Positions 1 through 64,000 of a stretch of 64,000 nucleotides of DNA are shown in pieces. The notes under the pieces are model-generated. The model was not told the origin of the DNA, ran no database searches, and was given only the letters and a program-made list of their open reading frames with translations. The number at the start of each line of letters is the position of its first letter. Position 1 is the stretch's first letter. Both the position numbers and the translations under genes were made by a program. The stretch is from a virus, in IMG/VR virus record IMGVR_UViG_3300000401_000001, positions 3,786-67,785 of that record; one strand, 5' to 3'.

Positions 1-2
1 CT

Positions 3-3000
3 TACTGCAGTAAAGCCAATGTTTCTAGAACGAATCCAAGGAACAAAAGAAGAACTGATAATACGATCTCCCAGTGACTGATTGTCAATTCTGGAAACTA
101 CTCTTGTCCTGAGACCAGTACGAGTTTGGCGAGTTGTAGTTGTAACTCTTTGCCAGCCGCCCCACCACCAAGCTCCACCTTCTCTTCTGGTTCCTTGCCA
201 AGTTGTCTGCCAAGCATTCCACTGAATAGGAGCAAAACCTTGGTTATTTGCATTTAGCCTTTGTCGAGTTGCCTCAAAGTCGCCCTCAATGTTGACGACA
301 CGAGCGGGAGCACGAGTTGTATCAGTCCAGTCGTCAGATGTAGGAACAAGATCAACCCTACCAATAAACGTAAACACATTAAATGGGTTTACGTTTTCTT
401 GGCGTGATGCATAAGGTTGGCTAATTACATCAATTTCTTCATAAGGAAGTGTTAGAATATTTGCAGGATACTTCTGAATATTTGTAGACTCACTTTCATT
501 TAGTTCCAGCGCAACGTTAGTTGTGAAGTGCGATGGTCTACAAATACCACCATTGATATCAATAGACGCTTTGTAATCGATATTATTTGTTGCAGAAGAG
601 CTATGGTCTGTGAAGTCATCAACAAGGATACCATTCTTCAGTCTATCAAACCCATCTGCATCATATGCTTTTACATTTAGTGCATCATTTTCCAGCAGGG
701 ATAGAGTAGTATAATACTCGATAGTTCTCAGACGCGATTCGATCTGACCAATATCTTCCATGGTATATCTGCGCTGCTGATGCAGTTCGATATAAATGTC
801 TTCATTTACATCATAGACATATGGTCTATATGTAATAGTTGCTAACAACATCGCATTATCGATGTTTTCGGGGAGAGTTGGGGTCTCTGCGGGGACTCCC
901 ATTACCAGATCTAACAGACCTGTATGAGTCATAAACAGTTTATCTCTACGAGCAAGATAGTATTCATAGTCAAGACGAATCTCTTCTTCTACCTTGGGGA
1001 TATTAAAGATAGTCGAGCCACCAGCACCACCTGTGCTAGTAAACACACGAGAATCGAAGTCAAGAGAAATACAATTGGTAAAGTATGGCTGCTCCACAGT
1101 ACCAGAACCAGATGCAAGCTCACCTACAGCAGGTCTGAAGTCGAGGGTGTCTGCCAAATATCTGGTGTTATTGTCGCCTATGATTCTAGGAATCTCAGAA
1201 TATCTGATACCAGAATACGACTGATTGGAGAAGTAATCACCAGATGCTTCGTGAATGAAGTAGTCAAATACGACCGCAAGTTTTCTACGGGGTTCGGGAG
1301 TATTCTTCTTTCTGACCAGGGTAGAAACGCCATAATAGAAAGAAGTTTGATTGGTATCCAACTCAAAACTTGCTGTGATGTTTCTAGAACCTCTATTCAG
1401 AGAACCATCAGCGTCATCAATAACCGCTACGAGGGGATTATCTGCATCATCAACACCATCGATGGTTTCGCCGAGGTTAAAGAATTCGGAACTTACTGGT
1501 ACTACATAAAGACGCAGGTTATTTGAGTTAAAAGAAACTACTCTTGCACGAGCACCACTTGTCCTACCCACAACAATAGAACCATTATCAAAAAAGACGT
1601 TTTCTGTCAGAATCACATAAGGAATTTGTGCTTCATTATCGTCATTCGATTCATATACGGCATGAACCTTATATACATCATTAAGTGCGAATGAAATCTC
1701 TTCATCCTCAATACGAGTGCCGTAGAGATTGCCATATGCCAGACCATAATTAGTCACATCAGTCTGGTTTCTGGTGCGAACAACCTTCATGACTCTCATT
1801 TTCGCAGCAGTCTTGATCTTCTTGGAAACGCTGTTGATCGAGACAGCAGCTGTCAGAGTCACCTGAGAGATATTTGCACTACCACCAGTACCATCATTAA
1901 GACCAGAAATCTGCAGAGATTGTCTATTAGCACCAAAAGAAACTGAGATGGTTGGATTGAGTTTTTCAGACTCAAGCTCAATATCAATATTGGTTCCAGG
2001 TGTCCAACCATAACCAGTATTGGTGTTAGAGCCTTGAGTGATGGTTAGAATATAGTTCTCGGTATCAAGAGCAGTGAACTGTTCATTTTCTGGAAGCGTA
2101 AATGTTACGTCACCAGAAGTGATTTGCTTGTTTGCAAATGTCTTAAATACAACAAACGATTCATCGCTGACAGACTTAATTGCCTCTCTAGGCATGTCTA
2201 TAGCAAGTTCGCCGTTTTGGGTTGTTTTCTTAGTGAAAATTGGACGCAGACGAACAAACTGTGCAGATGGATATTCACCGTCAGGAACAGTACCTTTTGT
2301 TCTTGATACATCAAGAGTAGCAGTCTGTTCACTAAAATTAAAGATTACAGGTGTGCCAGCATCTTTCTTATTGGAGATGCTATAGCCAATATTCGCTGCA
2401 TCAATACGAGTAATTCTCAAAGAATTGGTTCCCTTAAAGTCGGTAGAAGTTGTAGTTACAACTTCGCCAGGACGAAGAGAAGTTGAGAAGCTAGTGCCAA
2501 AACCACTTACTGTCTGAGTGCCAGCTTGATCGACAGTGATTGTCACGCCAGGAATTGCTTCTGCCTTGGTGAGTGCAATAGATGCAGTAAAGACTACTGT
2601 GTTATCTGTTGGCGACGCCCTACCAACCACCGATCTAGCATCCGATTGGTCATATTTCCAAACAGCATCAACTACGTCAAGAACTCTACCGTCTCTCTCT
2701 ACAACTTCACCAATTTGGAATTCGCCAGATACTTCACTAAGCAATGCATTGTCACCAGATGCGGCGTAAACAAAACCTCTAGCGCCAGACTGACGACCAA
2801 CAATAACTTCACCTGCATTAAGTGTTTGGCTGCTAGCGAAGTTAATAGCAGTAAACATTTGCACATCAAACATGTACAAGCGGTATCTACTACCGTCAAC
2901 TTCTAGCTGAAGTGTTCTTGCCTTACCGATGATATTACCCTGGACAGACGAAGATGGTCCAGTACCAGACCAATCATCACGAAGTTCGATAATCTGATAG

Positions 3001-4253
3001 CAGTTTGATACACCTTCACCAGAAATTCTAGGCCAACCCCAGATATCGTAAATTTCTGTAGATTGAGAAAGTTCTACAGGAACAATCTGATTCTGCTTTC
3101 CTACGAATGTCCTGGTCTTGGGAGCATCAACATATGTTGTTGATAGAGTCTCTTGTCTATACCCCTTTACATAACCGACGCCAGGACCAACTTCCAGAAT
3201 GGCATAATCTTCAGAAGCAATATTGCCATCTCTAGATACTGTACCAGCAGAATACACACCATTATTAAAGAAATCGTTGAGATGTTCCCTTGGTCGAACA
3301 TCAAACTGTTTGACGACATAATCGCCATTAGTCTCAAATGTTCTCAGAGCGGCAGTTCTTTCGATTTCATTGTACTCAGTTCTATTAACAAACTGCTCAA
3401 CTTTAGCATTGTTAATTCTGAGAAGTTCGATGAAGTTGTTATCTGTATCATCACCTAAAGGCTTCTTGACCAGAGTGGTTTTAATTCTCAGACGGTGGCC
3501 ACCAGGAGCAGTATAGTTAGAAGAACCAATCGCATTATCTGTCAGAGATGGATCGTCTTCTGGTGTGATGATAGACTCAGATACATCAAAGCCAACACGG
3601 TAAGATGGATTACTACCGTATTGATCCAGAATGATGTAAGAAGAAGGCACGTCAACAAAATGGCCTCTAATGAAATAGACACCTTCGTTAATATATGCCG
3701 TGGATCCGACAGCAGCTGCATTAACTGGGAGTAGTTGTGCAAAAGGTGATCCGACCTCAATCAGAGTATTGCCAAATGTAATTTCGTTCTCTGCAATCAG
3801 TTGCTCATTGTTCTGGAATCTCTTAATTTCAGAATTAGATACAGTGTCTCCAGACTCAAAATATTTCAGATACAGTGTAATATAACCACGAGTAGATTCT
3901 GTTGCGGGAATAGAATAGATGATCTTAGCTTTAATGCCAGTAGTAAGACCCTCGATAATTCTCCCTGTAAGCTGCTGACGATAAGTCTCAACATCTACAC
4001 CAAGGAAAGATTGTTGCAGCAAAACACAGTCAACATACCTGTCGTAACCGATTTGGCCAGGGATGACCATTGCACCTTCCTTAAACAGGTGCTGACCCAT
4101 AGATTCGATCTGGTTCTGCAGAATCGATTGCATGGTAGTAAGTTCTCTAGCCTGAATTGGAAATCCAGGTCTAAAGAGAACTCTATAGAAATTCTTGTCC
4201 TTATCGAAATCGTCGAAATAAGGGGAAATGTTAAGGTTAGTATTCTGGGGCAT
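3..4253 (-). CDS. Large virion structural protein, DUF4815-type (>1417 aa, runs off the left edge; not in ORF track)
   Basis: Hand translation from ATG at 4253 gives MPQNTNLNISPYFDDFDKDKNFYRVLFRPGFPIQARELTTMQSILQNQIE, an N-terminus typical of this cyanomyovirus family. The same frame at the window edge reads QSLGDRIISSSFVPWIRSRNIGFTAV. Starts 1 nt after the gp8 stop. Confidence 0.85.
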   Translation of the reverse strand, partial: MPQNTNLNISPYFDDFDKDKNFYRVLFRPGFPIQARELTTMQSILQNQIESMGQHLFKEGAMVIPGQIGYDRYVDCVLLQQSFLGVDVETYRQQLTGRIIEGLTTGIKAKIIYSIPATESTRGYITLYLKYFESGDTVSNSEIKRFQNNEQLIAENEITFGNTLIEVGSPFAQLLPVNAAAVGSTAYINEGVYFIRGHFVDVPSSYIILDQYGSNPSYRVGFDVSESIITPEDDPSLTDNAIGSSNYTAPGGHRLRIKTTLVKKPLGDDTDNNFIELLRINNAKVEQFVNRTEYNEIERTAALRTFETNGDYVVKQFDVRPREHLNDFFNNGVYSAGTVSRDGNIASEDYAILEVGPGVGYVKGYRQETLSTTYVDAPKTRTFVGKQNQIVPVELSQSTEIYDIWGWPRISGEGVSNCYQIIELRDDWSGTGPSSSVQGNIIGKARTLQLEVDGSRYRLYMFDVQMFTAINFASSQTLNAGEVIVGRQSGARGFVYAASGDNALLSEVSGEFQIGEVVERDGRVLDVVDAVWKYDQSDARSVVGRASPTDNTVVFTASIALTKAEAIPGVTITVDQAGTQTVSGFGTSFSTSLRPGEVVTTTSTDFKGTNSLRITRIDAANIGYSISNKKDAGTPVIFNFSEQTATLDVSRTKGTVPDGEYPSAQFVRLRPIFTKKTTQNGELAIDMPREAIKSVSDESFVVFKTFANKQITSGDVTFTLPENEQFTALDTENYILTITQGSNTNTGYGWTPGTNIDIELESEKLNPTISVSFGANRQSLQISGLNDGTGGSANISQVTLTAAVSINSVSKKIKTAAKMRVMKVVRTRNQTDVTNYGLAYGNLYGTRIEDEEISFALNDVYKVHAVYESNDDNEAQIPYVILTENVFFDNGSIVVGRTSGARARVVSFNSNNLRLYVVPVSSEFFNLGETIDGVDDADNPLVAVIDDADGSLNRGSRNITASFELDTNQTSFYYGVSTLVRKKNTPEPRRKLAVVFDYFIHEASGDYFSNQSYSGIRYSEIPRIIGDNNTRYLADTLDFRPAVGELASGSGTVEQPYFTNCISLDFDSRVFTSTGGAGGSTIFNIPKVEEEIRLDYEYYLARRDKLFMTHTGLLDLVMGVPAETPTLPENIDNAMLLATITYRPYVYDVNEDIYIELHQQRRYTMEDIGQIESRLRTIEYYTTLSLLENDALNVKAYDADGFDRLKNGILVDDFTDHSSSATNNIDYKASIDINGGICRPSHFTTNVALELNESESTNIQKYPANILTLPYEEIDVISQPYASRQENVNPFNVFTFIGRVDLVPTSDDWTDTTRAPARVVNIEGDFEATRQRLNANNQGFAPIQWNAWQTTWQGTRREGGAWWWGGWQRVTTTTRQTRTGLRTRVVSRIDNQSLGDRIISSSFVPWIRSRNIGFTAV

Positions 4254-4254
4254 C

Positions 4255-5790
4255 TTAGAACTCGATTACGATTTTGATATCCTCGATTTGGTCACCAGCG
4301 CGAGAAATTGCGCCTCTGTTATCTATGTAGATGATTTCTCCAGAGTTAGGTTCTACCTCTGGTTTTGCATATCCATTAGTAAATGCCATACCAAGGTCAT
4401 ACTCAGTGTTGTTAATAACACGAGTAGAAATACCAGAAATGATTGGGAAGTTGATATCGGGGTCGGCAGATGTGCCTGATGTGGAGCCTACAATTGGGTT
4501 ACCACCCTCAAACTCAACCAGATTACCAGTGATTTCTGGGAACACACCATCAATTCTATTTTGATAATACTTCAGAACTTTTGTGGTATCATTCCAAGAG
4601 ATTACACGTCCACGAGCTGTAACTTGCTGACCGCCGACAGTTCTAGACTGTGTGATAATTTCATCCGTCTGGAACTGGCCAGTAAAAGTTGGAGAGAAAA
4701 TTACAGCCCTAGTTGCAGACAGAGTAACCGCCGAAGTGAGTTCTGTTGTGCCAAATCTGTTAGGATTGATAACAAGACCAATGCGGCGATAATCGTTATC
4801 TGTCGGGAAATCGCCAGAGCCTTCATCATATGTAAACTTAGTGTTAATCATCACACGATATCCCCCAAGCTCTTTGTCGGGTTCAGAACCATGACCATTT
4901 TCGGGGGGAATGATGACATCGATCGATGCGCCAGTACCAGTACCAGCGCCAATACCGTTCACTTCGTCGATGATAATTTTACCGAAGGTATAACCAGAAC
5001 CACCAGAGGTTACAGTTGCATTAACAACTTTACCACCATCGACAACAAGGGAAACACGACCACCAACACCATCACCTTTGATGGGTACGTTTTCGTATGT
5101 ACCATTATTGTAGCCAGTGCCAGAAGCTTGGATAACTACAGTATCAATCTCACCACCAACAGCGTCGCTAGTAACTGCAACGTCGCTGAGAACAGGCATG
5201 TAGTCGTTTGAGAAGAACTTCAGAACCTGACCGACAGGGATTGTATACAGGTACTTCCAGCGATATCCATCTGCAGTTGTGATGATGGAAGTTGATGTTC
5301 CTGTTGGTTCGATGGTAGATGGCTTACCGTTAGGATCAGATGGGGAGGTGCCATTATAGATGCACTTATACACCTGATACTGTGAATTTACCACATAAAA
5401 ATCCGCATCATACAATTTGGTAGCACCAGACGATGCAGTTTTTGTGGAAGAGTAGTCATGACGATACATGTCATAGACATAGCCCAAACCACCAGTAGTC
5501 TGCTCTGGGGGAGTCCAGTCAATACGACGAATTACCTGAATCGTGTCATTAGCGAGAACACGCTTCATAGAAATCATATCATCATAAATGTCGGAGAACT
5601 CTTGGAGAGAATCTACTGGCGTTGGAGGGGCACTCTCATTATCCCACTCTTGTGGGCGGCCAATAAACACATAAAGACGATCTCTAGAAGCTCCTGCTTC
5701 CAAATCAGACTGCGTGGGTACGGCACCCTCAAGAGATTTGATAAACCTCTTGGCAGTAAAAATTCTAAATTGGTCCGTAAGAAGTGCCAT
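4255..5790 (-). CDS. gp8: Baseplate wedge subunit gp8 (511 aa)
   Basis: RLYVFIGRPQEW, YDMYRHDYS, DFYVVNSQYQVYKC, DGYRWKYLYTIP and C-terminal GEIIYIDNR..ISRAGDQIEDIKIVIEF are T4 gp8-family motifs; lies in the wedge gene cluster. Confidence 0.9.
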   Translation of the reverse strand: MALLTDQFRIFTAKRFIKSLEGAVPTQSDLEAGASRDRLYVFIGRPQEWDNESAPPTPVDSLQEFSDIYDDMISMKRVLANDTIQVIRRIDWTPPEQTTGGLGYVYDMYRHDYSSTKTASSGATKLYDADFYVVNSQYQVYKCIYNGTSPSDPNGKPSTIEPTGTSTSIITTADGYRWKYLYTIPVGQVLKFFSNDYMPVLSDVAVTSDAVGGEIDTVVIQASGTGYNNGTYENVPIKGDGVGGRVSLVVDGGKVVNATVTSGGSGYTFGKIIIDEVNGIGAGTGTGASIDVIIPPENGHGSEPDKELGGYRVMINTKFTYDEGSGDFPTDNDYRRIGLVINPNRFGTTELTSAVTLSATRAVIFSPTFTGQFQTDEIITQSRTVGGQQVTARGRVISWNDTTKVLKYYQNRIDGVFPEITGNLVEFEGGNPIVGSTSGTSADPDINFPIISGISTRVINNTEYDLGMAFTNGYAKPEVEPNSGEIIYIDNRGAISRAGDQIEDIKIVIEF

Positions 5791-5812
5791 TGCTTAGTTA
5801 CTACCTTCCTTT

Positions 5813-5819
5813 TATTTAT
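5813..5819 (-). promoter_or_regulatory. T4-type late promoter (ATAAATA) upstream of gp8
   Basis: Plus strand tatttat at 5813-5819, 22 nt before the gp8 ATG; matches the T4 gp55 TATAAATA-type consensus. Confidence 0.7.
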
Positions 5820-5824
5820 GATGT

Positions 5825-7672
5825 TTATTCGGGTTCGTTTCTGACGATATTAGTGAATTCTTGTCTCAAGAACTCTGCAGATGCGCCAGAACTTTGACCA
5901 TTGAGTGTATCAGCTGATGTAAACTTATACTCCAGTTCGTTGTTCGTTAGATTTTCGAGTACGAGAACCACATAATCACCAACACCATCCCACTCATTGC
6001 TGAATGAGACGACAGTTCCAGAAACTCCAGTAGAACTACCAACTACTTGTTCACCCTGAACGAAAAACGTATTGTTCCAATTCTTAAGGATGAAAGTGGA
6101 AGTTGCTACATGCTCGATACCATCTCCCAGTTGTCCTGCTGACTGTACAGTTGCAACCAGGGGAACAAGGTTTGAGTCATAGATTTGATCTCCCTGTTGG
6201 AAGAGTGTGGTGTTTTGACCCCCTACAGTTTCCTCGATACCATAGAGAGATGATGCAATACCACCATCAAGATTGATTTCATTCTCAAAGTCTGTACCAA
6301 TATTTACAAGGTCAATGATTCCATCACCTTCACCATCTAGTTCATCATTATCCTCAAATGTAAAATCTTGTAGTATGCTGATAGGATCCTCAAAAACATA
6401 TATTCTCGATCCTTCAGACTCAATCAAAACGTGAGGTGATACGCCAGTCCCACTAGATCCAGCAACACCAGCAATAAACTGGATTACTGCGGTCTTTTCA
6501 TTTGCACGACCGCCATCAATAAATGCAAGTTCATCTACCTGAAAAGTTAAGAAAAGCTCTCTGGTTTCTGGTCTCCAATCGTATACAATTGCAACTTTAT
6601 TGGATTTGTCCTCTTCTACTCTTCTAAGACGATCCGAAACTGTAAATGAATAACTGGAGATGCCATTTTCATTATCTGCAAGATTATCTAGAATAACGCG
6701 CTGGTCATATCTGAAGTTAATACCTCTAGAGCAGCCAGTGAAGCTAATTGGAGTTTTGCCTGTGTACCTGATAATCTCCTTACCAATCTGAAACTTGCCA
6801 GATCCAGGGAATGCATTTGTAGTTTCTACATAAAGAGTTGTGTCTGAAGGGCCAGCATCTCGGATAAGACCTGTCAAATTAAAGAGCGTAGAAACCAAAG
6901 AAGTTCTATTTCTTTGGGTACGAATGAGATTAGTATCTCTGGTGAAGATTACTTGTGGTTGGGAAGTGTAACCACCACCAGGATTGAGAAGTTTTATTTC
7001 TTTGATTCTACCTAGCTCAATGATAGCTTCTGCCTCTGCACCAGAGCCACCACCACCAATAATCTGAATCAGAGGTGGAGTCTCAAAGAATTCACCTTCA
7101 TTTGTTACTCTGATGTTGCTAATTTGACCAAATGTGTTGACAGATGCAACACCAGTTGCGCCCTGGCCACCACCTCCACTGATAACTAATGTGACATCAT
7201 CAGAATCATAATTTCTACCAGTGGACTCGATAGTTAAACCAGTAACACCACCTGTTACGGGAACAAGTTCTGCCCCAGAACCGCCACCACCTTCCAGTCT
7301 TGCGCTAGCACTAAAATAACCATCTCCAGGCTGTGTTACTTGTAGGAAAGACACAGATCCATCTTGATTTAGATAGATTTGAGCATCTGCCTCAATAATA
7401 TCTGTATCATCGCTTTCGATAATCAGACGAAGAGGATCGTACCCTTCACCTGGATCGATAACATCAACAGAAAGAATCTCTCCATTATTACCGATTACTG
7501 GACGCAAAACTGCGTCTCTAATGGGAGTTCCAGCATTAGAGACAGTGAGCCTAGGTGGATCATTTTTGTCATAACCAGAACCACCATCTATAACGATGAT
7601 ATCTTTAACACCAAATACGCTGTTAAAAACTGGTTCGATTACTGCGCCGCTTCCAGGTACTATTCTTGCCAT
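5825..7672 (-). CDS. Virion structural protein (615 aa) with GxGY..P...GGGG.GA repeats
   Basis: Long ORF in the baseplate cluster with repeated I.V..GG.GY motifs shared with the giant protein; start overlaps the upstream stop. Confidence 0.75.
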   Translation of the reverse strand: MARIVPGSGAVIEPVFNSVFGVKDIIVIDGGSGYDKNDPPRLTVSNAGTPIRDAVLRPVIGNNGEILSVDVIDPGEGYDPLRLIIESDDTDIIEADAQIYLNQDGSVSFLQVTQPGDGYFSASARLEGGGGSGAELVPVTGGVTGLTIESTGRNYDSDDVTLVISGGGGQGATGVASVNTFGQISNIRVTNEGEFFETPPLIQIIGGGGSGAEAEAIIELGRIKEIKLLNPGGGYTSQPQVIFTRDTNLIRTQRNRTSLVSTLFNLTGLIRDAGPSDTTLYVETTNAFPGSGKFQIGKEIIRYTGKTPISFTGCSRGINFRYDQRVILDNLADNENGISSYSFTVSDRLRRVEEDKSNKVAIVYDWRPETRELFLTFQVDELAFIDGGRANEKTAVIQFIAGVAGSSGTGVSPHVLIESEGSRIYVFEDPISILQDFTFEDNDELDGEGDGIIDLVNIGTDFENEINLDGGIASSLYGIEETVGGQNTTLFQQGDQIYDSNLVPLVATVQSAGQLGDGIEHVATSTFILKNWNNTFFVQGEQVVGSSTGVSGTVVSFSNEWDGVGDYVVLVLENLTNNELEYKFTSADTLNGQSSGASAEFLRQEFTNIVRNEPE

Positions 7673-9168
7673 TAGACCACTACGATATTACCGATCATTC
7701 CTGCATGGATAGTGCATTGATATACATAAGTAGTTCCTGGAGTCAGAGTCATAGGAACTGTGTATGTTGTGGTTCCAGAGGAAGAACCACTCACACCAGC
7801 AGTAACTGGAGCTCCACCGTCGCTAAATCTAATCTCAAATGGGTGAGAGCCGCCCGTTGTGTTATTAAATTTGTATGTAAACCCTCTATACACATAGAAA
7901 GTAGGTCCATCAGTTGCAGAGTCTATTCCAGGTCCAGTAAATCTGTACGCAGTTGATCCATTTGCAGTTACAGAATAATACAGAGTTGGAGAAGGTGTTG
8001 TTGTATACTCAGTTCCATCATAAAGGAGTGAATGACCTTCTGTACCAGATGGAAGCGTAATAGTGCTGTCAGCATTGATTGTAAGAGTGCTTCCAACTAC
8101 AGATGTAGTCAGACCAGATCCACCAGCAATCGTAAAGGTATCCGAATCTGTAGTTGCAGTATAAGAACCAGTATCACCAGCAACTGTCTTCAGAACATCC
8201 TGAACAATGTTTGGGGATGTATTTGTAATAGTAATAGCACCTGCATTTAGATTAGTGCTAATACCAGTACCACCAAGAAAATCTAGTGAGTCTGTGGTAA
8301 TGGTTGCTGATGTTTGACCATTGTCAGCACCAAAAGTTGTAAATACGTTTTGATCTGGATCGCCCAGAGAGCCAGTCATGGTGATTGTCAGTGTATCACC
8401 AGATAAAGAAGTGGAGATATTAGTTCCACCAACAATATTCAGAGTGTCATTGGGAGCACTTGCTGTTGTGCTACCAGTGTCTGCAGTAACTGTCTCAAAA
8501 AGATTTGGTGTGACGGGATCTCCACCATTAGTTGTTGTGGAATCATTGGCAGGCTGCCATGCTTGATTTGTAGCATTCCACTTTAAGACTTGCCCATCAG
8601 CAGGTCCACCACCCACGGTAGTATCAACGTCAGACAGAGCATTGATACTGTCGTTTTCATCTACAAGCTTGATCCACGTTGCATTATGCGCAAAATAACC
8701 CTTTCCAGTTTCGTGCACATGAGCAAACATGCCGTGGTGTACAGACGCTGGAGGAAGGTCTCCAAAAGTATCATATGGTGCATACCACTTTAGGTAACCA
8801 TCATCACCATCAATATAAGTGTATGCAGAGCCAGTTCCTCCAGCCCACAACTTAATATCACCAGTTCCAGTCTGGTGAAAAATCAAGTCGTCTGTGGCAT
8901 CAGACACGATCTGATTGCCATTAGTATCAAGATTGCCAGTCAGAGAATCAAGATCTCCACCGCGAAAAGCTGGGGTTGGGGAAGATGACCACTTCAGTAC
9001 CTGACCATCAGTAATGCCAGGACCAATATCAAACAAGATATCAGTGCTATTACCTAGACGGTCATAGAGCTCATCAAAATTTGAGTTATACTTAATGGCA
9101 CCGTCTCTAAGACTATCACCTGTCCCATCATTTGCCGAAGATCCAATACCGACTAGCTGCTTTGCCAT
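7672..9168 (-). CDS. gp9/gp10-like baseplate/tail-fibre connector with C-terminal cupredoxin-like domain (498 aa)
   Basis: N-terminal MAKQLVGIGSSANDGTGDSLRDGAIKYNSNFDELY matches the T4 gp9/gp10 N-terminal motif. Has internal 'TVTADTGSTTA...DTL.I.GG..IST' repeats. C-terminus GSHPF...YQCTIHAGMIG. Confidence 0.7.
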   Translation of the reverse strand: MAKQLVGIGSSANDGTGDSLRDGAIKYNSNFDELYDRLGNSTDILFDIGPGITDGQVLKWSSSPTPAFRGGDLDSLTGNLDTNGNQIVSDATDDLIFHQTGTGDIKLWAGGTGSAYTYIDGDDGYLKWYAPYDTFGDLPPASVHHGMFAHVHETGKGYFAHNATWIKLVDENDSINALSDVDTTVGGGPADGQVLKWNATNQAWQPANDSTTTNGGDPVTPNLFETVTADTGSTTASAPNDTLNIVGGTNISTSLSGDTLTITMTGSLGDPDQNVFTTFGADNGQTSATITTDSLDFLGGTGISTNLNAGAITITNTSPNIVQDVLKTVAGDTGSYTATTDSDTFTIAGGSGLTTSVVGSTLTINADSTITLPSGTEGHSLLYDGTEYTTTPSPTLYYSVTANGSTAYRFTGPGIDSATDGPTFYVYRGFTYKFNNTTGGSHPFEIRFSDGGAPVTAGVSGSSSGTTTYTVPMTLTPGTTYVYQCTIHAGMIGNIVVV

Positions 9169-9191
9169 AGTCCTTTAGATTTTTACAGTTC

Positions 9192-9198
9192 TATTTAT
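9192..9198 (-). promoter_or_regulatory. Late promoter ATAAATA overlapping the upstream stop codon
   Basis: Plus strand tatttat at 9192-9198, 23 nt before the ATG at 9168. Confidence 0.65.
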
Positions 9199-10793
9199 GT
9201 TGCGTCAAAGGAGACGCCAGTAGTATCAAATCTGAGACTGGTGGAAGAGAAGTCTTCCGCCTGTTGCCCAGAGCCAATACCAGTAACAGTTAATACCACA
9301 ACATCACTTTCCAATGGAGAATTTTGTGCTGGTGTTGCACCAATAGGACCACTGACTGTGCACTTATACCTGTAACCAGACATGTATGCAAGAGCAGTAA
9401 ATTCTAAAGTATTGGAAGTTGCGCCATTAATTGTTGCATATGTAAATCCACCATCAGTAGATCTATACCATTGATATCTCTTTGGTCCATCTTCGGGTGA
9501 GATAGATGCAAGAGTTGTAAATGACACAGTTTCCCCAATAGGAGTTGTTGCGTTTTGTGGTTGCAATGTAATCCTAATTGTTGGGGGAATGACTTCTCCG
9601 CCTCCGTCTGTTGGTGGGGGTGGGGGTGTTGCTGCTCCATTGTTAAATGGCTGATCTAGAATCTCTCTAGAGGTTGATCCCATAATGTAGGGAAACACTG
9701 GGATCAACTCATCTTCCGATCCCAGTTCTGTGGATAGAAAATAAGCATAAGTTCCATTAGGATATTCTGGTGTCACACAATGTCTACCATTATGATAATC
9801 TAGATTACCTAACCCTTCACTATATTCCCAATCCTCTATCAAAGAGCCTGCTGGTGGGTTTTGTAGTGTTGATCCGTATGCTGGTCTTCCAGGAACTTCT
9901 TCTGATCTAATTCTGTAAGAACTACTTGCAAGAATAATATTTGATGTATTAACCCAAGGATCTTCATAACAATAAGGTCCGTAAATTGGAAATCCATCAA
10001 AAGCAATTCCTAGAATTTTGGAATGACCATCTGGATGCCTCAGATTATCTCCATTGTATTGTGTGAGACCATAATAATCATTATATGAAGCAATTATATT
10101 GTTTTGCTTCCAACAATCAATAAAATTTGTATCATTGTAGTGATACTGTCCTGACGATTCTGGGTTTCCACCACAAGCATCATCTCCAAAATTTATTGGA
10201 GATTCTTCATAATGTGAATTCCAACTAAATCCAGCTGGAGGGTTGCCAACATCACCACTACTGGGATTGTAGAAAACAACACCGTTAGCAGCAACACCAA
10301 TAGCACCTAATGGAATTTCATTTCTAGCATTGCGCTGATCATAATAAACATAAGTTCCAGAGTATTCTGTTCTTGTATACTCAACAATAAGCTCTAAGTA
10401 TTGATCACTTGCTCTCCAAAATTGACCAGCTGTTGTGGTTTGCGTTGTTCCTGTATACACAAACACTTGCCTTCTTTCTTCACTTGTTCCACCATCAAAT
10501 ATGAAAAGAACTCTATCCCCAGTATCAATTTGATTTCCAAGAAGTGAATTGTCGTTTACTGAAAGTGGAATCTGAATAAGATATCCATTCTGTGTGAACG
10601 AATTGTCGTCAAAAGTTCTAGTAACTCCAAAAGTTCCACCACGATAATAAAAATCATGCCTAAAGTCTTGCTCAGTAACCAAATTTGGGTTACTGGCATT
10701 TGGAAAAGTACCGTAGGAGATGGGATCTGGGAGCCCATCTCCTTCTACGATAATGATCTTAGTCGCGGGATTAAATTCAGCAGTTGCTGTCAT
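9195..10793 (-). CDS. YHYH-domain virion protein with C-terminal Ig-like domain (532 aa)
   Basis: IGVAANGVVFYNP, GQYHY, GHSKILGIAFDGFPIYGPY and GNLDYHNGRHCVTPEYPNGTYAYF are YHYH-family motifs. QPQNAT...YQWYRS...YRYKCTV is Ig-like. Confidence 0.8.
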   Translation of the reverse strand: MTATAEFNPATKIIIVEGDGLPDPISYGTFPNASNPNLVTEQDFRHDFYYRGGTFGVTRTFDDNSFTQNGYLIQIPLSVNDNSLLGNQIDTGDRVLFIFDGGTSEERRQVFVYTGTTQTTTAGQFWRASDQYLELIVEYTRTEYSGTYVYYDQRNARNEIPLGAIGVAANGVVFYNPSSGDVGNPPAGFSWNSHYEESPINFGDDACGGNPESSGQYHYNDTNFIDCWKQNNIIASYNDYYGLTQYNGDNLRHPDGHSKILGIAFDGFPIYGPYCYEDPWVNTSNIILASSSYRIRSEEVPGRPAYGSTLQNPPAGSLIEDWEYSEGLGNLDYHNGRHCVTPEYPNGTYAYFLSTELGSEDELIPVFPYIMGSTSREILDQPFNNGAATPPPPPTDGGGEVIPPTIRITLQPQNATTPIGETVSFTTLASISPEDGPKRYQWYRSTDGGFTYATINGATSNTLEFTALAYMSGYRYKCTVSGPIGATPAQNSPLESDVVVLTVTGIGSGQQAEDFSSTSLRFDTTGVSFDAT

Positions 10794-10806
10794 TGGACTT
10801 TTTATC

Positions 10807-10813
10807 TATTTAT
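10807..10813 (-). promoter_or_regulatory. Late promoter ATAAATA overlapping the stop codon of the giant gene
   Basis: Plus strand tatttat at 10807-10813, 13 nt before the ATG at 10793. Confidence 0.6.
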
Positions 10814-13800
10814 TGGAAGATCTGAGTAGGATCAAAATCTGTCAGAATGGTTGCACCAGTCTGAACTGTAAAGATGATCGAGTTGGAATATACAGGTGTT
10901 GCTCCAGCAGCAGTGATCGCGACGCGATATTCGTCACCATCATCAGCCTGAGTTGCAGGACCAGTTGTGTATACTGCTTGATTTGCACCCGTAATGTTAT
11001 TCCAATCGGTCTCACCATACTGCTTACGCTGCCATTGATAATTCAGAGGAGTAGATCCAACTTCGTTAGTTCCACTGATAATAAAGTCTGCAGATATGCT
11101 GAATTCAGCGGTATTGCCTTGGTTGATCGTGGTGTTAGTAGGTTGATTTCTAATCACGATATAACCAACATCAATAATGATAGGATTGCCTTGCTGATCA
11201 AGTGCTTCACCTGCATATACATCGAATCCACCATTCACTGCGGATCCAGTAGGAGGTACATAATCATCGGGAACTTCTGTCTCTACAGAGACAGAAGCTT
11301 TCTTGTAGCCGATACCAGCACTCTTAACGTCAATTCTGGAGATACCCATCAGTGCTCTAATTCGAGCATCGAAGCCAGATGCGGAAATTACATCAACATT
11401 TGGTCTTGATGTGTAACCATCTCCAGGAGATGTGATGATTGCACCGTTCAGCTTTCCAGAAACGATATCAGCAATTGCTTCAGCACCGCGACCCTTAACA
11501 GTTCCAGTATACTCAAATGTAATCAGAGAGTTGGAAGACTCGATGAGAGCAACCTCACGCTCGTCACTTTCACCTTCGATTTGCAGAACATCACCCGCCT
11601 CGATGGGAGGTACAACTGTTGCTGCGATAACGTCTGCGTCCGAACCAATGTAGGAGAACGCAACGAATGTAGATCCAGCACGAGGAATCTCAGCAAAGAT
11701 GATTCTAGAACCGACAAGCTGGTAGCCAACTCCAGGCTCCTGAATGACACCATTCAGAGAAACGATAATGTTATTTTCTGGGAGAATTGTGTTGGAGGAA
11801 ACACCCTCTGTCAGTGTCAAGGAGTAGAAACCACCAAGGTATCTCAGGTTAAACGAGGAGCGGAGAGAGTCGAACTCAAAGCTAATATCATCAAGTTGCC
11901 TGAGCTTACCAACATAGTAACCGATAAATTCAGATCCAATGCTGGGTGGTTCAGTAAACTGAATTCTGTCGGAGAATGCAGAGTATGCATTTGAGCCACC
12001 AGGAGGCTGCAGAACACCGTTAACAAATACCAAGAGGTGACCAGCTGGATCTGGGAAGTATGCTTCGCCATTATTAACTGTCAGCTTAAAGTCAGTTTGT
12101 ACACCGTCAAATCCACGGAAGAATCTATCACAGCGTCCAAGCAGACCCTTAGACTGAGTTACACCAGCATACCAACCATAATCAGATCTGATTGTGAGGT
12201 TTGATGGGAATTCGCCATTAACATCTTCCAGCCAAATTCTTCCAGTATCACCACTGATTTGCTTACCAGCGATGCGACCGTAGGAAGAGTATTCGGTTAC
12301 TGTTACATTATTAATATTTGCGAGAATAACAGGGAAATTATTCAGGTTCTCAAACTTACCAAGAGCTGTGCCACCAGAAACCAGTTCATTTGGATCTGTA
12401 GTTGTAGTGCCATCTGCTGCCGAGCCATATGGCTGAAGGTTGGCAATCCAGATTTTATGAGTTCCAGTATTCTGAGTGTCATCGAAGTAATCGGTAACAA
12501 CTGCAGTCCATCCAGGAATTTTGGGAACAGTACCGCTAAGGAGATATACAAGATCGCCCTTCTGGAACGAACCAGTATAACCACCATCTCTCACAACATC
12601 AGTAACATCACATTCGATTGTCTTTTCGGCATGAATGAATTGGTTGAGCTCGATATCTCTGAAACCAGTTGCTGTGATGTTTGCAATATTCAGAATACGA
12701 TCTGTGATAGAACCATAAATGATGTCTCCATCGAGGAAGTCGTCGGCAATGGTCTCAATATCAATCTGAATACGACCACCAGTATTTCCAAACAGAGCAC
12801 CAGCAGAATTCTCATATGATGTGATATCTGCTTCAGCACCATTATTCTTGTTAAAGAACATCTCACCGACAGAGAAAGAACCTCTGTCTGCATTGATTAG
12901 AATTCTTTCTGTGCTTGTTCCAGTAATATCTGCTGTGATACCACTATCAACGCCCTCAATAGTGTTTGTGTCGGAGAATACCCCATTCAGATTCTCAACA
13001 TAAATCCAACCCTGATCACTTTGGTCGCCAGTTAATGTAGATGTTTGTAGGATCGTTCCATAGTTCGTGGGGGATCCCTGAACCTGTACGATCTCGCCAT
13101 TTGTGAATCTACCAGATGCATTATCAATGAAGAACTTCTGATAAATTTTGATAATTTCAGCTTCATTATTTCTAGTTCTGATAACCTCAGATCTTGCATT
13201 AGATGCAGTACCAATGAGGATATCTGCAAGATTAAATCCAGCACTGATTGGGGTGTCGATATCAGGATTGCCGTATACTGCGGAAGTGCGAGTGATACCA
13301 GAACGAACGGTTGTCTGTAGGATCATTTGACCCGTGAGACCAGTATCGAGAGCAAAGGCTCTGAATCTAGCATCATGGCGAAGTTCGCGAGCAATCTCAA
13401 ACCACTGAGGTTGTGCATTCAGAACATAGTAATACTGTTGATCTTGCAGACTCTGCTCAATATCATCAGAAGCTGGAATATACTGAAGAATATCACCGCG
13501 AGAGAAGAAGTTTGGACGGTTGATGCGGACAACATTTTCTCTTCTCTCAAACCCAACTTCGATAGTTGGGGTGAGCAGAATAAGTTCAGGATCTGTGTTG
13601 TAGTCTTCACCTTCGTCATACAGATTGGTCAAATTCTGAACGTCTGTATTATTGATATAAGTTACAAAGTTTGTGCTTGGTGCCTTAGATCTGCTCAGAG
13701 CAAAGTATGCAAGATTGAGGGAGCTGTCAATTCTAAATTCCGAAGACTCCTCTTCATACTCAAATCTGTTGTTAATGGCAGCAGTCAGAGTTTCATCTTG

Positions 13801-16800
13801 ATACAAGTCATATCCATTCCACTGAGCAGCATTATTGTTATCATAGAGAGCACGCTTAACATACTCACGAATGCGAGTTACATAGAACAGAAGATGCTGT
13901 CTTGTGACACCCTCAAAGGCAATGAAGTTGCCTTCTCCATCAAACCAAGAGTTAACAACCTTGAGCATACCCTGGTTACCACCAGTATTGAGATCATAAA
14001 TCAGACCGTCCAGGATGGGATCGGCAAAATCAATAGTTGCTCCAGTTCCAGGATATTGAGTAGATGTTCTCTCAAATGACTTGGCTGAGATCGCTTGCTT
14101 ATTAAACAGAATGTGTCTAGCACACTTGCGATCGGAGTAAGAACCACCACCAATCGTGTCGATCATTAGATCAAACAGTGCTTCTGCTGCAGTTGTAACA
14201 TTGTAGCAAGTATAATACTGATATTCAGTATTACTATTCCATGGTGTTTCACGAGTAACTGTAGTCAGATGGCTGGGATTGCCAGCAGCTGCTTCACTAA
14301 TGGTATTTGTGACAATATCAAACAGTGTTTCGATTGTAGATGCAACTTGAGGGCATGTTTGGTTCCAATCAGCAGCAGCACTATCATAAGTGATAGTGAC
14401 ATCACGAACTGCCATTTCGGGAGTGTACTTGATTGGCCAAATATTTGGCAGTGTTTTTGTGATAGTACCATCCTCAATATTTGTGGGAGTGGTAATCGTA
14501 TCAGTAACAATTCCAATCAAGTTGCTAATCGCGTCAGCAACATTCTGGCAGTTTGTAACAGTATCTTGAGTTACTGTGTAACCACCTTGATTGTATGGAT
14601 AGAAATCCAAATCAAGATAGAACTTCTGCGTATAACCATGCGAACCTTGGATCGTGAGAGTATTACCTCTCATAACCTCGATTGCAAGATCTCTTGCCTT
14701 CTCAAAAATCCAAATGGATTCTGTAGACTGAGTTGCAATGTGCTGGAGATTGCTATTGTTTACATAGAACTCAGCAGCACGGAAGACCTTATTGTTTCCA
14801 CCATAACGGAGGTTCCATACCATCGCCTGAAGAACATCAGTTACGTCATGAACGCAATTGATTGCCCCGCCAGGAATAGAAAGACCAGGGAACTGTTGCT
14901 GACCCAGATATACTGCTTCTTCAGCAATTAGACGAGTGTTTCTCTCGATAATGTGGGAAGCGTCAATAAAACGATCATCAACTGCATTGCGCTCATAAGT
15001 CTCAACATCAACAGCATCGAGAGAAGAAGTTCCGATACCACCAGGAACAGTGGCGCCACCTTCTTCTTCATTATAGATGTAAAGATTATCTCTACCGAGA
15101 CCGTTTCTGATCGCAAGAATACAAAGTTCAGAAGCAATCTTGTAAGTGTCGATTGCAGCTTCAGCTTCATTCTCAATATGCAGAAGACTTTCATCTTCTG
15201 GATTCAGATACAGTTTCGCAGCATCCCAAGTTGCAGAATTGCCACCGAGTCTGAGATCATGGATGATCGCATCAATAACACCCATCACATCAGAAGCGCA
15301 CTTATCTGGACCATTGGGAATCTCAAGGTCAAGATACTTGGAGAGATCATTCATGGTATATACTGCTTCCTTAGCAATCAATTCTTTGTTTGCTTCCAGA
15401 AGATTTGCAGCATCAATCATCTGGTTCTTTGTTGGATCCAGATACTCATAACCTTGAGTGTCTACAGTGATTGTAGTGTCTCGATATGCGGGAATTTCAG
15501 TATACTGAGCGACATAGTAATCATCTTGGAGATCCGAGATAATACCAATTTCCGAAGCGGTTGTACCAAACGACAGAAGTGTATTGTTGATTGCATGATG
15601 TACAAGTTTCTTAGTGAACTCAAATGCGTCCAGCATTGCGCTGAGTTCTTTCTCAACATGAGTAACAATATTATTGCTACCAATATAGAAGTCGAGAACA
15701 CGCTGAGTAGAAGAATTGCCACCAGTCAGAAGATCAGTAATAACCGCAGGAAGAATGTATTGCTTGATATCTCTAGCACATACTGCATCGCCGTTAAATC
15801 CAGGGATTACCAGGAAATCATATTCCGTACCGTTGATAGTTGCTTGATACTTGGCATTCAGCCAACCAACAACTTCTTGAGCGATGTAGTCTCTATTCTT
15901 CCAGATCTGGTTACCAGCATCGCGATATCTTTGTCCAGTTGGAGCAAGGATATCTGCAATTGTATTGGAAAGATCAATAATTTCATTCTGAATTGACTGA
16001 GATGCTGGAGATGCAAAGTTATTGGGGATACGAAGAATATCCGTGTACTTAGTGCCATTATATGTCTCCAGATCCAAAGATGTGGTAGTAATCACATAGT
16101 TGCAGACATTAGCGACTTCAGTCCATGCAAATACAGACTGAAGAAGCTCATTACCAACGTATGCGAGATCTCCACTCTTAGTGAGATAACCTCTACCAGC
16201 AATCACGCTATTGTAATTGCCACCATACTTAATGTCCTCGATAATTGCCTTCAGAATATATTCTTTAGTATCGCGGAGACAGAAGTTTGTACCTTGCTGA
16301 GGTCCAATACCATCTGCGGTATCACCAGGCATGATGAAATCGGGATACTTTTCCTTCATCAAACCAACAGTAGTTTCTGCAATCCAATCGAGATTGAGTT
16401 CCAGAATTTTGGCACACTCTCTATGCTCATCTCTAGACAGATTGATGTCTTCGACGATAACCTTTCTTTCATCATAATTAACACTCTTCGCTGTAGTGGA
16501 AGAATTGGTCTGACCTGTATACACACCATAGACTTCCTCAGTGCTCATAATGATGGGTTGTTCTGCATTCAGAGCAAAGGAGATATTCTGGTTATCTGTT
16601 GGGAATGTCGTACCAGGGGTAAAGTTTGCGCTATAATCCGACTCACCCTTCTTAATGATAAAGTTGTCGAGGTGACCAGAGAGAGTATCTGCACCGTTCC
16701 AGCCAGCAAAGATTCTGAAGGGTCTCTCCAGGTAGCTATTGCTATCGGAATAGTCACTTCCAATCTGAGTGCCGTTTACAAACAGTTTAGTGATATTTGT

Positions 16801-19800
16801 GGTTCTGGTAAGTGCAACATGATGCCAGTTATCTATCGTCATCCCATGAGCACCAGAGATTCTATCAGATCCATTGACCCAGAATCTGATGCTGTTTCCA
16901 TCAAGATAGAGAACAGGAGAACCTGGGAGGGAAGAGTTATCAGCTCTAGTGTCGAAGATATACTGGATACCAGTCAAACTGTCAGGTCTAATCCAAGCTT
17001 CGATTGTGAAGTCATCTTGCTCAAACTTGACTACATCTGAGAGTGGGTGTGAAAGATTACCGCCAGACTGGAATCTGAGAGAATTAGTACCAGCAATCTT
17101 CTGCAAAGATGTGATGGCAACATCGCCGTTCACACTAATTCTGGTATTTGTGATGTACTCTCTATTTGTAAATACACCAGAGATAGAATTTGTATAAAGC
17201 CATCTCAGACCAGTGTTAGTGCCCTGGACAGTGAATGTAGTTCCAGAAGATGCGCCAGTGATAACATCGCCAGGGAAGAAGAAGCCATTGCCACCCTTAT
17301 CCTTATAAGCAACTTTCAGAACACGAATAGTCTCATTTTCCTGATAGGAGCCATCGCTCACAATAGGAAGTGCATTGATATTTGTTAGATCCCCTGCTGC
17401 AATAGCTGTGGTTGCGATGGTAGTGAGAGTATCCAAAGCAGCCTGAACATCAGCACAGTTGTTAATGTCTTGGTTGTTACCCAAGCCATAGTTAGGATCG
17501 TAAGTATGACCTTCAGTTGCCGAAGTTAGATAAGGACCAGGATATGTGATTGGATCATAAACAAGTGTAAGGTCTTTTTCATACAGAAGGTTGTTGATAG
17601 CACGCTTAGCGAGATCTCTTGCCTTCTCAAATGCAGTGATTGATTCTGCTGTTTCACCAACCAAACCATTACTAATAGGAGTGCCATTAGCATCAAAGTA
17701 GAATTTGGTGAACTTAACTGTGGCATAGTTTCCATCGCCTCTGATGTCAGCAGCCAAAGCATCAACAAAATAACCAATGTCACGACGGCACTTGTTCTCG
17801 GTTGCACTATATGTGCTAGGTTGTACCAAGTCAATCAAATCGGCAAGAGAACCAGCCAGAAGAACTTCAGACACATTGTCAAACAGAGTTTGCAGCGTTG
17901 CCTGAACATCAGAGCAGTTATCAGGACCATAATTTAGAGTGTTGCTGCCAGGAGTTCCATATGGATTTCCAGGGGAAGGATCTGCAGTAATACCAGTGCC
18001 ACTGGAACCTCCAGTCACGCGCTCATTGTAAAGATTAAAGGTGTCCACACCAATTGTTACAGAGCCAGTAAGCATATTTGACAATGCTTGCTGCATGTAA
18101 GTAAGTGCTTTGCTGAATGCATACTCAGTTGCTTCTGCTTCATTGTTTACATAGAGGAAAGTCAAGCCATCCTCACTGAAGTACATCTGCAGGAACTTAC
18201 GAGTATAAACAGTTCCACCTTGGAACATATCCATCGACAGTGCATCGATGAAGTGGCCAATATCTCTCTTACACTTAACATCACTTGGGATGGGCAGAGT
18301 TGGATACTGAACAACCATGTCCTCATAGGACTGTGCAACGATATAATCCTTATTAAGAGCAATCAAACGATATGCATCAGCATAACGGCTGAACTGATCG
18401 GTCTGATTATCGCCAGGATAGTAGAAACCAGGATGCTGAACTGCAATTTCTGCATTAGCAAAATCAACAATTTCCTGCTTGTTGGCGAGAATCAGATTGG
18501 ATGCATCATACCATCTGTTGAGAGCATCAGTGACGGTATTGCCATACTCAATAGTGATGGAACGGATAGTATCATTTTCAGCCAGAGCGCCACCAGTCAG
18601 ATTTTCATACTCAATTTCGGTAGAACGAACTTCCTCAAAATCAAGGAAGTCTGCATTAATACGCTGGCTTCTGTCATTGAGAAGAACAGGAGTAATGGTT
18701 GTCTCGGAGATATTATCAAGAATGACATTCTGGTTTGTGAGAGAGATAAGACGCTCAAAAATCAAACCAAAGAAGCTGGAACCCTTATTGATAACGAGAG
18801 TATCAACAACATCACCAAGTCTAATATCGCCTTGGATTGTATCGTTAAGATTGTTTGTATTGGAAGTGATCAGTTCTCCATCAATAAAATCTGCAACCGT
18901 CTTCTTAATGAAATACAGAACAGGTGGATTCAGGTTAGTATCGACACGAATAACTTCACCGACAGCTCCAGAAAGACCACCAGTTACTTGAGAACCAGCC
19001 TCAAACTCAGTACCATCGACAAGATTTACAGAAACAACAGGGTCTCTATAAGGAGCAATTCTGGTAATTCTTGCTGCAATATTAGAGCTTGCAGAATAAA
19101 TGATGTCATTCAGATTGATGTTATAAGTTCCAGTCTCAAATTCTGCAGTACCTGATGTCTTCGACAGCACCAGAGTGGAATCGATATTGCCATCAAGATC
19201 GATATTTGTTTCTTCGACCTTTGCAGTATCGCCTCTCATGTTGGTGACTGTCTCACCAAATCTATAGATTGTTTGCTGGTTTACATTTTGGATACTTCCA
19301 ATGAGTGCACTAAAACCTGTTCTTGAGACATCAACACGCTCATTTAGTTGGAAAGGACCGCCAACAATATCAACAATATCGATAGAAGTTGCACCAGTGT
19401 CAACAACTCTTGCTCTTGCTTCAGACTCAAAACCGTTAATAAAGTCACCAATCGAAGGGAAGATGCCGCCGATAGTGTTCAGATTCAGTCTAGTGATAGG
19501 TAGAATCTCAATCTCAACATTTCTGTAAACAACCTTAGAGTCAGGTCTGGGCGCTTCATCGAAGACAATCTCATTACCAACAACAGTGTAAGACTCGCTA
19601 GGTGCCTGAATTACACCGTTAACAGTCACCAGAAGCTGATTGTCTTTAACAATAACTTGCTCACCCTCAACTGTCAGTGGGAAGTTCTTACGAACACCAT
19701 CAAACAGACTACTGATATCATCGATCTTCTTAACGATAGAGGTAAGAATTTCCTCAGAGTTTGTCAGTCTCTTCTTACGGAAAAGAACTTCAGAGTTGTT

Positions 19801-22800
19801 AAATGCTGAGTAGATTGGTTGTGCTGCACCAAAAGAAGTAATTTGATTTACATTAGTGTATTCACTAATGTTTACTTGCTTGGTGAATTCTGTACCGATC
19901 TTACGACCAGAAACATCCTCACCACCAGTCAACTGCAGCTGGCCAAAGAGGTTAAAGCCTGCTGGGTGGTTGTTCTCAAGAATCTGCTTCTTCCACTTGT
20001 TAATAGGAATAGTGGACTTGATAACATAAGAGAAGTTCTGGTAGAAGTAAGAATCCTGAATCTTCTGAACGATTTCAGAAGGCTTACCGATATCATCGAT
20101 GAATCTGCCAGGAGTTTTAGTCAGTGCATCGATATTCAGAACGCCTTTTGCGAGATTGACATTATCAATAACACCAGAAGCTCTAGAAACAACACCCTGA
20201 ACCTTACCACCAACTACAAATTCTCCTCTAGAATCAACAATCTTGAGAATCTTGGGTCCAATCTGCCAACCATCATTTGCAGACACATATCCATATGCAC
20301 TTGCCAGCTCATAGGATTCGCCCTGGAATACTTCTTCACCCTCAAGGAATCTGGAAGTTTCCACAACAGCCTCTGCTTTACCACCAAAAACTTCGGTAAG
20401 CAAAATTTGACGACCATCACCCTGAGTCAAGAACGTGATGAAGTTACCAGCTTCAGCATCAACAGGTGTCAGAGCAAAGCGCAGTTGATCAGATTCCAGA
20501 CCATTTGCTTCGCCAGCAATAGCATAATAAGTCTGAGTGGAAGATAGACTTGTCAGACCAACGCTACTTGGCTTGGGGAGAACACCAACAGTCGAACCGA
20601 CATCTTCAGCACGGAGCTGAATTTCTGCACCTGTGGTGATGCCATGTGGGAAGTTAAACTGCAGGTAATTGAGGTCAAGGTTTACAACATAAGTAAACTC
20701 GGACTTTAGGGTTACTGAGGGTTGGGAGGAATAACCAGATCCAGGATTTTTGATGATAATTTCACTCAAACGGTTATTTCTAACAACTGCAACAGCCTCA
20801 GCACCAGAACCACCACCACCTTCGATCACAACTGCGGGCTCTGATGTATATCCAGCACCAGGGTCTGTAATGCGAATTTGGGAAAGAATGGAAGTATTAA
20901 ACAGTTGCAGGTTGATTGGGAACGAGATCTCAGGGCGAAGAGTGTAGTCATGAGAATAACCATATCCAAATTCATTGCTCTTCAGAGTCTTGATTCTACC
21001 AATCTGCGTACCTGTAAGGAACACAGAAGCACCAGTACCTTCAGGTGGAATCACGACCTCAAGCTCGCCACCAGAACCTGAAAGTGTAGGGCCAAGGATA
21101 CCTTCTACAGAATCAACATCAACTACACCAAATGTATAGCCTTTGCCAGGATTTGTAAGATCAACCTTTGTAATTGTTCCAGATCCAACTTCATCATCAA
21201 GTTCGACAGTAATATTCACAAGACCACCTTCACCATCACCCTGGATCGGCACCTGAGTGTAAACACCAGCGGCATACTCAGTACCACCAGCTACAATATT
21301 GACCTTTTCGATCTTACGGAAAGAAGAAATATCCTCAATCACAGGCAGCTTCTTATAGAAGCCACCACGAGATACCATCTTGATTGTATTGATGGGTCCA
21401 ATAGCCTTCAGCGAGGTGGTGGAATAATAAGAATTGGGTTTATCGAATTCATCCAGACCAACTTCAGCATTCGTAAACTCAGGCTCAAATTCCAAGGGGA
21501 ATCTAAACTCAGTGTCGTTAATTACAGAAGAAATTCTGAACTTACCATCGAAAGGTGTCTTGATAACATCAATGAAGGAGTTTTCACCAACAGGAGAATC
21601 ATCACCAAGTCTAGAAGGATCGAAGTAGTATGTAATATTAGTAACTTCACCAGAAACAGTAAACTTAACTGTAGGAGTTTCCGTTGCAGAGGCAAGACCA
21701 GGAGTGCCCTCGCGCTCAATGACGTTAAAGGAATATTCCAGCTTAAACTGGTTGTCTTCAGAGAACGACAAATAGTATCCAAAGTTGGAAGGATCACTCA
21801 TATCAAAGATATAAGAATGATTCCTCACAAGAAGTAGTGTTGGGTGCTTAGATGCAATCTTAACTCTAGAAATAGCCCCCTGAGCAAACTGTGGTTCTGA
21901 ATCTGCTACAGCACGAATCTGGTAAATAAAGTCTCTAGAAGAGAAGACTTCCTTAACAAAGAAGGAACCATTAAACTGATCAGTAGTGAAACCTTCTACA
22001 AACAGAATATCACCAGCATTAAATCTATGAGGAGTCAAAGAAGTACAGTAGATAAGATCTGTTCTTACCTCAGATGTTCTAATGATATCTTTGTTCAGAT
22101 TTGTCGTCAGAACAACAGATTTTGCAGAAGTGATCCCATCGATAAATGCAATCTTGTTATTATCTTCTGTTGGGCCAGTAGTTACTTGACCACCAAGAGA
22201 AATAACATCACCAACAATAAATGTTGAGTTGGAATATACTTCAGAAATCTGAACTCTATAATCCGCAGAATCGTAAGGTCTGAAAGTCGCATAATCCGAC
22301 AGAGGATCATAAGTAAGAACATATTCCCATGTTACAGTACCATCGGTAACAGTACCTGAGGTGTGTGTTGGGGGAACGGTACTAGATACACCTGCAACAG
22401 TGCACTTGTACTTATTTCTACCATAGTACACATTCTCGTCGAGAGCATAAGACTTATTCTCTTGCCACTCATTCTCCAATGGTGCTGGCCATGGATAGTC
22501 GGATAGATCAACTTCCAGAGCAGGTGCAGCACTAATGTACTGCCACAGAACTCCACCATCGGTTACAATACCGATTTCATGTGTTGGTGGGATATCACCA
22601 GATGTTGCAGTATTTGTCGCAACGTAGATCTTACCATCACTATAGACTTGATCATCTACATTATACTGCTGTCCAATTCTCCACTCATCTTGAGGTCTTG
22701 TTACAGTGAAAGAGATTTCATCAATTGTATTCTGTTGATTTGTGGAGTTCTTAAAGCTGTCTGTATTGTTAAAATTACCAAAAATCTTACCAATCTTGTA

Positions 22801-25800
22801 GGTTCTGCCAAGACCAGGAGTATTCACAGCACCAGTGGGAACATCCACAATGGTTCCATATGCCTGAACGACACCGAGGCTATTCACCTGTTGGAGAAGG
22901 GTTCCTTTATCGAAGAGCACATCCTGGTTAAATGTGAATTCCAAGACATTATCGATCTTCTGGTATGATGCATCTCTAATGTAGAACTTAGGCGTTACCT
23001 TTGCATCAAGAATTAGCTTCTTACCAAGAGGTGTTGGAATTGTGGAAGTTTTAGATGCAAATGTATGAATGTTGCTATTAAAGGTGTAAGTTCCAGGATT
23101 TAGCTGAGAAGTCACATCGGAATAGTCGAGAATCTGCAGACCGCTAGCACCTTCATTCCAGATAGTAATGACAGGATTATTCAGTGTATTTACATTTACA
23201 CCCGTGGTCTCTACAAAGTCAAGAGCATCGGTATATACAGTAGATGCGATACCAGAATACAGATTTCTTGTTGTATGTCTACGATCAAACTTGATGAGAT
23301 TTACTTGAGAATTTGTAGAAGTGATCTCATACCTAGTTGTGGGAACTGGGAATGCAGCTTCAGTATAAGTAGCAACCGTATCAAAAATCAGATCATCGAT
23401 ATAACCGAGGAATACATTAGAGAGTGCTGGAGATGTTGGATCTCCAGATACGGTGACAGTATCAGCTCCAACATCAGTCGTGCTAACAACGCTAGAAACA
23501 TCAACGCCATCAAAATACAGATGGTATTCATAAGAACCAAGAGAAGGCTCTTCCTTAACGAGAGCAATGTGGTGCCATGCTTGATCCTGGATTGCTGTCC
23601 AGAAAGTAGAACCAACAGACAAAGTTGTGACCGTGCCAACACCAAATGTGTTGACATCAAGAATCATCTTGCCATAATTGGGGCTTCCGCTGTTACCATC
23701 GAGTGTTGCAACTACGCTATTGCCTTCATTATCTTCGATAGTGAAGAATTTGATTTCTGGGTTATTTCCTACATGAGCTGGGAGCATCTGCACCCAATTC
23801 GCTATAGTCCACTCAGAATTGACATTGACATTGGCGAACTTAATATTTGTTGCAGAATCGAGCTTGAGAGAGCCAGTACCAAACTTAAAGATTCCAGTAT
23901 CTACGCTTGCTGCAGAAGGAGCAGATAGTGTTACTGTAACGCTTTCTTGCTTAGTCGAGTCGAATAGAGGATTAGCAGCATCATCGAAACGATGTACAAA
24001 CGACTGTACAGGCTTCTGTTTATTTGCCAGGAAGATGACATCGCCAGAGTTATCAACAACATGAGTATTGACAGTAAAGCCAATGTTATTGACATCTTCT
24101 ACAGTTGTGCTATTGAGGAGAGTGCCATCATACTTAAAGTTCATCAAAATAGCACGCTGGTCATTATCCTCATAGCGAATAGCAGCAACAATACTGACGT
24201 TACCAAAGATATCTACTCTGATGTCAGCATGATTGATAGAATCGAAAGTTCCACTTGGTGCAATGATCTTAGAGAAGTAATATGTGGGGATCTGAACATT
24301 TGTAGAGATCTCACTCAAAGCAATCTTAAAGAATGCAAGTCCATAGTTCTTAGTTCCATTCCACATATCGCAGATGAAGAACAGATCATTTTGCTCATCG
24401 AGAGTGAAACGGGGGCGCTGAACATCACCACCAGCAATTGCAAGTCTCTTAACATAAGACATCTCAATATTGGCACCATCATATTCCATCTGACCAAACA
24501 TCAGATCATCATTATCACGGTCGATACCACAGAAAAGAATCTTGTTATCGCCAATATAATGCAGCTGATGCATTTGCTCACCTTCTGTGTCTGAGGAGAA
24601 CTTACGCTTCTCGATAACATCACCAAGGTTATTGAGCTGCATTACCCAAATATCATCGGGATCTGGAGAGTTTGTATCTGTCCAACCGCAGATATAAACT
24701 CTTTGCTCATCATCAAGATAGATATCACCAGCATAATCCCTACGAGTTCCGCCAGAAACACCAGCAATTTCTTTCTGCCAACGAACAATACCTTCTGGGT
24801 TGTTAGCATTGTCAAAACCAGACTGATACTTGGCAACTAGAATATCTGGGTTGTAAGAATCGTTTGACTGCGACTCGGTTTCACCAAGCAGATAGATCAG
24901 ATGATCTTCTTCACTGATTTCATCGAGATAGATAGATTTCCATCTAGCAACTTTTCTGCTAGCACTTGGAAGAAGGGTTCTATCCCAAATCAGAGAACCA
25001 AGATCACTGAATTTGGCGACAAAAGCCGAAGAATCGCCATTCTGTTGAGTTAACTGACCACAGACATAGATATGTCTCTCAGAAGAAACTACAGAATCAA
25101 AGATTTCGATACTTGCAGCATCTTCGTAGTATTCCGACAGCCAGTAGTACGTCTTCTTAAACTGTTGAGGGTGAGAAACCCTAATCTGAGGGGGATTATC
25201 GACATCATACCCAAAACCAGAGTTGATGATATCAACTTGAGAAACTTTACCAGTAGTTTCATCCAGGATAATATCAAACTCCACATCCTGACCATTTTCT
25301 GAAATAATTTCGTAAGTGGGAGGAATTTGTTGATTATATCCAAGACCATCTTGCAGAACATCAATTCTGTTCACACCAGTAACAACACTGGTGTAAAATA
25401 CCTTATTAGTATTGTCGGTGATAACCTTAGAATTGACGATAATTTCGTCTTGAGCAATAAGTTCGTGATTTCCTGCAGTTACAATTTTTCCATAAGGAAC
25501 ATCATCGATGATTTCCTTGGTGTAGGATATAATTTCTTGACCTTGTACAGACTCAATCTGTGCAGAAGCGCCAAAGCCATCAGTACCTTCATTATTAAAG
25601 AAGAGGGTGTCTCCAACTTGATAGTCTTGACCAGGATTCTCAATAACGAAACCATCAATCTGTGCACTCTCAAATTTGGTAGTAGTTTCCACCTCAATAT
25701 CAACCCTAGAGTCTGGAGAAACTCTGGGGAAGTAATCATAGATCTGCAGAGCTGCTTCTTCTGTCAGTGCTTGTTGTTCAGCAAGCTCAAAAGGACTGAT

Positions 25801-28800
25801 CAGACCGTCGTTGTCAATATCTTCTACCTCAAAGATGATCAGATCACCTTCTTTTTCAGTAACGAGGGAATCTGATTGTTGATTTGGTTGACGATCAATA
25901 TCAATGTCAACGTTTACATAAGGATCTCTAAAGCGAGCAACATCAGCAGGAATATTTTCCTGAATTGCAGTCTGACCCAAATTCCAGGTATCTACAACCG
26001 AATTAAACTGAGGTCCGATGATGTATGGATAAACAGGAAGACCAGCATCAGACTCATCAATAGTAATGAAGTATGCATAAATTCCATCTGGATACTCGGG
26101 AGTCTTACAAAAACGACCATTGTAAGCATCCAAATCGCCAGTCTGGAATGTATATTCATAGTCTGCTACAAACGTACCAGCAGGGTACTCATTTAGAGAT
26201 GGACCATCAATACGCGCAGGGGTTGGGTTTGTATCTGGGTCAAAGACAATATTGGATTTGAGTTTATAAGAAGAACGCATTCTTCTTACGCCACTATTTT
26301 GGTCTGTAGGATCAATATAACCGTAGGGACCATAAATGGGATTGCCATCAAATGCCCAACCAATAATAGGAGAGTGCGAGATATTTGCAGGGAACTCCTG
26401 GAATTGGTTTGTTTCTGGATTAAGGAATACGTTATCGCCAACTACATAACGGAGCTGCTTAGGATCGGAAACGTGAGCATACTCGCCACCATACTGATTG
26501 TTAAAACCAGTAAAGACGTAACCGCGAGCTCTGTCATAGCTACTATTCAGTACATACTCAATATTCTTATTCCACTTATATACGTCTGCACTAAATTCTG
26601 CTAGCTGACCGACAGCTTCGATTCTGACAGTAGTATTGCCCTGGGTGTAGCCAATGCCTCTGTTTGTGATTTGGATAGAGATTACCTTGCCTCTATCCTC
26701 ACCGATGGTTCCAATGATAGCTCTAGCTTGCGCACCAAAACCATCACCATTGATGTAAACTGTAGGTGCAGTTGTATACTTTTCGCCAGAATTAATAATA
26801 GCAATAGACACAATACGCCCATTGATGACAATGGGCTGTGCAAGAGCACCCTCACCAGAATTCAGTTTGATAGTTGGTGTCGATGTGTAGCCTTGACCGC
26901 GATTGGTCAGATTTACTGAAGAAATAGGACCACGAACGTTTGCAACTGCTGTAGCACCCGATCCGCCACCACCCGTGATGGAAATTGTTGGTTGTGAAGT
27001 GAATCCAGTACCAGGGTTATCCACAAGGATTCTAGTCACCTTACCGCCAGTAACAACTGCTTGCGCAGTTGCTCCAAAACCACCACCACCAACAATAGAA
27101 ATCAGGGGTTGCTCTGTGTAACCTTCGCCTTGATCGATAACTTCTACACTGTCGAGATGACCATTTACTTCTACAGTTGCAGTAGCGCCTGTACCACCAC
27201 CACCTGTGATTTCCAGAATGGGCTTTGTGCCAGCGTCATAGTTTTCACCACTATTCAGAATGTTAATATTAGTTAAAGGACCAAAAGTGACGAATTCTCC
27301 AGACTTAAATGACCATGCAGAAACACCATTAACAAAAGTGCCGATAGGAGTGCTGGGATCTACCTCTTTTCTTGTAGAAACGGTCTCAACTTTTCTAGGA
27401 ATTCTAATCAGTTTACGCTGATTACCAGGAATCAGAGCAGAACCTTGGAAAGGACCAATCCTGTAGTTGGGAAGACCAGATGCAGCAACATAAACGTAAT
27501 CATCATTAAAGAATGAATTCTGGATATTGGAGGTAAACAGTGAGATAACATCATTGATTGTACTCACATTGGATTTACCTCTATTCAGATCAACTGAAAG
27601 GAGGATATTACCCTGGGGTACAATGAAAGTAGGTGTTGGGATAGTATATGAGAAAGTATAATCATCAATACGAGAAGTTACCTCGAACGTTCCATTATAA
27701 ACTGCAGGGTTTGCACCATAAATCGTAACCAGATCTTCTACGAGGAGACCATGGGGGTTTTCACAAACAACAGTTGCAGTTTGATTATTAACACCACCTG
27801 GATTGATGCTGGCAACCTTGATCAGCTTTTTGACATTGTAAAGCCAAGATGTGAGCTTTTGATCAATATCTGTGGAGCCAAGTTGAGCAACAGTCAGTTT
27901 ATCGCCAGGCAGATAGTAAGAACCACTATCCTGAAGAATTGTTGTAGATGCTTCAGCGATACCAAAGATACGAAGTTTAACTTCAGTATCAAGACCTTTG
28001 TTTACATATACAAAAGTATCCGAGAAGATAGGAGTGCCAGGATCCCAATCCTCAACAACACCGTTCTTAGAACGAGTACACTCAATAAACTGGTTGAGAG
28101 ATTTTTCTTTATATTGGACTACCTCTTCGTCATTGATGCGAATCGTGCCATTCTTTTCTGGCCATCCAATAGTAGAGTCTACTGTGATAATGGTATCTTC
28201 AGTATCGAGAGGCTCTACCAGATTTGTTTTATATGGGATGATAAATTCACCCTGAAGAGTTTCTTCAGAGATAGTCAGTTCGTAAATAGTGTCAGTACCC
28301 TCAATGATCGAGATAACGTTTTCGATCAAAACAGATGCATCTTTGATCTTGAGATCGACTGGATCTGCATATTGGCGTAGCTGAGAATTCTCCAGATTTC
28401 TAGGGTCACCAGAGATCAGCTCGGCACGAAGAATAGTATCAACAACCCAAGATGCTGCGGATGGAGTAAGTAGCTCTTCTCTTGGATAGTAAATATCAAC
28501 CTCTTCCCCGAAAAGAATCTTAAAGAGGTACTGTGTTGCAACTTTTGTGCCTTTAGAGCGATAGAAATCCCTAATGCTCTTGATTACCTGAACTGGATTG
28601 ACAAGCTCATAATCGATATTGATCGTGGGCATGTACTGACGACGGAACTTGTCGAATACCTGCTTAATGATCATTGCGTCCAGGTTCACGACTTGTGCAC
28701 CATGAACATGATTTGTTTGAGCGAGTTGCTCTTCCTTCGCAAAGATTTGATTGCCAAATCTATCAAATCTGACAATATCAGAAACACCTCTAGCACAGCC

Positions 28801-30678
28801 AACCAAAGCAGATGGTTGATAATCATCACCTGCGGAGAGAATATCGAAACCAGTTACTTCCCCAAAACCAACATCACAGGATGCTTGTGCAGAAAGGGGA
28901 TCTGCAATGTAAACTTTAGGTGGATTTTCGCTAGAGTACCCCTGACCAAAGGAAATGATGTTAATATCAGTGATCTCACCATTAAAGATCGTAGCAACTG
29001 CTTTAGCGCCAGTGCCGCCAATAGACTCCCCTGCAGGACCCTTGCGATCATCAACAATATAGACTGAAGGCGCATCTGTGTAGCCCTTACCGCCAGTCAA
29101 GAGCTGAATATCAGTGACGCTACCGTTTGCAACGCTAACATCGAGAACCTGAGCACCAACGGGCTGAATGATACGTGCTCTGGGTGGAGTTGTGTAGCCC
29201 CTACCACGATTTGTGATAGTTACAGTGAGAACCTGACCACTAGGAGATACAGTACATTCTGCAACTGCATCAATACCACCAGAAGGTGCAGGATCAATAT
29301 AAATTTCGGGTGGATTCTTATAGCCAACACCACGAGTCAAAACCTGAATACTATCGGACACCAGACGACCCTCGGAATCAATTTCTGGGTCGCTGATAGA
29401 AGCCCCATTGGGGTTGCTGAAAGTAATTGCAGGGATGAAGTCGTAGCCAGAACCAGAATTAGTAATTCTGATTGCAGAAACCTGACCAGTGGTGTCATCA
29501 ACATCAATTTCAGCCTGAGCGAGAGATCCATTAGGATCTGTTGGGGGTGTGATGTTGATGATTGGTGGGTTATAAGAAGAATAACCTTGACCACCGTTAA
29601 TCAGTCTAATATCTTTGATACCATTGATCAAAGTTCTAGCAGAAGCACCTCTACCACTATCCGAGACGATGCTTACTTTAGGTGTGAAGTTTAGGTCATA
29701 GCCATCACCACCATTTTTAACCAGGATGGAGTCAATCTGGCCAGAATCCGAAACGCGAGTGATAACGCTCGCACCAGAACCAACTACAGGTGAAACATAC
29801 TCAATAGAACGAATATGAATTTGATCCTGAGTGTTGAGATTTACAAAAAACTTGATTCTTGTGTTGTTGTCCGTCAGAACATAATCAACATAAGGAATCT
29901 GGAGGTTTCCGTTTCTATTGATAATCAGACCAATTTCCGAAACGGGAGAATATGGAACCCCCTCAAAGAAAATAGGAATAGAATCAGTTCCACCGAGACC
30001 AGAAAGATCCTGTTCATCGATGGTTTTAATCACCGCATCAGAGAACCCGACATAATGAATGATTTGGGTGAAGTCAACAATATCATTGCCAGTACGAGGT
30101 CTGGGGGCAGTAGTAAATGTGATTTCACTCCCACTGATGTTATAATCAATTCTAGGGATTAGAGTTTCACCATAAACAGTTACCACCAAATGCTCAGGGC
30201 TAGTTGGTGTTACTGGGGTGCCGAGAAACTTAAGGTCAAATGTTGTGCGGACACCATCAAAAAGAGTCCATGGGCTCTCAAGTGCCTGTCTCTTTTTGTT
30301 AAATTCTTGGATAGAGATTCCAGGAGTCAGAATTGCATCGGGACCATTGACGACCTTTTCGTAATAGATCACCTCATTATCGATCATCACAGAACCGTCT
30401 TTCTCGACAAATCCTGCAACAGACTCTACTTCGATAGTATCTTGTGTTGGATCTACATCCTTAATAAGAACAGTAGACGATGCCAAGACCTTTTGATCGT
30501 AAGCATCCAGATCCAGATAAGACAGGAGGTTGTTCAGGATGTCATAAGGACGACCTGTTTTCTCCTGGGACTTGTAATACTGAAAAAGGAAATCTACGAA
30601 ATTTTGATCTTCGGAGCGGATAAAGTTGGGAATTTGGTTCTCAACTCTATCGGAAACATTTACTTTATTTGCAAACAT
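10810..30678 (-). CDS. gp7: Giant baseplate wedge protein, gp7-like (6622 aa). Contains GxGY repeats, a YHYH-like domain, a beta-propeller-like region, two LamG domains, two CBM-like repeats, phycobiliprotein-like repeats and an Ig-like C-terminus.
   Basis: Lies between gp6 and the gp8 cluster. N-terminal [24 protein letters not shown] and [23 protein letters not shown] are gp7-like. LamG motifs: WTIANW..WHHIAL..LYFDG and [19 protein letters not shown]. Confidence 0.75.
13900..18520 (-). repeat. About 7 phycobiliprotein-like helical repeats inside the giant protein, interrupted by a LamG domain (about 16590-17100)
   Basis: Recurring R..DA..LI..N...I...A...P, C.RD.....DA...D...GGN and C..V...L..LFD blocks; see findings. 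Confidence 0.75.
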
Positions 30679-30685
30679 CTATCTC

Positions 30686-32767
30686 TTAGAAACAGGAAGT
30701 GATCTCGGGATACTGGAAAGCATCAACTGGATAATCAATGATATTTATTGAGGTTCCACCATAGTTCCAACCAGCAAAGTTGTTAGGATCAAAGTTATTA
30801 ATGATGCTGGGATTGGTGACATAATCGATGGGGAATACCTCAGGATTAAAGATCGTGGGATCAACACCAGGGGGGATAATGATAGAATCTGTAGAAGGTA
30901 GTGCTACAATAGGAATACGATTTGTATTATCTGATGTGGCAGCTGCATTCAGGGGGCCAATACAAACGATTCCCTTTTCATAATCAACACTACCTACATT
31001 CTGATTCAGAATTACTTCCTTTTCATTTCTATTCGTGACTAGCATGAGGTTTCCTCTACCATCGTCACGGATATTTACAGGAACAAGAACTTCAGTTGTT
31101 GTATCTCCAGATGTAAACAGAACATCTTCAGTTTCTGAAAGTGAATCTTGAGTTCCATTTTCGGCAATTAGATCAGCAAGTGCCTCTGTATATCCTGTAG
31201 CATAAAACTTACCACTCTTGATGGATGAGAACTTAGGATTACAGCCATCAGGATCACCACCACCAAAGTTGCTGGGATTCTGAATTGGATTGCCGAAGTC
31301 CAAACATTGTGTGAAAACTTGCCCAAAACTAAACTGGTCAAGATTCTGACCGATAGTCATTTGAGTGCTAGTACCAGAAATTGCACTATCAGAAGCATCG
31401 ACCATAGAATTAAATCTGGACAACTCAAGTCTATTGCCAAATCTATTCTCTCTATTTTGAGAATTATACTGATCGATAGACTTCAGAATCTCTGTGCTGA
31501 GTTCATTTGTCGATCTAGCAGTCTCGTTACCATTAAAGAATGGATAAACCTTAGGTGCCAAGTAGTAAATGCGAGGATCAACGATGACTGGCTCAATTGA
31601 TGCCATCGAATACTTAAGAAGCTGATTCTTAATTCTCAGTTTAGTCGTAGTATTCAGATTAACGCCAGATTTGGAGCGAACTGCAATGTAAACTTTTCCA
31701 TAAACAGGTGGATTTAGCTTTTCTCCACCATATGCTGTAACTGCAGCTGCTTGTGGGTATATCTCAGAAACGATATGGGCATAATCTGCCTCTGTTACCG
31801 CTCTATTCTGCGTCGAGAATGCCCTAGGAGCTCTAAATTTGATGCTCAGGGCACTTTCCCTCTCTTCGCCGTCTACAGACCCGTCTATGGTCGCCAGAGA
31901 CATCGATGAGGGAGCGATAGGACGACCAACAGAATCTACTGCCTGTCCGATGAAGGCAAATTTTGTACAACCGTTTGCAAGCTCACCTGCAGTTCTAACA
32001 TATTGCAGAACAACAAATTCATTATCGATCAATTTGCGACCGAGAACACCATCTCCGAAAATGACTTTGTATCTGAGGTCTTCAGTTTCCTCCAGGAAGT
32101 AGACTCTGGAAGTAGAATTCAGATCAACAACATTATCTGTTGGGGAATATTCATCAATCTCTACGGACTGCTCCGAGGGCTTAACATATACTGCCAGAAG
32201 ACCAGTGTCTACGGATTCTGAAGGAATAATATAATCTTGCTTCTCAGCATCATTAACGGTGTAACTAAAAGTCAGCAGATTACCTTGGTAAATGACAATA
32301 TTTGCAAAATTTGCGATGCCTGTGTTCTGATCGACAGGTGCAGTTACATCTTTGAGAAGACAAAATGTAAATGTATCAACACTATTCTTAGAAAGGAAGA
32401 CATCACCCTTTCTAAGAGTTACTGTATCGGGGTATGCTTGACCACCAGGCAGTTGTGCAGTCTTTGCAGCGATTCTGACACACGCTTTTGATGCCTTAAT
32501 TGATCTTGGAGTATAGTTTAGTTGTTTTGCAATACGAACAACATTATCTCTAACAGTAGCCGACTCCAAAAACGCTTCGTTCATTGCCATGTTGGCGTTA
32601 AACGAAGTGTAATATGTGTTGTATGCAAGTACATCAATCAAATATGATGCAGCAGAACCCTCAAAGTCATAATCAGAGAACTCAGAGCGGGTTCTTAGAT
32701 ATGATTTGATCGATTCTTTAATCTCAAAGAAGTCTAGAGATGTAAGTTCCGAAGGTATTGCTGACAT
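30686..32767 (-). CDS. gp6: Baseplate wedge subunit gp6 (693 aa)
   Basis: LDFFEIKESIK.YL...EFSDYDFEGSA.SYLIDVLAYNTYY, ESATVRDNVVRIAKQLNYTPRS and QNRAVTEADY are hallmark gp6 motifs. Confidence 0.95.
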   Translation of the reverse strand: MSAIPSELTSLDFFEIKESIKSYLRTRSEFSDYDFEGSAASYLIDVLAYNTYYTSFNANMAMNEAFLESATVRDNVVRIAKQLNYTPRSIKASKACVRIAAKTAQLPGGQAYPDTVTLRKGDVFLSKNSVDTFTFCLLKDVTAPVDQNTGIANFANIVIYQGNLLTFSYTVNDAEKQDYIIPSESVDTGLLAVYVKPSEQSVEIDEYSPTDNVVDLNSTSRVYFLEETEDLRYKVIFGDGVLGRKLIDNEFVVLQYVRTAGELANGCTKFAFIGQAVDSVGRPIAPSSMSLATIDGSVDGEERESALSIKFRAPRAFSTQNRAVTEADYAHIVSEIYPQAAAVTAYGGEKLNPPVYGKVYIAVRSKSGVNLNTTTKLRIKNQLLKYSMASIEPVIVDPRIYYLAPKVYPFFNGNETARSTNELSTEILKSIDQYNSQNRENRFGNRLELSRFNSMVDASDSAISGTSTQMTIGQNLDQFSFGQVFTQCLDFGNPIQNPSNFGGGDPDGCNPKFSSIKSGKFYATGYTEALADLIAENGTQDSLSETEDVLFTSGDTTTEVLVPVNIRDDGRGNLMLVTNRNEKEVILNQNVGSVDYEKGIVCIGPLNAAATSDNTNRIPIVALPSTDSIIIPPGVDPTIFNPEVFPIDYVTNPSIINNFDPNNFAGWNYGGTSINIIDYPVDAFQYPEITSCF

Positions 32768-32768
32768 G

Positions 32769-33182
32769 TTAGGTTCTCTCTAGGAGGAAGTCTATAGTTT
32801 GAGTTGTTTGTTGACCAATAATGGTATACTCAATAGAAACATTGATCTCATAATCACTTAACCCTTGAGTCACTCGGACACTTTCTAACTGTATTCGGGG
32901 TTCTAGACGACTGATCGTGTTTATGATCTCATCTTTCATGTCTTCAGCGAAGAAAACATCGAAAGGCTCAAACAGCATACTAGGAACTCTCGATCCAATT
33001 TCATATTGGAAAGGTCTTTCACCAAAAGCAGTCAAAACAAGGTTCCGTACAGATTGCTTAATAGCGTTCTCATTAGTCACAGTGCCAAAATCATTGGTAT
33101 TAGGATTCTTTGTGAACGACATCGCAAAATCCTTAAAGGATCTTGAGAAGAACTTTTCTGATCGGAACCTGTATGCTGGCAT
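32769..33182 (-). CDS. gp25: Baseplate wedge subunit gp25 (137 aa)
   Basis: NENAIKQSVRNLVLTAFGERPF and I..LEPRIQL..V are gp25/GPW motifs; adjacent to gp6. Confidence 0.92.
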   Translation of the reverse strand: MPAYRFRSEKFFSRSFKDFAMSFTKNPNTNDFGTVTNENAIKQSVRNLVLTAFGERPFQYEIGSRVPSMLFEPFDVFFAEDMKDEIINTISRLEPRIQLESVRVTQGLSDYEINVSIEYTIIGQQTTQTIDFLLERT

Positions 33183-33370
33183 TACATTCGCTCAACGTAA
33201 TCGTCAAATCCATTTTTGCCTCCACACCACCTAGAAAGGCGATTTGAGGGTGGATTGTTTTTTCTTTTGTTCAGGTATTTATCCGATCTTGGGTCTGTTA
33301 TAAGGTATACAGTCCCAAAATCACGTTTCATCAACTCAGTAACATTATCTGGAATAGGGTGGTTAGCCAT
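33182..33370 (-). CDS. Hypothetical protein (62 aa)
   Basis: GGAGAG RBS upstream; stop abuts the gp25 start. Confidence 0.7.
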   Translation of the reverse strand: MANHPIPDNVTELMKRDFGTVYLITDPRSDKYLNKRKNNPPSNRLSRWCGGKNGFDDYVERM

Positions 33371-33429
33371 CTGTCTCTCCTTTTGGGGTCAACAGAACTT
33401 TTTAAGTGGTTGCTATCACTCTACAGTGG

Positions 33430-33436
33430 TATTTAT
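33430..33436 (-). promoter_or_regulatory. Late promoter ATAAATA
   Basis: Plus strand tatttat at 33430-33436, directly after the TGA of the upstream gene. Confidence 0.6.
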
Positions 33437-33951
33437 CACCATTTCCAGTGGTTGTTTGGCTGTTCCCACCAGAAATGTAAGTCATGAGTCTGGTTGCTAT
33501 ACAACATTGAGACAAAATCGCTCTCATAATTGCTCATAACATTCTCAACAAGAGCAACTGTCCAGAATTTTTTAGGAAAAATGTCCATCATAGATTGTGT
33601 GATCCAAGAATAGTTACTTCCTCTGATCACGCCTGCCTCAATCAGTACAAAATTCTCCCATTTTGTAGACCATTCTGAGTAGTTGAGCTCAAAATCTATC
33701 CGATACTCATCCACCTTCTCATCTGGGAAGGGGACATTTACTGCTTCTATATGAAAAATCTCCCCATCCATACTCAGGGAGTGACTCAAAAGCTGAGTCG
33801 CAATACCTGAGTAGTCTGGAGAGACACAAAGGAAGCAGGTTTTTGACGGATGTATGTCCAAATTAGCCATTTTGAGCATGTACGTCATCTTTTGGATGAG
33901 CGCCATCTCTTCATCTTGACTAATGAACAGTAGTTCCTTCCTGTTTTCCAT
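33436..33951 (-). CDS. Phosphoribosyltransferase-like protein (171 aa)
   Basis: FVLIEAGVIRGSNY resembles a degenerate PRPP-binding loop; type I PRTase-like size. Confidence 0.5.
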   Translation of the reverse strand: MENRKELLFISQDEEMALIQKMTYMLKMANLDIHPSKTCFLCVSPDYSGIATQLLSHSLSMDGEIFHIEAVNVPFPDEKVDEYRIDFELNYSEWSTKWENFVLIEAGVIRGSNYSWITQSMMDIFPKKFWTVALVENVMSNYESDFVSMLYSNQTHDLHFWWEQPNNHWKW

Positions 33952-34141
33952 AAAGATTCATCTCTAATTGTCTGTTTTGCTCATAATCTGGCGGATTGTA
34001 CTTAAGAAATTCGCGAAAAGTCATTTTCATTTCACGTTTAGTCATTCCACAGTGCGCTGCTGCGGCTGGAAGGTTCCAACGGGCACGGTAAAGTGCCTCG
34101 TTTGACTCTTTTACCAGCTCTGGGGTGGTATCAACCATCAT
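33920..34141 (-). CDS. Hypothetical protein, possible HTH (73 aa)
   Basis: GAGG RBS; WNLPAAAAHCGMTKREMK has an HTH-like pattern. Confidence 0.65.
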   Translation of the reverse strand: MMVDTTPELVKESNEALYRARWNLPAAAAHCGMTKREMKMTFREFLKYNPPDYEQNRQLEMNLYGKQEGTTVH

Positions 34142-34168
34142 ATAACCTCTTTATGATGCCTTGAGGCA

Positions 34169-34318
34169 TCATTTTCCTTGACCACGATACTTCTTTTTGG
34201 CGCAATTGCGGGAAGTTGCTGCGTATTTTGTGTTCTTAGAACGACCTTGGCGGGTGATTTTAGGCTTACCAGGCTCAAAATGGATGCCAGATGCGCCAAT
34301 ACGAGATTTTGCTGCCAT
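34169..34318 (-). CDS. Small basic protein (49 aa; not in ORF track)
   Basis: Hand translation MAAKSRIGASGIHFEPGKPKITRQGRSKNTKYAATSRNCAKKKYRGQGK; GGAGG RBS; 14 K/R versus 1 acidic residue. Confidence 0.75.
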   Translation of the reverse strand: MAAKSRIGASGIHFEPGKPKITRQGRSKNTKYAATSRNCAKKKYRGQGK

Positions 34319-34336
34319 GTTTCCTCCGTTGGGACC

Positions 34337-34867
34337 TTAAGATGATAGCACATTTGGGCTGCCATACGCAACCACCGACGAACATGGATACGAAAATCCA
34401 GGAAAACCGATCCCAAGCGGGTCCAAAATGCGCCCAATGGGCAATTTTGTGACATAAACGGTCAAAGAAGTAGCCTGAAGAAAGCGAATGTGGCCAATTC
34501 CAGCGTCTTCTGCGGTCAAAGCGGAGCAAGGGATGGCAGTTGGTACGGGACAAACGCCTTTTCCGCAAGGACACATGTAGATAATGATATTTGTACAAGG
34601 CGATGGGTGGTTTGTGAACACATCACCAAAAGACATAGTAGGCAAACCATTGGTTAAAACCGTTGCCTTAAGGGGGTTAATAGCTCCTGCGGGAATCAGA
34701 GGGAGTGGTGGCCACCAACATGTAAAGTTTTTGATGGTGATGCTGTATGGAATTGGTGGTGATCCGCAGGATTGTACAGAGTGTACAGTTGATGGAATAC
34801 ACAAACCATGTCCAGAACAGGGAAGTCCCGTAATAGGTGCTACTGGTAGTAGAAAACCGTATGCCAT
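34337..34867 (-). CDS. PAAR-like spike-tip protein (gp5.4-like, 176 aa)
   Basis: Cys/His-rich with CSGHG, TVLTNGLP...GD...HP and HIR......TVYV..LPIGRILDP...C..VVA.GSPNV, the PAAR-type pattern. Confidence 0.75.
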   Translation of the reverse strand: MAYGFLLPVAPITGLPCSGHGLCIPSTVHSVQSCGSPPIPYSITIKNFTCWWPPLPLIPAGAINPLKATVLTNGLPTMSFGDVFTNHPSPCTNIIIYMCPCGKGVCPVPTAIPCSALTAEDAGIGHIRFLQATSLTVYVTKLPIGRILDPLGIGFPGFSYPCSSVVAYGSPNVLSS

Positions 34868-34869
34868 AG

Positions 34870-37800
34870 TTAAAAATCGTATATGGAACTGATGCTAGTG
34901 TTTTGTATGCTGCCAGTCGTTCTGATAGCATCTATGTCAGAATCATATGGTGTTGGTGGAATCACAAACGTTGGATCATATTCTGGTCTAGTTGGATCAG
35001 TGGGATCCCAAGATACTTTAGATGTTTTCTTTTTCTTTTTCTTTTGTTTCTGTGGCTTAACCTGGAGATCTTGTGCACCGAATGGAGATCCATCGCATTG
35101 TGTAAAGTATGGATTTCCAAAGTTCTTAACTGCTTCACCAAACACTTGAGTTGCACCTGTGTTATAATTCATGATCTTCATAACTCCAGTGTAAGGACCC
35201 ATTGGAATGCCATTGGACTTAATATCCCTTGGGTCAATTGCAATAGCAGCACTATTTACATACTCTAGAGCAGCACAAATAGAGCTTAGCTCAGGGACTT
35301 GATCGTAAGTTACTCCTGCTATCTTTGCCCCATCCCCAGGGTATGAACAAATCACATCTAGAGGTCCATCTGAATTACTACCACCCCTAACAAATGTATC
35401 CCAACATGTACTTGGTGGTGCTCCACCAGACCAAGGTTGCACAGCGATAGGTGTCCATTCACCATTATCTAGAGAGCGGGTAGTTTCACTTTCGTTAAGA
35501 TCCAAATAAGTAGTTCCAGTCCAAGAGTTGAGAGTTGGGGGTGCAATAGATACATTGCCGCCCAACCAAGTCTGAAATCTCTCAAGCTCTGTGTAACTTT
35601 CTTCATGCCAGTCAAAGGTATTTTCATCTGTACCAATAGGGGCAAATGTAATACCACCACCAGGATCTCTAAAACATCTTCCTTTGATACTTCCCCTCTT
35701 ACATGGCCATGTTTTAGTCTTTACAGCTTGTCCAGCAAGCTTTCTTGGCTCTGTTAACTTTGGTGGTTCTAGCGTTTTCATGAAGTTCATAAACTGAGCT
35801 CCCTGTGAACCAGTTGTACGACCCTCTAGAGTCATGGTAACTCTAAAACTAGCATTACCAGAAGTGGAAGCACAATACTTGTAAATCATGTAGCCAAACG
35901 CCCTCTCTTCACCATCTTCATTAATTTTGCGATATGGACAAGGCAAATCAATGAAACGAGATACATTATAGAAATTTGGTTGGGGGATCTTAATGCATGG
36001 TGAACCATAGTTCCAACCATATAGATCGGATAACCTATCTGCTTCTCGATCAGCTTGTGTTGTTGCCGATACAAATAGTGGATATTGTTGAGAATGCATT
36101 TCTCCAAACTCAGGGCTGGCAGCCATCATCCCCTGCACTTCATTTGCAGTATAAAGAGCTTGCGTGAAGATTCCAGGAATCTGGATATCAATACAACCAG
36201 CAGGGAGATTTTCACAAAGGCTAGTGTCTTCCTTCTTATCATAATCTTTGATTCTAATATAACCAGTTGGATACTCTGCAGTAAAGCCATTTTGCATTGC
36301 CTGGAAAGAACCAATGATGCCATCATCCATCTGGTTAATTTCATCGGAAGTTCCAGATGTTCTTGATTTGACAAGCCCCTTCATGGCACTGTTAACCGTA
36401 TTGCTATAATCTTTAGCAAACAAATCTACCTTAGGACCACGAAATTTGTAAACTTCATTTTCGCTATCAACAACATAAACTTTGGGTCTGTTATCTGGAT
36501 CGTAGTCATAACCTGATCCGCGATCAAGAATAACCACTTCCACAATCGAGCCATTCTCATCTAACTTAGATACCTGAATCCGAGCAGCTCTAAATTCAGT
36601 CTTACCCTTATTCTCACCAGTAGCACGACGAAGTTGTTTCTTACGAACAGATACTGTTGTAGTCTTTATGCCTTTTCCTTTGATTTTAATTTTTCCAGGT
36701 GTTTTACCATTACCGTATGGAATCAGATCTTCTCTTTCTTGGAAAGATTCATTGATGTTCTCATCAATAATTGCAGACTGATTCTTTTTGATATCCTTAA
36801 AGTGGAAGTTGTTCAGAGCACCATCGGGATTCTTTACAACAGACTCTGGTGCTTTGATAGGAACCTCATCCCATCCACCAATACCATGTAAAACTTTTCT
36901 TGCATTATCATTCGCAGAAAATTCTGTCAATACTGATGGATGTTCCACAGCAATTTTTGGGTCACTGTAGCCATAGCCACCATTGACAATAACAACCTGA
37001 GAGATTTCACCTTTGGAATTGACAACACACTCAAGCTCAGCTTGATCCAATGTTCTCTTTGGAATCAATGCTTCTGGATCAAGTTCTACCTGATAGTATG
37101 AAATCTTTTTAGGGAATTCATATACACCAAAGTATGCTGCTTTATCTCCAATACCATAGCCAGCAAGGATTTGTGCTGTAGCCCCATTCTGAGATGTAAA
37201 AGATTGTAGGTATGTGAATGTTCCACCAGAGCCAGTAAGTTCGATATAACCAACTTGCAACTCATCGCCAAAATATGCAACTTGTGCAATATCCCAACCA
37301 TTAATCTTTTCACCAATAGTAAACCCACCAGTAGTTGATGTATATCTAAACAAAACGCGAAGAGTGTCTGTATCTGCAACACGAAAAGATTCCGACACAC
37401 CTCTCTTCTTCGCATCGGTCAAAGAAAGTTGTGTGCGATAAGTTTCCCAAGAATCTTCACGCACTTCATAAAAATGGGAATGATACGTTACTGAAGGTTC
37501 ACACTCATTCAGATTCATTTCAGGATCCAATCGATTGGGACAACACCCAGCATCACTCAATGCATACTGAATGCCATAGATAGGTCCATTCCATGGATAT
37601 GATGTGTCAAACAAATAATAGATGAATTGCGAGTCATAGCAATTCTCAAATGAAAGATATCTTGGTACTGCTGCCTTCACTGCAGCATTCATACCATAAA
37701 ACCACTCAAATAATGCTTCAGATTCCAGAACAGCAGAAGCATTATCAGGATCGCCCCACCCATTAACACTAGGGGTGCCATTCTGATTTCCTCTACGATA

Positions 37801-38697
37801 ATCTTGATAGCGGTATGGTGCATTTGCATATTGATACCATCCACTGCGGTCAATCCCACAAATACCTGTAGGACCAACTGTACCAATATCAATTACTTTA
37901 CCGCGAGTACCTTTTCCTAGATTGGTTCTGAATACCCAGCCAACAATACCAACATAACTATACTCCTGACCTCTAGGATCTTTACAATCTGGAACTCCAG
38001 GAATTCCAGTCTGCAAATTCACTTCAGCCGCTGGATCTGCAGTATAGAAATGATCTCTCTTTGTGGTATTACTACTACGATAGTATTCATACAAAGGTAC
38101 AGGTGTTTCTCCTGCAGCTGCATATGCTGCCGCTGCACCTTGCGATGTCCAGATATAACCTAATACTTCGATTTGTGTGTAGCCAGATGGTGGACCACCC
38201 GTCGAAAGCATCGTGTCATTAAGTACACTATTGTAGTGAATGTTAAGTGCAACTGTACCAGTTGCACGACTATCCACTGCAACATAGAAAACAGGTGCTT
38301 GCTTCCTTGGCTCACTCTTATATTGCTTACCAGCTTTCTTTCCTTTCTTCTTCTCACCAGGAAAGTCCTCTGGGTAATCAAATTTCTTTGCGTCTGTATA
38401 TTTGTGATCAGCATTGTTTCCAGGACGATACCATCGATAGACTGCCTGGCGTTCACCATAACAATCACCTACACATTGCTTCTCTTCGTCACCAAGATAA
38501 TAAACAACGTCCTGACCCAATACCATTGAGCCAGGACCATGGTTGTTAAATGTAATCTTATAATTGGTGCCAGGTCCACTATGATATTCATGAGAACGAT
38601 AACGACCAGAAGATGGTCTTGTATATGTTCTCTTGTAATCTTTCCCGCTAATGGGATTAGGATAACTACGACCAGTCTCCAGAATATATGCTGGCAT
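34870..38697 (-). CDS. Large structural protein (1275 aa) with N-terminal DUF5648-like motif
   Basis: VYRWY...DHKYT and PLYEYY...RDHFYT.DPAAE; also has V.I.NGG.GY motifs; in the baseplate cluster. Confidence 0.7.
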   Translation of the reverse strand: MPAYILETGRSYPNPISGKDYKRTYTRPSSGRYRSHEYHSGPGTNYKITFNNHGPGSMVLGQDVVYYLGDEEKQCVGDCYGERQAVYRWYRPGNNADHKYTDAKKFDYPEDFPGEKKKGKKAGKQYKSEPRKQAPVFYVAVDSRATGTVALNIHYNSVLNDTMLSTGGPPSGYTQIEVLGYIWTSQGAAAAYAAAGETPVPLYEYYRSSNTTKRDHFYTADPAAEVNLQTGIPGVPDCKDPRGQEYSYVGIVGWVFRTNLGKGTRGKVIDIGTVGPTGICGIDRSGWYQYANAPYRYQDYRRGNQNGTPSVNGWGDPDNASAVLESEALFEWFYGMNAAVKAAVPRYLSFENCYDSQFIYYLFDTSYPWNGPIYGIQYALSDAGCCPNRLDPEMNLNECEPSVTYHSHFYEVREDSWETYRTQLSLTDAKKRGVSESFRVADTDTLRVLFRYTSTTGGFTIGEKINGWDIAQVAYFGDELQVGYIELTGSGGTFTYLQSFTSQNGATAQILAGYGIGDKAAYFGVYEFPKKISYYQVELDPEALIPKRTLDQAELECVVNSKGEISQVVIVNGGYGYSDPKIAVEHPSVLTEFSANDNARKVLHGIGGWDEVPIKAPESVVKNPDGALNNFHFKDIKKNQSAIIDENINESFQEREDLIPYGNGKTPGKIKIKGKGIKTTTVSVRKKQLRRATGENKGKTEFRAARIQVSKLDENGSIVEVVILDRGSGYDYDPDNRPKVYVVDSENEVYKFRGPKVDLFAKDYSNTVNSAMKGLVKSRTSGTSDEINQMDDGIIGSFQAMQNGFTAEYPTGYIRIKDYDKKEDTSLCENLPAGCIDIQIPGIFTQALYTANEVQGMMAASPEFGEMHSQQYPLFVSATTQADREADRLSDLYGWNYGSPCIKIPQPNFYNVSRFIDLPCPYRKINEDGEERAFGYMIYKYCASTSGNASFRVTMTLEGRTTGSQGAQFMNFMKTLEPPKLTEPRKLAGQAVKTKTWPCKRGSIKGRCFRDPGGGITFAPIGTDENTFDWHEESYTELERFQTWLGGNVSIAPPTLNSWTGTTYLDLNESETTRSLDNGEWTPIAVQPWSGGAPPSTCWDTFVRGGSNSDGPLDVICSYPGDGAKIAGVTYDQVPELSSICAALEYVNSAAIAIDPRDIKSNGIPMGPYTGVMKIMNYNTGATQVFGEAVKNFGNPYFTQCDGSPFGAQDLQVKPQKQKKKKKKTSKVSWDPTDPTRPEYDPTFVIPPTPYDSDIDAIRTTGSIQNTSISSIYDF

Positions 38698-38936
38698 TAC
38701 TCAAGTGCTTTGATTCTGTCTTCCAACATATTTAGCCTGACATATAGATCATCAAACAATTCGCGAATGTTTAGATAATCTTCATACCCCTCAGGTTTAT
38801 ACTTGATCATGTCCGCACCAGGCTCAGGCATCCGCCCCATTGCTTGCTCCACATTACCAATACGATTAGCCAAGTTCGTTAATGCTTGACTAAGCATCTC
38901 CATGTGCTCTTGATACTGATCCAAAAATTCATCCAT
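38697..38936 (-). CDS. Hypothetical coiled-coil protein (79 aa)
   Basis: AGGAG RBS; stop overlaps the next start. Confidence 0.75.
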   Translation of the reverse strand: MDEFLDQYQEHMEMLSQALTNLANRIGNVEQAMGRMPEPGADMIKYKPEGYEDYLNIRELFDDLYVRLNMLEDRIKALE

Positions 38937-38987
38937 AATTCATTCTCCTGAAACGCGGTTTTTCGCGATTTTTTGGAAGTGACTTTT

Positions 38988-39164
38988 TCACACCTCCCCC
39001 ACTTCCTCAACCTTCCTCAATATAATCGACCCATCAATATCCTCAGACCATTCCAAGGTATCTCCCTCATTCCATCCCAAATCATCAATAACATCATCGG
39101 GAAATGTAATGAAGAATTCCCCATGCGCATCCATCTCTACTGGCAGTGTAAATCTCTTACTCAT
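38988..39164 (-). CDS. AbrB/MazE-type swapped-hairpin small protein (58 aa; not in ORF track)
   Basis: Hand translation MSKRFTLPVEMDAHGEFFITFPDDVIDDLGWNEGDTLEWSEDIDGSIILRKVEEVGEV has the AbrB pattern I..P..V...LGW..GD.L.W...DG.I.L.K. Confidence 0.75.
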   Translation of the reverse strand: MSKRFTLPVEMDAHGEFFITFPDDVIDDLGWNEGDTLEWSEDIDGSIILRKVEEVGEV

Positions 39165-39194
39165 AGTTAATAGTAAATTGGTAACATGTATAAC

Positions 39195-39692
39195 CTATTT
39201 GGTATATATCTCATCCACCCTTAGAACTAACTGGGTGTGCTCTACATACCAACTTCCATCTGCTTGCAAGTCCTCTATCGTAGAATCGCACATATATGGA
39301 TGATGTAACATGTAATCATCTCCCAAATAGATGCCTGCATGATTCCATGCTAAACCATCACCAGAGGCGCTGTAACCGCCCTCTAAGGCGTTTAGAAATA
39401 GCCTCATGATCATTACATCCCCCACTCTAAGAATTGAGGTGTCAAATGTTTTACCCTCTTCTCCTGTATAGACTGTCGTAAGCCCTCCAAGTAACTCTGA
39501 TTGTTTCTGAATATATTCAGGTCTAAACAAATACTTTTTCTCAGAAACAAAATCGTATAACTCTACGTCATACTCAGTCTGGAAGAATTTTCTCACAATC
39601 TGGTAGCATCCACCCAATGCTTTCCTATCATACCATGGGACACCCACATACTTTCCCCATTCATGATAGACCTCATCATACCTTCTTCTCAT
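39195..39692 (-). CDS. NlpC/P60-family cysteine peptidase-like protein
   Basis: GVPW......GGCYQIV (catalytic Cys), GDVMIM and NHAGIYLGDDYMLHH. Start placed at ATG 39692 behind AGGAG rather than the track start at 39737. Confidence 0.75.
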   Translation of the reverse strand: MRRRYDEVYHEWGKYVGVPWYDRKALGGCYQIVRKFFQTEYDVELYDFVSEKKYLFRPEYIQKQSELLGGLTTVYTGEEGKTFDTSILRVGDVMIMRLFLNALEGGYSASGDGLAWNHAGIYLGDDYMLHHPYMCDSTIEDLQADGSWYVEHTQLVLRVDEIYTK

Positions 39693-39949
39693 CTGTGAAT
39701 TCACTCCTGTTACTAAAAAAGATGTACACTGTCTCACACAGGCACATCCAAATATATGTAAGTTCTTCTCTTATGCCGACCTGGGGGACCTCTTTCATAC
39801 CTGGGAAATTTTTTAATACTGGGGTAAACGAAAAGTCGAATAATATATCGACCGCTCTGGGATACTGTTATAGCTTAGAGAGAAGGTACTTTTTAATATA
39901 CGGCGCTACCGCGCTATAACATAACGGGGCAACAATAACTGTCAGATAG

Positions 39950-39969
39950 GGGGCAGAATACCCTGCCCC
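39950..39969 (-). terminator. GC-rich hairpin, probable end of the early transcript
   Basis: GGGGCAG-aatacc-CTGCCCC perfect 7-bp stem about 30 nt after the 40002 stop; no strong U-tract. Confidence 0.45.
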
Positions 39970-40001
39970 TCGTTGAGGCTTACTGTAGGCCCTTCTAGGT
40001 G

Positions 40002-40202
40002 TCACTCAGAGGCATATTCATAGCCCACATCATAACACAAACCCTCAGCAATGAAGTAGTCACATAGTCGTTGATATTGTGTGAGTTGTTCATTCAGTCC
40101 AGTGTCAATAAGTGTCTGGGCTAACTCAATCTGTTCATCAGCTGGGAGTGATCCTTCATCGTACATATCAAGCAGAAAGCTTAACCGTTCACTGAAACTC
40201 AT
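40002..40202 (-). CDS. Acidic hypothetical protein (66 aa)
   Basis: ORF track; ATGA overlap with the upstream gene. Confidence 0.7.
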   Translation of the reverse strand: MSFSERLSFLLDMYDEGSLPADEQIELAQTLIDTGLNEQLTQYQRLCDYFIAEGLCYDVGYEYASE

Positions 40203-40366
40203 TTGTTAGAATAAGCAAGGGAATCTGCTAGTGCTTGTTGATAGTTAGTGAAGGGACCATACTTAGGGCAACCATCGTAATCATAGCGCCAGAAGTGTTT
40301 ATGATTCTTCTCCCAGATCTTTACACTAACTGGGGGATTTGTCTCTAGGGTGATAGTTTTATTCAT
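40199..40366 (-). CDS. Hypothetical protein (55 aa, MNKTITLETNPP...)
   Basis: Start reassigned to 40366, overlapping the stop of the acidic ORF upstream. Confidence 0.65.
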   Translation of the reverse strand: MNKTITLETNPPVSVKIWEKNHKHFWRYDYDGCPKYGPFTNYQQALADSLAYSNK

Positions 40367-40490
40367 AACCATTGACTCCATAATCATCGGTAAAGTTGGC
40401 ATCGTAGTCATCATCAAAGAGGGCATATTCGTCCTCTGTTTGTTCACTCAAGAATTCATCAATCCAGTCACCAAAGAGTTCATCATTCAT
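40359..40490 (-). CDS. Highly acidic peptide (43 aa; not in ORF track)
   Basis: MNDELFGDWIDEFLSEQTEDEYALFDDDYDANFTDDYGVNGYE; AGGAGG RBS; start overlaps the upstream stop. Confidence 0.65.
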   Translation of the reverse strand: MNDELFGDWIDEFLSEQTEDEYALFDDDYDANFTDDYGVNGYE

Positions 40491-40675
40491 TGGTAATCCT
40501 CCTGGTCATAGTAATCCGAAGTCTTGTTCTTTCGTTGATACTTACCTGTGGAAAAGTCTGTGGAAAAGTCATCATAATAGGTGTCCCTTTTAGACCCTGA
40601 ATACTGACGCTTTTCCCTGATAGATTTGGGGCGTCGAGAGTTATGCAAGTCGTTGCGTTTGTAAGTGCGACCCAT
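40487..40675 (-). CDS. Basic hypothetical protein (62 aa)
   Basis: First gene behind the promoter at 40716-40744. Confidence 0.7.
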   Translation of the reverse strand: MGRTYKRNDLHNSRRPKSIREKRQYSGSKRDTYYDDFSTDFSTGKYQRKNKTSDYYDQEDYQ

Positions 40676-40715
40676 GAGATGTTGTGATGTGAATGTATCT
40701 GTGAAGGACTTAGAT

Positions 40716-40744
40716 ATTATGTATGATCAATGGGGCAAAGTCAA
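40716..40744 (-). promoter_or_regulatory. Sigma70-like promoter TTGACT-N17-CATAAT
   Basis: Read directly from the minus strand; 40 nt upstream of ATG 40675. Confidence 0.7.
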
Positions 40745-40780
40745 GTGGTCTGTGAGTGTTTCTGAACTGTCCTGTTAGTG

Positions 40781-40809
40781 TTGACAACTCGGTGATGATG
40801 TGTTACAGT
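40781..40809 (+). promoter_or_regulatory. Divergent sigma70-like promoter TTGACA-N17-TACAGT facing non-coding DNA
   Basis: TTGACA at 40781-40786 and TACAGT at 40804-40809; no plus-strand ORF follows. Confidence 0.55.
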
Positions 40810-40879
40810 CCGAGGTCACAACATACCGCAAGGTTTCTAACAGGCTTTCTAGAGAGTTTCTAACACGATTTAATGAACA

Positions 40880-40954
40880 CTTAACAATGTTTTTTTGTAC
40901 ATTTAATTTAATATAGTTTTCCACATAATTCTTGTGGAAATTGTGGAAAACTAT
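40880..40954. other. AT-rich tract plus DnaA-box-like cluster (candidate origin)
   Basis: TTTTCCACA at 40917-40925, TGTGGAAAT at 40933-40941 and TGTGGAAAA at 40942-40950, inside a 13-bp inverted repeat (atagttttccaca/tgtggaaaactat), preceded by aatgtttttttgtacatttaatttaatata. Confidence 0.5.
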
Positions 40955-40972
40955 GCGGAGAGTTAGTATAGT

Positions 40973-41590
40973 CTAAGCGGGCACTACATTAAAGGTCAAA
41001 GTGATACGATCTCCTGTAGGGTTTGATTCATAACCATGGGTGAGATTAGCAGGATAGATTACTGCATCACCTGCCTTGTAAGGAATAGTTGCTTCCTGAA
41101 GATTAAAGGCAGTCATGTTATTAAAAGGGAGCATCATGATAGGGAACATTGAGGAGAGAACGTTACGCTTAAACTTTAGATAACTGTGTGCCTCTTGATT
41201 ATAGGCAATGAAGAACGTTCCTGAGAATAAACAATTGGAATGTTCATGTGGTGCGTATAGTGCACCTTCATGTGCTACCTCTACATAACATTCAGAAATT
41301 GCAAAGTTTGAGGCATAGTTAAGACCTGTTTCATTATGCTTGTGAGCTACATCGATCAGGGCTTGATTAAGGTCGGGGAGATCTTTTAGGATCTGGTTAG
41401 TCTTACCAATTTGTTGTACATTATGGCAGAGGACTTTACGTTCATTTAGATCAACGAAATCCTGATTTTTCATCCAGGAGAGTACAGGATCAACGAACTC
41501 TTGTAAGTTATACTTAGTGACAGGAGTCATGAAGAGACCATAAGTCTCAAACTGTACTTTATCGTTGAGGTTATCAGAAAGATTAGTCAT
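40973..41590 (-). CDS. Fe(II)/2OG oxygenase, TIGR02466-like
   Basis: HEHSNC.FSG.F, A.IYPA.L.HG and RIT..FN. Start placed at MTNLSD (41590). Confidence 0.8.
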   Translation of the reverse strand: MTNLSDNLNDKVQFETYGLFMTPVTKYNLQEFVDPVLSWMKNQDFVDLNERKVLCHNVQQIGKTNQILKDLPDLNQALIDVAHKHNETGLNYASNFAISECYVEVAHEGALYAPHEHSNCLFSGTFFIAYNQEAHSYLKFKRNVLSSMFPIMMLPFNNMTAFNLQEATIPYKAGDAVIYPANLTHGYESNPTGDRITLTFNVVPA

Positions 41591-41601
41591 GCTTTGATTA
41601 A

Positions 41602-42033
41602 TTAACGGAGGTAAAGATAGGAGCCAGCCCAATCACATTTAGAGTAACACAATTCACGAGATTTGTCATCAAGGAGATTGTATCTGATGTGTTTAGCGGG
41701 TGCTTTCCATGATGCGGGTTTGTATACATCGCCTGTGGTTTTATCTATGAAAGCATGAACAGAACGCTGCTTAGATCCATTGAGATAGCGCATCACGAGG
41801 CGGAAATACTTACGTGGTGTGGAATCAAGATAGAACTCAACATCTGGACCTTGTTGATAGAGTTTGGCAATTTGTTTGGAGTGATAGTCTACATCTTGAC
41901 CGATACCAATTGAGCGGTTATGTGCTTCGATTGACTGTAATTTATAATCTTCGTAGAGTGCACCAGTGAGGAGGATTGCATAATGCTCAACCAACATTTG
42001 TTGAGTCTTTTCAGGCATTGCGAGAGTGGTCAT
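41602..42033 (-). CDS. Conserved phage hypothetical protein (143 aa)
   Basis: SVHAFIDK.TGDVYKPASWKAPAK motif recognised from many phage proteins. Confidence 0.75.
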   Translation of the reverse strand: MTTLAMPEKTQQMLVEHYAILLTGALYEDYKLQSIEAHNRSIGIGQDVDYHSKQIAKLYQQGPDVEFYLDSTPRKYFRLVMRYLNGSKQRSVHAFIDKTTGDVYKPASWKAPAKHIRYNLLDDKSRELCYSKCDWAGSYLYLR

Positions 42034-42191
42034 TTTGCAGTGCGTTGGATAAGATCAGCAGTGAGGTGAAGAGCTTCGCCAGTGTTATATCTTACACCAG
42101 GGAAGATAAAGAATGCAAGGACAAAAATGAGACCAATTACTTTCACTTTCTTGGGGTCAAGTGGTTTACAAGTAAGACGCTTTCTTGCCAT
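42030..42191 (-). CDS. Small membrane protein (53 aa; not in ORF track)
   Basis: MARKRLTCKPLDPKKVKVIGLIFVLAFFIFPGVRYNTGEALHLTADLIQRTAK; ATGA overlap with the next gene. Confidence 0.6.
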   Translation of the reverse strand: MARKRLTCKPLDPKKVKVIGLIFVLAFFIFPGVRYNTGEALHLTADLIQRTAK

Positions 42192-42196
42192 ATTAA

Positions 42197-42412
42197 TCAA
42201 CCACCACCGTAAACATAATCAATAACACCTGCTTCCTCAACTGATGCAGATTCGATAACAGTGAAAGTACCATACTCATCGAAATCTTTAGCGTGCCATT
42301 CGCTGAACTCTTTGATAAACAACTCGCGGCACTGATCTTTATTCTCAGCAGCAATAACGACCATGCCAGAAGTATAATCAGAGAGGACGTTGTTGATGAT
42401 GAAGAGTTTCAT
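42197..42412 (-). CDS. Hypothetical protein (71 aa)
   Basis: ORF track; packs tightly into the operon. Confidence 0.7.
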   Translation of the reverse strand: MKLFIINNVLSDYTSGMVVIAAENKDQCRELFIKEFSEWHAKDFDEYGTFTVIESASVEEAGVIDYVYGGG

Positions 42413-42434
42413 GATTGAGGAGAGAAAGTGTTGA

Positions 42435-42764
42435 TCAGTTGAGGCGCATACCAGAGAAGAAAGGCACAGTAGCGAAATTGTTGCTGCCGTCGTTAACAGT
42501 CACAAACCACTCACCTTTCTTCTGAAATACACGCTCACCACCGCAACCGTTGGCGTCGAGAATAGCATTCAGGCGGGATTTGGTGGTGACAGTCTGCCAA
42601 CCACCATCAAAAAGCTCAATCCAGGTTTCACCAATGCGGGCGATGAGGTTACCATGCAGGAACACATCGCAGCTGTTGGTGTAAGAAACAACCTCAGTGT
42701 TATCCAGTTTCCAATCCTTACCATCGGCGATGGCTTGGTTCATCAGACGCTCGATCTTGCGCAT
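42435..42764 (-). CDS. Conserved phage hypothetical protein (MRKIERLMNQAI...)
   Basis: DGGWQTVTTKSRLNAIL motif. Start reassigned to 42764 because the longer track ORF runs through the promoter. Confidence 0.7.
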   Translation of the reverse strand: MRKIERLMNQAIADGKDWKLDNTEVVSYTNSCDVFLHGNLIARIGETWIELFDGGWQTVTTKSRLNAILDANGCGGERVFQKKGEWFVTVNDGSNNFATVPFFSGMRLN

Positions 42765-42809
42765 GTTAGGGTTGGAGATGTGGAAGGTCCGTTGCCCTCC
42801 GATGCACTT

Positions 42810-42866
42810 AATATAGGGCATTTCAGGGGTCTGTGGGGGATTGGTGGACAGCTTTGCAGCTGGCAC
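42810..42866 (-). promoter_or_regulatory. Early promoter with upstream quasi-palindrome
   Basis: GTGCCAGCTGCAAAGCTGTCCAC, then 28 nt, then TATATT. Confidence 0.7.
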
Positions 42867-42867
42867 A

Positions 42868-43167
42868 CTATTTGTTGATAGTTTGAGTGATGTCCTCAGA
42901 GTAGAAATCAGTGATCAATTCCTTGGCTTCCGCAACACTATCCGCAGAGAAAGTATAAACGTAGTGATATACAGGACCATGCTCATCTTCCTTCACTTTC
43001 TTGCGCATCTTAACGCGGAAGTTGCTGTTAGTTTGCGCATCCTCTTCGATGATAAAGAGGCTGAGACGATTCTCACCTAGAAATTCATTATCACCCACCA
43101 TCCACACATACTCAACGTGGCGGGACTGATTAACAGTAACTCTAGTGCTTTCGATCATGATAGTCAA
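42868..43167 (-). CDS. Hypothetical protein (99 aa)
   Basis: ORF track; fits the operon packing. Confidence 0.65.
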   Translation of the reverse strand: MTIMIESTRVTVNQSRHVEYVWMVGDNEFLGENRLSLFIIEEDAQTNSNFRVKMRKKVKEDEHGPVYHYVYTFSADSVAEAKELITDFYSEDITQTINK

Positions 43168-43170
43168 GAA

Positions 43171-43323
43171 TCAGAATACAGAGGGATCAATCCACTTAAC
43201 TTCACCCCTTAGAATCTCATCAAGAGCAGCAAGCAATTCTTTACCATTACTGGGGAAAGTGTGCAGGAAAGAGATGAAGAAATGCTTTTCAGACAATTGC
43301 TTTTGCTGTTCAGTTAGTTGCAT
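43171..43323 (-). CDS. Hypothetical protein (50 aa; not in ORF track)
   Basis: MQLTEQQKQLSEKHFFISFLHTFPSNGKELLAALDEILRGEVKWIDPSVF fills the gap between neighbours. Confidence 0.55.
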   Translation of the reverse strand: MQLTEQQKQLSEKHFFISFLHTFPSNGKELLAALDEILRGEVKWIDPSVF

Positions 43324-43477
43324 CGGGAGTAACAGAAATTTCTTTAATGTTCAGTCCACAGAGTTGATTGTAGACCCGATTTAGAATAAGTTTATCGGCA
43401 CTCTTTGCTTTTGATTTTTCATGCCAAACCGTGACACATCCATCGTAAGTCTCTACACAAACTCGATAGCTTTTCAT
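43310..43477 (-). CDS. Hypothetical protein (55 aa; not in ORF track)
   Basis: MKSYRVCVETYDGCVTVWHEKSKAKSADKLILNRVYNQLCGLNIKEISVTPDATN. Confidence 0.55.
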   Translation of the reverse strand: MKSYRVCVETYDGCVTVWHEKSKAKSADKLILNRVYNQLCGLNIKEISVTPDATN

Positions 43478-43486
43478 GATTGTTAT

Positions 43487-43672
43487 TCAGAAAGGGTTGG
43501 TCCAACGATCATACTGAGATTGCGTGATGTATCCCTCTTTGCAGAGAGAATCGGTGAAGTTGTTCCACGCTTCACGCTTTGCAACTACATCAGTCGCCCA
43601 TTGTGTGCCCTTGGTTGACACTTTCCAGTTGTAACGAAACTGAGAGAGTGCCATTGTTTTAGTGATTGCCAT
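43487..43672 (-). CDS. Conserved hypothetical protein (61 aa)
   Basis: AKREAWNNFTDSLCKEGYIT..QY..W.NPF motif. Confidence 0.7.
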   Translation of the reverse strand: MAITKTMALSQFRYNWKVSTKGTQWATDVVAKREAWNNFTDSLCKEGYITQSQYDRWTNPF

Positions 43673-43674
43673 GA

Positions 43675-43761
43675 TCAGCGGTCGATTGCGTTAAAGAAAA
43701 AGATGATGCCACCAACTAAAAGAATGAAGGTGGCGAGAACAGAAAGATCAACAATGTTCAT
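43675..43761 (-). CDS. Hydrophobic micro-protein (28 aa; not in ORF track)
   Basis: MNIVDLSVLATFILLVGGIIFFFNAIDR exactly fills the gap; start overlaps the upstream stop. Confidence 0.5.
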   Translation of the reverse strand: MNIVDLSVLATFILLVGGIIFFFNAIDR

Positions 43762-43997
43762 CAAAAGTGTGCCTCAGACCAATCAAGTTTGTCGCTGTAC
43801 TTAGCGATGCCATCATAGCAGCGAGCTGCCATCATTTCATCACGCTCCTTAGTGTAAACCTTCAGAAACTCGAAGCAGTATTTGATACGCAGCTCGGGTG
43901 CAATTGCATCGAGTTGTTGTTGCTTACGCTCGCGAGCAGCGTTGTAAGCGAACATCTCACGATCTTCGATGCTCATGTTGTGGAACTGGCGGGTCAT
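43761..43997 (-). CDS. Hypothetical protein (78 aa, MTRQFHNM...)
   Basis: Start reassigned to 43997, downstream of the promoter at 44023-44081. Confidence 0.65.
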   Translation of the reverse strand: MTRQFHNMSIEDREMFAYNAARERKQQQLDAIAPELRIKYCFEFLKVYTKERDEMMAARCYDGIAKYSDKLDWSEAHF

Positions 43998-44022
43998 TCG
44001 CTTGCCTGTCTTTGACCCTTTA

Positions 44023-44081
44023 AGTATTGCACCCATCGGGGCACTTCTCAAGCGATAGTGGACACTTTCCCCAACTGGCAC
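44023..44081 (-). promoter_or_regulatory. Early promoter with upstream quasi-palindrome
   Basis: GTGCCAGTTGGGGAAAGTGTCCAC, then TTGAGA-N17-AATACT. Confidence 0.7.
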
Positions 44082-44117
44082 ACTGGCTCGATTTGCTCCG
44101 CTGCGATGGTATCCTGA

Positions 44118-44300
44118 TCAGCCCCAAGGGTCTGGCAGCCGAGAACCCTTGCCACCACTGGGCTGGATTCTTGATTTTTCTGCAATTCTGGCTGCAACGG
44201 CCTGATCCTCACGCCCGCATCTGAAACCGTAGAAAAAACCAATCTTATAACCTAGCGCCACACCTATAGCAAAAGTGCCAAACGAAACTAGACTAAACAT
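44118..44300 (-). CDS. Small membrane protein
   Basis: MFSLVSFGTFAIGVALGYKIGFFYG hydrophobic N-terminus. Confidence 0.5.
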   Translation of the reverse strand: MFSLVSFGTFAIGVALGYKIGFFYGFRCGREDQAVAARIAEKSRIQPSGGKGSRLPDPWG

Positions 44301-44463
44301 CACAGACAACTTCAGCAGTGCAATTCCTCAGCTGACGCTTACATTCATAACGCATCTTGCTGATCTTGCTATAAAGATAATCTTTATAGTCCAGCTTATC
44401 AACTAGCTTCTCAAGATTGTCCAGCTGAATGAGTGCTAGGTGCAGTGTGGTTTCTTTATTCAT
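44293..44463 (-). CDS. Hypothetical protein (56 aa; not in ORF track)
   Basis: MNKETTLHLALIQLDNLEKLVDKLDYKDYLYSKISKMRYECKRQLRNCTAEVVCDV; ATGA overlap upstream. Confidence 0.6.
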   Translation of the reverse strand: MNKETTLHLALIQLDNLEKLVDKLDYKDYLYSKISKMRYECKRQLRNCTAEVVCDV

Positions 44464-44657
44464 TGGAGGGTGTAATTGGGAATGAAAGTGAAAACATATT
44501 CGCCATCTTCAGGATCGCGATCATCAACAATCCACTCGCTGTAGATTGCTTTCATGTCATCGATGTTATCACGAATCGCTGCAACTTGCAAACGCTCACG
44601 CATTGTGTCACTCATATTATCGATGCTAGTTTGTTTCTCGTCGATGTCGTAATCCAT
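44460..44657 (-). CDS. Acidic hypothetical protein (65 aa)
   Basis: ORF track. Confidence 0.65.
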   Translation of the reverse strand: MDYDIDEKQTSIDNMSDTMRERLQVAAIRDNIDDMKAIYSEWIVDDRDPEDGEYVFTFIPNYTLQ

Positions 44658-44692
44658 GATTTTGTTGTAATTAATGTGCTGGTGTAAGTTTA

Positions 44693-44974
44693 TCAGACCA
44701 TGGTAAGTTGTGGAGCTGGTTGGATGCTAAACGTACCCAATCGATCACAGTCGATAGAATAATTCGGAGGAAGAATGGAACGATCGAGAATCAGTTCCCA
44801 GAAATCTTCACCCTCTTCGATAACAGCGAAGCCGAACACACCTGCAGTTGGCATCATAAACAAGCCATGCTTTTCTGCCTCACTAGGTGTAGCAAACCCC
44901 TTGGCATTAATGTTCCACCACTTATCAGGATTGTTGGAATCGTGACCGAAGTAAACACAAATGAAGTCAGACAT
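44693..44974 (-). CDS. Hypothetical protein (93 aa, MSDFICVYFG...)
   Basis: Start reassigned to 44974, after the stop of the 44979-45104 ORF. Confidence 0.6.
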   Translation of the reverse strand: MSDFICVYFGHDSNNPDKWWNINAKGFATPSEAEKHGLFMMPTAGVFGFAVIEEGEDFWELILDRSILPPNYSIDCDRLGTFSIQPAPQLTMV

Positions 44975-44978
44975 CGTG

Positions 44979-45104
44979 TTAGTTACCGTTGAGAATGTTC
45001 CAGAATTGTTTAGAGTTTGCACCAGGGATATGGGGTAATTTCTTCTCCCAATATCCCGTAACATGGCGGTGCCAAGCTATCAATACGCGAGGAGTTTTAA
45101 TCAT
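44979..45104 (-). CDS. Hypothetical protein (41 aa; not in ORF track)
   Basis: MIKTPRVLIAWHRHVTGYWEKKLPHIPGANSKQFWNILNGN; ATGA overlap upstream. Confidence 0.5.
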   Translation of the reverse strand: MIKTPRVLIAWHRHVTGYWEKKLPHIPGANSKQFWNILNGN

Positions 45105-45253
45105 TCTTCCCAACCCATTAAACCCCATCCAGGTTGAGAATTCTCTTCATCTTCTTGCTCCCATTCAGCAATCATCTGATCACGATCTTCGTCGGTAATG
45201 TCAAAGATCTCACCAGGCATGTCTTGGATTTCGTTCCACATTTCGTCAAACAT
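45101..45253 (-). CDS. Highly acidic peptide (50 aa; not in ORF track)
   Basis: MFDEMWNEIQDMPGEIFDITDEDRDQMIAEWEQEDEENSQPGWGLMGWEE. Confidence 0.65.
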   Translation of the reverse strand: MFDEMWNEIQDMPGEIFDITDEDRDQMIAEWEQEDEENSQPGWGLMGWEE

Positions 45254-45292
45254 GTTTAGATTAAGTGAAGGGCGATTTGGGATTGTTTAGAC

Positions 45293-45478
45293 TCAGATCA
45301 TTGTGGTTGCGAGTGCATTATTCAGCGAGGGAGAGTGATGACGATAGCAAAACTCGCGAAGATCATTCTCACTGTAGTTCTTAAAATCTTCGGGAGTGAA
45401 AGTCCAACCGTGAAAGTCGCGATCCATTTCAGTCAGAGTGTAAGCGATGAAGCGGCGGAGGTTGTCTGCTCTGGTCAT
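45293..45478 (-). CDS. Hypothetical protein (61 aa)
   Basis: ORF track; directly behind TATACT at 45501-45506. Confidence 0.65.
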   Translation of the reverse strand: MTRADNLRRFIAYTLTEMDRDFHGWTFTPEDFKNYSENDLREFCYRHHSPSLNNALATTMI

Positions 45479-45500
45479 TGTCGTTGTCTGAACTGAGATC

Positions 45501-45559
45501 AGTATAAGGGGTCAGCGGGTGGGGGGCAGCAGGCAACGGGACACTTCGCCAGGCGTCAC
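45501..45559 (-). promoter_or_regulatory. Early promoter with a degenerate motif overlapping the upstream ORF end
   Basis: GTGACGCCTGGCGAAGTGTCCC, then about 30 nt, then TATACT. Confidence 0.55.
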
Positions 45560-45700
45560 AAGCACCTGCCCACCCTGAGCAATGCAGCGGGCTTCGATCT
45601 TCACGTTGGCATGGTTGGTGAGAATGGCAATGCCAACTGCCACTAGCATGATCACACCAGCGAACAGAGCATAGTGAGCGAATTCATCGAAGCGGGTCAT
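45512..45700 (-). CDS. Small membrane protein (62 aa)
   Basis: Hydrophobic ALFAGVIMLVAVGIAIL segment. Confidence 0.6.
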   Translation of the reverse strand: MTRFDEFAHYALFAGVIMLVAVGIAILTNHANVKIEARCIAQGGQVLVTPGEVSRCLLPPTR

Positions 45701-45738
45701 TGTGACTGTCTGTAGAATACTTTCAGAAACTTATTGTT

Positions 45739-45987
45739 TCAGCAAGCTCCAGCCATGGGGTTAACATTCTTCTCTTCAGTGTTAAACCCAGTCACTTCAT
45801 AACCGTAGGCAATACGCTCAGCAACTTCACGCTCAAAGTCACGCTTTGTGATGCACTTGTAAGACATAGCATCAACACCACGAAACTTGAGAACCTTAAA
45901 CATAAACTTGCTGCTGTCCTTCACGGGATAGTAGTCAATAACCATGGAAGGCTTGCCGTTGATCTTGGAGATTGCGGAGAGCTGCAT
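45739..45987 (-). CDS. Hypothetical protein (82 aa, MQLSAISK...)
   Basis: Start reassigned to 45987, behind the promoter at 46012-46070. Confidence 0.65.
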   Translation of the reverse strand: MQLSAISKINGKPSMVIDYYPVKDSSKFMFKVLKFRGVDAMSYKCITKRDFEREVAERIAYGYEVTGFNTEEKNVNPMAGAC

Positions 45988-46011
45988 CGGTGTTCCCTTG
46001 ACGACCTTTAT

Positions 46012-46070
46012 AGTATGGCACCCCAGAGGGGGTTCTGGGGCGCCAGGTGGACAGTTTGACCAACTGTCAC
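46012..46070 (-). promoter_or_regulatory. Early promoter with quasi-palindrome and stem-loop
   Basis: GTGACAGTTGGTCAAACTGTCCAC, then CCCCAGA-N6-TCTGGGG hairpin, then CATACT. Confidence 0.7.
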
Positions 46071-46561
46071 ATGGTGTAAAGGCGTGAGCGATAATTGTAT
46101 GCAAATCTAGTGCGATTGCCATGGATTCCCCACCCCAACCAGTTCCATGAATGTTTCATGTAATAGCTAATTGAGTATCCAGGTCGCTTTAGAACTGGCT
46201 CCAACTTTCGCCACTGAGATTCATTCACCATGTACCGAAGTTGTCCTGTCAGTGTATTGGGATCGCAACCATATTTGTTACAGAAACTACCCAAACCATA
46301 GTATCTACGTGATGTGGTCCATTGGATTAATCCAAAGCCACCACTACGGCAACCTCGATAAGATGTCTTTAGACCACCCTCGCAAATCATAGGAGTGAAG
46401 TTAGACTCCTGCTTGATGTTTCCCATAACTACAGCGAGAGCATTCTTGTCTCTAATTCCCCGAGACTGAAGGAAGCTTAGAGTTTTGTTTTCATTGTAAT
46501 TACAGTCAACACATTTAATGATTGGGGGAGGTGGTAAATGATTCATGTTTAGTACAATCAA
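46067..46561 (-). CDS. Phage tail lysozyme-like protein (Phage_lysozyme2-type, 164 aa)
   Basis: VMGNIKQESNF (catalytic Glu), GGFGLIQWT and L.GQLRYMVNE. Confidence 0.75.
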   Translation of the reverse strand: MIVLNMNHLPPPPIIKCVDCNYNENKTLSFLQSRGIRDKNALAVVMGNIKQESNFTPMICEGGLKTSYRGCRSGGFGLIQWTTSRRYYGLGSFCNKYGCDPNTLTGQLRYMVNESQWRKLEPVLKRPGYSISYYMKHSWNWLGWGIHGNRTRFAYNYRSRLYTM

Positions 46562-47706
46562 AGAACAGATTTGAGACGCAGGTATGTATTCATAGAGGTA
46601 GCAAGTTCTTTACTCTTAGCAGGGCGACGCTGCCCCCACTTAAGCATCACTTTCTTACCTTTATCATTCTTCTCTCTCACACCCTCAAATCGCTCCTCAT
46701 TAGTTGCGAACCATGCACCATTCTTCTGTAGAGTGAATGGCTGATTAATGGTGATAACTACACCAGAAACATCACAAATATCATAGAACACAGACTGGCC
46801 ACGGTTGGTGATGTTAACGTGCGTTGCGTTCTTTACACGGGCGGAAAGAATATCATACTTGGCATTAGTTAAGGAGAAAAGATAGTTACCCTTACCAATA
46901 CACAACAAGTGCTCATCAGAAACCAAACCAGTTGCTTTCTGTAGGCGATCAAGTACAATAGAATTAGGAACCCAGGAGAGAGCACAGTTTACAAGTTCGG
47001 CAACAAGAGTGCCAACCTTTTTACAATCTTTCTCCCATTGCTCACTCACATTATCCCAATATTCTGCCTCTTTGCTGTTGACGTAGAAATCACGAATAGT
47101 ATCGTTGATTTTATCTAGATCATGATAGAAAGAGAGAACATTAGGATACATCTTGGAGACGATAGCATCACGCTCTTCGCGATTGCTACCCTTAAACTTT
47201 TCCCCAGTGAGAGGATTGATATAGGTTCCAGGGGTGCAGTTAGTGCTATCGAACAAGAAATTGTTCAGAGTAGAGTTAAACGTACCAGAGCACACCTGAA
47301 TAGAATCAAATCCGTTCTGATAGTTCTTTACACTAACTGATACCTGCTCTCCGCTACAGAAAGTGATCAGCAAATCGCCTTTCTTTCCAATAGCGCGAAA
47401 CTCAGAATCCACGCACTTAAAGTCAAACTTTTCGTTGGGATACTGTTTAATAATGTCGAGAACAATAGCAAGAGCTACGCGATCAACATTAGTACGATAT
47501 TTAGACTTCAGAAACTTACCAAGAACATCGCGATCATTACAATAATCAACCCACTGCTCATTGAGAGAATCAGCAGACTGAGAGATGGAAACACCATGAT
47601 ACTCTGCCTCTTCCTGAAGTCGCGCAGCAAGATAGATTTCTGCTGCATCTTGGATATAGTGCTCGATAGAAGTTCCAGCACCTTGCTTTTTAGTTGTCTT
47701 TGCCAT
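46558..47706 (-). CDS. Putative PD-(D/E)XK restriction-endonuclease-like protein (382 aa)
   Basis: Early E helix, then KKGDLLI...VSVSVKNY....SIQ, resembling type II REase catalytic cores. Start placed at MAKTTKK. Confidence 0.5.
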   Translation of the reverse strand: MAKTTKKQGAGTSIEHYIQDAAEIYLAARLQEEAEYHGVSISQSADSLNEQWVDYCNDRDVLGKFLKSKYRTNVDRVALAIVLDIIKQYPNEKFDFKCVDSEFRAIGKKGDLLITFCSGEQVSVSVKNYQNGFDSIQVCSGTFNSTLNNFLFDSTNCTPGTYINPLTGEKFKGSNREERDAIVSKMYPNVLSFYHDLDKINDTIRDFYVNSKEAEYWDNVSEQWEKDCKKVGTLVAELVNCALSWVPNSIVLDRLQKATGLVSDEHLLCIGKGNYLFSLTNAKYDILSARVKNATHVNITNRGQSVFYDICDVSGVVITINQPFTLQKNGAWFATNEERFEGVREKNDKGKKVMLKWGQRRPAKSKELATSMNTYLRLKSVL

Positions 47707-47737
47707 TGCAAAATCACCCATTCGTGACTACATTGAT

Positions 47738-47796
47738 AATATAAAGGATGGGTCAACTATCTGTCAACCCATCCGTGCCAGTCTCTAAATTGTCAC
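47738..47796 (-). promoter_or_regulatory. Early promoter with quasi-palindrome and stem-loop over the -35
   Basis: GTGACAATTTAGAGACTGGCAC, then TTGACA-N18-TATATT; GGATGGG...CCCATCC inverted repeat flanks the -35. Confidence 0.75.
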
Positions 47797-47801
47797 ATGC
47801 A

Positions 47802-48062
47802 TCAATCTCTATCGTAATGTCCGTTCTCGGTATAGCTACCAGGGACAGAATTTCCAGGTTTGCTTGTTGCCAGGACTTGCAATTCTGGGGATCGCAGCAC
47901 ATCATGCTTATACTCCAATTCGCTGTAAAGTTGACGCAAAAGTGATTTTACACGATCACTTGAGTCGATCTTTTCAGCAAGAATAAAAAGCTCCTCTACA
48001 TGACGTTTTGCTGCCACAAGGCTATAACATTTACCAGAATTTACATCAATTCCTGTACTCAT
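47802..48062 (-). CDS. Hypothetical protein (86 aa)
   Basis: ORF track; ATGA overlap. Confidence 0.6.
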   Translation of the reverse strand: MSTGIDVNSGKCYSLVAAKRHVEELFILAEKIDSSDRVKSLLRQLYSELEYKHDVLRSPELQVLATSKPGNSVPGSYTENGHYDRD

Positions 48063-48253
48063 CCGAACCCTCCTCCAGTTGTTTTAGCGTCGATAACTTC
48101 GACAAGAGAACAATATTGTGGGAAGTTCCACCATGCAGTTAGAACTTCATCATAATCAGAAAGAATCTTTACAGATCCATCAGTACACCACACTTTGTAT
48201 CTATGTCGATTATAGGGCTCGTTTGATGTTCTAGTAAAGTAGTCTGTTGTCAT
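48059..48253 (-). CDS. Hypothetical protein (64 aa)
   Basis: ORF track. Confidence 0.65.
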   Translation of the reverse strand: MTTDYFTRTSNEPYNRHRYKVWCTDGSVKILSDYDEVLTAWWNFPQYCSLVEVIDAKTTGGGFG

Positions 48254-48259
48254 TAGTTA

Positions 48260-48388
48260 CTATTTCCTCAGAGGAGAATTGTAGTAGCGACGAAAAGAAG
48301 TAACAACAATGATAAGCGTCGAAACCACACCAATAAGACCAAGGAAGGTGATAGCATCTCCAGAGAAAGTGTAAGTGTCAGGAGTCAT
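48260..48388 (-). CDS. Small membrane peptide (42 aa; not in ORF track)
   Basis: MTPDTYTFSGDAITFLGLIGVVSTLIIVVTSFRRYYNSPLRK. Confidence 0.65.
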   Translation of the reverse strand: MTPDTYTFSGDAITFLGLIGVVSTLIIVVTSFRRYYNSPLRK

Positions 48389-48540
48389 TTAGCGTAGCGG
48401 CAGTTAGGGTTGGTGAGTTGTTGTGAACATTTGAGATCATAAGCCTCAAACATTCTCATGTCTCGCTGTGCGAGGAATACATTATAAGATGTAATTCCTG
48501 CTACAGCAAGAAGAATCCAAAAGACGGATGTTTTAGTCAT
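48385..48540 (-). CDS. Small membrane/secreted peptide (51 aa; not in ORF track)
   Basis: MTKTSVFWILLAVAGITSYNVFLAQRDMRMFEAYDLKCSQQLTNPNCRYAK; ATGA overlap with the next gene. Confidence 0.6.
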   Translation of the reverse strand: MTKTSVFWILLAVAGITSYNVFLAQRDMRMFEAYDLKCSQQLTNPNCRYAK

Positions 48541-48567
48541 AGTTGAGTAATTTGTCTCAACACAGAT

Positions 48568-48625
48568 AGTATTGCACGCATCAGGGGAATTGTGGGTAAA
48601 TGGTGGGCGGTTCGGCAGGTGTCAC
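48568..48625 (-). promoter_or_regulatory. Early promoter with a degenerate motif overlapping the upstream ORF end
   Basis: GTGACACCTGCCGAACCGCCCAC, then 29 nt, then AATACT (same gtgcAATACT context as the 44023 promoter). Confidence 0.55.
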
Positions 48626-49117
48626 ATCCCATGGAGCGATCACACCTAGCGAAACCCTGAAACCACTGGCGGGAGGTTCTCCCATATGTTTGATAGAAGA
48701 ATCAAACACAATTAACCTACCTTGCTTAAACTCAATACGTTCTCCTGTCTCAAACACTGTGTCACCAGAATCACCAAAGGCATGATAAACAACTGAGGTT
48801 GCTTTTCTATCGTGATCTGTATGCATTTCTGAGATCATGTCAGGGGATTGACCATTAACCAACACTCTATGGATGTGAGAAATTGGCTCATCCTTACATA
48901 TATCCTTGATAATGCATTCGTTTAGATATGCAAAGAACCAATACCAAGGTGAAGTATCAGTAAACTCATTGTTTCTGATAACTGTGTTGCCCAAGAACCT
49001 AGATTTATTATACTCACCATATGGGGCGTTGTTATAGTAGAGAGGGCAGTAGTCAGTTAACCACTCTGCTACATCTTTCACCATCCATTGTGGAAAATAG
49101 TCGTCAATTATTCTCAT
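48581..49117 (-). CDS. Fe(II)/2OG oxygenase (178 aa)
   Basis: HTD, GRLIVFDS.I.H.G and RVSLG. Confidence 0.8.
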   Translation of the reverse strand: MRIIDDYFPQWMVKDVAEWLTDYCPLYYNNAPYGEYNKSRFLGNTVIRNNEFTDTSPWYWFFAYLNECIIKDICKDEPISHIHRVLVNGQSPDMISEMHTDHDRKATSVVYHAFGDSGDTVFETGERIEFKQGRLIVFDSSIKHMGEPPASGFRVSLGVIAPWDVTPAEPPTIYPQFP

Positions 49118-49725
49118 AGTTGTGTATATTGTGTTTTGAGTCGAAAATTAGCGGACACAGTGATCCTTTTATGGTCTGTGCGCTGCGGTTGCACAAAATG
49201 ATGAAGTGTAGACGGGAAGATCAAAATATCACCTTCTCTTACATCAGGAAACCAAGTTGAGTTAGTTGGATAATGCTTACTGAAGTCACCAACGTGCATA
49301 TCCTGAGATGGATTGTAGAATCCAAACTTAGCATCATGCTCGGGATCATACTGTAAGAAATAGGCACAGGAAAAGCAACAACCATCACCACCAGAATGAG
49401 TATGAACTTCCTGTGAACACTGCTGTTCATATACATTAATCCACGCTTCAGTCATGAAGAATGACACATTAGGTTTTCCATGCAATTTCATATGCATGTC
49501 CAGTAGATTGTCCTGCACAGCTGTCTCAAAGAAATCCCAAGAGAATCCTGTTTGGTTCGCTGCATTCTCAAAGGATGTTAGAACATCGCAGTTCCATTCC
49601 GAAGCATAAGAAAGTTTGCTCTCATCCAGTTCGGACAAGAGCAACTCTTTAACCTCTTGGTGATTGGCAACCTCCCCATGGTAATAGAATGGGGAGAAAA
49701 GGTTCAGTACGTTTCCCATAATCAA
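49114..49725 (-). CDS. Fe(II)/2OG oxygenase, TIGR02466-like (203 aa)
   Basis: EAWINVY, HTH, EGDILIFPSTLHHFV and RITVSAN. Confidence 0.85.
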   Translation of the reverse strand: MIMGNVLNLFSPFYYHGEVANHQEVKELLLSELDESKLSYASEWNCDVLTSFENAANQTGFSWDFFETAVQDNLLDMHMKLHGKPNVSFFMTEAWINVYEQQCSQEVHTHSGGDGCCFSCAYFLQYDPEHDAKFGFYNPSQDMHVGDFSKHYPTNSTWFPDVREGDILIFPSTLHHFVQPQRTDHKRITVSANFRLKTQYTQL

Positions 49726-50966
49726 GCAACAATAGAGAGAGGAGGAACACCTTTGACAAAGATAGCATCAACAACATTCTGGAGACGCTTGATAACCTGA
49801 GCGCCGTAAGTCTTGTGCACGGGCACAGTCACGAAGCCAGTAGGCTTATTGTAGAAACCCCATTGGCAGGGGGTGAGCTGACCAGAACGAAGCTTAGCGG
49901 CATCTTCTTTATCTAGGCGAATGACGCGCCCGATAGTCTGAGCCATCTCAACAATGTTCAGATTACGCAGCAGAATGCAGTGGGTAAGACCAGGGACGTT
50001 GATACCCTCAGACAGAATGCTGTAGTGGAAGATGATAAACTTACGACCGTCTTCCTTCCCCCATGCAGTTAGCGTGTCGAAGAACTTCTCGCGAGAAACC
50101 TTCACACCATCGATAATTGCACCAAACTTGGAGGTAACGTGCATGACATTGTAGCCACGCTCTTTGAGTTGCATCAAGAGAGTAGTCTTGCTGATCATGT
50201 TGCCCAGAATCTTGCTGCTAGGAACAGCAACCAGAACTTTTGCAGCGTGGGTCTCATCAAGCTGGTCGATAATGTCACGCACAGTATCAGCATCAACGTC
50301 ATGAACGTTGTGCTTGGTGCGAGTCAGATCGGTCTCAAAAGGAACAATTGTGGGAGGGAGAATGTGCCCCTGCTCGATAAGCTCAGGAGCAGGAACATTG
50401 CAGATAACGTTACCATACACATCAACGTTGTTCATACCACGACCACTACTGCGAGAAGTGCGAGGAGTTGCAGTAAAGAAATATGCAGCCTTAGAGTGTA
50501 GAGAACATGCTGCAGTGGGAACAAAGAAAGAACGAGAAACACTGTTATGTGCTTCATCGAAGTAAGCAACATCAATATCGATTCCAGAGTCAACAACACG
50601 ACCCAGAGAATGATAGGTAGTGAAGATAATGCAAGACTCACCTGCAACACGCGCAGTATTGTTGTACAGAGCGATCTTGTCTGTCTTGGTGCTGCTGAAG
50701 TGATGAGTTTCACCACTATGAACATGCATCACATGCACAGCATTGGTATCGATAAACTGCAGGAACTCATCACAGAGCTGGTTAGCAAGCAGAATGCGAG
50801 GAGCAACAACAACAATAGTGCTGGATTGCTTGTTGATTTGGCGGATGCAATCCTGAATCATAATAATAGTTTTGCCACCACCAGTAGGGACAATTACTTG
50901 CCCTTTATCATAGCGATTCATCGCATCGAGGGCACGCTGCTGGTGGGGGCGAAGGGTGATAGCCAT
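49722..50966 (-). CDS. SF2 DEAD/DEAH-like helicase (ResIII-type)
   Basis: LRPHQ, VPTGGGKT (Walker A), FDEAH, FTAT, LSEGINVP and QTIGRVIR. Start placed at MAITLRPHQ. Confidence 0.9.
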   Translation of the reverse strand: MAITLRPHQQRALDAMNRYDKGQVIVPTGGGKTIIMIQDCIRQINKQSSTIVVVAPRILLANQLCDEFLQFIDTNAVHVMHVHSGETHHFSSTKTDKIALYNNTARVAGESCIIFTTYHSLGRVVDSGIDIDVAYFDEAHNSVSRSFFVPTAACSLHSKAAYFFTATPRTSRSSGRGMNNVDVYGNVICNVPAPELIEQGHILPPTIVPFETDLTRTKHNVHDVDADTVRDIIDQLDETHAAKVLVAVPSSKILGNMISKTTLLMQLKERGYNVMHVTSKFGAIIDGVKVSREKFFDTLTAWGKEDGRKFIIFHYSILSEGINVPGLTHCILLRNLNIVEMAQTIGRVIRLDKEDAAKLRSGQLTPCQWGFYNKPTGFVTVPVHKTYGAQVIKRLQNVVDAIFVKGVPPLSIVA

Positions 50967-50990
50967 CAGTGAACTGCCGTTGACTCTGTA

Positions 50991-51047
50991 ATAATACACG
51001 AAAAGGTGCCCCTAGGTCAATCCCAGGGACACCTTGCAGACTGGCAC
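50991..51047 (-). promoter_or_regulatory. Early promoter with quasi-palindrome
   Basis: GTGCCAGTCTGCAAGGTGTCCCT, then TTGACC-N18-TATTAT. Confidence 0.7.
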
Positions 51048-51057
51048 AGTGTATTGT

Positions 51058-51366
51058 TTAGAACAATAGCCAGAGTAAGAATAAAGCAGCACCAACAGCT
51101 AGTGCAACTTTCCATGCAGCAAAAGCTGCATATACTATAGCAGCAATTACGACCAATGCAATGATACCAAAAACCATGTCACCATCATCATCACTACCAG
51201 AACTTCCAGAGCCACCACAATGCAAAATTGCAATCCTTGCTTCACCTCCATAAGTGCTTTCAGCAATGCTGATAGCATCGTTCTCATTGATTGCATCACG
51301 AATAATTACCTCACGAAGGTAGCCAGGAGCATCAGGACGTGTGAGAGTGACTTTGTAATCAGACAT
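51058..51366 (-). CDS. Membrane protein (102 aa)
   Basis: Long hydrophobic C-terminus after a Gly/Ser/Asp linker. Confidence 0.7.
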   Translation of the reverse strand: MSDYKVTLTRPDAPGYLREVIIRDAINENDAISIAESTYGGEARIAILHCGGSGSSGSDDDGDMVFGIIALVVIAAIVYAAFAAWKVALAVGAALFLLWLLF

Positions 51367-51466
51367 TCTTTTGGGGTTGTTTCTTGTTAATAATATCTTG
51401 CAGGTACTCTTGGATTGCCTGCTTTTTCACTTCATACCACAATGGTAGATTATTGTGGTATTTCAT
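51359..51466 (-). CDS. Hypothetical peptide (35 aa; not in ORF track)
   Basis: MKYHNNLPLWYEVKKQAIQEYLQDIINKKQPQKNV; GAGG upstream. Confidence 0.45.
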   Translation of the reverse strand: MKYHNNLPLWYEVKKQAIQEYLQDIINKKQPQKNV

Positions 51467-51479
51467 GTCAGCTTCACCT

Positions 51480-51629
51480 CTACTCTCCATCAGCATCCTC
51501 ACGAACACATGACATCAAATAATCAATAAAGTCCTGTTCTGTCCAATCATTAAAGATCGATTCTGCAGGATCATTCTCATCCCAAGAGATGTTAAATGAT
51601 CCATCATCGTTTTCAGTTACACTAATCAT
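51480..51629 (-). CDS. Acidic peptide (49 aa; not in ORF track)
   Basis: MISVTENDDGSFNISWDENDPAESIFNDWTEQDFIDYLMSCVREDADGE; ATGA overlap upstream. Confidence 0.6.
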   Translation of the reverse strand: MISVTENDDGSFNISWDENDPAESIFNDWTEQDFIDYLMSCVREDADGE

Positions 51630-51958
51630 CGTTTGTCAATCTCAGGTAGCATTTCGTTTCCAGGATGATCATTAACCACACCATCGTATGCTTTATTATA
51701 TTGGAAATAGCTATCATCTAGTTCCAACTCATCCCACCATTGATTATACACCAAGGCGCAACACTTAGTTGTTGGGTGACGTGCAGAAGGATCACCATGT
51801 GGATATTCATTACAACAAATTGTAATGTAATCATCACAGATGAATTCTATTGGTCCTTCGATGTTCTTGTAACGAACTCGTGCACCAATACTGAGAGACT
51901 TGATGATGTTCCGCACTTCTAGTGGTACAGATTCTCCAATGAAAAGTGGTGTGGTCAT
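51626..51958 (-). CDS. Hypothetical protein (110 aa)
   Basis: First gene behind the promoter at 51994-52052. Confidence 0.7.
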   Translation of the reverse strand: MTTPLFIGESVPLEVRNIIKSLSIGARVRYKNIEGPIEFICDDYITICCNEYPHGDPSARHPTTKCCALVYNQWWDELELDDSYFQYNKAYDGVVNDHPGNEMLPEIDKR

Positions 51959-51993
51959 GTGTCAGAGTTGTGGTTATTTGTCCTGACGAGTGA

Positions 51994-52052
51994 AGTATAG
52001 CAAGTGGAGCACACAGGTCAACAAAGCATAGTCCACTTAATAAACTGTCCAC
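51994..52052 (-). promoter_or_regulatory. Early promoter with upstream motif
   Basis: GTGGACAGTTTATTAAGTGGAC, then TTGACC-N16-TATACT (TGn extended -10). Confidence 0.7.
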
Positions 52053-52571
52053 TCATCGAAAGTTTGCATTAATGAGTATTCTGTTTTTATGTCTAGAAGG
52101 CGAATGTCCCGTGTGCAAATATCTACCATTAAATACAATCAATCTATTTGCTTTTGGTGCCACACGTTCTAAATTACCATTATCACCCAATATAATCGTA
52201 TCACCATCGCTATTGTTGACATAATATATACAAACCGTGTGTGGTTCTTGACTATCAACATGAAAAGAATGTCTATAACCTTGTGGGTTATATAGTGTCA
52301 TATCTGCCCGAACACGTAAGCATTCTTTAGCATTTAGATACGATTGCATCATCTCAACCAGAGTACAGAACTCAGGATCACTTTCCGAACTTAGCCAATG
52401 ATTAAAACCGTGTGCCTGAATATCATTACAACCATGGGTGAGAGTCTTCTGGTAATACCACGGAAACACACATCCATCAAGTAAAGTTAAGATTTGGTTA
52501 TGGTAGTCATCATCTAGAAAATCATCAATGATTTTCAGATCTAAGCTGAAGTGCTGTTGCGATTTCATCAA
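52053..52571 (-). CDS. Fe(II)/2OG oxygenase (about 170 aa; start uncertain)
   Basis: FHVD, IYYVNNSDGDT, PKANRLIVFNG..LHTG and RILINAN. Confidence 0.8.
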   Translation of the reverse strand: MMKSQQHFSLDLKIIDDFLDDDYHNQILTLLDGCVFPWYYQKTLTHGCNDIQAHGFNHWLSSESDPEFCTLVEMMQSYLNAKECLRVRADMTLYNPQGYRHSFHVDSQEPHTVCIYYVNNSDGDTIILGDNGNLERVAPKANRLIVFNGRYLHTGHSPSRHKNRILINANFR

Positions 52572-52689
52572 TCAATTTCCTCTTGTTAGTAGGAAGTTCA
52601 CCACATTTTGCATAATAATCTTTCTGAAGTAGAAATAGAGCATACTTTAGCAGTTCTTTTTGCTCTTTTGTAAGAACGGCTGACCTCAT
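52525..52689 (-). CDS. Hypothetical protein (54 aa; not in ORF track)
   Basis: MRSAVLTKEQKELLKYALFLLQKDYYAKCGELPTNKRKLIDEIATALQLRSENH; overlaps the next gene by up to 47 nt. Confidence 0.45.
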   Translation of the reverse strand: MRSAVLTKEQKELLKYALFLLQKDYYAKCGELPTNKRKLIDEIATALQLRSENH

Positions 52690-52724
52690 TAGAAACATTG
52701 GTCTTCCCCCAAAGACTCAACTAT

Positions 52725-53252
52725 TTAACAAACTCTAGGGCGAAAATTGACATTTAGAGCAACTCGTACACCTTTTGTAGGAGATGCAGATGCATGTGTT
52801 TGTAAACCATCAAATACAATCATCTTGCCCTTTGCTGGTTGACTCTTTTGGATCACAGAACCATCCTGAAAGAAATGTGTAGAGCCATCAGAGTCATTTA
52901 CATAATATAAAGCAGTTGTATGTGGAAACTCAAAATCTACATGTGGGTTATGATGTTGCTTACCATCAGGATACAGTAAGCCCAATCGTGCTCTGTAGAT
53001 ATCACTGAAAGGTTGTTCAGCAATGTTTGCAATACACCTAAGAGCACTCTCAAATACATCATAATATTGAGAGGCTGGCTGATAGTCCATCACCAATACA
53101 TGCGAGAAGCTACTACTATCGTAGTTTCCGATTCCCTCTTCCAACCATGTAGTTTCCCTGATGAAATACCAAGGAAATTGTGGACTTAGGCAAAGTTCTT
53201 CGATCTGATCTTCCATACATTGTGGAAGAGGATAGCTAAAACTCGATTTCAT
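52725..53252 (-). CDS. Fe(II)/2OG oxygenase (175 aa)
   Basis: PHVD, LYYVNDSDGST, GKMIVFDG...HAS and RVALNVN. Confidence 0.85.
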   Translation of the reverse strand: MKSSFSYPLPQCMEDQIEELCLSPQFPWYFIRETTWLEEGIGNYDSSSFSHVLVMDYQPASQYYDVFESALRCIANIAEQPFSDIYRARLGLLYPDGKQHHNPHVDFEFPHTTALYYVNDSDGSTHFFQDGSVIQKSQPAKGKMIVFDGLQTHASASPTKGVRVALNVNFRPRVC

Positions 53253-53940
53253 ATTGTTTCCGATCAGATTCTACATCAAGAGGATACATGCAAGGAATAC
53301 TCATAGACAACCTCTTGCCGCCAGGAAAGGGTTTATGATAGGTCCTAGCAGGAATATACATCACATCTCCAGGTTTGAGTGTAACATCTAGCGCAATAGT
53401 AAGTTCTTGTCCCTCTTTATCAGGCAGATAAGGTTCATCAGTCATCTCAATCAGAGCAGAGCATCTCTCCTCATATACATTCCAATGTGTTTCACCATCA
53501 ATTTGACAAATAAAGTTTGGAGGAAGATCCCAATGGGCGCCAAATGATTTACTTCCCTCTTTCGCACTACCAAATATATGGGCATCACAATTGCAGTCAA
53601 ACATATCCTCAATATTCTCTAGAAGATTGTCCACTGCGGCATTGTAGTGCCCATACTGTTCGATGATAAATGTATGACCTTCGTTGATCGCTTGGAATAG
53701 TTCATGCTTATGTGGCACACCCTTTTCATGCCATACCTCAAACTTTTGAGGAAGATGCAATCGCCGTCCCTCAAGATTAAGAACAGCACAACGATAATAC
53801 CATGGATTGTTAAAGCAATGAGTAACAGTATCCCAGTTTACATATTGAGTTGGATTACTCAATGCTTCTCGCCACACCATAGGTTTATCACCACATTGGT
53901 ATAGGCTTGGATTTAGAAATGGCAATATAAGTTTATTCAT
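53236..53940 (-). CDS. JmjC/cupin-4-like oxygenase (234 aa)
   Basis: SFGAHWD..NFICQIDGETHW.VY and LKPGDVMYIPARTYH match the JmjC (RoxA/NO66-type) pattern. Confidence 0.8.
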   Translation of the reverse strand: MNKLILPFLNPSLYQCGDKPMVWREALSNPTQYVNWDTVTHCFNNPWYYRCAVLNLEGRRLHLPQKFEVWHEKGVPHKHELFQAINEGHTFIIEQYGHYNAAVDNLLENIEDMFDCNCDAHIFGSAKEGSKSFGAHWDLPPNFICQIDGETHWNVYEERCSALIEMTDEPYLPDKEGQELTIALDVTLKPGDVMYIPARTYHKPFPGGKRLSMSIPCMYPLDVESDRKQYEIEF

Positions 53941-54608
53941 TGTACTGTATCAAATTCTCCTTCTGTAGGATCTAAAGGATAACCACTGAAATTGATACTG
54001 ATAGCAATACGTTCACTATCATCATTTGGTAGTGTACGATGCTGCAGCCATGAAGGGAAGATTAGATAATCAGATCTTACTGTCTCGGCTGTGAAGTAAT
54101 CGTAACTGTAACCAGAAGTTCTAGACCAATCATCGTATGGTGCATCCAAAGGACACATCCTCAGTATTTGCTCAAGTGGATTTGCAAATTGCAGATCACT
54201 AGAACCATGATTTTTTACAAAGTAATATACCACAGAAACATGTGATTTGCCCCTACCATTTACATGGGCATGTAGACCAGTTGAGTCGCCATTGGTGTGA
54301 AGATTAGCCCACATACTGTCAACATACATGTGATAATCTTTGCGATAATGAAGAACATTCTGCCAATAGTCCTTTACATCAGCCAGAAGAGGCAGTGTAA
54401 GCCAATCAAATATAGGGTTCTGAAATAAAGCACTACCACCCTCAAGTTCTGACGTAGACTTACCAGTTTCTAAAGCCCAGACACCTTTATTACAATTCCG
54501 AAACAATGAATGTAGATATTCATAGGTTTCGGAATATTGTTTAGCATTTGGTACAATGTATCCCTTTCGCACGGGGACTGAAAATAAACTAAGATCCTTT
54601 TCTCTCAT
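53937..54608 (-). CDS. Fe(II)/2OG oxygenase, TIGR02466-like (223 aa)
   Basis: SMWANL, HAH, SVVYYF, LIFPSWLQH and RIAISIN. Confidence 0.85.
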   Translation of the reverse strand: MREKDLSLFSVPVRKGYIVPNAKQYSETYEYLHSLFRNCNKGVWALETGKSTSELEGGSALFQNPIFDWLTLPLLADVKDYWQNVLHYRKDYHMYVDSMWANLHTNGDSTGLHAHVNGRGKSHVSVVYYFVKNHGSSDLQFANPLEQILRMCPLDAPYDDWSRTSGYSYDYFTAETVRSDYLIFPSWLQHRTLPNDDSERIAISINFSGYPLDPTEGEFDTVQ

Positions 54609-55275
54609 GGGATTTAATAATGTCGTGCAGGTTTCTCTTATTTCTGTTTGGAATTAGATTAAAGGAAATACTGATACGATCTTCGTGTGTTTCGTTTTCT
54701 CGCACACCATGTGGAATCCAGGATGGAAATAGAACTAGCCTACCTTCTTTTGGTGGATATGTCCAGGTAGCAAATGTGTGTGGAGTTTCTGCTTTACTCA
54801 AATCTTCAGCAAGTCCAAGAGAGTGAATCACGTAGGCTTCCATTGCATTACGATGGAAACATATATGACCAGGATCTCCAGCATCTTCTGGAGGAACTTT
54901 AACATAAAAAGCACCAGACATCAATGAACCTGGATGAGTATGTGTTTCGTTATACCCACCATTGTTATTGATGTTGATCCATACATTTGCAAACTCTAGT
55001 GTAGTAACACAAGACTCAAAAGTATCGAATGCTTTGTTTGCTGATGATTTAATCTGCCTCAACAAGTTGGCAAATTCATCTTCTGTAGGCTCACCTTGGA
55101 TGATCTCTTCACCAAAAAAATCAGGGGATTGATAATTCATCTTTCCCCTGTTACTACGTGATTTGCTAGGCATAGATTCAGCAATGCTATAGCAAATCTC
55201 TTGCATTTTAGCAATATCAACATCCAGATCAACCCACCAAATAGGAGTGGGAAAAATATAATCTAGATTCATCAC
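54589..55275 (-). CDS. Fe(II)/2OG oxygenase, TIGR02466-like (228 aa)
   Basis: VWININ, HTHPGSLMSGAFYV, GRLVLFPSWIPHGV and RISISFN. Confidence 0.9.
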   Translation of the reverse strand: MMNLDYIFPTPIWWVDLDVDIAKMQEICYSIAESMPSKSRSNRGKMNYQSPDFFGEEIIQGEPTEDEFANLLRQIKSSANKAFDTFESCVTTLEFANVWININNNGGYNETHTHPGSLMSGAFYVKVPPEDAGDPGHICFHRNAMEAYVIHSLGLAEDLSKAETPHTFATWTYPPKEGRLVLFPSWIPHGVRENETHEDRISISFNLIPNRNKRNLHDIIKSHERKGS

Positions 55276-55739
55276 TTAACAGAATTCAGTTTATCAGTAC
55301 CAGTTTCAGTTGTGTCAGCTTCCCAATCAGCATACTTTTCATAACCAGGACGAGTGCGTACTTTAATTTTCTTACGCATCTCTTTAATCTCACTCTCAAC
55401 CCAAGGCTGAGGCTCTTCACCAAGAACATATTGGCGGAAGAGATTAATAGTTTCCAAACCACCCTCAAGCTTCACAATTTCATCACGAAGAGTATTCATC
55501 TCCGTGAAATCAATTCGCGTTTCGGGGCGATCAAAGCTCATGGAAGACAGCGACTGTTGCATCTCACTGTACCTGTTAAACTTTTCCCTATGCTGATAGA
55601 TCAGATTACGCCAGAGATCCTCAAGACTCTTAACTGCATCCTCAGGACTATCAACTTCATTAATCACTTCAGGTTCAGTTTCTACTTCGATTTCTTCTTC
55701 GATCACTTCAGGGAGATCAAGAGTTTGCTCTTCAGACAT
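55272..55739 (-). CDS. Hypothetical protein (155 aa; acidic N-terminus, coiled coil)
   Basis: ORF track; GGAG RBS; overlaps both neighbours. Confidence 0.7.
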   Translation of the reverse strand: MSEEQTLDLPEVIEEEIEVETEPEVINEVDSPEDAVKSLEDLWRNLIYQHREKFNRYSEMQQSLSSMSFDRPETRIDFTEMNTLRDEIVKLEGGLETINLFRQYVLGEEPQPWVESEIKEMRKKIKVRTRPGYEKYADWEADTTETGTDKLNSVK

Positions 55740-57327
55740 AATTACTCCTATAAATTGTTTGTTTTTGGAACTCGTAAGACGATGGGAGACTGTTGCACCA
55801 ATCTAACATCTCTTTATTCCACTCGTCAATCCTTAGCTCTGCTGTATTCAGCTCTTGTTGATCAACTTCTGGTAAGAGATTGTTTTGTAGTCTTTTAAGA
55901 CGCAACGTATGAGTATTTAGAGGATTAAATCCCATACCAGCACCAACATAGCGCAGACCATCGTTATGTGCAGGATCACCTATAAATTCATAGGCAACAT
56001 GCTTTTCTGATGCCCAACGGACAAATAGATTATCCAATCCACCAGTATCAAAATCATATTGTACTTCATCACTAACAAATTTCCAATATGGGGTCTCTCT
56101 TGCCGAGAAGGCATAATGGGCTGCGATAAAGTTCTTAAATCCCTCAATCTCTAGGTCTGCAACTAAGTTTAGCATATCAACTTCAGCGCGGTTAATAATA
56201 CCACCACGACCAGCAAGATTGTTACATAGACGAATAATTTGTTCATGTGTAACCAGCAAACCCGTTGCTTCTAGAGGTTCCACAAAACAGTTGGATAATC
56301 CAACCGCACACACATTCTTCACCCAAGATCTCTTATGTTTACCATTCTTAAATCGAATGGTTCTCATTTGTGCTTTATCTGCCCTATCTTTTCCTCTAGT
56401 CTTCACAAGGTATTCATACAATTCAGATTCTGGATCTTTGCAGAAAGATGAAGAGTGAACATATCCAACACCAGATCTCTCCCAAAGAGGAACATCCCAA
56501 ACCCAACCATTATCAATGGCAGTGCAATTTGTTGTGTTTGTAACCTCTTTAGAAGGATCTTCGTGAGGCATGTGACATGTTACAGCTGTATCATTGAGTA
56601 GACAACCACCATCATTATGATGGAATGATACAAACTCTTCACCCATGAACTGCTCCAAAAGGAGAGACTTAAACCCAGTACAATCTACATAAAGATCATA
56701 CTCAAATCTACGCCCATCGTCAGTCAGAAGAGCTGTGATGTTGCCAAAGTTATCTTTCTCACAGTCAACAACATTTCCAGTGTGATAATCAAGACCAGCT
56801 GGAATACAGATATTGTTCTTTAACCACTGACCAAACTTAATGGCATCCATATGATATGCAGTATCAATATCTGGATTCCAATAAGTATCGTCGTTTGTCA
56901 GCTTATTATGCCAAGCAAGATGCCCAACACTATTGTAAGTTCTTGCAAAGGTATCTCTGGTGAACTTATCTGGCTTTGTAAGATTTAGGGCATACCATGT
57001 CATCCATCCATGAGGAAGTGCATTCAGTCTACCTTCAGCAGTTCCGAATGGATAGTCCCATAGTTCATCTTTCTTGTAAAAATCATTAAATCGAATGTTG
57101 ACCTTATATGTTGAGCCAGTGTCTTTCATCCACTGTTCATCTTTAAGATCCAATAGAGCGAAGAAATCATTAATTTGACCAAGTGTAGATTCACCAACCC
57201 CAATTATGGGATAGTCTTCACTCTCAATCAAAGAAACTTTAATGTGTGGACATAACTTAAGAAGGGCGGTAGCGGTCATCCAACCAGCAGTACCGCCCCC
57301 CACAACAAGGACATTATCTACTTTCAT
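55732..57327 (-). CDS. Flavin-dependent tryptophan-halogenase-family protein (531 aa)
   Basis: VVGGGTAGW (FAD), IGVGEST, TYKVNIRF (catalytic Lys position), AYHMDA, DLYVDCTGF, GWVWDVP (WxWxIP variant) and FVEPLEATG. Confidence 0.9.
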   Translation of the reverse strand: MKVDNVLVVGGGTAGWMTATALLKLCPHIKVSLIESEDYPIIGVGESTLGQINDFFALLDLKDEQWMKDTGSTYKVNIRFNDFYKKDELWDYPFGTAEGRLNALPHGWMTWYALNLTKPDKFTRDTFARTYNSVGHLAWHNKLTNDDTYWNPDIDTAYHMDAIKFGQWLKNNICIPAGLDYHTGNVVDCEKDNFGNITALLTDDGRRFEYDLYVDCTGFKSLLLEQFMGEEFVSFHHNDGGCLLNDTAVTCHMPHEDPSKEVTNTTNCTAIDNGWVWDVPLWERSGVGYVHSSSFCKDPESELYEYLVKTRGKDRADKAQMRTIRFKNGKHKRSWVKNVCAVGLSNCFVEPLEATGLLVTHEQIIRLCNNLAGRGGIINRAEVDMLNLVADLEIEGFKNFIAAHYAFSARETPYWKFVSDEVQYDFDTGGLDNLFVRWASEKHVAYEFIGDPAHNDGLRYVGAGMGFNPLNTHTLRLKRLQNNLLPEVDQQELNTAELRIDEWNKEMLDWCNSLPSSYEFQKQTIYRSNYV

Positions 57328-57333
57328 AAAGAA

Positions 57334-57888
57334 TTATTGTGCTTCAGGCAGAGGTTCGGGAAGTACCATATCAGGTACATTAGGACCATATCTTCCAATA
57401 CCAAATTCCTTCTGTGCATCATCGGGAATCTCAAATTCACCCAACCAGCAAGGAATATCTTCTGTATGTGGGAAAGGTTCATTTGGAAGAACTTTCTGTT
57501 TAACAACACTGGTTGTCCCATCGTCGTTCAGAACTTCCATTTCTTCATACACAACTTCAGGCTGAGTCTCCTTCACATTTTTGATGTGTTGGAAGAATTT
57601 ACCTTCTTTTGCTGCTTCACCAAAGAGACCTGCTTCGATGTCTCTATAAAGCATAGAAAGTTGTGCCCCAGGATCACCATAAGCAACGATACGAAGCATC
57701 TCAGGATCGTGATAAGAAAAGTCGGGAATCCACTCCCCAAGTTCCATTTTCCAGAGATTAGTAGCATCGTCGGGAATATCCATCCACTTCAGAGAAGAAC
57801 CAGGACCTGTATAGACCTCAAATTCTTCGCCTGCCTCGACAATATCTGTGATAAATCCGTCAGCGCGGACAAGTGCTCTTTTTGCCAT
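57334..57888 (-). CDS. Tail-fibre-associated protein (184 aa)
   Basis: QLSMLYRDI..G......FFQHIKNVK...P resembles the motif of small proteins that commonly follow phage tail-fibre genes. Confidence 0.55.
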   Translation of the reverse strand: MAKRALVRADGFITDIVEAGEEFEVYTGPGSSLKWMDIPDDATNLWKMELGEWIPDFSYHDPEMLRIVAYGDPGAQLSMLYRDIEAGLFGEAAKEGKFFQHIKNVKETQPEVVYEEMEVLNDDGTTSVVKQKVLPNEPFPHTEDIPCWLGEFEIPDDAQKEFGIGRYGPNVPDMVLPEPLPEAQ

Positions 57889-57894
57889 TTTAGA

Positions 57895-58695
57895 TCAATC
57901 GAATTCGTAGACTACAACAATACCCTGGCGACCATCGCCACCACGCTCACTATTCTTACCAGAGGAACCACCAGCACCATAAGCAGCATGGCTGCGATAA
58001 CGCTGTGCCCACTGTTGCTGTCTATGTGCTGTAGGAGAAGCACCACCCCAGAAGGATGTGCCACCATGACCAAGACCAGGAGGATTACGATGACCCTGCG
58101 AAGAACCACCATAGATTCTCACCGAACCCTGATTGGGATTACCACCCAAAGCACCATCATGTTGTTGGTTTCTATTTGCACCTTGGCCACCACCAGAGGA
58201 ACAATAGTTACCAAAGGAAGAAGTACCACCATTACCAGCACGACCAGAGTAATTAGTACCACCACCAGCACCACCAACAGTCACAGAGATAGAGTTAATG
58301 TTTTCCACATTAACAATAGTCTCGGTATGGCCACCAGCAGCACCAGATTCACCATAGCCACTACCACCACCGCCACCAGCAGTACACATAACCCAGATGC
58401 GTCTAATACCACTGGGCTTATTCCATGTAGAGCTACTGTTGTAGACAGAAATGGATTTAGGACCACCACCAGTTGTGATAGTTGCCCAAGACATAGAAGT
58501 TCCGTTTGTACTCAGGAACTTGCCAGACTGTCCAGACAGGGATGGAATAACTTGCGACGAGGAACCAGAAATGGTTCCGTTGATAACGATATTACTCACG
58601 GTCAGAGTACCATTCACTGTAATGGAACCAGAGGAAAGGTTAAGACCGCCAGAACCAGAAAGGTCTCTAATTGAGGATACTTTTAGGGTACTCAT
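57895..58695 (-). CDS. Glycine-rich virion/tail-fibre-like protein, paralog 1 (266 aa)
   Basis: MSTLKVSSI N-terminus, GKFLSTNGTSMSW linker, and a C-terminal Gly-rich domain ending GRQGIVVVYEF. Confidence 0.75.
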   Translation of the reverse strand: MSTLKVSSIRDLSGSGGLNLSSGSITVNGTLTVSNIVINGTISGSSSQVIPSLSGQSGKFLSTNGTSMSWATITTGGGPKSISVYNSSSTWNKPSGIRRIWVMCTAGGGGGSGYGESGAAGGHTETIVNVENINSISVTVGGAGGGTNYSGRAGNGGTSSFGNYCSSGGGQGANRNQQHDGALGGNPNQGSVRIYGGSSQGHRNPPGLGHGGTSFWGGASPTAHRQQQWAQRYRSHAAYGAGGSSGKNSERGGDGRQGIVVVYEFD

Positions 58696-58719
58696 TGATT
58701 ACTTTGTCTCCTACTTTGT

Positions 58720-58727
58720 TATTTATA
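58720..58727 (-). promoter_or_regulatory. Canonical T4 late promoter TATAAATA
   Basis: Plus strand tatttata at 58720-58727, 24 nt before ATG 58695. Confidence 0.75.
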
Positions 58728-59531
58728 TCAAATGAATTCATAGACTACAACAATACCCTGGCGACCATCGCCACCTCTTTCGCTGTTACGACCAGAGGAA
58801 CCACCAGCACCATAAGCGGCGTGTGCACGGTATCTTTGCGCCCATTGTTGTTGTCTATGTGCTGTAGGCGAAGAACCTCCCCAAAAAGAACATCCACCAT
58901 GACCAAGACCAGGAGGATTTCTATGACCCTGACCAGAACCTCCATAGATTCTAACAGATCCTTGGTTGGGAGTACCACCCAGAGAACCTTCATGTTGTTG
59001 GTTTCTGTTAGCACCCTGACCACCGCCAGAAGAACAATAGTTGCCAAAGGAAGAAGTACCACCATTTCCAGCACGACCAGAGTAGTTACTGCCGCTACCA
59101 GCACCACCAACAGTCACAGAAATAGAATTGATGTTTGCAACATCCACAAAAGTCTCTGTATGCGCACCTGCAGAGCCAGATTCACCATGGCCACTACCAC
59201 CACCACCACCAGCAGTACACTTAACCCAGATACGTTTTACGCCAGAAGGCTTATTCCATGTACTGCTACTGTTGTAGACAGAAATTGAGTTAGGAATACC
59301 TAAGTTCGCACTAGATGCCTGCCAAGAAATAGAAGATCCATTTGTGTAGAGGAACTTACCAGCCTGACCACTCTGGGAAGGAATAATATATCCAGAAGAA
59401 CCAGAGACAGAACCGTTAATAACGATGCTATTCACCGTGATAGGACCATTTGCAGTGATAGCGCCGTTAGAAAACGACATACCACCTTGATTATTCAGAT
59501 CCTTAACTTGTGCAACAGTTAGGCGAGTCAT
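58728..59531 (-). CDS. Glycine-rich virion/tail-fibre-like protein, paralog 2 (267 aa)
   Basis: C-terminal domain nearly identical to paralog 1; AGGAG RBS. Confidence 0.75.
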   Translation of the reverse strand: MTRLTVAQVKDLNNQGGMSFSNGAITANGPITVNSIVINGSVSGSSGYIIPSQSGQAGKFLYTNGSSISWQASSANLGIPNSISVYNSSSTWNKPSGVKRIWVKCTAGGGGGSGHGESGSAGAHTETFVDVANINSISVTVGGAGSGSNYSGRAGNGGTSSFGNYCSSGGGQGANRNQQHEGSLGGTPNQGSVRIYGGSGQGHRNPPGLGHGGCSFWGGSSPTAHRQQQWAQRYRAHAAYGAGGSSGRNSERGGDGRQGIVVVYEFI

Positions 59532-59556
59532 TTTTGCGTATCAATCTCCTTTTAGT

Positions 59557-59563
59557 TATTTAG
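59557..59563 (-). promoter_or_regulatory. Late promoter variant CTAAATA
   Basis: Plus strand tatttag at 59557-59563, upstream of ATG 59531. Confidence 0.5.
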
Positions 59564-59567
59564 TATA

Positions 59568-60440
59568 TCACAATAGCTGAATGTAAATATAACCATTGCC
59601 AGCGTTGTTACCATTAGCACCAGTCTGATTTGCACCTATGTTATAGGATCCACCACCAGCTCCTTGATAACTCCAAGCTGATGCTCCACCACCAGAGTAG
59701 CCACCACCACCACCAGCACCGTTAGTTTGACCGCCACCACCGCCGCCGCCAAAACCACCATAAGCGCCACTGGTTCCACTTCCACCATTAGAACCGTTTG
59801 TAAATGATTGGCCACCCCAAGATCCACCACCATTACCAGTTAATCCGCCACCACCGCCAGCAGCACCACGACCATTACCACCACCACCATTACTACCACC
59901 ACTAGCCCAAGATGTGCTAGATCCACTCTCAACATTCCAGCGTCCAACATTGCTACCACTGCCACTAAAACCAGATGGCGCACCGCCACCACCGCCAGCA
60001 GCAATAATTAGGGGAGTATTATTAGTTTTAGTAACATATGTACCACCACCGCCACCAGCATCATAACAGTTACTACCACCCTGCGCACCAACAATCATTT
60101 TCAGAACATCACCAGCACTTAAGTTAAAATCACCCCTAACATATGCACCATTACCACCCCAAGGACCCCAACAATTACTACGACCACCTCTTGCTCCGTA
60201 TGTAGAAATTCTATAAGTCCCATTGGTGGGAACTGTCCAGTATTGATAACCAGAAACAACATTATAAAAGTCTTGATTGTTTTTCCAGCTATCAACACCA
60301 GAACCAGTTAGGGTATTTAAGGCAGAAGCGTAGTTTGTAGCTGTTCTAGTAGCATTCCCATGACCAAATCTAGCGTCAACAAAATCATAAAGAGCGCCAC
60401 CACCACCGAATGATAAGATTTTAGAGATTCCAATAGACAT
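59568..60440 (-). CDS. Glycine-rich-domain protein (290 aa)
   Basis: YQYWTVP..GTYRI...GA.GG, GGGGGTYV, LIIAAGGGGG, GGFGGGGG and GGGGGYSGG, the pattern of the ALK/LTK-like glycine-rich domain. Confidence 0.75.
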   Translation of the reverse strand: MSIGISKILSFGGGGALYDFVDARFGHGNATRTATNYASALNTLTGSGVDSWKNNQDFYNVVSGYQYWTVPTNGTYRISTYGARGGRSNCWGPWGGNGAYVRGDFNLSAGDVLKMIVGAQGGSNCYDAGGGGGTYVTKTNNTPLIIAAGGGGGAPSGFSGSGSNVGRWNVESGSSTSWASGGSNGGGGNGRGAAGGGGGLTGNGGGSWGGQSFTNGSNGGSGTSGAYGGFGGGGGGGQTNGAGGGGGYSGGGASAWSYQGAGGGSYNIGANQTGANGNNAGNGYIYIQLL

Positions 60441-60443
60441 ATC

Positions 60444-61310
60444 TTATGCGTTATCAGCGTACTGAACTTGCGTGCCAAATACTTTCCAGCTAGAACCATC
60501 AAGATACATGAAGTAATTAATCACATCATAACCAGCACCAACAGTTAGATTGGCACTGTAGTTTGTAATTGCAGTATTTCCATTCACCCTAACACCACTG
60601 ATTGTTCCTGTACCATTGATTTGACGAATGATAACCTGTGCAGTGTAAACAAAGCCAGCAACTGCAGGAACATTGTTAAAGTTGATAATAAAGTTGCCGT
60701 TATAGTTTGTTGGGTTCTCTGTCAGAAAAACATTTGCTTGAGAGTGATCAACAGTAGCTACACTAGACTTAGAGAATGAAATAACTCTTTCTTTCGTCTG
60801 CCCAAACTCAAAAGTAGAACCAGCGACCATTCTCAGGTGCTGATTAACAGCAGCATTATTATAGTATCTGTATGCGCTTAGATCTTCATCAGCACCGATA
60901 AGAGTCCAAGTTGCACCACTCTCAATAGTTACTGTATAGCCATTTGCAATGGTAATAGGTGCTGCAGAGAAACCATTAGTAAACTCAACTCCACCATTAG
61001 CGTTGGGTCCAATAGTGATATTTTCACTAATAGTTGTTCCATTAGTTCTAATAATAGAACCCTCACCAAGAGAAGGTCCACCACCACCCACACTATCCCA
61101 ACCAGGATTACCAGCTTGCGCATCCTGCTTATAGATTTGTGCCTCATCTTCGGTTGTATTGTACACCAGCGTACCAAAAGCTGGTGTACCCAAAGCATCG
61201 ATTTGTGTTTGATTTAGGTTTGGGAGATTGAGCTGCTCTGTAATTTGCAGAGCGGTAACAATCGCTCTGGTAGAGGCATCAATCTGGTTTCCTATAATTT
61301 TGGTGGTCAT
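60444..61310 (-). CDS. Tail-fibre-like structural protein (288 aa)
   Basis: IIRTN..TISENITI....NGFSAAPITIANGYTVTIESGATW motif common in marine phage fibre proteins. Confidence 0.6.
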   Translation of the reverse strand: MTTKIIGNQIDASTRAIVTALQITEQLNLPNLNQTQIDALGTPAFGTLVYNTTEDEAQIYKQDAQAGNPGWDSVGGGGPSLGEGSIIRTNGTTISENITIGPNANGGVEFTNGFSAAPITIANGYTVTIESGATWTLIGADEDLSAYRYYNNAAVNQHLRMVAGSTFEFGQTKERVISFSKSSVATVDHSQANVFLTENPTNYNGNFIINFNNVPAVAGFVYTAQVIIRQINGTGTISGVRVNGNTAITNYSANLTVGAGYDVINYFMYLDGSSWKVFGTQVQYADNA

Positions 61311-61329
61311 TTATTCTGCTCGTAAAGTT

Positions 61330-63999
61330 TTAGATAACGAGTTCACGAATATGAATAGTGTCGCCAGTTGCAGGTGGTGCTGAAATAGAGAAGTCAACAG
61401 CATTACCTGTAACTGTGTAGTCCACTCCAGGGATCTGGGCAACACCATTAAGGAATACCAAAATAGAATACGCAGTGTGTCCAGGTGAGATATTAAAGGA
61501 CTGCGTTACGCCATTACCACTGTAAGTCACTCCATTATTGCCGTTGGCAATACCAGTTGCTAATGAGTATTTATCTGCACAACCATATCTACCAGTGACA
61601 TCCAGATTACCATCGACATAAGTATTTCCACTAATCTTCAGTCTATTGCTGGCATCAGGAGCCATACCAATACCATAATTTGTTGTCCCATTAAATCTAT
61701 TGGATGTAATGGGAGTAGTATCACTCAGACCAAACTTATACCATGTCCCATTGTCATATACCCAACCAAGAGATTGACCAGGAACCCAATCAATATTGTA
61801 GCAAATATCACCGTTGTTAAAAGCAAGATTCCCTGCAAGATCAGGCAGTCCATTGAGTTCTTCAGCGAGGAAAGTTTGCTTCAGAACAGTACCATCATCA
61901 TTAGAATATACAAACTTCAGAGACTGAATCTCATTCTGAGATGTCAGTTTCTTTTGCATGGTCACAGGACCAGAGAATACAGATTCTAACTGGTTAGATG
62001 CACCACCAATAACCGTCAGCTTATCAGTAAGAACCAGCTCAGAGAATGTCTCAATAGTTGTATCTTCTTCACCCAGAACATTCAGCTGTGCAATATCTTC
62101 GTTGGTGATCTGACCCGTAACTGGGTTGATAACTTGGTTACCAACGAACAGCTCACCATCAGAGTTTACACCAGAATAGTATGCAACGCCTGCCGCTTCT
62201 TTGAGTGACTGAGATAGTCTAACTTGTTCTGGTTCCAGAACCTCAACCTGTGTAGATGGGAATGCAGTTGAGTAGTTACCAGGACCGAAACCCAGATACT
62301 CAAACGTATGACCAGATGCACGAAGAATAGAATAACGACGAAGTTCGATTGCAAGAGGGGCAACAGAACCATCAGGATTCAGTCTCAGAGGAATCTTACG
62401 ATCTTCTTCATCACCAAGTCTTGCGGTAACAACAATAGAATTCAGTACGTTAGATGTTGTGTTATATCCAAGGTTATTCTCACCTTCCAGAAGGAAGAAT
62501 TGTGCAGTCTCCTTTGTAATAGAAAGTTGTGTGTTTACATTAGGTGTTGGTGATGCGCCATCTGTTGTTCTAACAAGACCAAGAATCTCGTTATCTGCAA
62601 CAGAAACCGCTGCAGCAGGATCTGCTACTGGGTTATCTCTGTCGAATGCTGGATAGATATCTACAGTATTTTGAGAGAACGCAAAGTCGTCAAAGTTTGA
62701 TGTGGATGGATTTACAGATGCAGAAAGAACTGTCAGATAATAGATACCATCAGCAACACCACGCTCAAACGTCTGGAAAGTCTCTACATCATAGATGTAG
62801 TAAGTCTTACTATACGCAGGCGAGTTAGTTTCAGACGATCTAGGTTGTAGAACGAAACCTGTAATAGGTGGACGAGGAATGGGGAATGCATCTTTATCCA
62901 GAACATAACGGAAACGATATGTTCTGTCGCTCAGATCACGAGCATCGGGTACACGACGGATAAAGGTTGTAGGTGTAAATCCGAGATTTTGATAGAGAGA
63001 GTTTGCCTGAAGTGTGGTATAGATAGTATTGTCAGCACCAGCCGACTCAACTTGTAGATACCACTGACCCCTATTGGGATCCCACTTGATAGGAGATTCT
63101 TCATCACCAGCACGGGTGCCAGTTACATCAGGACCAGAAGGAGAAATCTTCGCAAAGTGTGTAGTAGGTTCAGAAGCTCCAGATGCAATCAAAGCAACAT
63201 AAATTCTATCAGGAGTATTAACATCATCACGTCTTGCACCAATAGTATAACCCTGAATCTTGCTGGGCGGACGACCAAGTTCAGACGTATATCCATACAG
63301 ATAGAGTCTGGATGCATCTGCCTCTGAACGAGTTGCAGCAATATCAATTGTGATCCAGTTGATAGAAATTTCATCAACATCATCCAACGATTTGGGTGGA
63401 ATGATGTGAGTGATTTGACCTGCCTTATCTTTAGTAAATGCTGTTGACTTAAAGCCCTTGGATCTCAGCGATGTATTACCGAAATTGGAGTTTGAGTTAG
63501 TAATAGATAGGTCACCACCACTATCACTGAAGAAGTGATCACCGAATCCCACAGCGAAGACGGACACCACCTGAATAAATGCATCATTAGAAGCTTTAAT
63601 GTGTGCATGACGCCACCCCTTACGATACTCTGCAAGACCGTTAATGTGAGCACCAGAACCTGCTGCTTGTGGTTCGTAGTTACCTGTGGATTGGTTATAC
63701 AGCACAAATGCACGGTCATCTTTCTGGAGAGAAATACCTGTGAACTGTGCCACAACCATCGACTTAAAACCAGTCGCTTCAGCACCATCGGCGTGCATAC
63801 CATTGATGCCCCACACCGATCTTAGTGACATGTTAAAGATATATGGCGACGCAGAGTCAACCGTATCAATCTCAACCTTCACGAGGATGTTAGAACCAAT
63901 AGCATTACCTGAAGGTTCTGCTGACATCTGATAGGTAAACTGGTTACCTTGTGCTGATGTTACCAGGAACGATCCATTATAGAGTAGTTGATCTTGCTC
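61330..63999 (-). CDS. Tail-fibre-like protein (>889 aa, start lies beyond the window)
   Basis: The frame stays open upstream of the track Met (EQDQLLYNGSFLVTSAQGNQFTYQM). Contains DTVDSASPYIFN.SLRSVWG.NG.HADG and a C-terminal VFLNGVAQIPGVDY module. Confidence 0.75.
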   Translation of the reverse strand, partial: EQDQLLYNGSFLVTSAQGNQFTYQMSAEPSGNAIGSNILVKVEIDTVDSASPYIFNMSLRSVWGINGMHADGAEATGFKSMVVAQFTGISLQKDDRAFVLYNQSTGNYEPQAAGSGAHINGLAEYRKGWRHAHIKASNDAFIQVVSVFAVGFGDHFFSDSGGDLSITNSNSNFGNTSLRSKGFKSTAFTKDKAGQITHIIPPKSLDDVDEISINWITIDIAATRSEADASRLYLYGYTSELGRPPSKIQGYTIGARRDDVNTPDRIYVALIASGASEPTTHFAKISPSGPDVTGTRAGDEESPIKWDPNRGQWYLQVESAGADNTIYTTLQANSLYQNLGFTPTTFIRRVPDARDLSDRTYRFRYVLDKDAFPIPRPPITGFVLQPRSSETNSPAYSKTYYIYDVETFQTFERGVADGIYYLTVLSASVNPSTSNFDDFAFSQNTVDIYPAFDRDNPVADPAAAVSVADNEILGLVRTTDGASPTPNVNTQLSITKETAQFFLLEGENNLGYNTTSNVLNSIVVTARLGDEEDRKIPLRLNPDGSVAPLAIELRRYSILRASGHTFEYLGFGPGNYSTAFPSTQVEVLEPEQVRLSQSLKEAAGVAYYSGVNSDGELFVGNQVINPVTGQITNEDIAQLNVLGEEDTTIETFSELVLTDKLTVIGGASNQLESVFSGPVTMQKKLTSQNEIQSLKFVYSNDDGTVLKQTFLAEELNGLPDLAGNLAFNNGDICYNIDWVPGQSLGWVYDNGTWYKFGLSDTTPITSNRFNGTTNYGIGMAPDASNRLKISGNTYVDGNLDVTGRYGCADKYSLATGIANGNNGVTYSGNGVTQSFNISPGHTAYSILVFLNGVAQIPGVDYTVTGNAVDFSISAPPATGDTIHIRELVI

Positions 64000-64000
64000 A

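What the first reader, a model, noticed from the sequence alone, without database searches (positions are those of the whole stretch)
1..64000. CCGG appears absent from the whole window
Seen in sequence by manual scan, not a computed count: I checked the base preceding roughly 200 CGG occurrences and found only A, G or T. GGCC, GCGC, CGCG and CCWGG are all readily found. Random expectation at about 42% GC is on the order of 100 sites. Thr-Gly, Pro-Gly and Ala-Gly pairs are very common here, yet no CCGG turned up in them. Inference: strong selection against an HpaII/MspI-type activity, either host-encoded or phage-encoded.
Basis: seen in the sequence. Interest (0 to 1): 0.7.

Follow-up and report, generated by a model that had tools for sequence, protein, structure and literature searches.

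The report
CCGG-free marine cyanophage genomes
The four-letter DNA word CCGG is absent from this virus of marine cyanobacteria and from nearly all of its T4-like relatives, although their hosts and other viruses of those hosts are full of it, so a CCGG-cutting enzyme has probably long selected against the word.

Summary
CCGG occurs 0 times in the 64-kb window and 0 times in its whole 75-kb contig. Expected counts are 38 (Markov), 68 (dinucleotide shuffles), 81 (codon-aware, contig) and 125 (base composition).

The window is part of a T4-like cyanomyovirus about 80% identical to Synechococcus phage S-SZBM1, whose 178-kb genome also has no CCGG.

The absence is not special to this phage:
- 161 metagenomic relatives (2.0 Mb) carry one CCGG in total.
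- S-RIM2 has 0 and Syn9 has 1.
- On a baseplate-protein tree, 141 of 142 members of the main clade are CCGG-free.
- Outlying cyanomyoviruses (S-CREM1, S-CAM9, S-N03) are only partly depleted.

Cyanopodoviruses (80 loci), a cyanosiphovirus, a Pelagibacter myovirus and the host genomes keep CCGG at expected levels.

Selection is still acting. Of 422 substitutions at near-CCGG words between this phage and S-SZBM1, none creates CCGG, against about 224 expected.

But only two cultured phages carry it, so it cannot be the cause. It lacks its partner methylase only in CCGG-free genomes.

The cutting agent, host-borne or phage-borne, remains unidentified. Earlier notes from this scan describe similar methylase-free nucleases in other cyanophages.

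The parts
1..64000 (.). CCGG-free stretch. It is the whole window, and the absence extends over the whole 75,018-b contig.
   Evidence: 0 CCGG against 38.5 (Markov), 68.5 (shuffles) and 124.9 (composition) expected. The codon-aware expectation for the contig is 81.4 +/- 7.5.
46558..47721 (-). 387-aa gene for a restriction-endonuclease-like protein (PD-(D/E)XK, HinP1I/MspI-type fold) with no methyltransferase beside it. It probably benefits from the CCGG-free state rather than causing it.
   Evidence: No Pfam or PHROG hit. The AlphaFold2 model has pLDDT 91.3. The best solved-structure matches are HinP1I and MspI by Foldseek and by VIA-align (Z 6.6 and 6.3, the top two of 48,161 chains). Invariant residues in 36 homologues include E28, D116, K132 and Q142; S130 is conserved in at least 90% of them. 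Among cultured phages, only S-SZBM1 and P-RSM6 carry it.
46067..46561 (-). Gene immediately downstream of the nuclease gene. It is a phage tail lysozyme and occupies the place where relatives carry the partner methyltransferase.
   Evidence: Pfam Phage_lysozyme2, E 4e-15. In 50 of 67 related loci a two-ORF methyltransferase follows the nuclease gene; tblastn finds none in this contig or in S-SZBM1.
30686..32767 (-). gp6-type baseplate wedge gene. It is not part of the feature; it served as the marker to collect relatives and to build the tree.
   Evidence: 92.5% identical to S-SZBM1 gp6. It was the query.

Best explanation
The absence of CCGG is a real trait, maintained by selection. It was inherited from the common ancestor of the main clade of marine T4-like cyanomyoviruses. 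It is a restriction-site purge: any CCGG that arises is removed because DNA carrying it is cut by a CCGG-recognising double-strand endonuclease met during infection. Because the proteins are constrained, escape happens at synonymous positions. NCC codons are never used before glycine GGN, CCG never before a G-initial codon, and CGG never after a C-ending codon. The purge predates the window's own 387-aa nuclease gene and does not depend on it. That gene is a divergent HinP1I/MspI-fold restriction enzyme, and in relatives it comes with a methyltransferase. Here and in other CCGG-free genomes the methyltransferase has been lost. This would be harmless if the enzyme's site contains CCGG (CCGG itself, or ACCGGT/TCCGGA). 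The phage could then cut host DNA (4-16 CCGG per kb) or rival phage DNA without touching its own. Shown: the absence, its statistical weight, its distribution across the phylogeny, ongoing purifying selection, the controls, the fold of the protein, and the methylase/CCGG association. Inferred: that a nuclease is the selecting agent, what encodes it, and the specificity of the 387-aa enzyme. My split on the source of the agent: outside this phage (host chromosome, host mobile element or rival phage) about 0.6; the phages' own nucleases about 0.25.
For: Absence and significance. Clade-wide distribution: 80 loci of the window's own type (1.06 Mb) have 0 CCGG against 862 (Markov) or 1861 (composition) expected. 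81 loci of the S-RIM2 type (0.97 Mb) have 1 against 578 or 1191. Whole genomes: S-SZBM1 0, S-RIM2 0, Syn9 1. On the gp6 tree, a clade with 99% support holds 142 rows, 141 of them CCGG-free. Graded depletion in outliers points to an external, dose-dependent agent: S-CREM1 8 against 107 expected, S-CAM9 37 against 139, S-N03 37 against 64. The sister clade holds at least 6 separate CCGG-free subclades. Ongoing selection: 17.7% divergence from S-SZBM1; 422 substitutions at the deciding base of near-CCGG tetramers, none creating CCGG against about 224 expected. Targets are abundant in hosts: CCGG observed/expected is 0.8-1.0 in Synechococcus and Cyanobium loci. Nuclease gene: fold; nearest language-model clusters are HaeIII-, HinP1I-, MspI- and HpaII-type enzymes. 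Of loci with enough expectation, 35 of 40 that carry the methylase keep CCGG, while 11 of 11 methylase-less loci have none. CCGG is the only 4-bp palindrome for which this holds. The methylase was lost at least 2-3 times, each time in a CCGG-free genome.
Against: No enzyme that cuts CCGG was identified. HpaII-family, MspI-family and the window's own nuclease family gave no match in 401 genomes of the host family, and the MspI search had no positive control. Neither did five complete cyanomyovirus genomes. Phages of the same hosts from other families are not depleted: 80 cyanopodovirus loci have 690 against 627 expected, and P-SSP7, Syn5 and S-CBS1 are normal. This is awkward for a common host enzyme, the more so because those podoviruses do avoid GGCC. 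S-SZBM1 lysed only 1 of 17 strains tested (PMC9146016), so a 'generalist phage' argument is weak for this lineage. The partner methylase of the nuclease family has an NPPF motif typical of adenine methylases, and CCGG has no adenine. Ten CCGG-less 6-bp palindromes are also absent from all methylase-less genomes, so the enzyme's specificity is open.
Confidence: 0.7

Rival explanations
1. Self-inflicted purge. The CCGG-free state is maintained by nucleases that the cyanomyoviruses themselves carry. They use these to shred host DNA for nucleotides and to kill co-infecting phages. Lack of the site, rather than methylation, is the phage's way of telling self from non-self. In this phage the agent would be the 387-aa HinP1I/MspI-fold enzyme.
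For: Only the T4-like cyanophages are purged. Podoviruses and a siphovirus of the same hosts are not. No matching host enzyme was found in about 400 host-family genomes. The nuclease family was seen only on phage contigs (64 IMG/VR loci). It is methylase-less only in CCGG-free genomes. Hosts carry 4-16 CCGG per kb. Selection continues in a lineage whose cultured member has a narrow host range. Earlier notes from this scan describe other methylase-free or cassette-borne restriction enzymes in cyanomyoviruses; I did not check those notes.
Against: The gene is in 2 cultured cyanomyoviruses only. S-RIM2 and Syn9 have no HpaII-, MspI- or HaeIII-family match over threshold, yet carry 0-1 CCGG. Partial depletion in S-CREM1 and S-CAM9 is not what an all-or-none self-nuclease predicts. 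The specificity is unproven, and the partner methylase looks adenine-specific.
Confidence: 0.25
2. Mutational decay. CCGG is methylated at cytosine by a host or phage methyltransferase, and deamination of 5-methylcytosine erodes the sites (CCGG to CTGG/CCAG) without selection by a nuclease.
For: NCT is the strongly preferred replacement for NCC before GGN, which is the C-to-T route. C5-methyltransferase genes exist in 42 of 381 host-family genomes.
Against: 0 or 1 site left out of hundreds expected in several 175-kb genomes needs far more hypermutability than known 5mC decay gives (vertebrate CpG stays at about 0.2; own knowledge). CTGG and CCAG are not in excess over their Markov expectation (observed/expected 0.96-1.14). 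No CCGG is created in 422 substitution opportunities, which is a ban on gain as well as faster loss. Podoviruses replicating in the same hosts are unaffected. No C5 methylase is annotated in S-SZBM1; its 'cytosine' methylase is a Dam-type enzyme.
Confidence: 0.03
3. Technical artefact of sequencing, assembly or the databases.
For: None found.
Against: The same absence is seen in independently sequenced isolates (S-SZBM1, S-RIM2, Syn9) and in 160 metagenomic contigs. Podovirus contigs from the same metagenome series carry CCGG at expected levels.
Confidence: 0.01

Closest known systems
Restriction-site avoidance in virulent phages (own knowledge: staphylococcal phage K has no GATC; Bacillus phages are poor in GGCC; Anabaena/Nostoc cyanophages lack host restriction sites, Bancroft and Smith 1988). 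General survey: Rusinov et al. 2018, PMC6286503.
   Same: A short palindromic restriction site is removed from a large lytic phage genome by selection, mostly at synonymous codon positions, while the host keeps it.
   Different: Here the loss is total and shared by a whole deep clade (gp6 only about 41% identical between its two halves) that infects many host lineages. No cognate host enzyme was found. Unrelated phages of the same hosts are unaffected. I found no paper reporting it.
R.MspI (C^CGG) and R.HinP1I (G^CGC), monomeric type IIP restriction endonucleases (PDB 1sa3, 1ynm)
   Same: They are the best two structural matches to the 387-aa protein, out of 48,161 chains (Z 6.3 and 6.6). The protein shares the order of an N-terminal helix acid (E28), then D116, then S130-x-K132. 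Both enzymes cut 4-bp palindromes made only of G and C.
   Different: There is no sequence-level match to their Pfam families. The protein is about 130 residues longer. Its partner methylase in relatives is an amino-methyltransferase in two ORFs, not a C5 methylase. The Z scores are moderate, and the specificity is untested.
Methylase-free ('orphan') restriction enzymes in site-purged viral genomes, as noted earlier in this scan (e1-5320700 and e1-5353286: a PvuII-like enzyme in a CATG-free cyanophage)
   Same: A phage-borne nuclease without its methylase sits in a genome that lacks a short palindrome completely.
   Different: In the present case the purge is far older and wider than the gene, so the gene cannot have caused it. 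Those notes are unchecked AI notes.
T4 host-DNA degradation with self-protection by hydroxymethylcytosine (EndoII/EndoIV; own knowledge)
   Same: A T4-like phage needs a way to destroy host DNA while sparing its own. A site-free genome would serve the same end.
   Different: Protection would come from absence of the word rather than from base modification. No such activity has been shown for cyanomyoviruses here.

Membership tests
Restriction-site avoidance (selective purge of a type II recognition site from a phage genome) | The missing word is a recognition sequence of known type II enzymes and is a palindrome | tested here: met
   CCGG is the HpaII/MspI site (own knowledge). It is the only 4-bp palindrome at zero.
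Restriction-site avoidance (selective purge of a type II recognition site from a phage genome) | Depletion beyond composition, neighbour and codon effects | tested here: met
   0 observed against 38.5 (Markov), 68.5 (shuffles) and 81.4 +/- 7.5 (codon-aware) expected.
Restriction-site avoidance (selective purge of a type II recognition site from a phage genome) | Maintained by purifying selection rather than by history alone | tested here: met
   0 of 422 substitutions at near-CCGG words create CCGG, against about 224 expected. The site was lost independently in at least 6 subclades of the sister group.
Restriction-site avoidance (selective purge of a type II recognition site from a phage genome) | A cognate restriction enzyme exists in the host range | tested here: inconclusive
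   RE_HpaII, Endonuc-MspI and the window's nuclease family gave no match in 401 host-family genomes. The MspI search had no positive control. C5 methylases occur in 42 of 381 genomes, with unknown specificity. Unknown enzyme families cannot be excluded.
Restriction-site avoidance (selective purge of a type II recognition site from a phage genome) | Other phages exposed to the same hosts show the same avoidance | tested here: not met
   Cyanopodoviruses have 690 against 627 expected. P-SSP7, Syn5 and S-CBS1 are near expectation.
MspI / HinP1I structural family of type IIP restriction endonucleases (for the 387-aa protein) | PD-(D/E)XK core with the HinP1I/MspI topology | tested here: met
   The model has pLDDT 91.3. 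HinP1I and MspI are the top two of 48,161 chains (Z 6.6 with 209 residues aligned; Z 6.3 with 190 aligned). HinP1I is the top Foldseek hit, probability 0.97. The Z values are moderate.
MspI / HinP1I structural family of type IIP restriction endonucleases (for the 387-aa protein) | Match to the curated sequence families (Pfam PF09208 Endonuc-MspI, PF11463 R-HINP1I) | tested here: not met
   No such hit for the protein, for 36 homologues or for 10 distant members. The only link is by language-model features.
MspI / HinP1I structural family of type IIP restriction endonucleases (for the 387-aa protein) | Conserved catalytic acid ... D ... (S/N/Q)-x-K | tested here: met
   E28, D116 and K132 are invariant in 36 sequences, and S130 is conserved in at least 90% of them. 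Their equivalence to the MspI/HinP1I catalytic residues is inferred from order and fold, not from a residue-level superposition.
MspI / HinP1I structural family of type IIP restriction endonucleases (for the 387-aa protein) | Cleavage at a defined 4-bp site (CCGG for MspI) | not testable with these tools
   There is only indirect support. Methylase-less copies occur solely in CCGG-free genomes.
HpaII family restriction endonucleases (Pfam PF09561) | Match to the family profile | tested here: not met
   No hit for the 387-aa protein, nor in five complete cyanomyovirus genomes.

The most novel reading that the evidence does not exclude
Marine T4-like cyanomyoviruses as a group tell self from non-self DNA by the absence of one 4-letter word. 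CCGG-cutting nucleases carried by the phages circulate among them: the HinP1I/MspI-fold family found here, with a methylase in CCGG-containing relatives and without one in CCGG-free ones. These nucleases shred host chromosomes (4-16 sites per kb) and rival phages. That arms race, rather than host restriction, has kept the whole clade CCGG-free.
Probability: 0.25. Interest if true: 0.85.

Novelty: new member of a known kind. Interest (0 to 1): 0.62.

Why it matters
These are among the most abundant viruses in the ocean and kill a large share of marine picocyanobacteria. A word that is banned outright across a whole deep clade, but not in other phages of the same hosts, points to a strong and still unidentified CCGG-directed nuclease in this host-virus system. 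It offers a concrete handle on two open questions:
- How do cyanomyoviruses, which lack T4's modified cytosine, degrade host DNA while sparing their own?
- What restricts these phages in hosts that are thought to be poor in defence systems?

It also has practical uses:
- HpaII or MspI digestion should leave the DNA of main-clade cyanomyoviruses intact while cutting host and most other viral DNA. That would be a simple way to enrich them.
- CCGG-freeness is a cheap signature for recognising such contigs in metagenomes.

If the 387-aa protein cuts a CCGG-containing site, it would also be a new restriction-enzyme family with an unusual two-ORF methylase partner.

Tried and rejected
I worked around this by fetching loci and whole records.
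- Pfam, PHROGs and PDB sequence searches of the 387-aa protein and its family gave nothing usable.
- The idea that the S-SZBM1 'cytosine-specific methyltransferase' gp120 might act on CCGG was dropped: by Pfam it is a D12-class adenine (Dam-type) enzyme.
- Excess of deamination products was tested and not found.
- The loss of many 6-bp palindromes in this phage and S-SZBM1 (24 of 64) at first looked distinctive. The same is seen in podoviruses, a siphovirus and a Pelagibacter phage when judged against base composition, so I do not use it as evidence.
- A weak MspI-profile match in Syn9 (E 8e-4, 15 bits, inside regA) was judged spurious.
- Two host methylase neighbourhoods were inspected (Vsr + C5 methylase + HATPase; 686-aa methylase + DUF6339). 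They gave no clue to specificity.
- Ten distant members of the nuclease family showed no HaeIII, HinP1I, MspI or HpaII Pfam match, so the language-model link to HaeIII stays a lead only.
- Seven literature searches, plus term look-ups inside five papers, found no prior report of CCGG absence in cyanomyoviruses.
Full report
**Observation.** CCGG does not occur in the 64,000-base window on either strand. Dinucleotide-preserving shuffles give 68.5 +/- 8.3 copies, a second-order Markov model gives 38.5, and base composition (42.1% G+C) gives 124.9. Of all 256 tetramers it is the most depleted; the next is GGCC at 0.43 of expectation. The window is bases 3786-67785 of a single 75,018-base contig, which also has no CCGG. 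CGG is always preceded by T, G or A, and GGCC (27), GCGC (73), CGCG (45) and CCWGG (147 in the contig) are all present.

**How the word is avoided.** Nearly all genes lie on the minus strand. I took non-overlapping minus-strand ORFs (93% of the contig) and shuffled synonymous codons within each gene. This keeps every protein and the codon usage. The contig should then carry 81.4 +/- 7.5 CCGG (minimum 63 in 200 shuffles); it carries none. Most of the expected sites (74) span an NCC codon followed by a glycine GGN codon.
- Of 559 Thr, Pro, Ala or Ser codons before GGN, none is NCC, although NCC is 15% of those codons elsewhere.
- NCT is the preferred substitute.
- CCG (Pro) is never followed by a G-initial codon: 0 of 362, against 16 of 683 elsewhere.
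- CGG (Arg) never follows a C-ending codon: 0 of 193, against 16 of 777.

**What the window is.** It is collinear, at 76-86% nucleotide identity, with Synechococcus phage S-SZBM1 (Kyanoviridae, Shenzhenivirus; host Synechococcus CB0101) over that phage's positions 134,646-177,834 and 1-32,910. So it is a 75-kb piece of a T4-like cyanomyovirus of about 178 kb. S-SZBM1's complete 177,834-base genome also has no CCGG (155 expected by Markov, 390 by composition, 231 +/- 11 by the codon-aware null).

**How far the absence reaches.** I used the gp6 baseplate wedge protein (window 30686-32767) as a marker and collected relatives from IMG/VR.
- 80 loci with 57-77% gp6 identity (1.06 Mb, 36-45% G+C): 0 CCGG against 862 (Markov) or 1861 (composition) expected.
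- 81 loci around the S-RIM2 type of gp6, only about 41% identical to ours (0.97 Mb): one CCGG against 578 or 1191 expected.
- Whole genomes: S-RIM2 0, Syn9 1 (position 90,004), S-SZBM1 0.

On a gp6 tree of 193 rows (FastTree, rooted on Pelagibacter phage HTVC008M), these two groups form one clade with 99% local support. Of its 142 rows, 141 are CCGG-free and one has a single site.

The sister group of 50 rows is mixed: 20 normal, 17 depleted, and 13 CCGG-free in at least six separate subclades. It holds:
- S-CAM9: 37 sites in 175 kb, 139 expected.
- S-N03: 37 in 23 kb, 64 expected.
- Many low-G+C contigs.

S-CREM1, another cyanomyovirus genus isolated on the same host strain as S-SZBM1, has 8 sites in 178 kb against 107 expected. 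So the trait is old and fixed in the main clade, and partial or convergent outside it.

**Controls.**
- Pelagibacter myovirus HTVC008M: 19 CCGG against 15.6 expected in 42 kb.
- Cyanopodovirus P-SSP7: 27 against 31.8. Syn5: 186 against 197.
- Cyanosiphovirus S-CBS1: 107 against 135.
- 80 IMG/VR loci around P-SSP7-type portal genes (713 kb, 37-44% G+C, partly from the same metagenome series as the myovirus loci): 690 CCGG against 627 expected by Markov. GGCC, however, is depleted there (147 against 642).
- Host-type DNA (Synechococcus MIT S9451, PH41509, Cyanobium and others): CCGG at 0.8-1.0 of the Markov expectation, or 4-16 sites per kb.

This rules out an artefact. It also rules out any explanation that would apply to every phage of these hosts.

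**Selection is still acting.** The contig and S-SZBM1 align over 68.7 kb and differ at 17.7% of positions. I took tetramers one step away from CCGG in either genome and counted those where the other genome differs at exactly the deciding base. There are 422 such substitutions. None yields CCGG. The genome-wide substitution spectrum would predict about 224 if those changes were neutral.

The ORF at 46558-47721 (minus strand, 387 aa) has no Pfam or PHROG match. It has 95 homologue clusters at 90% identity and 194 at 50%. An alignment of 36 members has invariant H21, Q24, D25, E28, R109, K114, D116, K132, Y134, Q142 and others, around a KGDF...ISVSLKNYK block.

The AlphaFold2 model is confident (pLDDT 91.3).
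- Foldseek puts HinP1I first (probability 0.97) and lists MspI weakly.
- An independent all-against-all structural search puts HinP1I (Z 6.6, 209 residues) and MspI (Z 6.3, 190 residues) first and second of 48,161 chains, followed by other PD-(D/E)XK nucleases.
- By language-model features, the nearest ESM Atlas clusters are annotated HaeIII-, HinP1I-, MspI- and HpaII-type.

So the protein is very probably a restriction endonuclease related to cutters of 4-bp G/C-only palindromes, though the Z scores are moderate and no curated sequence family claims it. Among 50,697 phage records only S-SZBM1 and Prochlorococcus phage P-RSM6 encode it. It therefore cannot explain a purge shared by hundreds of cyanomyoviruses that lack it.

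**The gene and the purge are nevertheless linked.** In relatives, the nuclease gene is followed by a methyltransferase written as two ORFs in permuted order:
- The first ORF starts at motif IV, VVANPPF (Pfam Eco57I).
- The second ORF carries motif I, DPACGDG (Pfam N6_Mtase).

Of 67 loci, 50 have this methylase. Among loci long enough to expect at least 8 sites:
- 35 of 40 methylase-bearing loci contain CCGG, many at the expected level.
- All 11 methylase-less genomes, including this contig and S-SZBM1, contain none (Fisher p = 9e-8; the rows are not phylogenetically independent).

CCGG is the only 4-bp palindrome for which the rule 'no methylase, no site' holds. This contig keeps 32 GGCC, 48 CGCG and 87 GCGC. 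On the nuclease tree the methylase-linked state is the majority and most likely ancestral. The methylase-less state arose at least two or three times, each time in a CCGG-free genome. In this window the gene downstream of the nuclease is a tail lysozyme, and no methylase is found among the neighbouring ORFs.

The simplest reading is that a CCGG-free genome makes the methylase dispensable. That requires the enzyme's site to contain CCGG.

Two cautions apply. NPPF is the usual signature of adenine methylases, which fits ACCGGT or TCCGGA better than bare CCGG. Also, ten 6-bp palindromes without CCGG are absent from all methylase-less genomes too. I put the chance that the site contains CCGG at about one half.

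**Who does the selecting?**
- *A host enzyme* is the textbook answer, but I could not find one. Profiles for the HpaII family, the MspI family and the window's own nuclease family gave no match in 401 genomes of the host family; the MspI profile also failed to ring in any control genome, so that negative is weak. C5 methylases occur in 42 of 381 of those genomes, with unknown specificity. The immunity of podoviruses, which do avoid GGCC, and the narrow host range reported for S-SZBM1 (1 of 17 strains; PMC9146016) also argue against a common host enzyme.
- *A universal phage-encoded enzyme* lacks support too. Five complete cyanomyovirus genomes have no HpaII, MspI or HaeIII family match over threshold. 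The graded depletion in S-CREM1, S-CAM9 and S-N03 looks like variable exposure to an outside agent, not an all-or-none self-nuclease.
- *Mutational decay* by cytosine methylation is unlikely. The deamination products are not in excess, gain of sites is blocked as well as loss speeded, and the residue is far below what such decay leaves elsewhere.

I therefore settle on selection by a CCGG-cutting nuclease (confidence about 0.7). The agent is more likely outside this phage, in a host, a host mobile element or a rival phage (about 0.6), than the phages' own nucleases (about 0.25). In this lineage the phage's own methylase-less enzyme may add to the pressure.

**Literature and earlier notes.** Seven full-text searches and look-ups in five papers found no report that cyanomyoviruses lack CCGG. 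Subscription-journal papers are not covered, so an older mention cannot be excluded. They agree with what I found, but they are unchecked AI notes and I count none of them as evidence.

**Limits.**
- Relatives were sampled as the best 80 loci for each of three gp6 queries, with about 20 kb per contig, so the clade boundaries are approximate.
- Gene calls for the codon test are simple longest ORFs.
- The gp6 tree is a FastTree tree with long branches near the root.
- No enzyme activity was or could be tested.

Noticed in passing
L336:12406-13750, L332:7125-8448 and about 45 other loci: The methyltransferase that follows the nuclease gene in relatives is written as two ORFs in permuted order. 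Motif IV (NPPF) is in the first ORF and the SAM-binding motif I (DPACGDG) is in the second. In the loci I checked by hand (L336, L360) the second ORF lies one base out of frame with the first. This could be a split enzyme or a programmed frameshift.
   Followed up: partly
L001-L004 (S-SZBM1 whole genome): S-SZBM1 is also strongly depleted in all four RGCY words (AGCC 0.17, AGCT 0.21, GGCC 0.33, GGCT 0.44 of Markov expectation). RGCY is the CviJI-type site. The window's contig shows only the GGCC depletion (0.45).
   Followed up: no
L015-L019, L057, L062, L063, L079-L081 and other IMG/VR loci: AGCT is nearly or wholly absent in some subclades of the window's own group (for example 0-4 copies against 29-43 expected) but only about half-depleted in others. 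This second purge is specific to particular lineages.
   Followed up: no
L341-L347, L350, L351, L389: P-RSM6-like contigs, and one distant contig, lack all four G/C-only 4-bp palindromes (CCGG, GGCC, CGCG, GCGC).
   Followed up: no
L399-L478 (cyanopodovirus loci) and L167 (P-SSP7): Marine cyanopodoviruses keep CCGG but are strongly depleted in GGCC (147 against 642 expected; P-SSP7 6 against 40). Syn5 and S-CBS1 are not.
   Followed up: no
L002:43952-44800 (S-SZBM1 gp120): The gene is annotated 'cytosine-specific DNA methyltransferase', but by Pfam it is a D12-class N6-adenine (Dam-type) methylase (E 2e-30).
   Followed up: yes
L325 (NYUL01000008.1, labelled Gammaproteobacteria MAG CPC44): This contig has a psbA 93% identical to the phage copy, 39% G+C and only 3 CCGG (31 expected by composition). 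It looks like a cyanomyovirus contig binned into a bacterial MAG.
   Followed up: no
L490:4234-7334 and L489:3586-6356 (picocyanobacterial genomes G193, G262): Two host islands were seen. One has Vsr + C5 methylase + a GHKL-type ATPase (HATPase_c_3). The other has a 686-aa C5 methylase next to a DUF6339 protein; C5-methylase frames of similar length (about 690-700 aa) at similar coordinates in several other 1.7-Mb genomes suggest this island is conserved. These are possible defence loci of unknown specificity.
   Followed up: partly
window 10810-30678 (-): A single 6,622-aa ORF, the counterpart of the S-SZBM1 giant virion structural protein gp068, fills almost a third of the window without one CCGG.
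   Followed up: no
W02 (Syn9, NC_008296) position 90004: This is the only CCGG in the 177-kb Syn9 genome. It would be worth checking whether it is a recent mutation, a sequencing error or a tolerated site.
   Followed up: no

What the first reader, a model, noticed from the sequence alone, without database searches (positions are those of the whole stretch)
13900..18520. Tandem phycobiliprotein-like (bilin-binding globin-fold) domains inside a giant baseplate protein
Seen in sequence: three motif blocks recur about 7 times. Block 2 reads [22 protein letters not shown] (Cys codon 18271), [22 protein letters not shown] (17788), [23 protein letters not shown] (16279), [23 protein letters not shown] (15778), [22 protein letters not shown] (15298) and [22 protein letters not shown] (14854). 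Established knowledge, with sequences recalled from memory: the alpha-84 chromophore helix of phycocyanin is KCARDIGYYLR.VTY.L.AGGT, and the first phage copy has the same Cys-to-GGT spacing. Block 1, e.g. [33 protein letters not shown] (from 14964), aligns without gaps to beta-phycocyanin [33 protein letters not shown]. Block 3 ([14 protein letters not shown] 17914, [14 protein letters not shown] 14353, [14 protein letters not shown] 14206) matches the beta-155 helix DCS.L.SEI.SYFD. Cyanophages are known to carry bilin enzymes (ho1, pebS, pcyA, cpeT), and light-dependent adsorption is reported for some. Inference: the virion may display chromophorylated phycobiliprotein-like domains, for light sensing, photoprotection or host-surface binding. 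I am not aware of this having been described.
Basis: partly seen in the sequence, partly recalled or inferred. Interest (0 to 1): 0.95.

Follow-up and report, generated by a model that had tools for sequence, protein, structure and literature searches.

The report
Phycobiliprotein-fold domains in cyanophage baseplate protein
A 6,622-residue baseplate protein of a marine cyanobacterial virus contains seven domains that are true relatives of the host's light-harvesting pigment proteins and keep their pigment-attachment residues. This makes it testable whether the virus particle itself carries pigment and why some cyanophages need light to attach to cells.

Summary
Every quoted motif lies at the stated codons, inside one minus-strand ORF (10810..30678, 6,622 aa) in the gp7 baseplate-wedge slot of a T4-like cyanophage.

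An HMM finds seven homologous units at residues 4045-5641. Unit 1 alone passes the Pfam Phycobilisome (PF00502) cut-off. Its AlphaFold model superposes on phycobiliprotein beta subunits at Z 15.5 and 2.0-2.6 A. A second unit gives Z 11.

Across 1,348 domain copies in 151 representative giant proteins, the bilin-site Cys, Arg and Asp are kept at 98%, 95% and 99%; the median column is 36%. In a 50,697-record phage collection the domain matched only cyanophages.

In 22 tested phage genomes the domain is present exactly where the T-type bilin lyase gene cpeT is. It is present in S-PM2, P-HM1 and P-HM2, which need light to adsorb, and absent in P-SSM2 and P-SSP7, which adsorb in the dark. These samples are small and partly clade-confounded.

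Fold homology is essentially settled. Bilin attachment on the virion is plausible but untested. The close S-SZBM1 orthologue has been detected in virions by mass spectrometry.

Pfam pre-annotation already flags these proteins, but I found no paper discussing it. This scan has made the same kind of finding on at least six other genomes.

The parts
10810..30678 (-). Giant ORF (6,622 aa, P0001) in the gp7 baseplate-wedge-initiator slot. It carries the phycobiliprotein-like array in its C-terminal third.
   Evidence: ORF list and translation. PHROG virion structural and baseplate wedge families, E 0 to 2e-300. Flanked by gp6-like, gp9-like and gp8-like genes. The S-SZBM1 orthologue, 91% identical over residues 4045-4445, was detected in virions with 71 peptides.
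17827..18546 (-). Unit R1 (aa 4045-4284): a complete phycobiliprotein fold with X-Y hairpin, A/B hairpin and helices E, F, G and H. It has KCKRD (Cys4136) and NCSDVQ (Cys4255), and a roughly 50-aa insertion in the G-H loop.
   Evidence: PF00502 at 25.6 bits, E 1.3e-5, above the 22.2 cut-off. AF2 pLDDT 75, pTM 0.77. All top 50 Foldseek PDB hits are phycobiliproteins. VIA-align Z 15.5, rmsd 2.0-2.6 A over 130-150 residues, covering chain residues 7-177. Cys, Arg and Asp are invariant in 20 orthologues.
17374..17820 (-). Unit R2 (aa 4287-4435): helices E to H only. It has KCRRDIGYF (Cys4297) and NCADVQ (Cys4408).
   Evidence: hhalign to R1 at 99.6%, E 5.6e-25. HMM hit.
16447..17343 (-). Insertion between R2 and R3 (aa 4446-4744): a beta-rich stretch plus a Laminin_G_3 / concanavalin-like domain (aa about 4546-4674).
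   Evidence: PF13385 at E 1e-17.
16081..16422 (-). Unit R3 (aa 4753-4866), with FCLRD (Cys4800).
   Evidence: PF00502 at 14.5 bits, below the cut-off. hhalign to R1 at 97.1%. HMM hit.
15565..15954 (-). Unit R4 (aa 4909-5038), with VCARD (Cys4967). It has no Cys153-like site.
   Evidence: hhalign to R1 at 97.6%. HMM hit. Cys map.
15094..15498 (-). Unit R5 (aa 5061-5195), with KCASD (Cys5127). Arg is replaced by Ser.
   Evidence: hhalign to R1 at 96.9% and to R6 at 99.4%. HMM hit.
14488..14976 (-). Unit R6 (aa 5235-5397), with NCVHD (Cys5275) and NCQNV (Cys5377).
   Evidence: AF2 pLDDT 62. VIA-align Z 10-11.2, rmsd 2.7-4.1 A over 103-115 residues, and all top 50 entries are phycobiliproteins. 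C, H and D are invariant in 20 orthologues.
14149..14373 (-). Two extra helix-H-like segments after R6 ([14 protein letters not shown] with Cys5442, and [14 protein letters not shown] with Cys5491), with no helix-E partner of their own.
   Evidence: Read directly from the sequence. hhalign of this stretch to the R1 helix-H region gives 83%.
13756..14124 (-). Unit R7 (aa 5519-5641): a degenerate copy. The Cys84-like position is not Cys, and GGN is retained.
   Evidence: hhalign to R1 at 95.6%. HMM hit.

Best explanation
Shown:
- Residues 4045-5641 of the gp7-slot baseplate protein are a string of seven domains homologous to phycobiliproteins. One is complete and six are shortened. A lectin-like insertion and long loops interrupt the string.
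- The domain family is a cyanophage fibre and baseplate building block.
- The three residues that hold the bilin in phycobiliproteins (Cys84, Arg86, Asp87) are almost invariant across the family.

Inferred:
- During late infection the domains are chromophorylated in the cytoplasm.
- Cys84-like sites would be served by host S/U- or E/F-type lyases, or react autocatalytically. Cys153-like sites at the start of helix H would be served by the phage's own T-type lyase CpeT, whose target has been unclear.
- The virion baseplate then carries covalently bound bilins. These act as a light-responsive element, for example gating fibre or baseplate deployment, which would give light-dependent adsorption.

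Homology and fold: about 0.97. Covalent bilin on the virion: about 0.45. A light-gated adsorption role: about 0.25.
For: - Sequence. PF00502 scores 41 bits (E 2.5e-10) over the C-terminal half, and 25.6 bits for R1 alone against a 22.2 cut-off. The seven best PDB sequence hits, with either a single sequence or a profile, are phycocyanin alpha chains aligned at Cys84.
- Structure. VIA-align gives Z 15.5 for R1 and Z 11 for R6, and every top row is a phycobiliprotein.
- All seven units are homologous to R1.
- Site conservation. Over 1,348 domain copies in 151 representatives (clustered at 50% identity), Cys is kept at 98.4%, Arg at 94.9% and Asp at 99.4%; the median column is 36%. Of all cysteines in these proteins, 44% lie in C-x-R-D.
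- Distribution. tblastn against 50,697 phage records hits 347 records, all cyanophages.
- cpeT co-occurrence. In 17 cyanomyoviruses, 14 have both the domain and a CpeT-like gene and 3 have neither (P-SSM2, S-SM2, S-SSM7). Five further phages lack both: P-SSP7 by my searches, and the cluster C phages and S-CBWM1 by my domain search plus PMC10665884 for cpeT.
- Published context. T-type lyases serve the beta-153 position (PMC10452541). The role of phage cpeT is stated as unresolved (PMC3037559).
- Adsorption phenotype. P-HM1 and P-HM2 do not adsorb in the dark, while P-SSM2 and P-SSP7 do (PMC6628666). S-PM2 adsorption is light-dependent (Jia 2010, from memory of the abstract; cited for the phenomenon in PMC6628666). 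The domain is present in the first three and absent in the latter two.
- Virion presence. The S-SZBM1 orthologue was found in virions by mass spectrometry (PMC9146016).
Against: - There is no direct evidence of a chromophore, and I know of no report of pigmented cyanophage particles.
- Only the C-x-R-D triad was checked.
- The B-E loop that covers the bilin in phycobiliproteins is much shorter here (PGG plus 3 residues before the Cys in R6).
- The family has its own invariant Asp (C+14) and Tyr (C+30) that are not phycobiliprotein features. They hint at a different ligand or structural role.
- Phages encode only a T-type lyase. Cys153-like sites are a minority: 5 here, and about 100-320 family-wide against about 1,300 C-x-R-D sites.
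- pebS and ho1 occur without the domain in P-SSM2 and S-SSM7 (PMC3037559 Table 3).
- The three myoviruses lacking both the domain and cpeT probably form one clade, so the co-occurrence may reflect a single event.
- The adsorption correlation rests on five phages from about three or four independent lineages.
Confidence: 0.45

Rival explanations
1. Exapted apo-domain. A phycobiliprotein gene captured from a host was recruited as a compact helical spacer or oligomerisation module for giant fibre and baseplate proteins. It binds no bilin. The Cys, Arg and Asp are kept for folding, inter-domain contacts or assembly.
For: - The domain is concatenated up to 29-34 times per protein, like a structural repeat.
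- Many copies are truncated. R2 lacks helices A/B, and several lack helix H.
- The B-E loop is shortened.
- The family-specific invariant Asp and Tyr are not phycobiliprotein-like.
- The degenerate R7 copy without Cys is tolerated.
Against: - A purely structural role does not predict 98-99% retention of exactly the three bilin-contacting residues at under 20-30% overall identity.
- It does not predict an unpaired Cys in an extracellular protein.
- It does not explain the genome-level link to cpeT.
Confidence: 0.33
2. The conserved Cys serves other chemistry. It could bind a metal or another cofactor together with the invariant Asp residues. It could also form an inter-domain or inter-subunit disulfide or other cross-link that rigidifies the baseplate.
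For: - Family-specific invariant Asp (C+14) and Tyr (C+30) lie on or near the same helix face as the Cys.
- Extra Cys residues occur in helix G of R3 and R5.
- The same giant protein carries another metal-type domain, YHYH.
Against: - No equally conserved partner Cys exists in the core. Only one Cys column is above 60%.
- Cys153-like sites are roughly 4- to 13-fold rarer than Cys84-like sites.
- In the phycobiliprotein fold, positions 84 and 153 are far apart. This comes from established structures and was not measured here.
- This reading does not explain cpeT co-occurrence.
Confidence: 0.12
3. Intracellular role before assembly. The domains act as mimics or sinks that bind host bilins, lyases or phycobilisome linkers during infection, and are only incidentally packaged.
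For: The domains are homologous to host antenna subunits. Phages are known to manipulate phycobilisomes, for example through NblA (10.1101/2024.11.10.622831, seen).
Against: - The domains are embedded in late structural proteins found in virions (PMC9146016).
- A small soluble protein would suit such a role better than a 6,600-aa baseplate subunit.
- No stand-alone phage copies were prominent. Most hits are 2-8 thousand residues long.
Confidence: 0.05

Closest known systems
Phycobiliprotein alpha/beta subunits (Pfam PF00502: phycocyanin, phycoerythrin, allophycocyanin and cryptophyte beta subunits)
   Same: - The same globin-like fold, including the X-Y hairpin in R1 (Z 15.5, rmsd about 2 A, 16-21% identity).
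- The Cys84-x-Arg86-Asp87 motif lies at the same place in helix E with the same spacing to GG[TN].
- A second Cys sits at the start of helix H, as in beta subunits (Cys153/155).
   Different: - These are not stand-alone subunits of 160-180 aa. Seven copies are concatenated inside a 6,622-aa virion baseplate protein.
- Most copies lack the X-Y hairpin and some lack helix H.
- The B-E loop is shorter.
- The family has its own invariant Asp and Tyr.
- There is no evidence of a chromophore, of alpha-beta trimer assembly or of a phycobilisome role.
T4 gp7 baseplate wedge initiator and the giant gp7-like proteins of cyanomyoviruses (for example P-HM2 PHM2_086, S-SZBM1_208, P-SSM2 gp7)
   Same: - The same genomic slot between the gp6-like and the gp8/gp9-like genes.
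- Strong PHROG baseplate-wedge matches.
- The orthologue is present in virions.
   Different: - T4 gp7 is about 1,030 aa and has no phycobiliprotein-like part.
- P-SSM2's 5,195-aa gp7 also lacks it (supplement of PMC3037559).
- The array is therefore an accessory insertion, not part of the gp7 core.
Cyanophage auxiliary bilin genes (cpeT, pebS, pcyA, ho1)
   Same: These are host-derived pigment-pathway genes carried by the same group of phages. cpeT co-occurs with the domain in all 22 genomes tested.
   Different: Those are small enzymes assumed to act on the host antenna. The domains here are potential substrates built into the virion. pebS and ho1 show no association with the domain.

Membership tests
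Phycobiliprotein family (PF00502) | Match to the family HMM above the curated gathering score | tested here: met
   R1 alone scores 25.6 bits (E 1.3e-5) against a cut-off of 22.2. The C-terminal half scores 41 bits (E 2.5e-10). R3 scores 14.5 bits, below the cut-off. R2 and R4-R7 are linked only through hhalign to R1 at 95.6-99.6%.
Phycobiliprotein family (PF00502) | Globin-like phycobiliprotein fold (X-Y hairpin plus helices A, B, E, F, G, H) | tested here: met
   The R1 AF2 model (pLDDT 75) gives VIA-align Z 15.5 and rmsd 2.0-2.6 A over 130-150 residues, covering chain residues 7-177. The R6 model (pLDDT 62) gives Z 10-11 over 103-115 residues, with helix H not confidently modelled. All top hits are phycobiliproteins. 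These are predicted, not solved, structures.
Phycobiliprotein family (PF00502) | Bilin-attachment Cys84 with Arg86 and Asp87 in helix E | tested here: met
   C-x-R-D is present in R1-R4. R5 and R6 have C-x-[SH]-D, and R7 has lost the Cys. Family-wide, C is kept at 98.4%, R at 94.9% and D at 99.4% over about 1,281 aligned copies.
Phycobiliprotein family (PF00502) | Second attachment Cys at beta-153/155 (start of helix H) | tested here: inconclusive
   Five N/T-C-x-x-V sites lie at helix-H starts (Cys4255, 4408, 5377, 5442, 5491). The equivalence to beta-153 rests on helix-level superposition, not on a residue-level structural alignment.
Phycobiliprotein family (PF00502) | Covalently bound bilin chromophore | not testable with these tools
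   This needs co-expression with bilin synthesis enzymes and lyases, Zn-blot and absorbance, or mass spectrometry of virion peptides.
Phycobiliprotein family (PF00502) | Stand-alone alpha/beta subunit that forms (alpha-beta)3 discs in a phycobilisome, encoded in apc/cpc/cpe operons | tested here: not met
   The domains are fused in tandem within a 6,622-aa late structural protein in the baseplate gene cluster. Homologues are mostly 2,000-8,000 aa.
T4 gp7-like baseplate wedge initiator | Position in the baseplate gene cluster and similarity to baseplate wedge families | tested here: met
   A gp6-like gene lies at 30686..32767, a gp9-like gene at 7672..9168 and a gp8-like gene at 4255..5790. PHROG 2885 and 708 (baseplate wedge subunit) match at E 2e-300 and 1.6e-87. 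Pfam Baseplate_wedge PF23786 scores only 21.8 bits, below its cut-off of 27. Orthologues are annotated as gp7 / baseplate wedge initiator.
T4 gp7-like baseplate wedge initiator | Physical presence in the virion | not testable with these tools
   Not tested for this uncultured phage. The orthologue S-SZBM1_208 (6,619 aa) was detected in purified virions with 71 peptides (PMC9146016).

The most novel reading that the evidence does not exclude
Cyanomyovirus virions carry covalently bound bilins on phycobiliprotein-fold domains of their baseplate and fibre proteins. The bilins are loaded in part by the phage's own CpeT lyase. The array acts as a virion-borne photoreceptor that gates adsorption, which would explain both light-dependent adsorption and the long-unresolved role of phage cpeT.
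Probability: 0.25. Interest if true: 0.95.

Novelty: new variant of a known kind. Interest (0 to 1): 0.8.

Why it matters
Two questions in cyanophage biology have stayed open.
- What makes adsorption of some cyanophages light-dependent? [quoted passage not shown]
- Why do most cyanomyoviruses carry a lone T-type bilin lyase gene, even those infecting Prochlorococcus, which has no phycobilisome? The role is stated as unresolved in PMC3037559.

A family of phycobiliprotein-fold domains with an intact bilin site, built into virion baseplate and fibre proteins and co-distributed with cpeT, gives both questions a concrete candidate that can be tested at the bench. If bilins are attached, this would, to my knowledge, be the first pigment-bearing, light-sensing phage particle. 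It would also be a clear case of a host antenna protein exapted into virion structure.

If no bilin is attached, it is still a notable example of host-gene capture into structural proteins, and the near-invariant Cys-x-Arg-Asp motif would still need an explanation.

Tried and rejected
R4 and R5 have the helix-E Cys without a helix-H Cys, and two helix-H Cys after R6 have no partner. Family-wide there are about 1,324 C-x-R-D motifs against 101 (HMM) to 322 (regex) helix-H-type sites.
- Searching the window's own record for ho1, pebS/pcyA and cpeT found nothing. This is uninformative, because the record is a 75-kb fragment about 41% complete.
- An association with bilin synthesis genes is not supported. 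By PMC3037559 Table 3, pebS and ho1 occur in P-SSM2 and S-SSM7, which lack the domain, as well as in P-HM1 and P-HM2, which have it. S-WAM1 has the domain but neither gene family.
- An association with S-type lyases is not supported. Cluster C phages and S-CBWM1 carry an S-type lyase according to PMC10665884. My PF09367 search passed in only S-CREM2 and S-CBWM1. None of these phages has the domain.
- Foldseek against AlphaFold DB clusters gave no clear match; 'Phycobilisome protein' appeared only at ranks 16 and 20 with E about 1.
- PDB sequence searches were directionally consistent but individually marginal, with E 0.06-0.9.
Cys-Cys distances and pocket geometry could therefore not be measured.
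- Jia et al. 2010 and Gasper et al. 2017 are not held in the paper library. Their content is used only where other papers cite it, or is marked as memory.
- A full set intersection of cpeT-positive records (308) and domain-positive records (347) was not possible, because only counts and up to 60 rows are returned.

Full report
**Where it lies.** The finding lies in one minus-strand ORF, 10810..30678, of 6,622 residues (P0001). The window is part of a 75-kb IMG/VR cyanomyovirus fragment. Its closest isolates are Synechococcus phages S-SZBM1 (81% nucleotide identity over the region) and S-WAM1 (82% amino-acid identity).

The ORF occupies the gp7 slot of the T4-type baseplate cluster. A gp6-like gene lies upstream (30686..32767). 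A virion structural gene, a gp9-like connector (7672..9168) and a gp8-like wedge gene (4255..5790) lie downstream. Orthologues are annotated as baseplate wedge initiator, gp7 or virion structural protein. S-SZBM1_208 (6,619 aa, 91% identical over residues 4045-4445) was detected in purified virions with 71 peptides (PMC9146016).

**The observation.**
- An HMM built from unit 1 and its orthologues finds exactly seven copies, at residues 4045-4284, 4287-4435, 4753-4866, 4909-5038, 5061-5195, 5235-5397 and 5519-5641.
- After removing cross-contaminating sequences from the per-unit alignments, profile-profile comparison links unit 1 to each other unit at 95.6-99.6% probability.
- The array is mostly tandem, but it is interrupted. 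A roughly 300-residue beta-rich plus Laminin_G_3 insertion separates units 2 and 3. Unit 1 has a roughly 50-residue insertion in its G-H loop. Two extra helix-H-like segments follow unit 6. In distant orthologues, the sequence after helix G of unit 6 diverges.
- Unit 7 has lost the Cys.

**What the units are.**
- Pfam's Phycobilisome model (PF00502) scores 41 bits (E 2.5e-10) on the C-terminal half. On unit 1 alone it scores 25.6 bits (E 1.3e-5), above the 22.2 cut-off.
- Sequence and profile searches of the PDB return phycocyanin alpha chains as their seven best hits, aligned at Cys84. The E-values are marginal, 0.06-0.9.
- An AlphaFold2 model of unit 1 built on a 20-sequence alignment (pLDDT 75, pTM 0.77) has phycobiliproteins as all of its top 50 Foldseek PDB hits.
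- With VIA-align it superposes at Z 15.5, rmsd 2.0-2.6 A over 130-150 residues and 16-21% identity. The match covers residues 7-177 of beta subunits, so it includes the X-Y hairpin.
- A model of unit 6 (pLDDT 62) gives Z 10-11.2 over 103-115 residues, again only to phycobiliproteins.
- The fold claim therefore holds. It is strongest for unit 1 and extends to the rest by homology.

**The bilin site.**
- In phycobiliproteins, Cys84 forms the thioether to the bilin, and Arg86 and Asp87 contact it. This is established knowledge.
- Here C-x-R-D is intact in units 1-4. Cys and Asp are kept in units 5 and 6.
- The exhaustive profile search found 802 representative proteins at E 1e-3 or better, mostly 2,000-8,000 residues long with up to 34 matched stretches.
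- I aligned the 1,348 domain copies found in the best 150 of these plus this protein. Cys is kept in 98.4%, Arg in 94.9% and Asp in 99.4%, against a median column conservation of 36%.
- Cysteine is rare in these proteins (0.7% overall, 0.44% in this one). Yet 1,324 of 2,996 cysteines lie in C-x-R-D.
- The HMM itself favours copies that carry the motif, so these percentages are somewhat inflated. The three columns contribute only a small part of the score.
- The family also has its own invariant Asp (14 residues after the Cys, 98%) and Tyr (30 residues after, 96%), which are not phycobiliprotein hallmarks.
- The helix B-E loop is shorter than in phycobiliproteins.
- A second Cys at the start of helix H occurs five times here (residues 4255, 4408, 5377, 5442, 5491). 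It lies where beta subunits carry Cys153/155.
- Helix-H sites are far rarer than helix-E sites, and several units have one without the other. An obligatory E-H disulfide is therefore not tenable.

**Distribution.**
- tblastn of units 1+2 against 50,697 phage records hits 347 records. All are Synechococcus or Prochlorococcus phages or unnamed cyanophage-like records, with up to 11 places per genome.
- BFVD structure hits are cyanophage tail and fibre proteins and uncultured Caudovirales.
- Precomputed Pfam annotation already lists PF00502 on most homologues, including the S-SZBM1, S-WAM1 and S-RSM4 proteins.
- Full-text searches found no paper that mentions it. The S-SZBM1 paper lists the protein only as baseplate wedge initiator.

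**Links to bilin genes.** I tested the 16 cyanomyoviruses of Sullivan et al. 2010 plus S-WAM1.
- The domain is present in 14 and absent in P-SSM2, S-SM2 and S-SSM7.
- A CpeT-like ORF (PF06206) is present in the same 14. For P-SSM7 and S-ShM2 it passes only when scores are summed (28.6 and 23 bits). It is absent, even at E 10, in the same three.
- Syn1, listed as lacking cpeT in Table 3 of that paper, has a clear hit at E 1.5e-35.
- P-SSP7, the cluster C myoviruses S-CREM2, S-B68 and S-N03, and S-CBWM1 all lack the domain. P-SSP7 also lacks cpeT in my search. The other four carry only an S-type lyase according to PMC10665884; my PF09367 search passed in only two of them.
- pebS and ho1 show no such association (PMC3037559 Table 3).
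- CpeT-like tblastn hits number 308 records, again all cyanophages.
- The caveat is phylogeny. The three domain-negative T4-like phages share other unusual gene content (PMC3037559) and may be one clade, so the perfect 22-genome pattern may reflect few independent events.
- T-type lyases are specific for the beta-153 position (PMC10452541), so the natural prediction is that phage CpeT serves the helix-H Cys.

**Link to light-dependent adsorption.**
- Liu et al. 2019 (PMC6628666) found that P-HM1 and P-HM2 do not adsorb in the dark. P-SSM2 does, although less than in light. The podovirus P-SSP7 adsorbs in the dark.
- S-PM2 adsorption is light-dependent. This is from my memory of the abstract of Jia et al. 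2010, which is not held here; PMC6628666 cites that paper for the phenomenon in Synechococcus phages.
- The domain is present in P-HM1, P-HM2 (in gp7 PHM2_086 and tail fibre PHM2_096) and S-PM2 (11 matches). It is absent in P-SSM2 and P-SSP7.
- That is five of five, from only three or four independent lineages.
- Dim red light is reported not to support adsorption (10.1101/167650, citing Jia 2010).

**Verdict.** Homology and fold are established as far as computation allows.
- The most economical reading of the near-invariant bilin triad, the cyanophage-only distribution and the cpeT link is that the domains still bind bilin. I put this at about 0.45.
- A role in light-gated adsorption is about 0.25.
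- The main rival is an apo-domain used as a structural module (about 0.33).
- None of these can be decided without mass spectrometry or expression experiments.
- This scan has reported the same kind of domain array on at least six other genomes. I re-derived the evidence here independently. I added family-wide site statistics, the 22-genome cpeT test and the five-phage adsorption comparison.

Noticed in passing
window 26056-26499 (-), aa 1394-1541 of the giant ORF: A YHYH domain (PF14240, E 3.4e-30) is embedded in the same baseplate protein. The following ORF (9195..10793) matches the same region of the PHROG families.
   Followed up: no
window 23389-23850 (-) and about 22600-22690 (-): A second, weaker Laminin_G_3 match (aa 2277-2430, E 9e-5) and a CBM_5_12-like stretch (aa 2665-2693). 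Both are below their Pfam cut-offs. They suggest carbohydrate-binding modules in the middle of the protein.
   Followed up: no
window about 24350-25100 (-), aa about 1860-2110: Four spaced hydrophobic-x-C-[GD] motifs ([28 protein letters not shown]) look like blades of a beta-propeller repeat. They account for 4 of the 14 cysteines outside the phycobiliprotein-like region.
   Followed up: no
window 10846-11175 (-), aa about 6502-6611: The C-terminal end matches Hoc-like and Ig-like head or tail decoration PHROGs (phrog_613, 3995, 4069).
   Followed up: no
window 34337-34867 (-): A 176-aa ORF matches a PAAR-motif PHROG (phrog_281, E 4.8e-22). It sits next to a 1,275-aa baseplate-wedge-like ORF (34870..38697).
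   Followed up: no
GU071105.1 (Syn1) 19950-20462: Syn1 has a clear full-length CpeT match (PF06206, E 1.5e-35, 187-aa ORF), although Table 3 of Sullivan et al. 2010 lists no CpeT-like gene for it. It resembles the long S-PM2-type CpeT rather than the short type found in most cyanomyoviruses.
   Followed up: partly
L005, L025, L012 and other distant orthologue loci, region aligned to aa 5350-5400: In orthologues at 55% identity or less, the sequence after helix G of unit 6 is replaced by an unrelated stretch (consensus ...NNIITRSFKxGEDKISTTDSGTG). The helix H seen here is either displaced by an insertion or absent there.
   Followed up: no
NC_006883.2 (P-SSM2) 75005-90592: P-SSM2's gp7 homologue is also giant (about 5,195 aa) but has no phycobiliprotein-like module. 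The array is therefore an accessory cassette within gp7-like proteins, not the reason they are large.
   Followed up: partly
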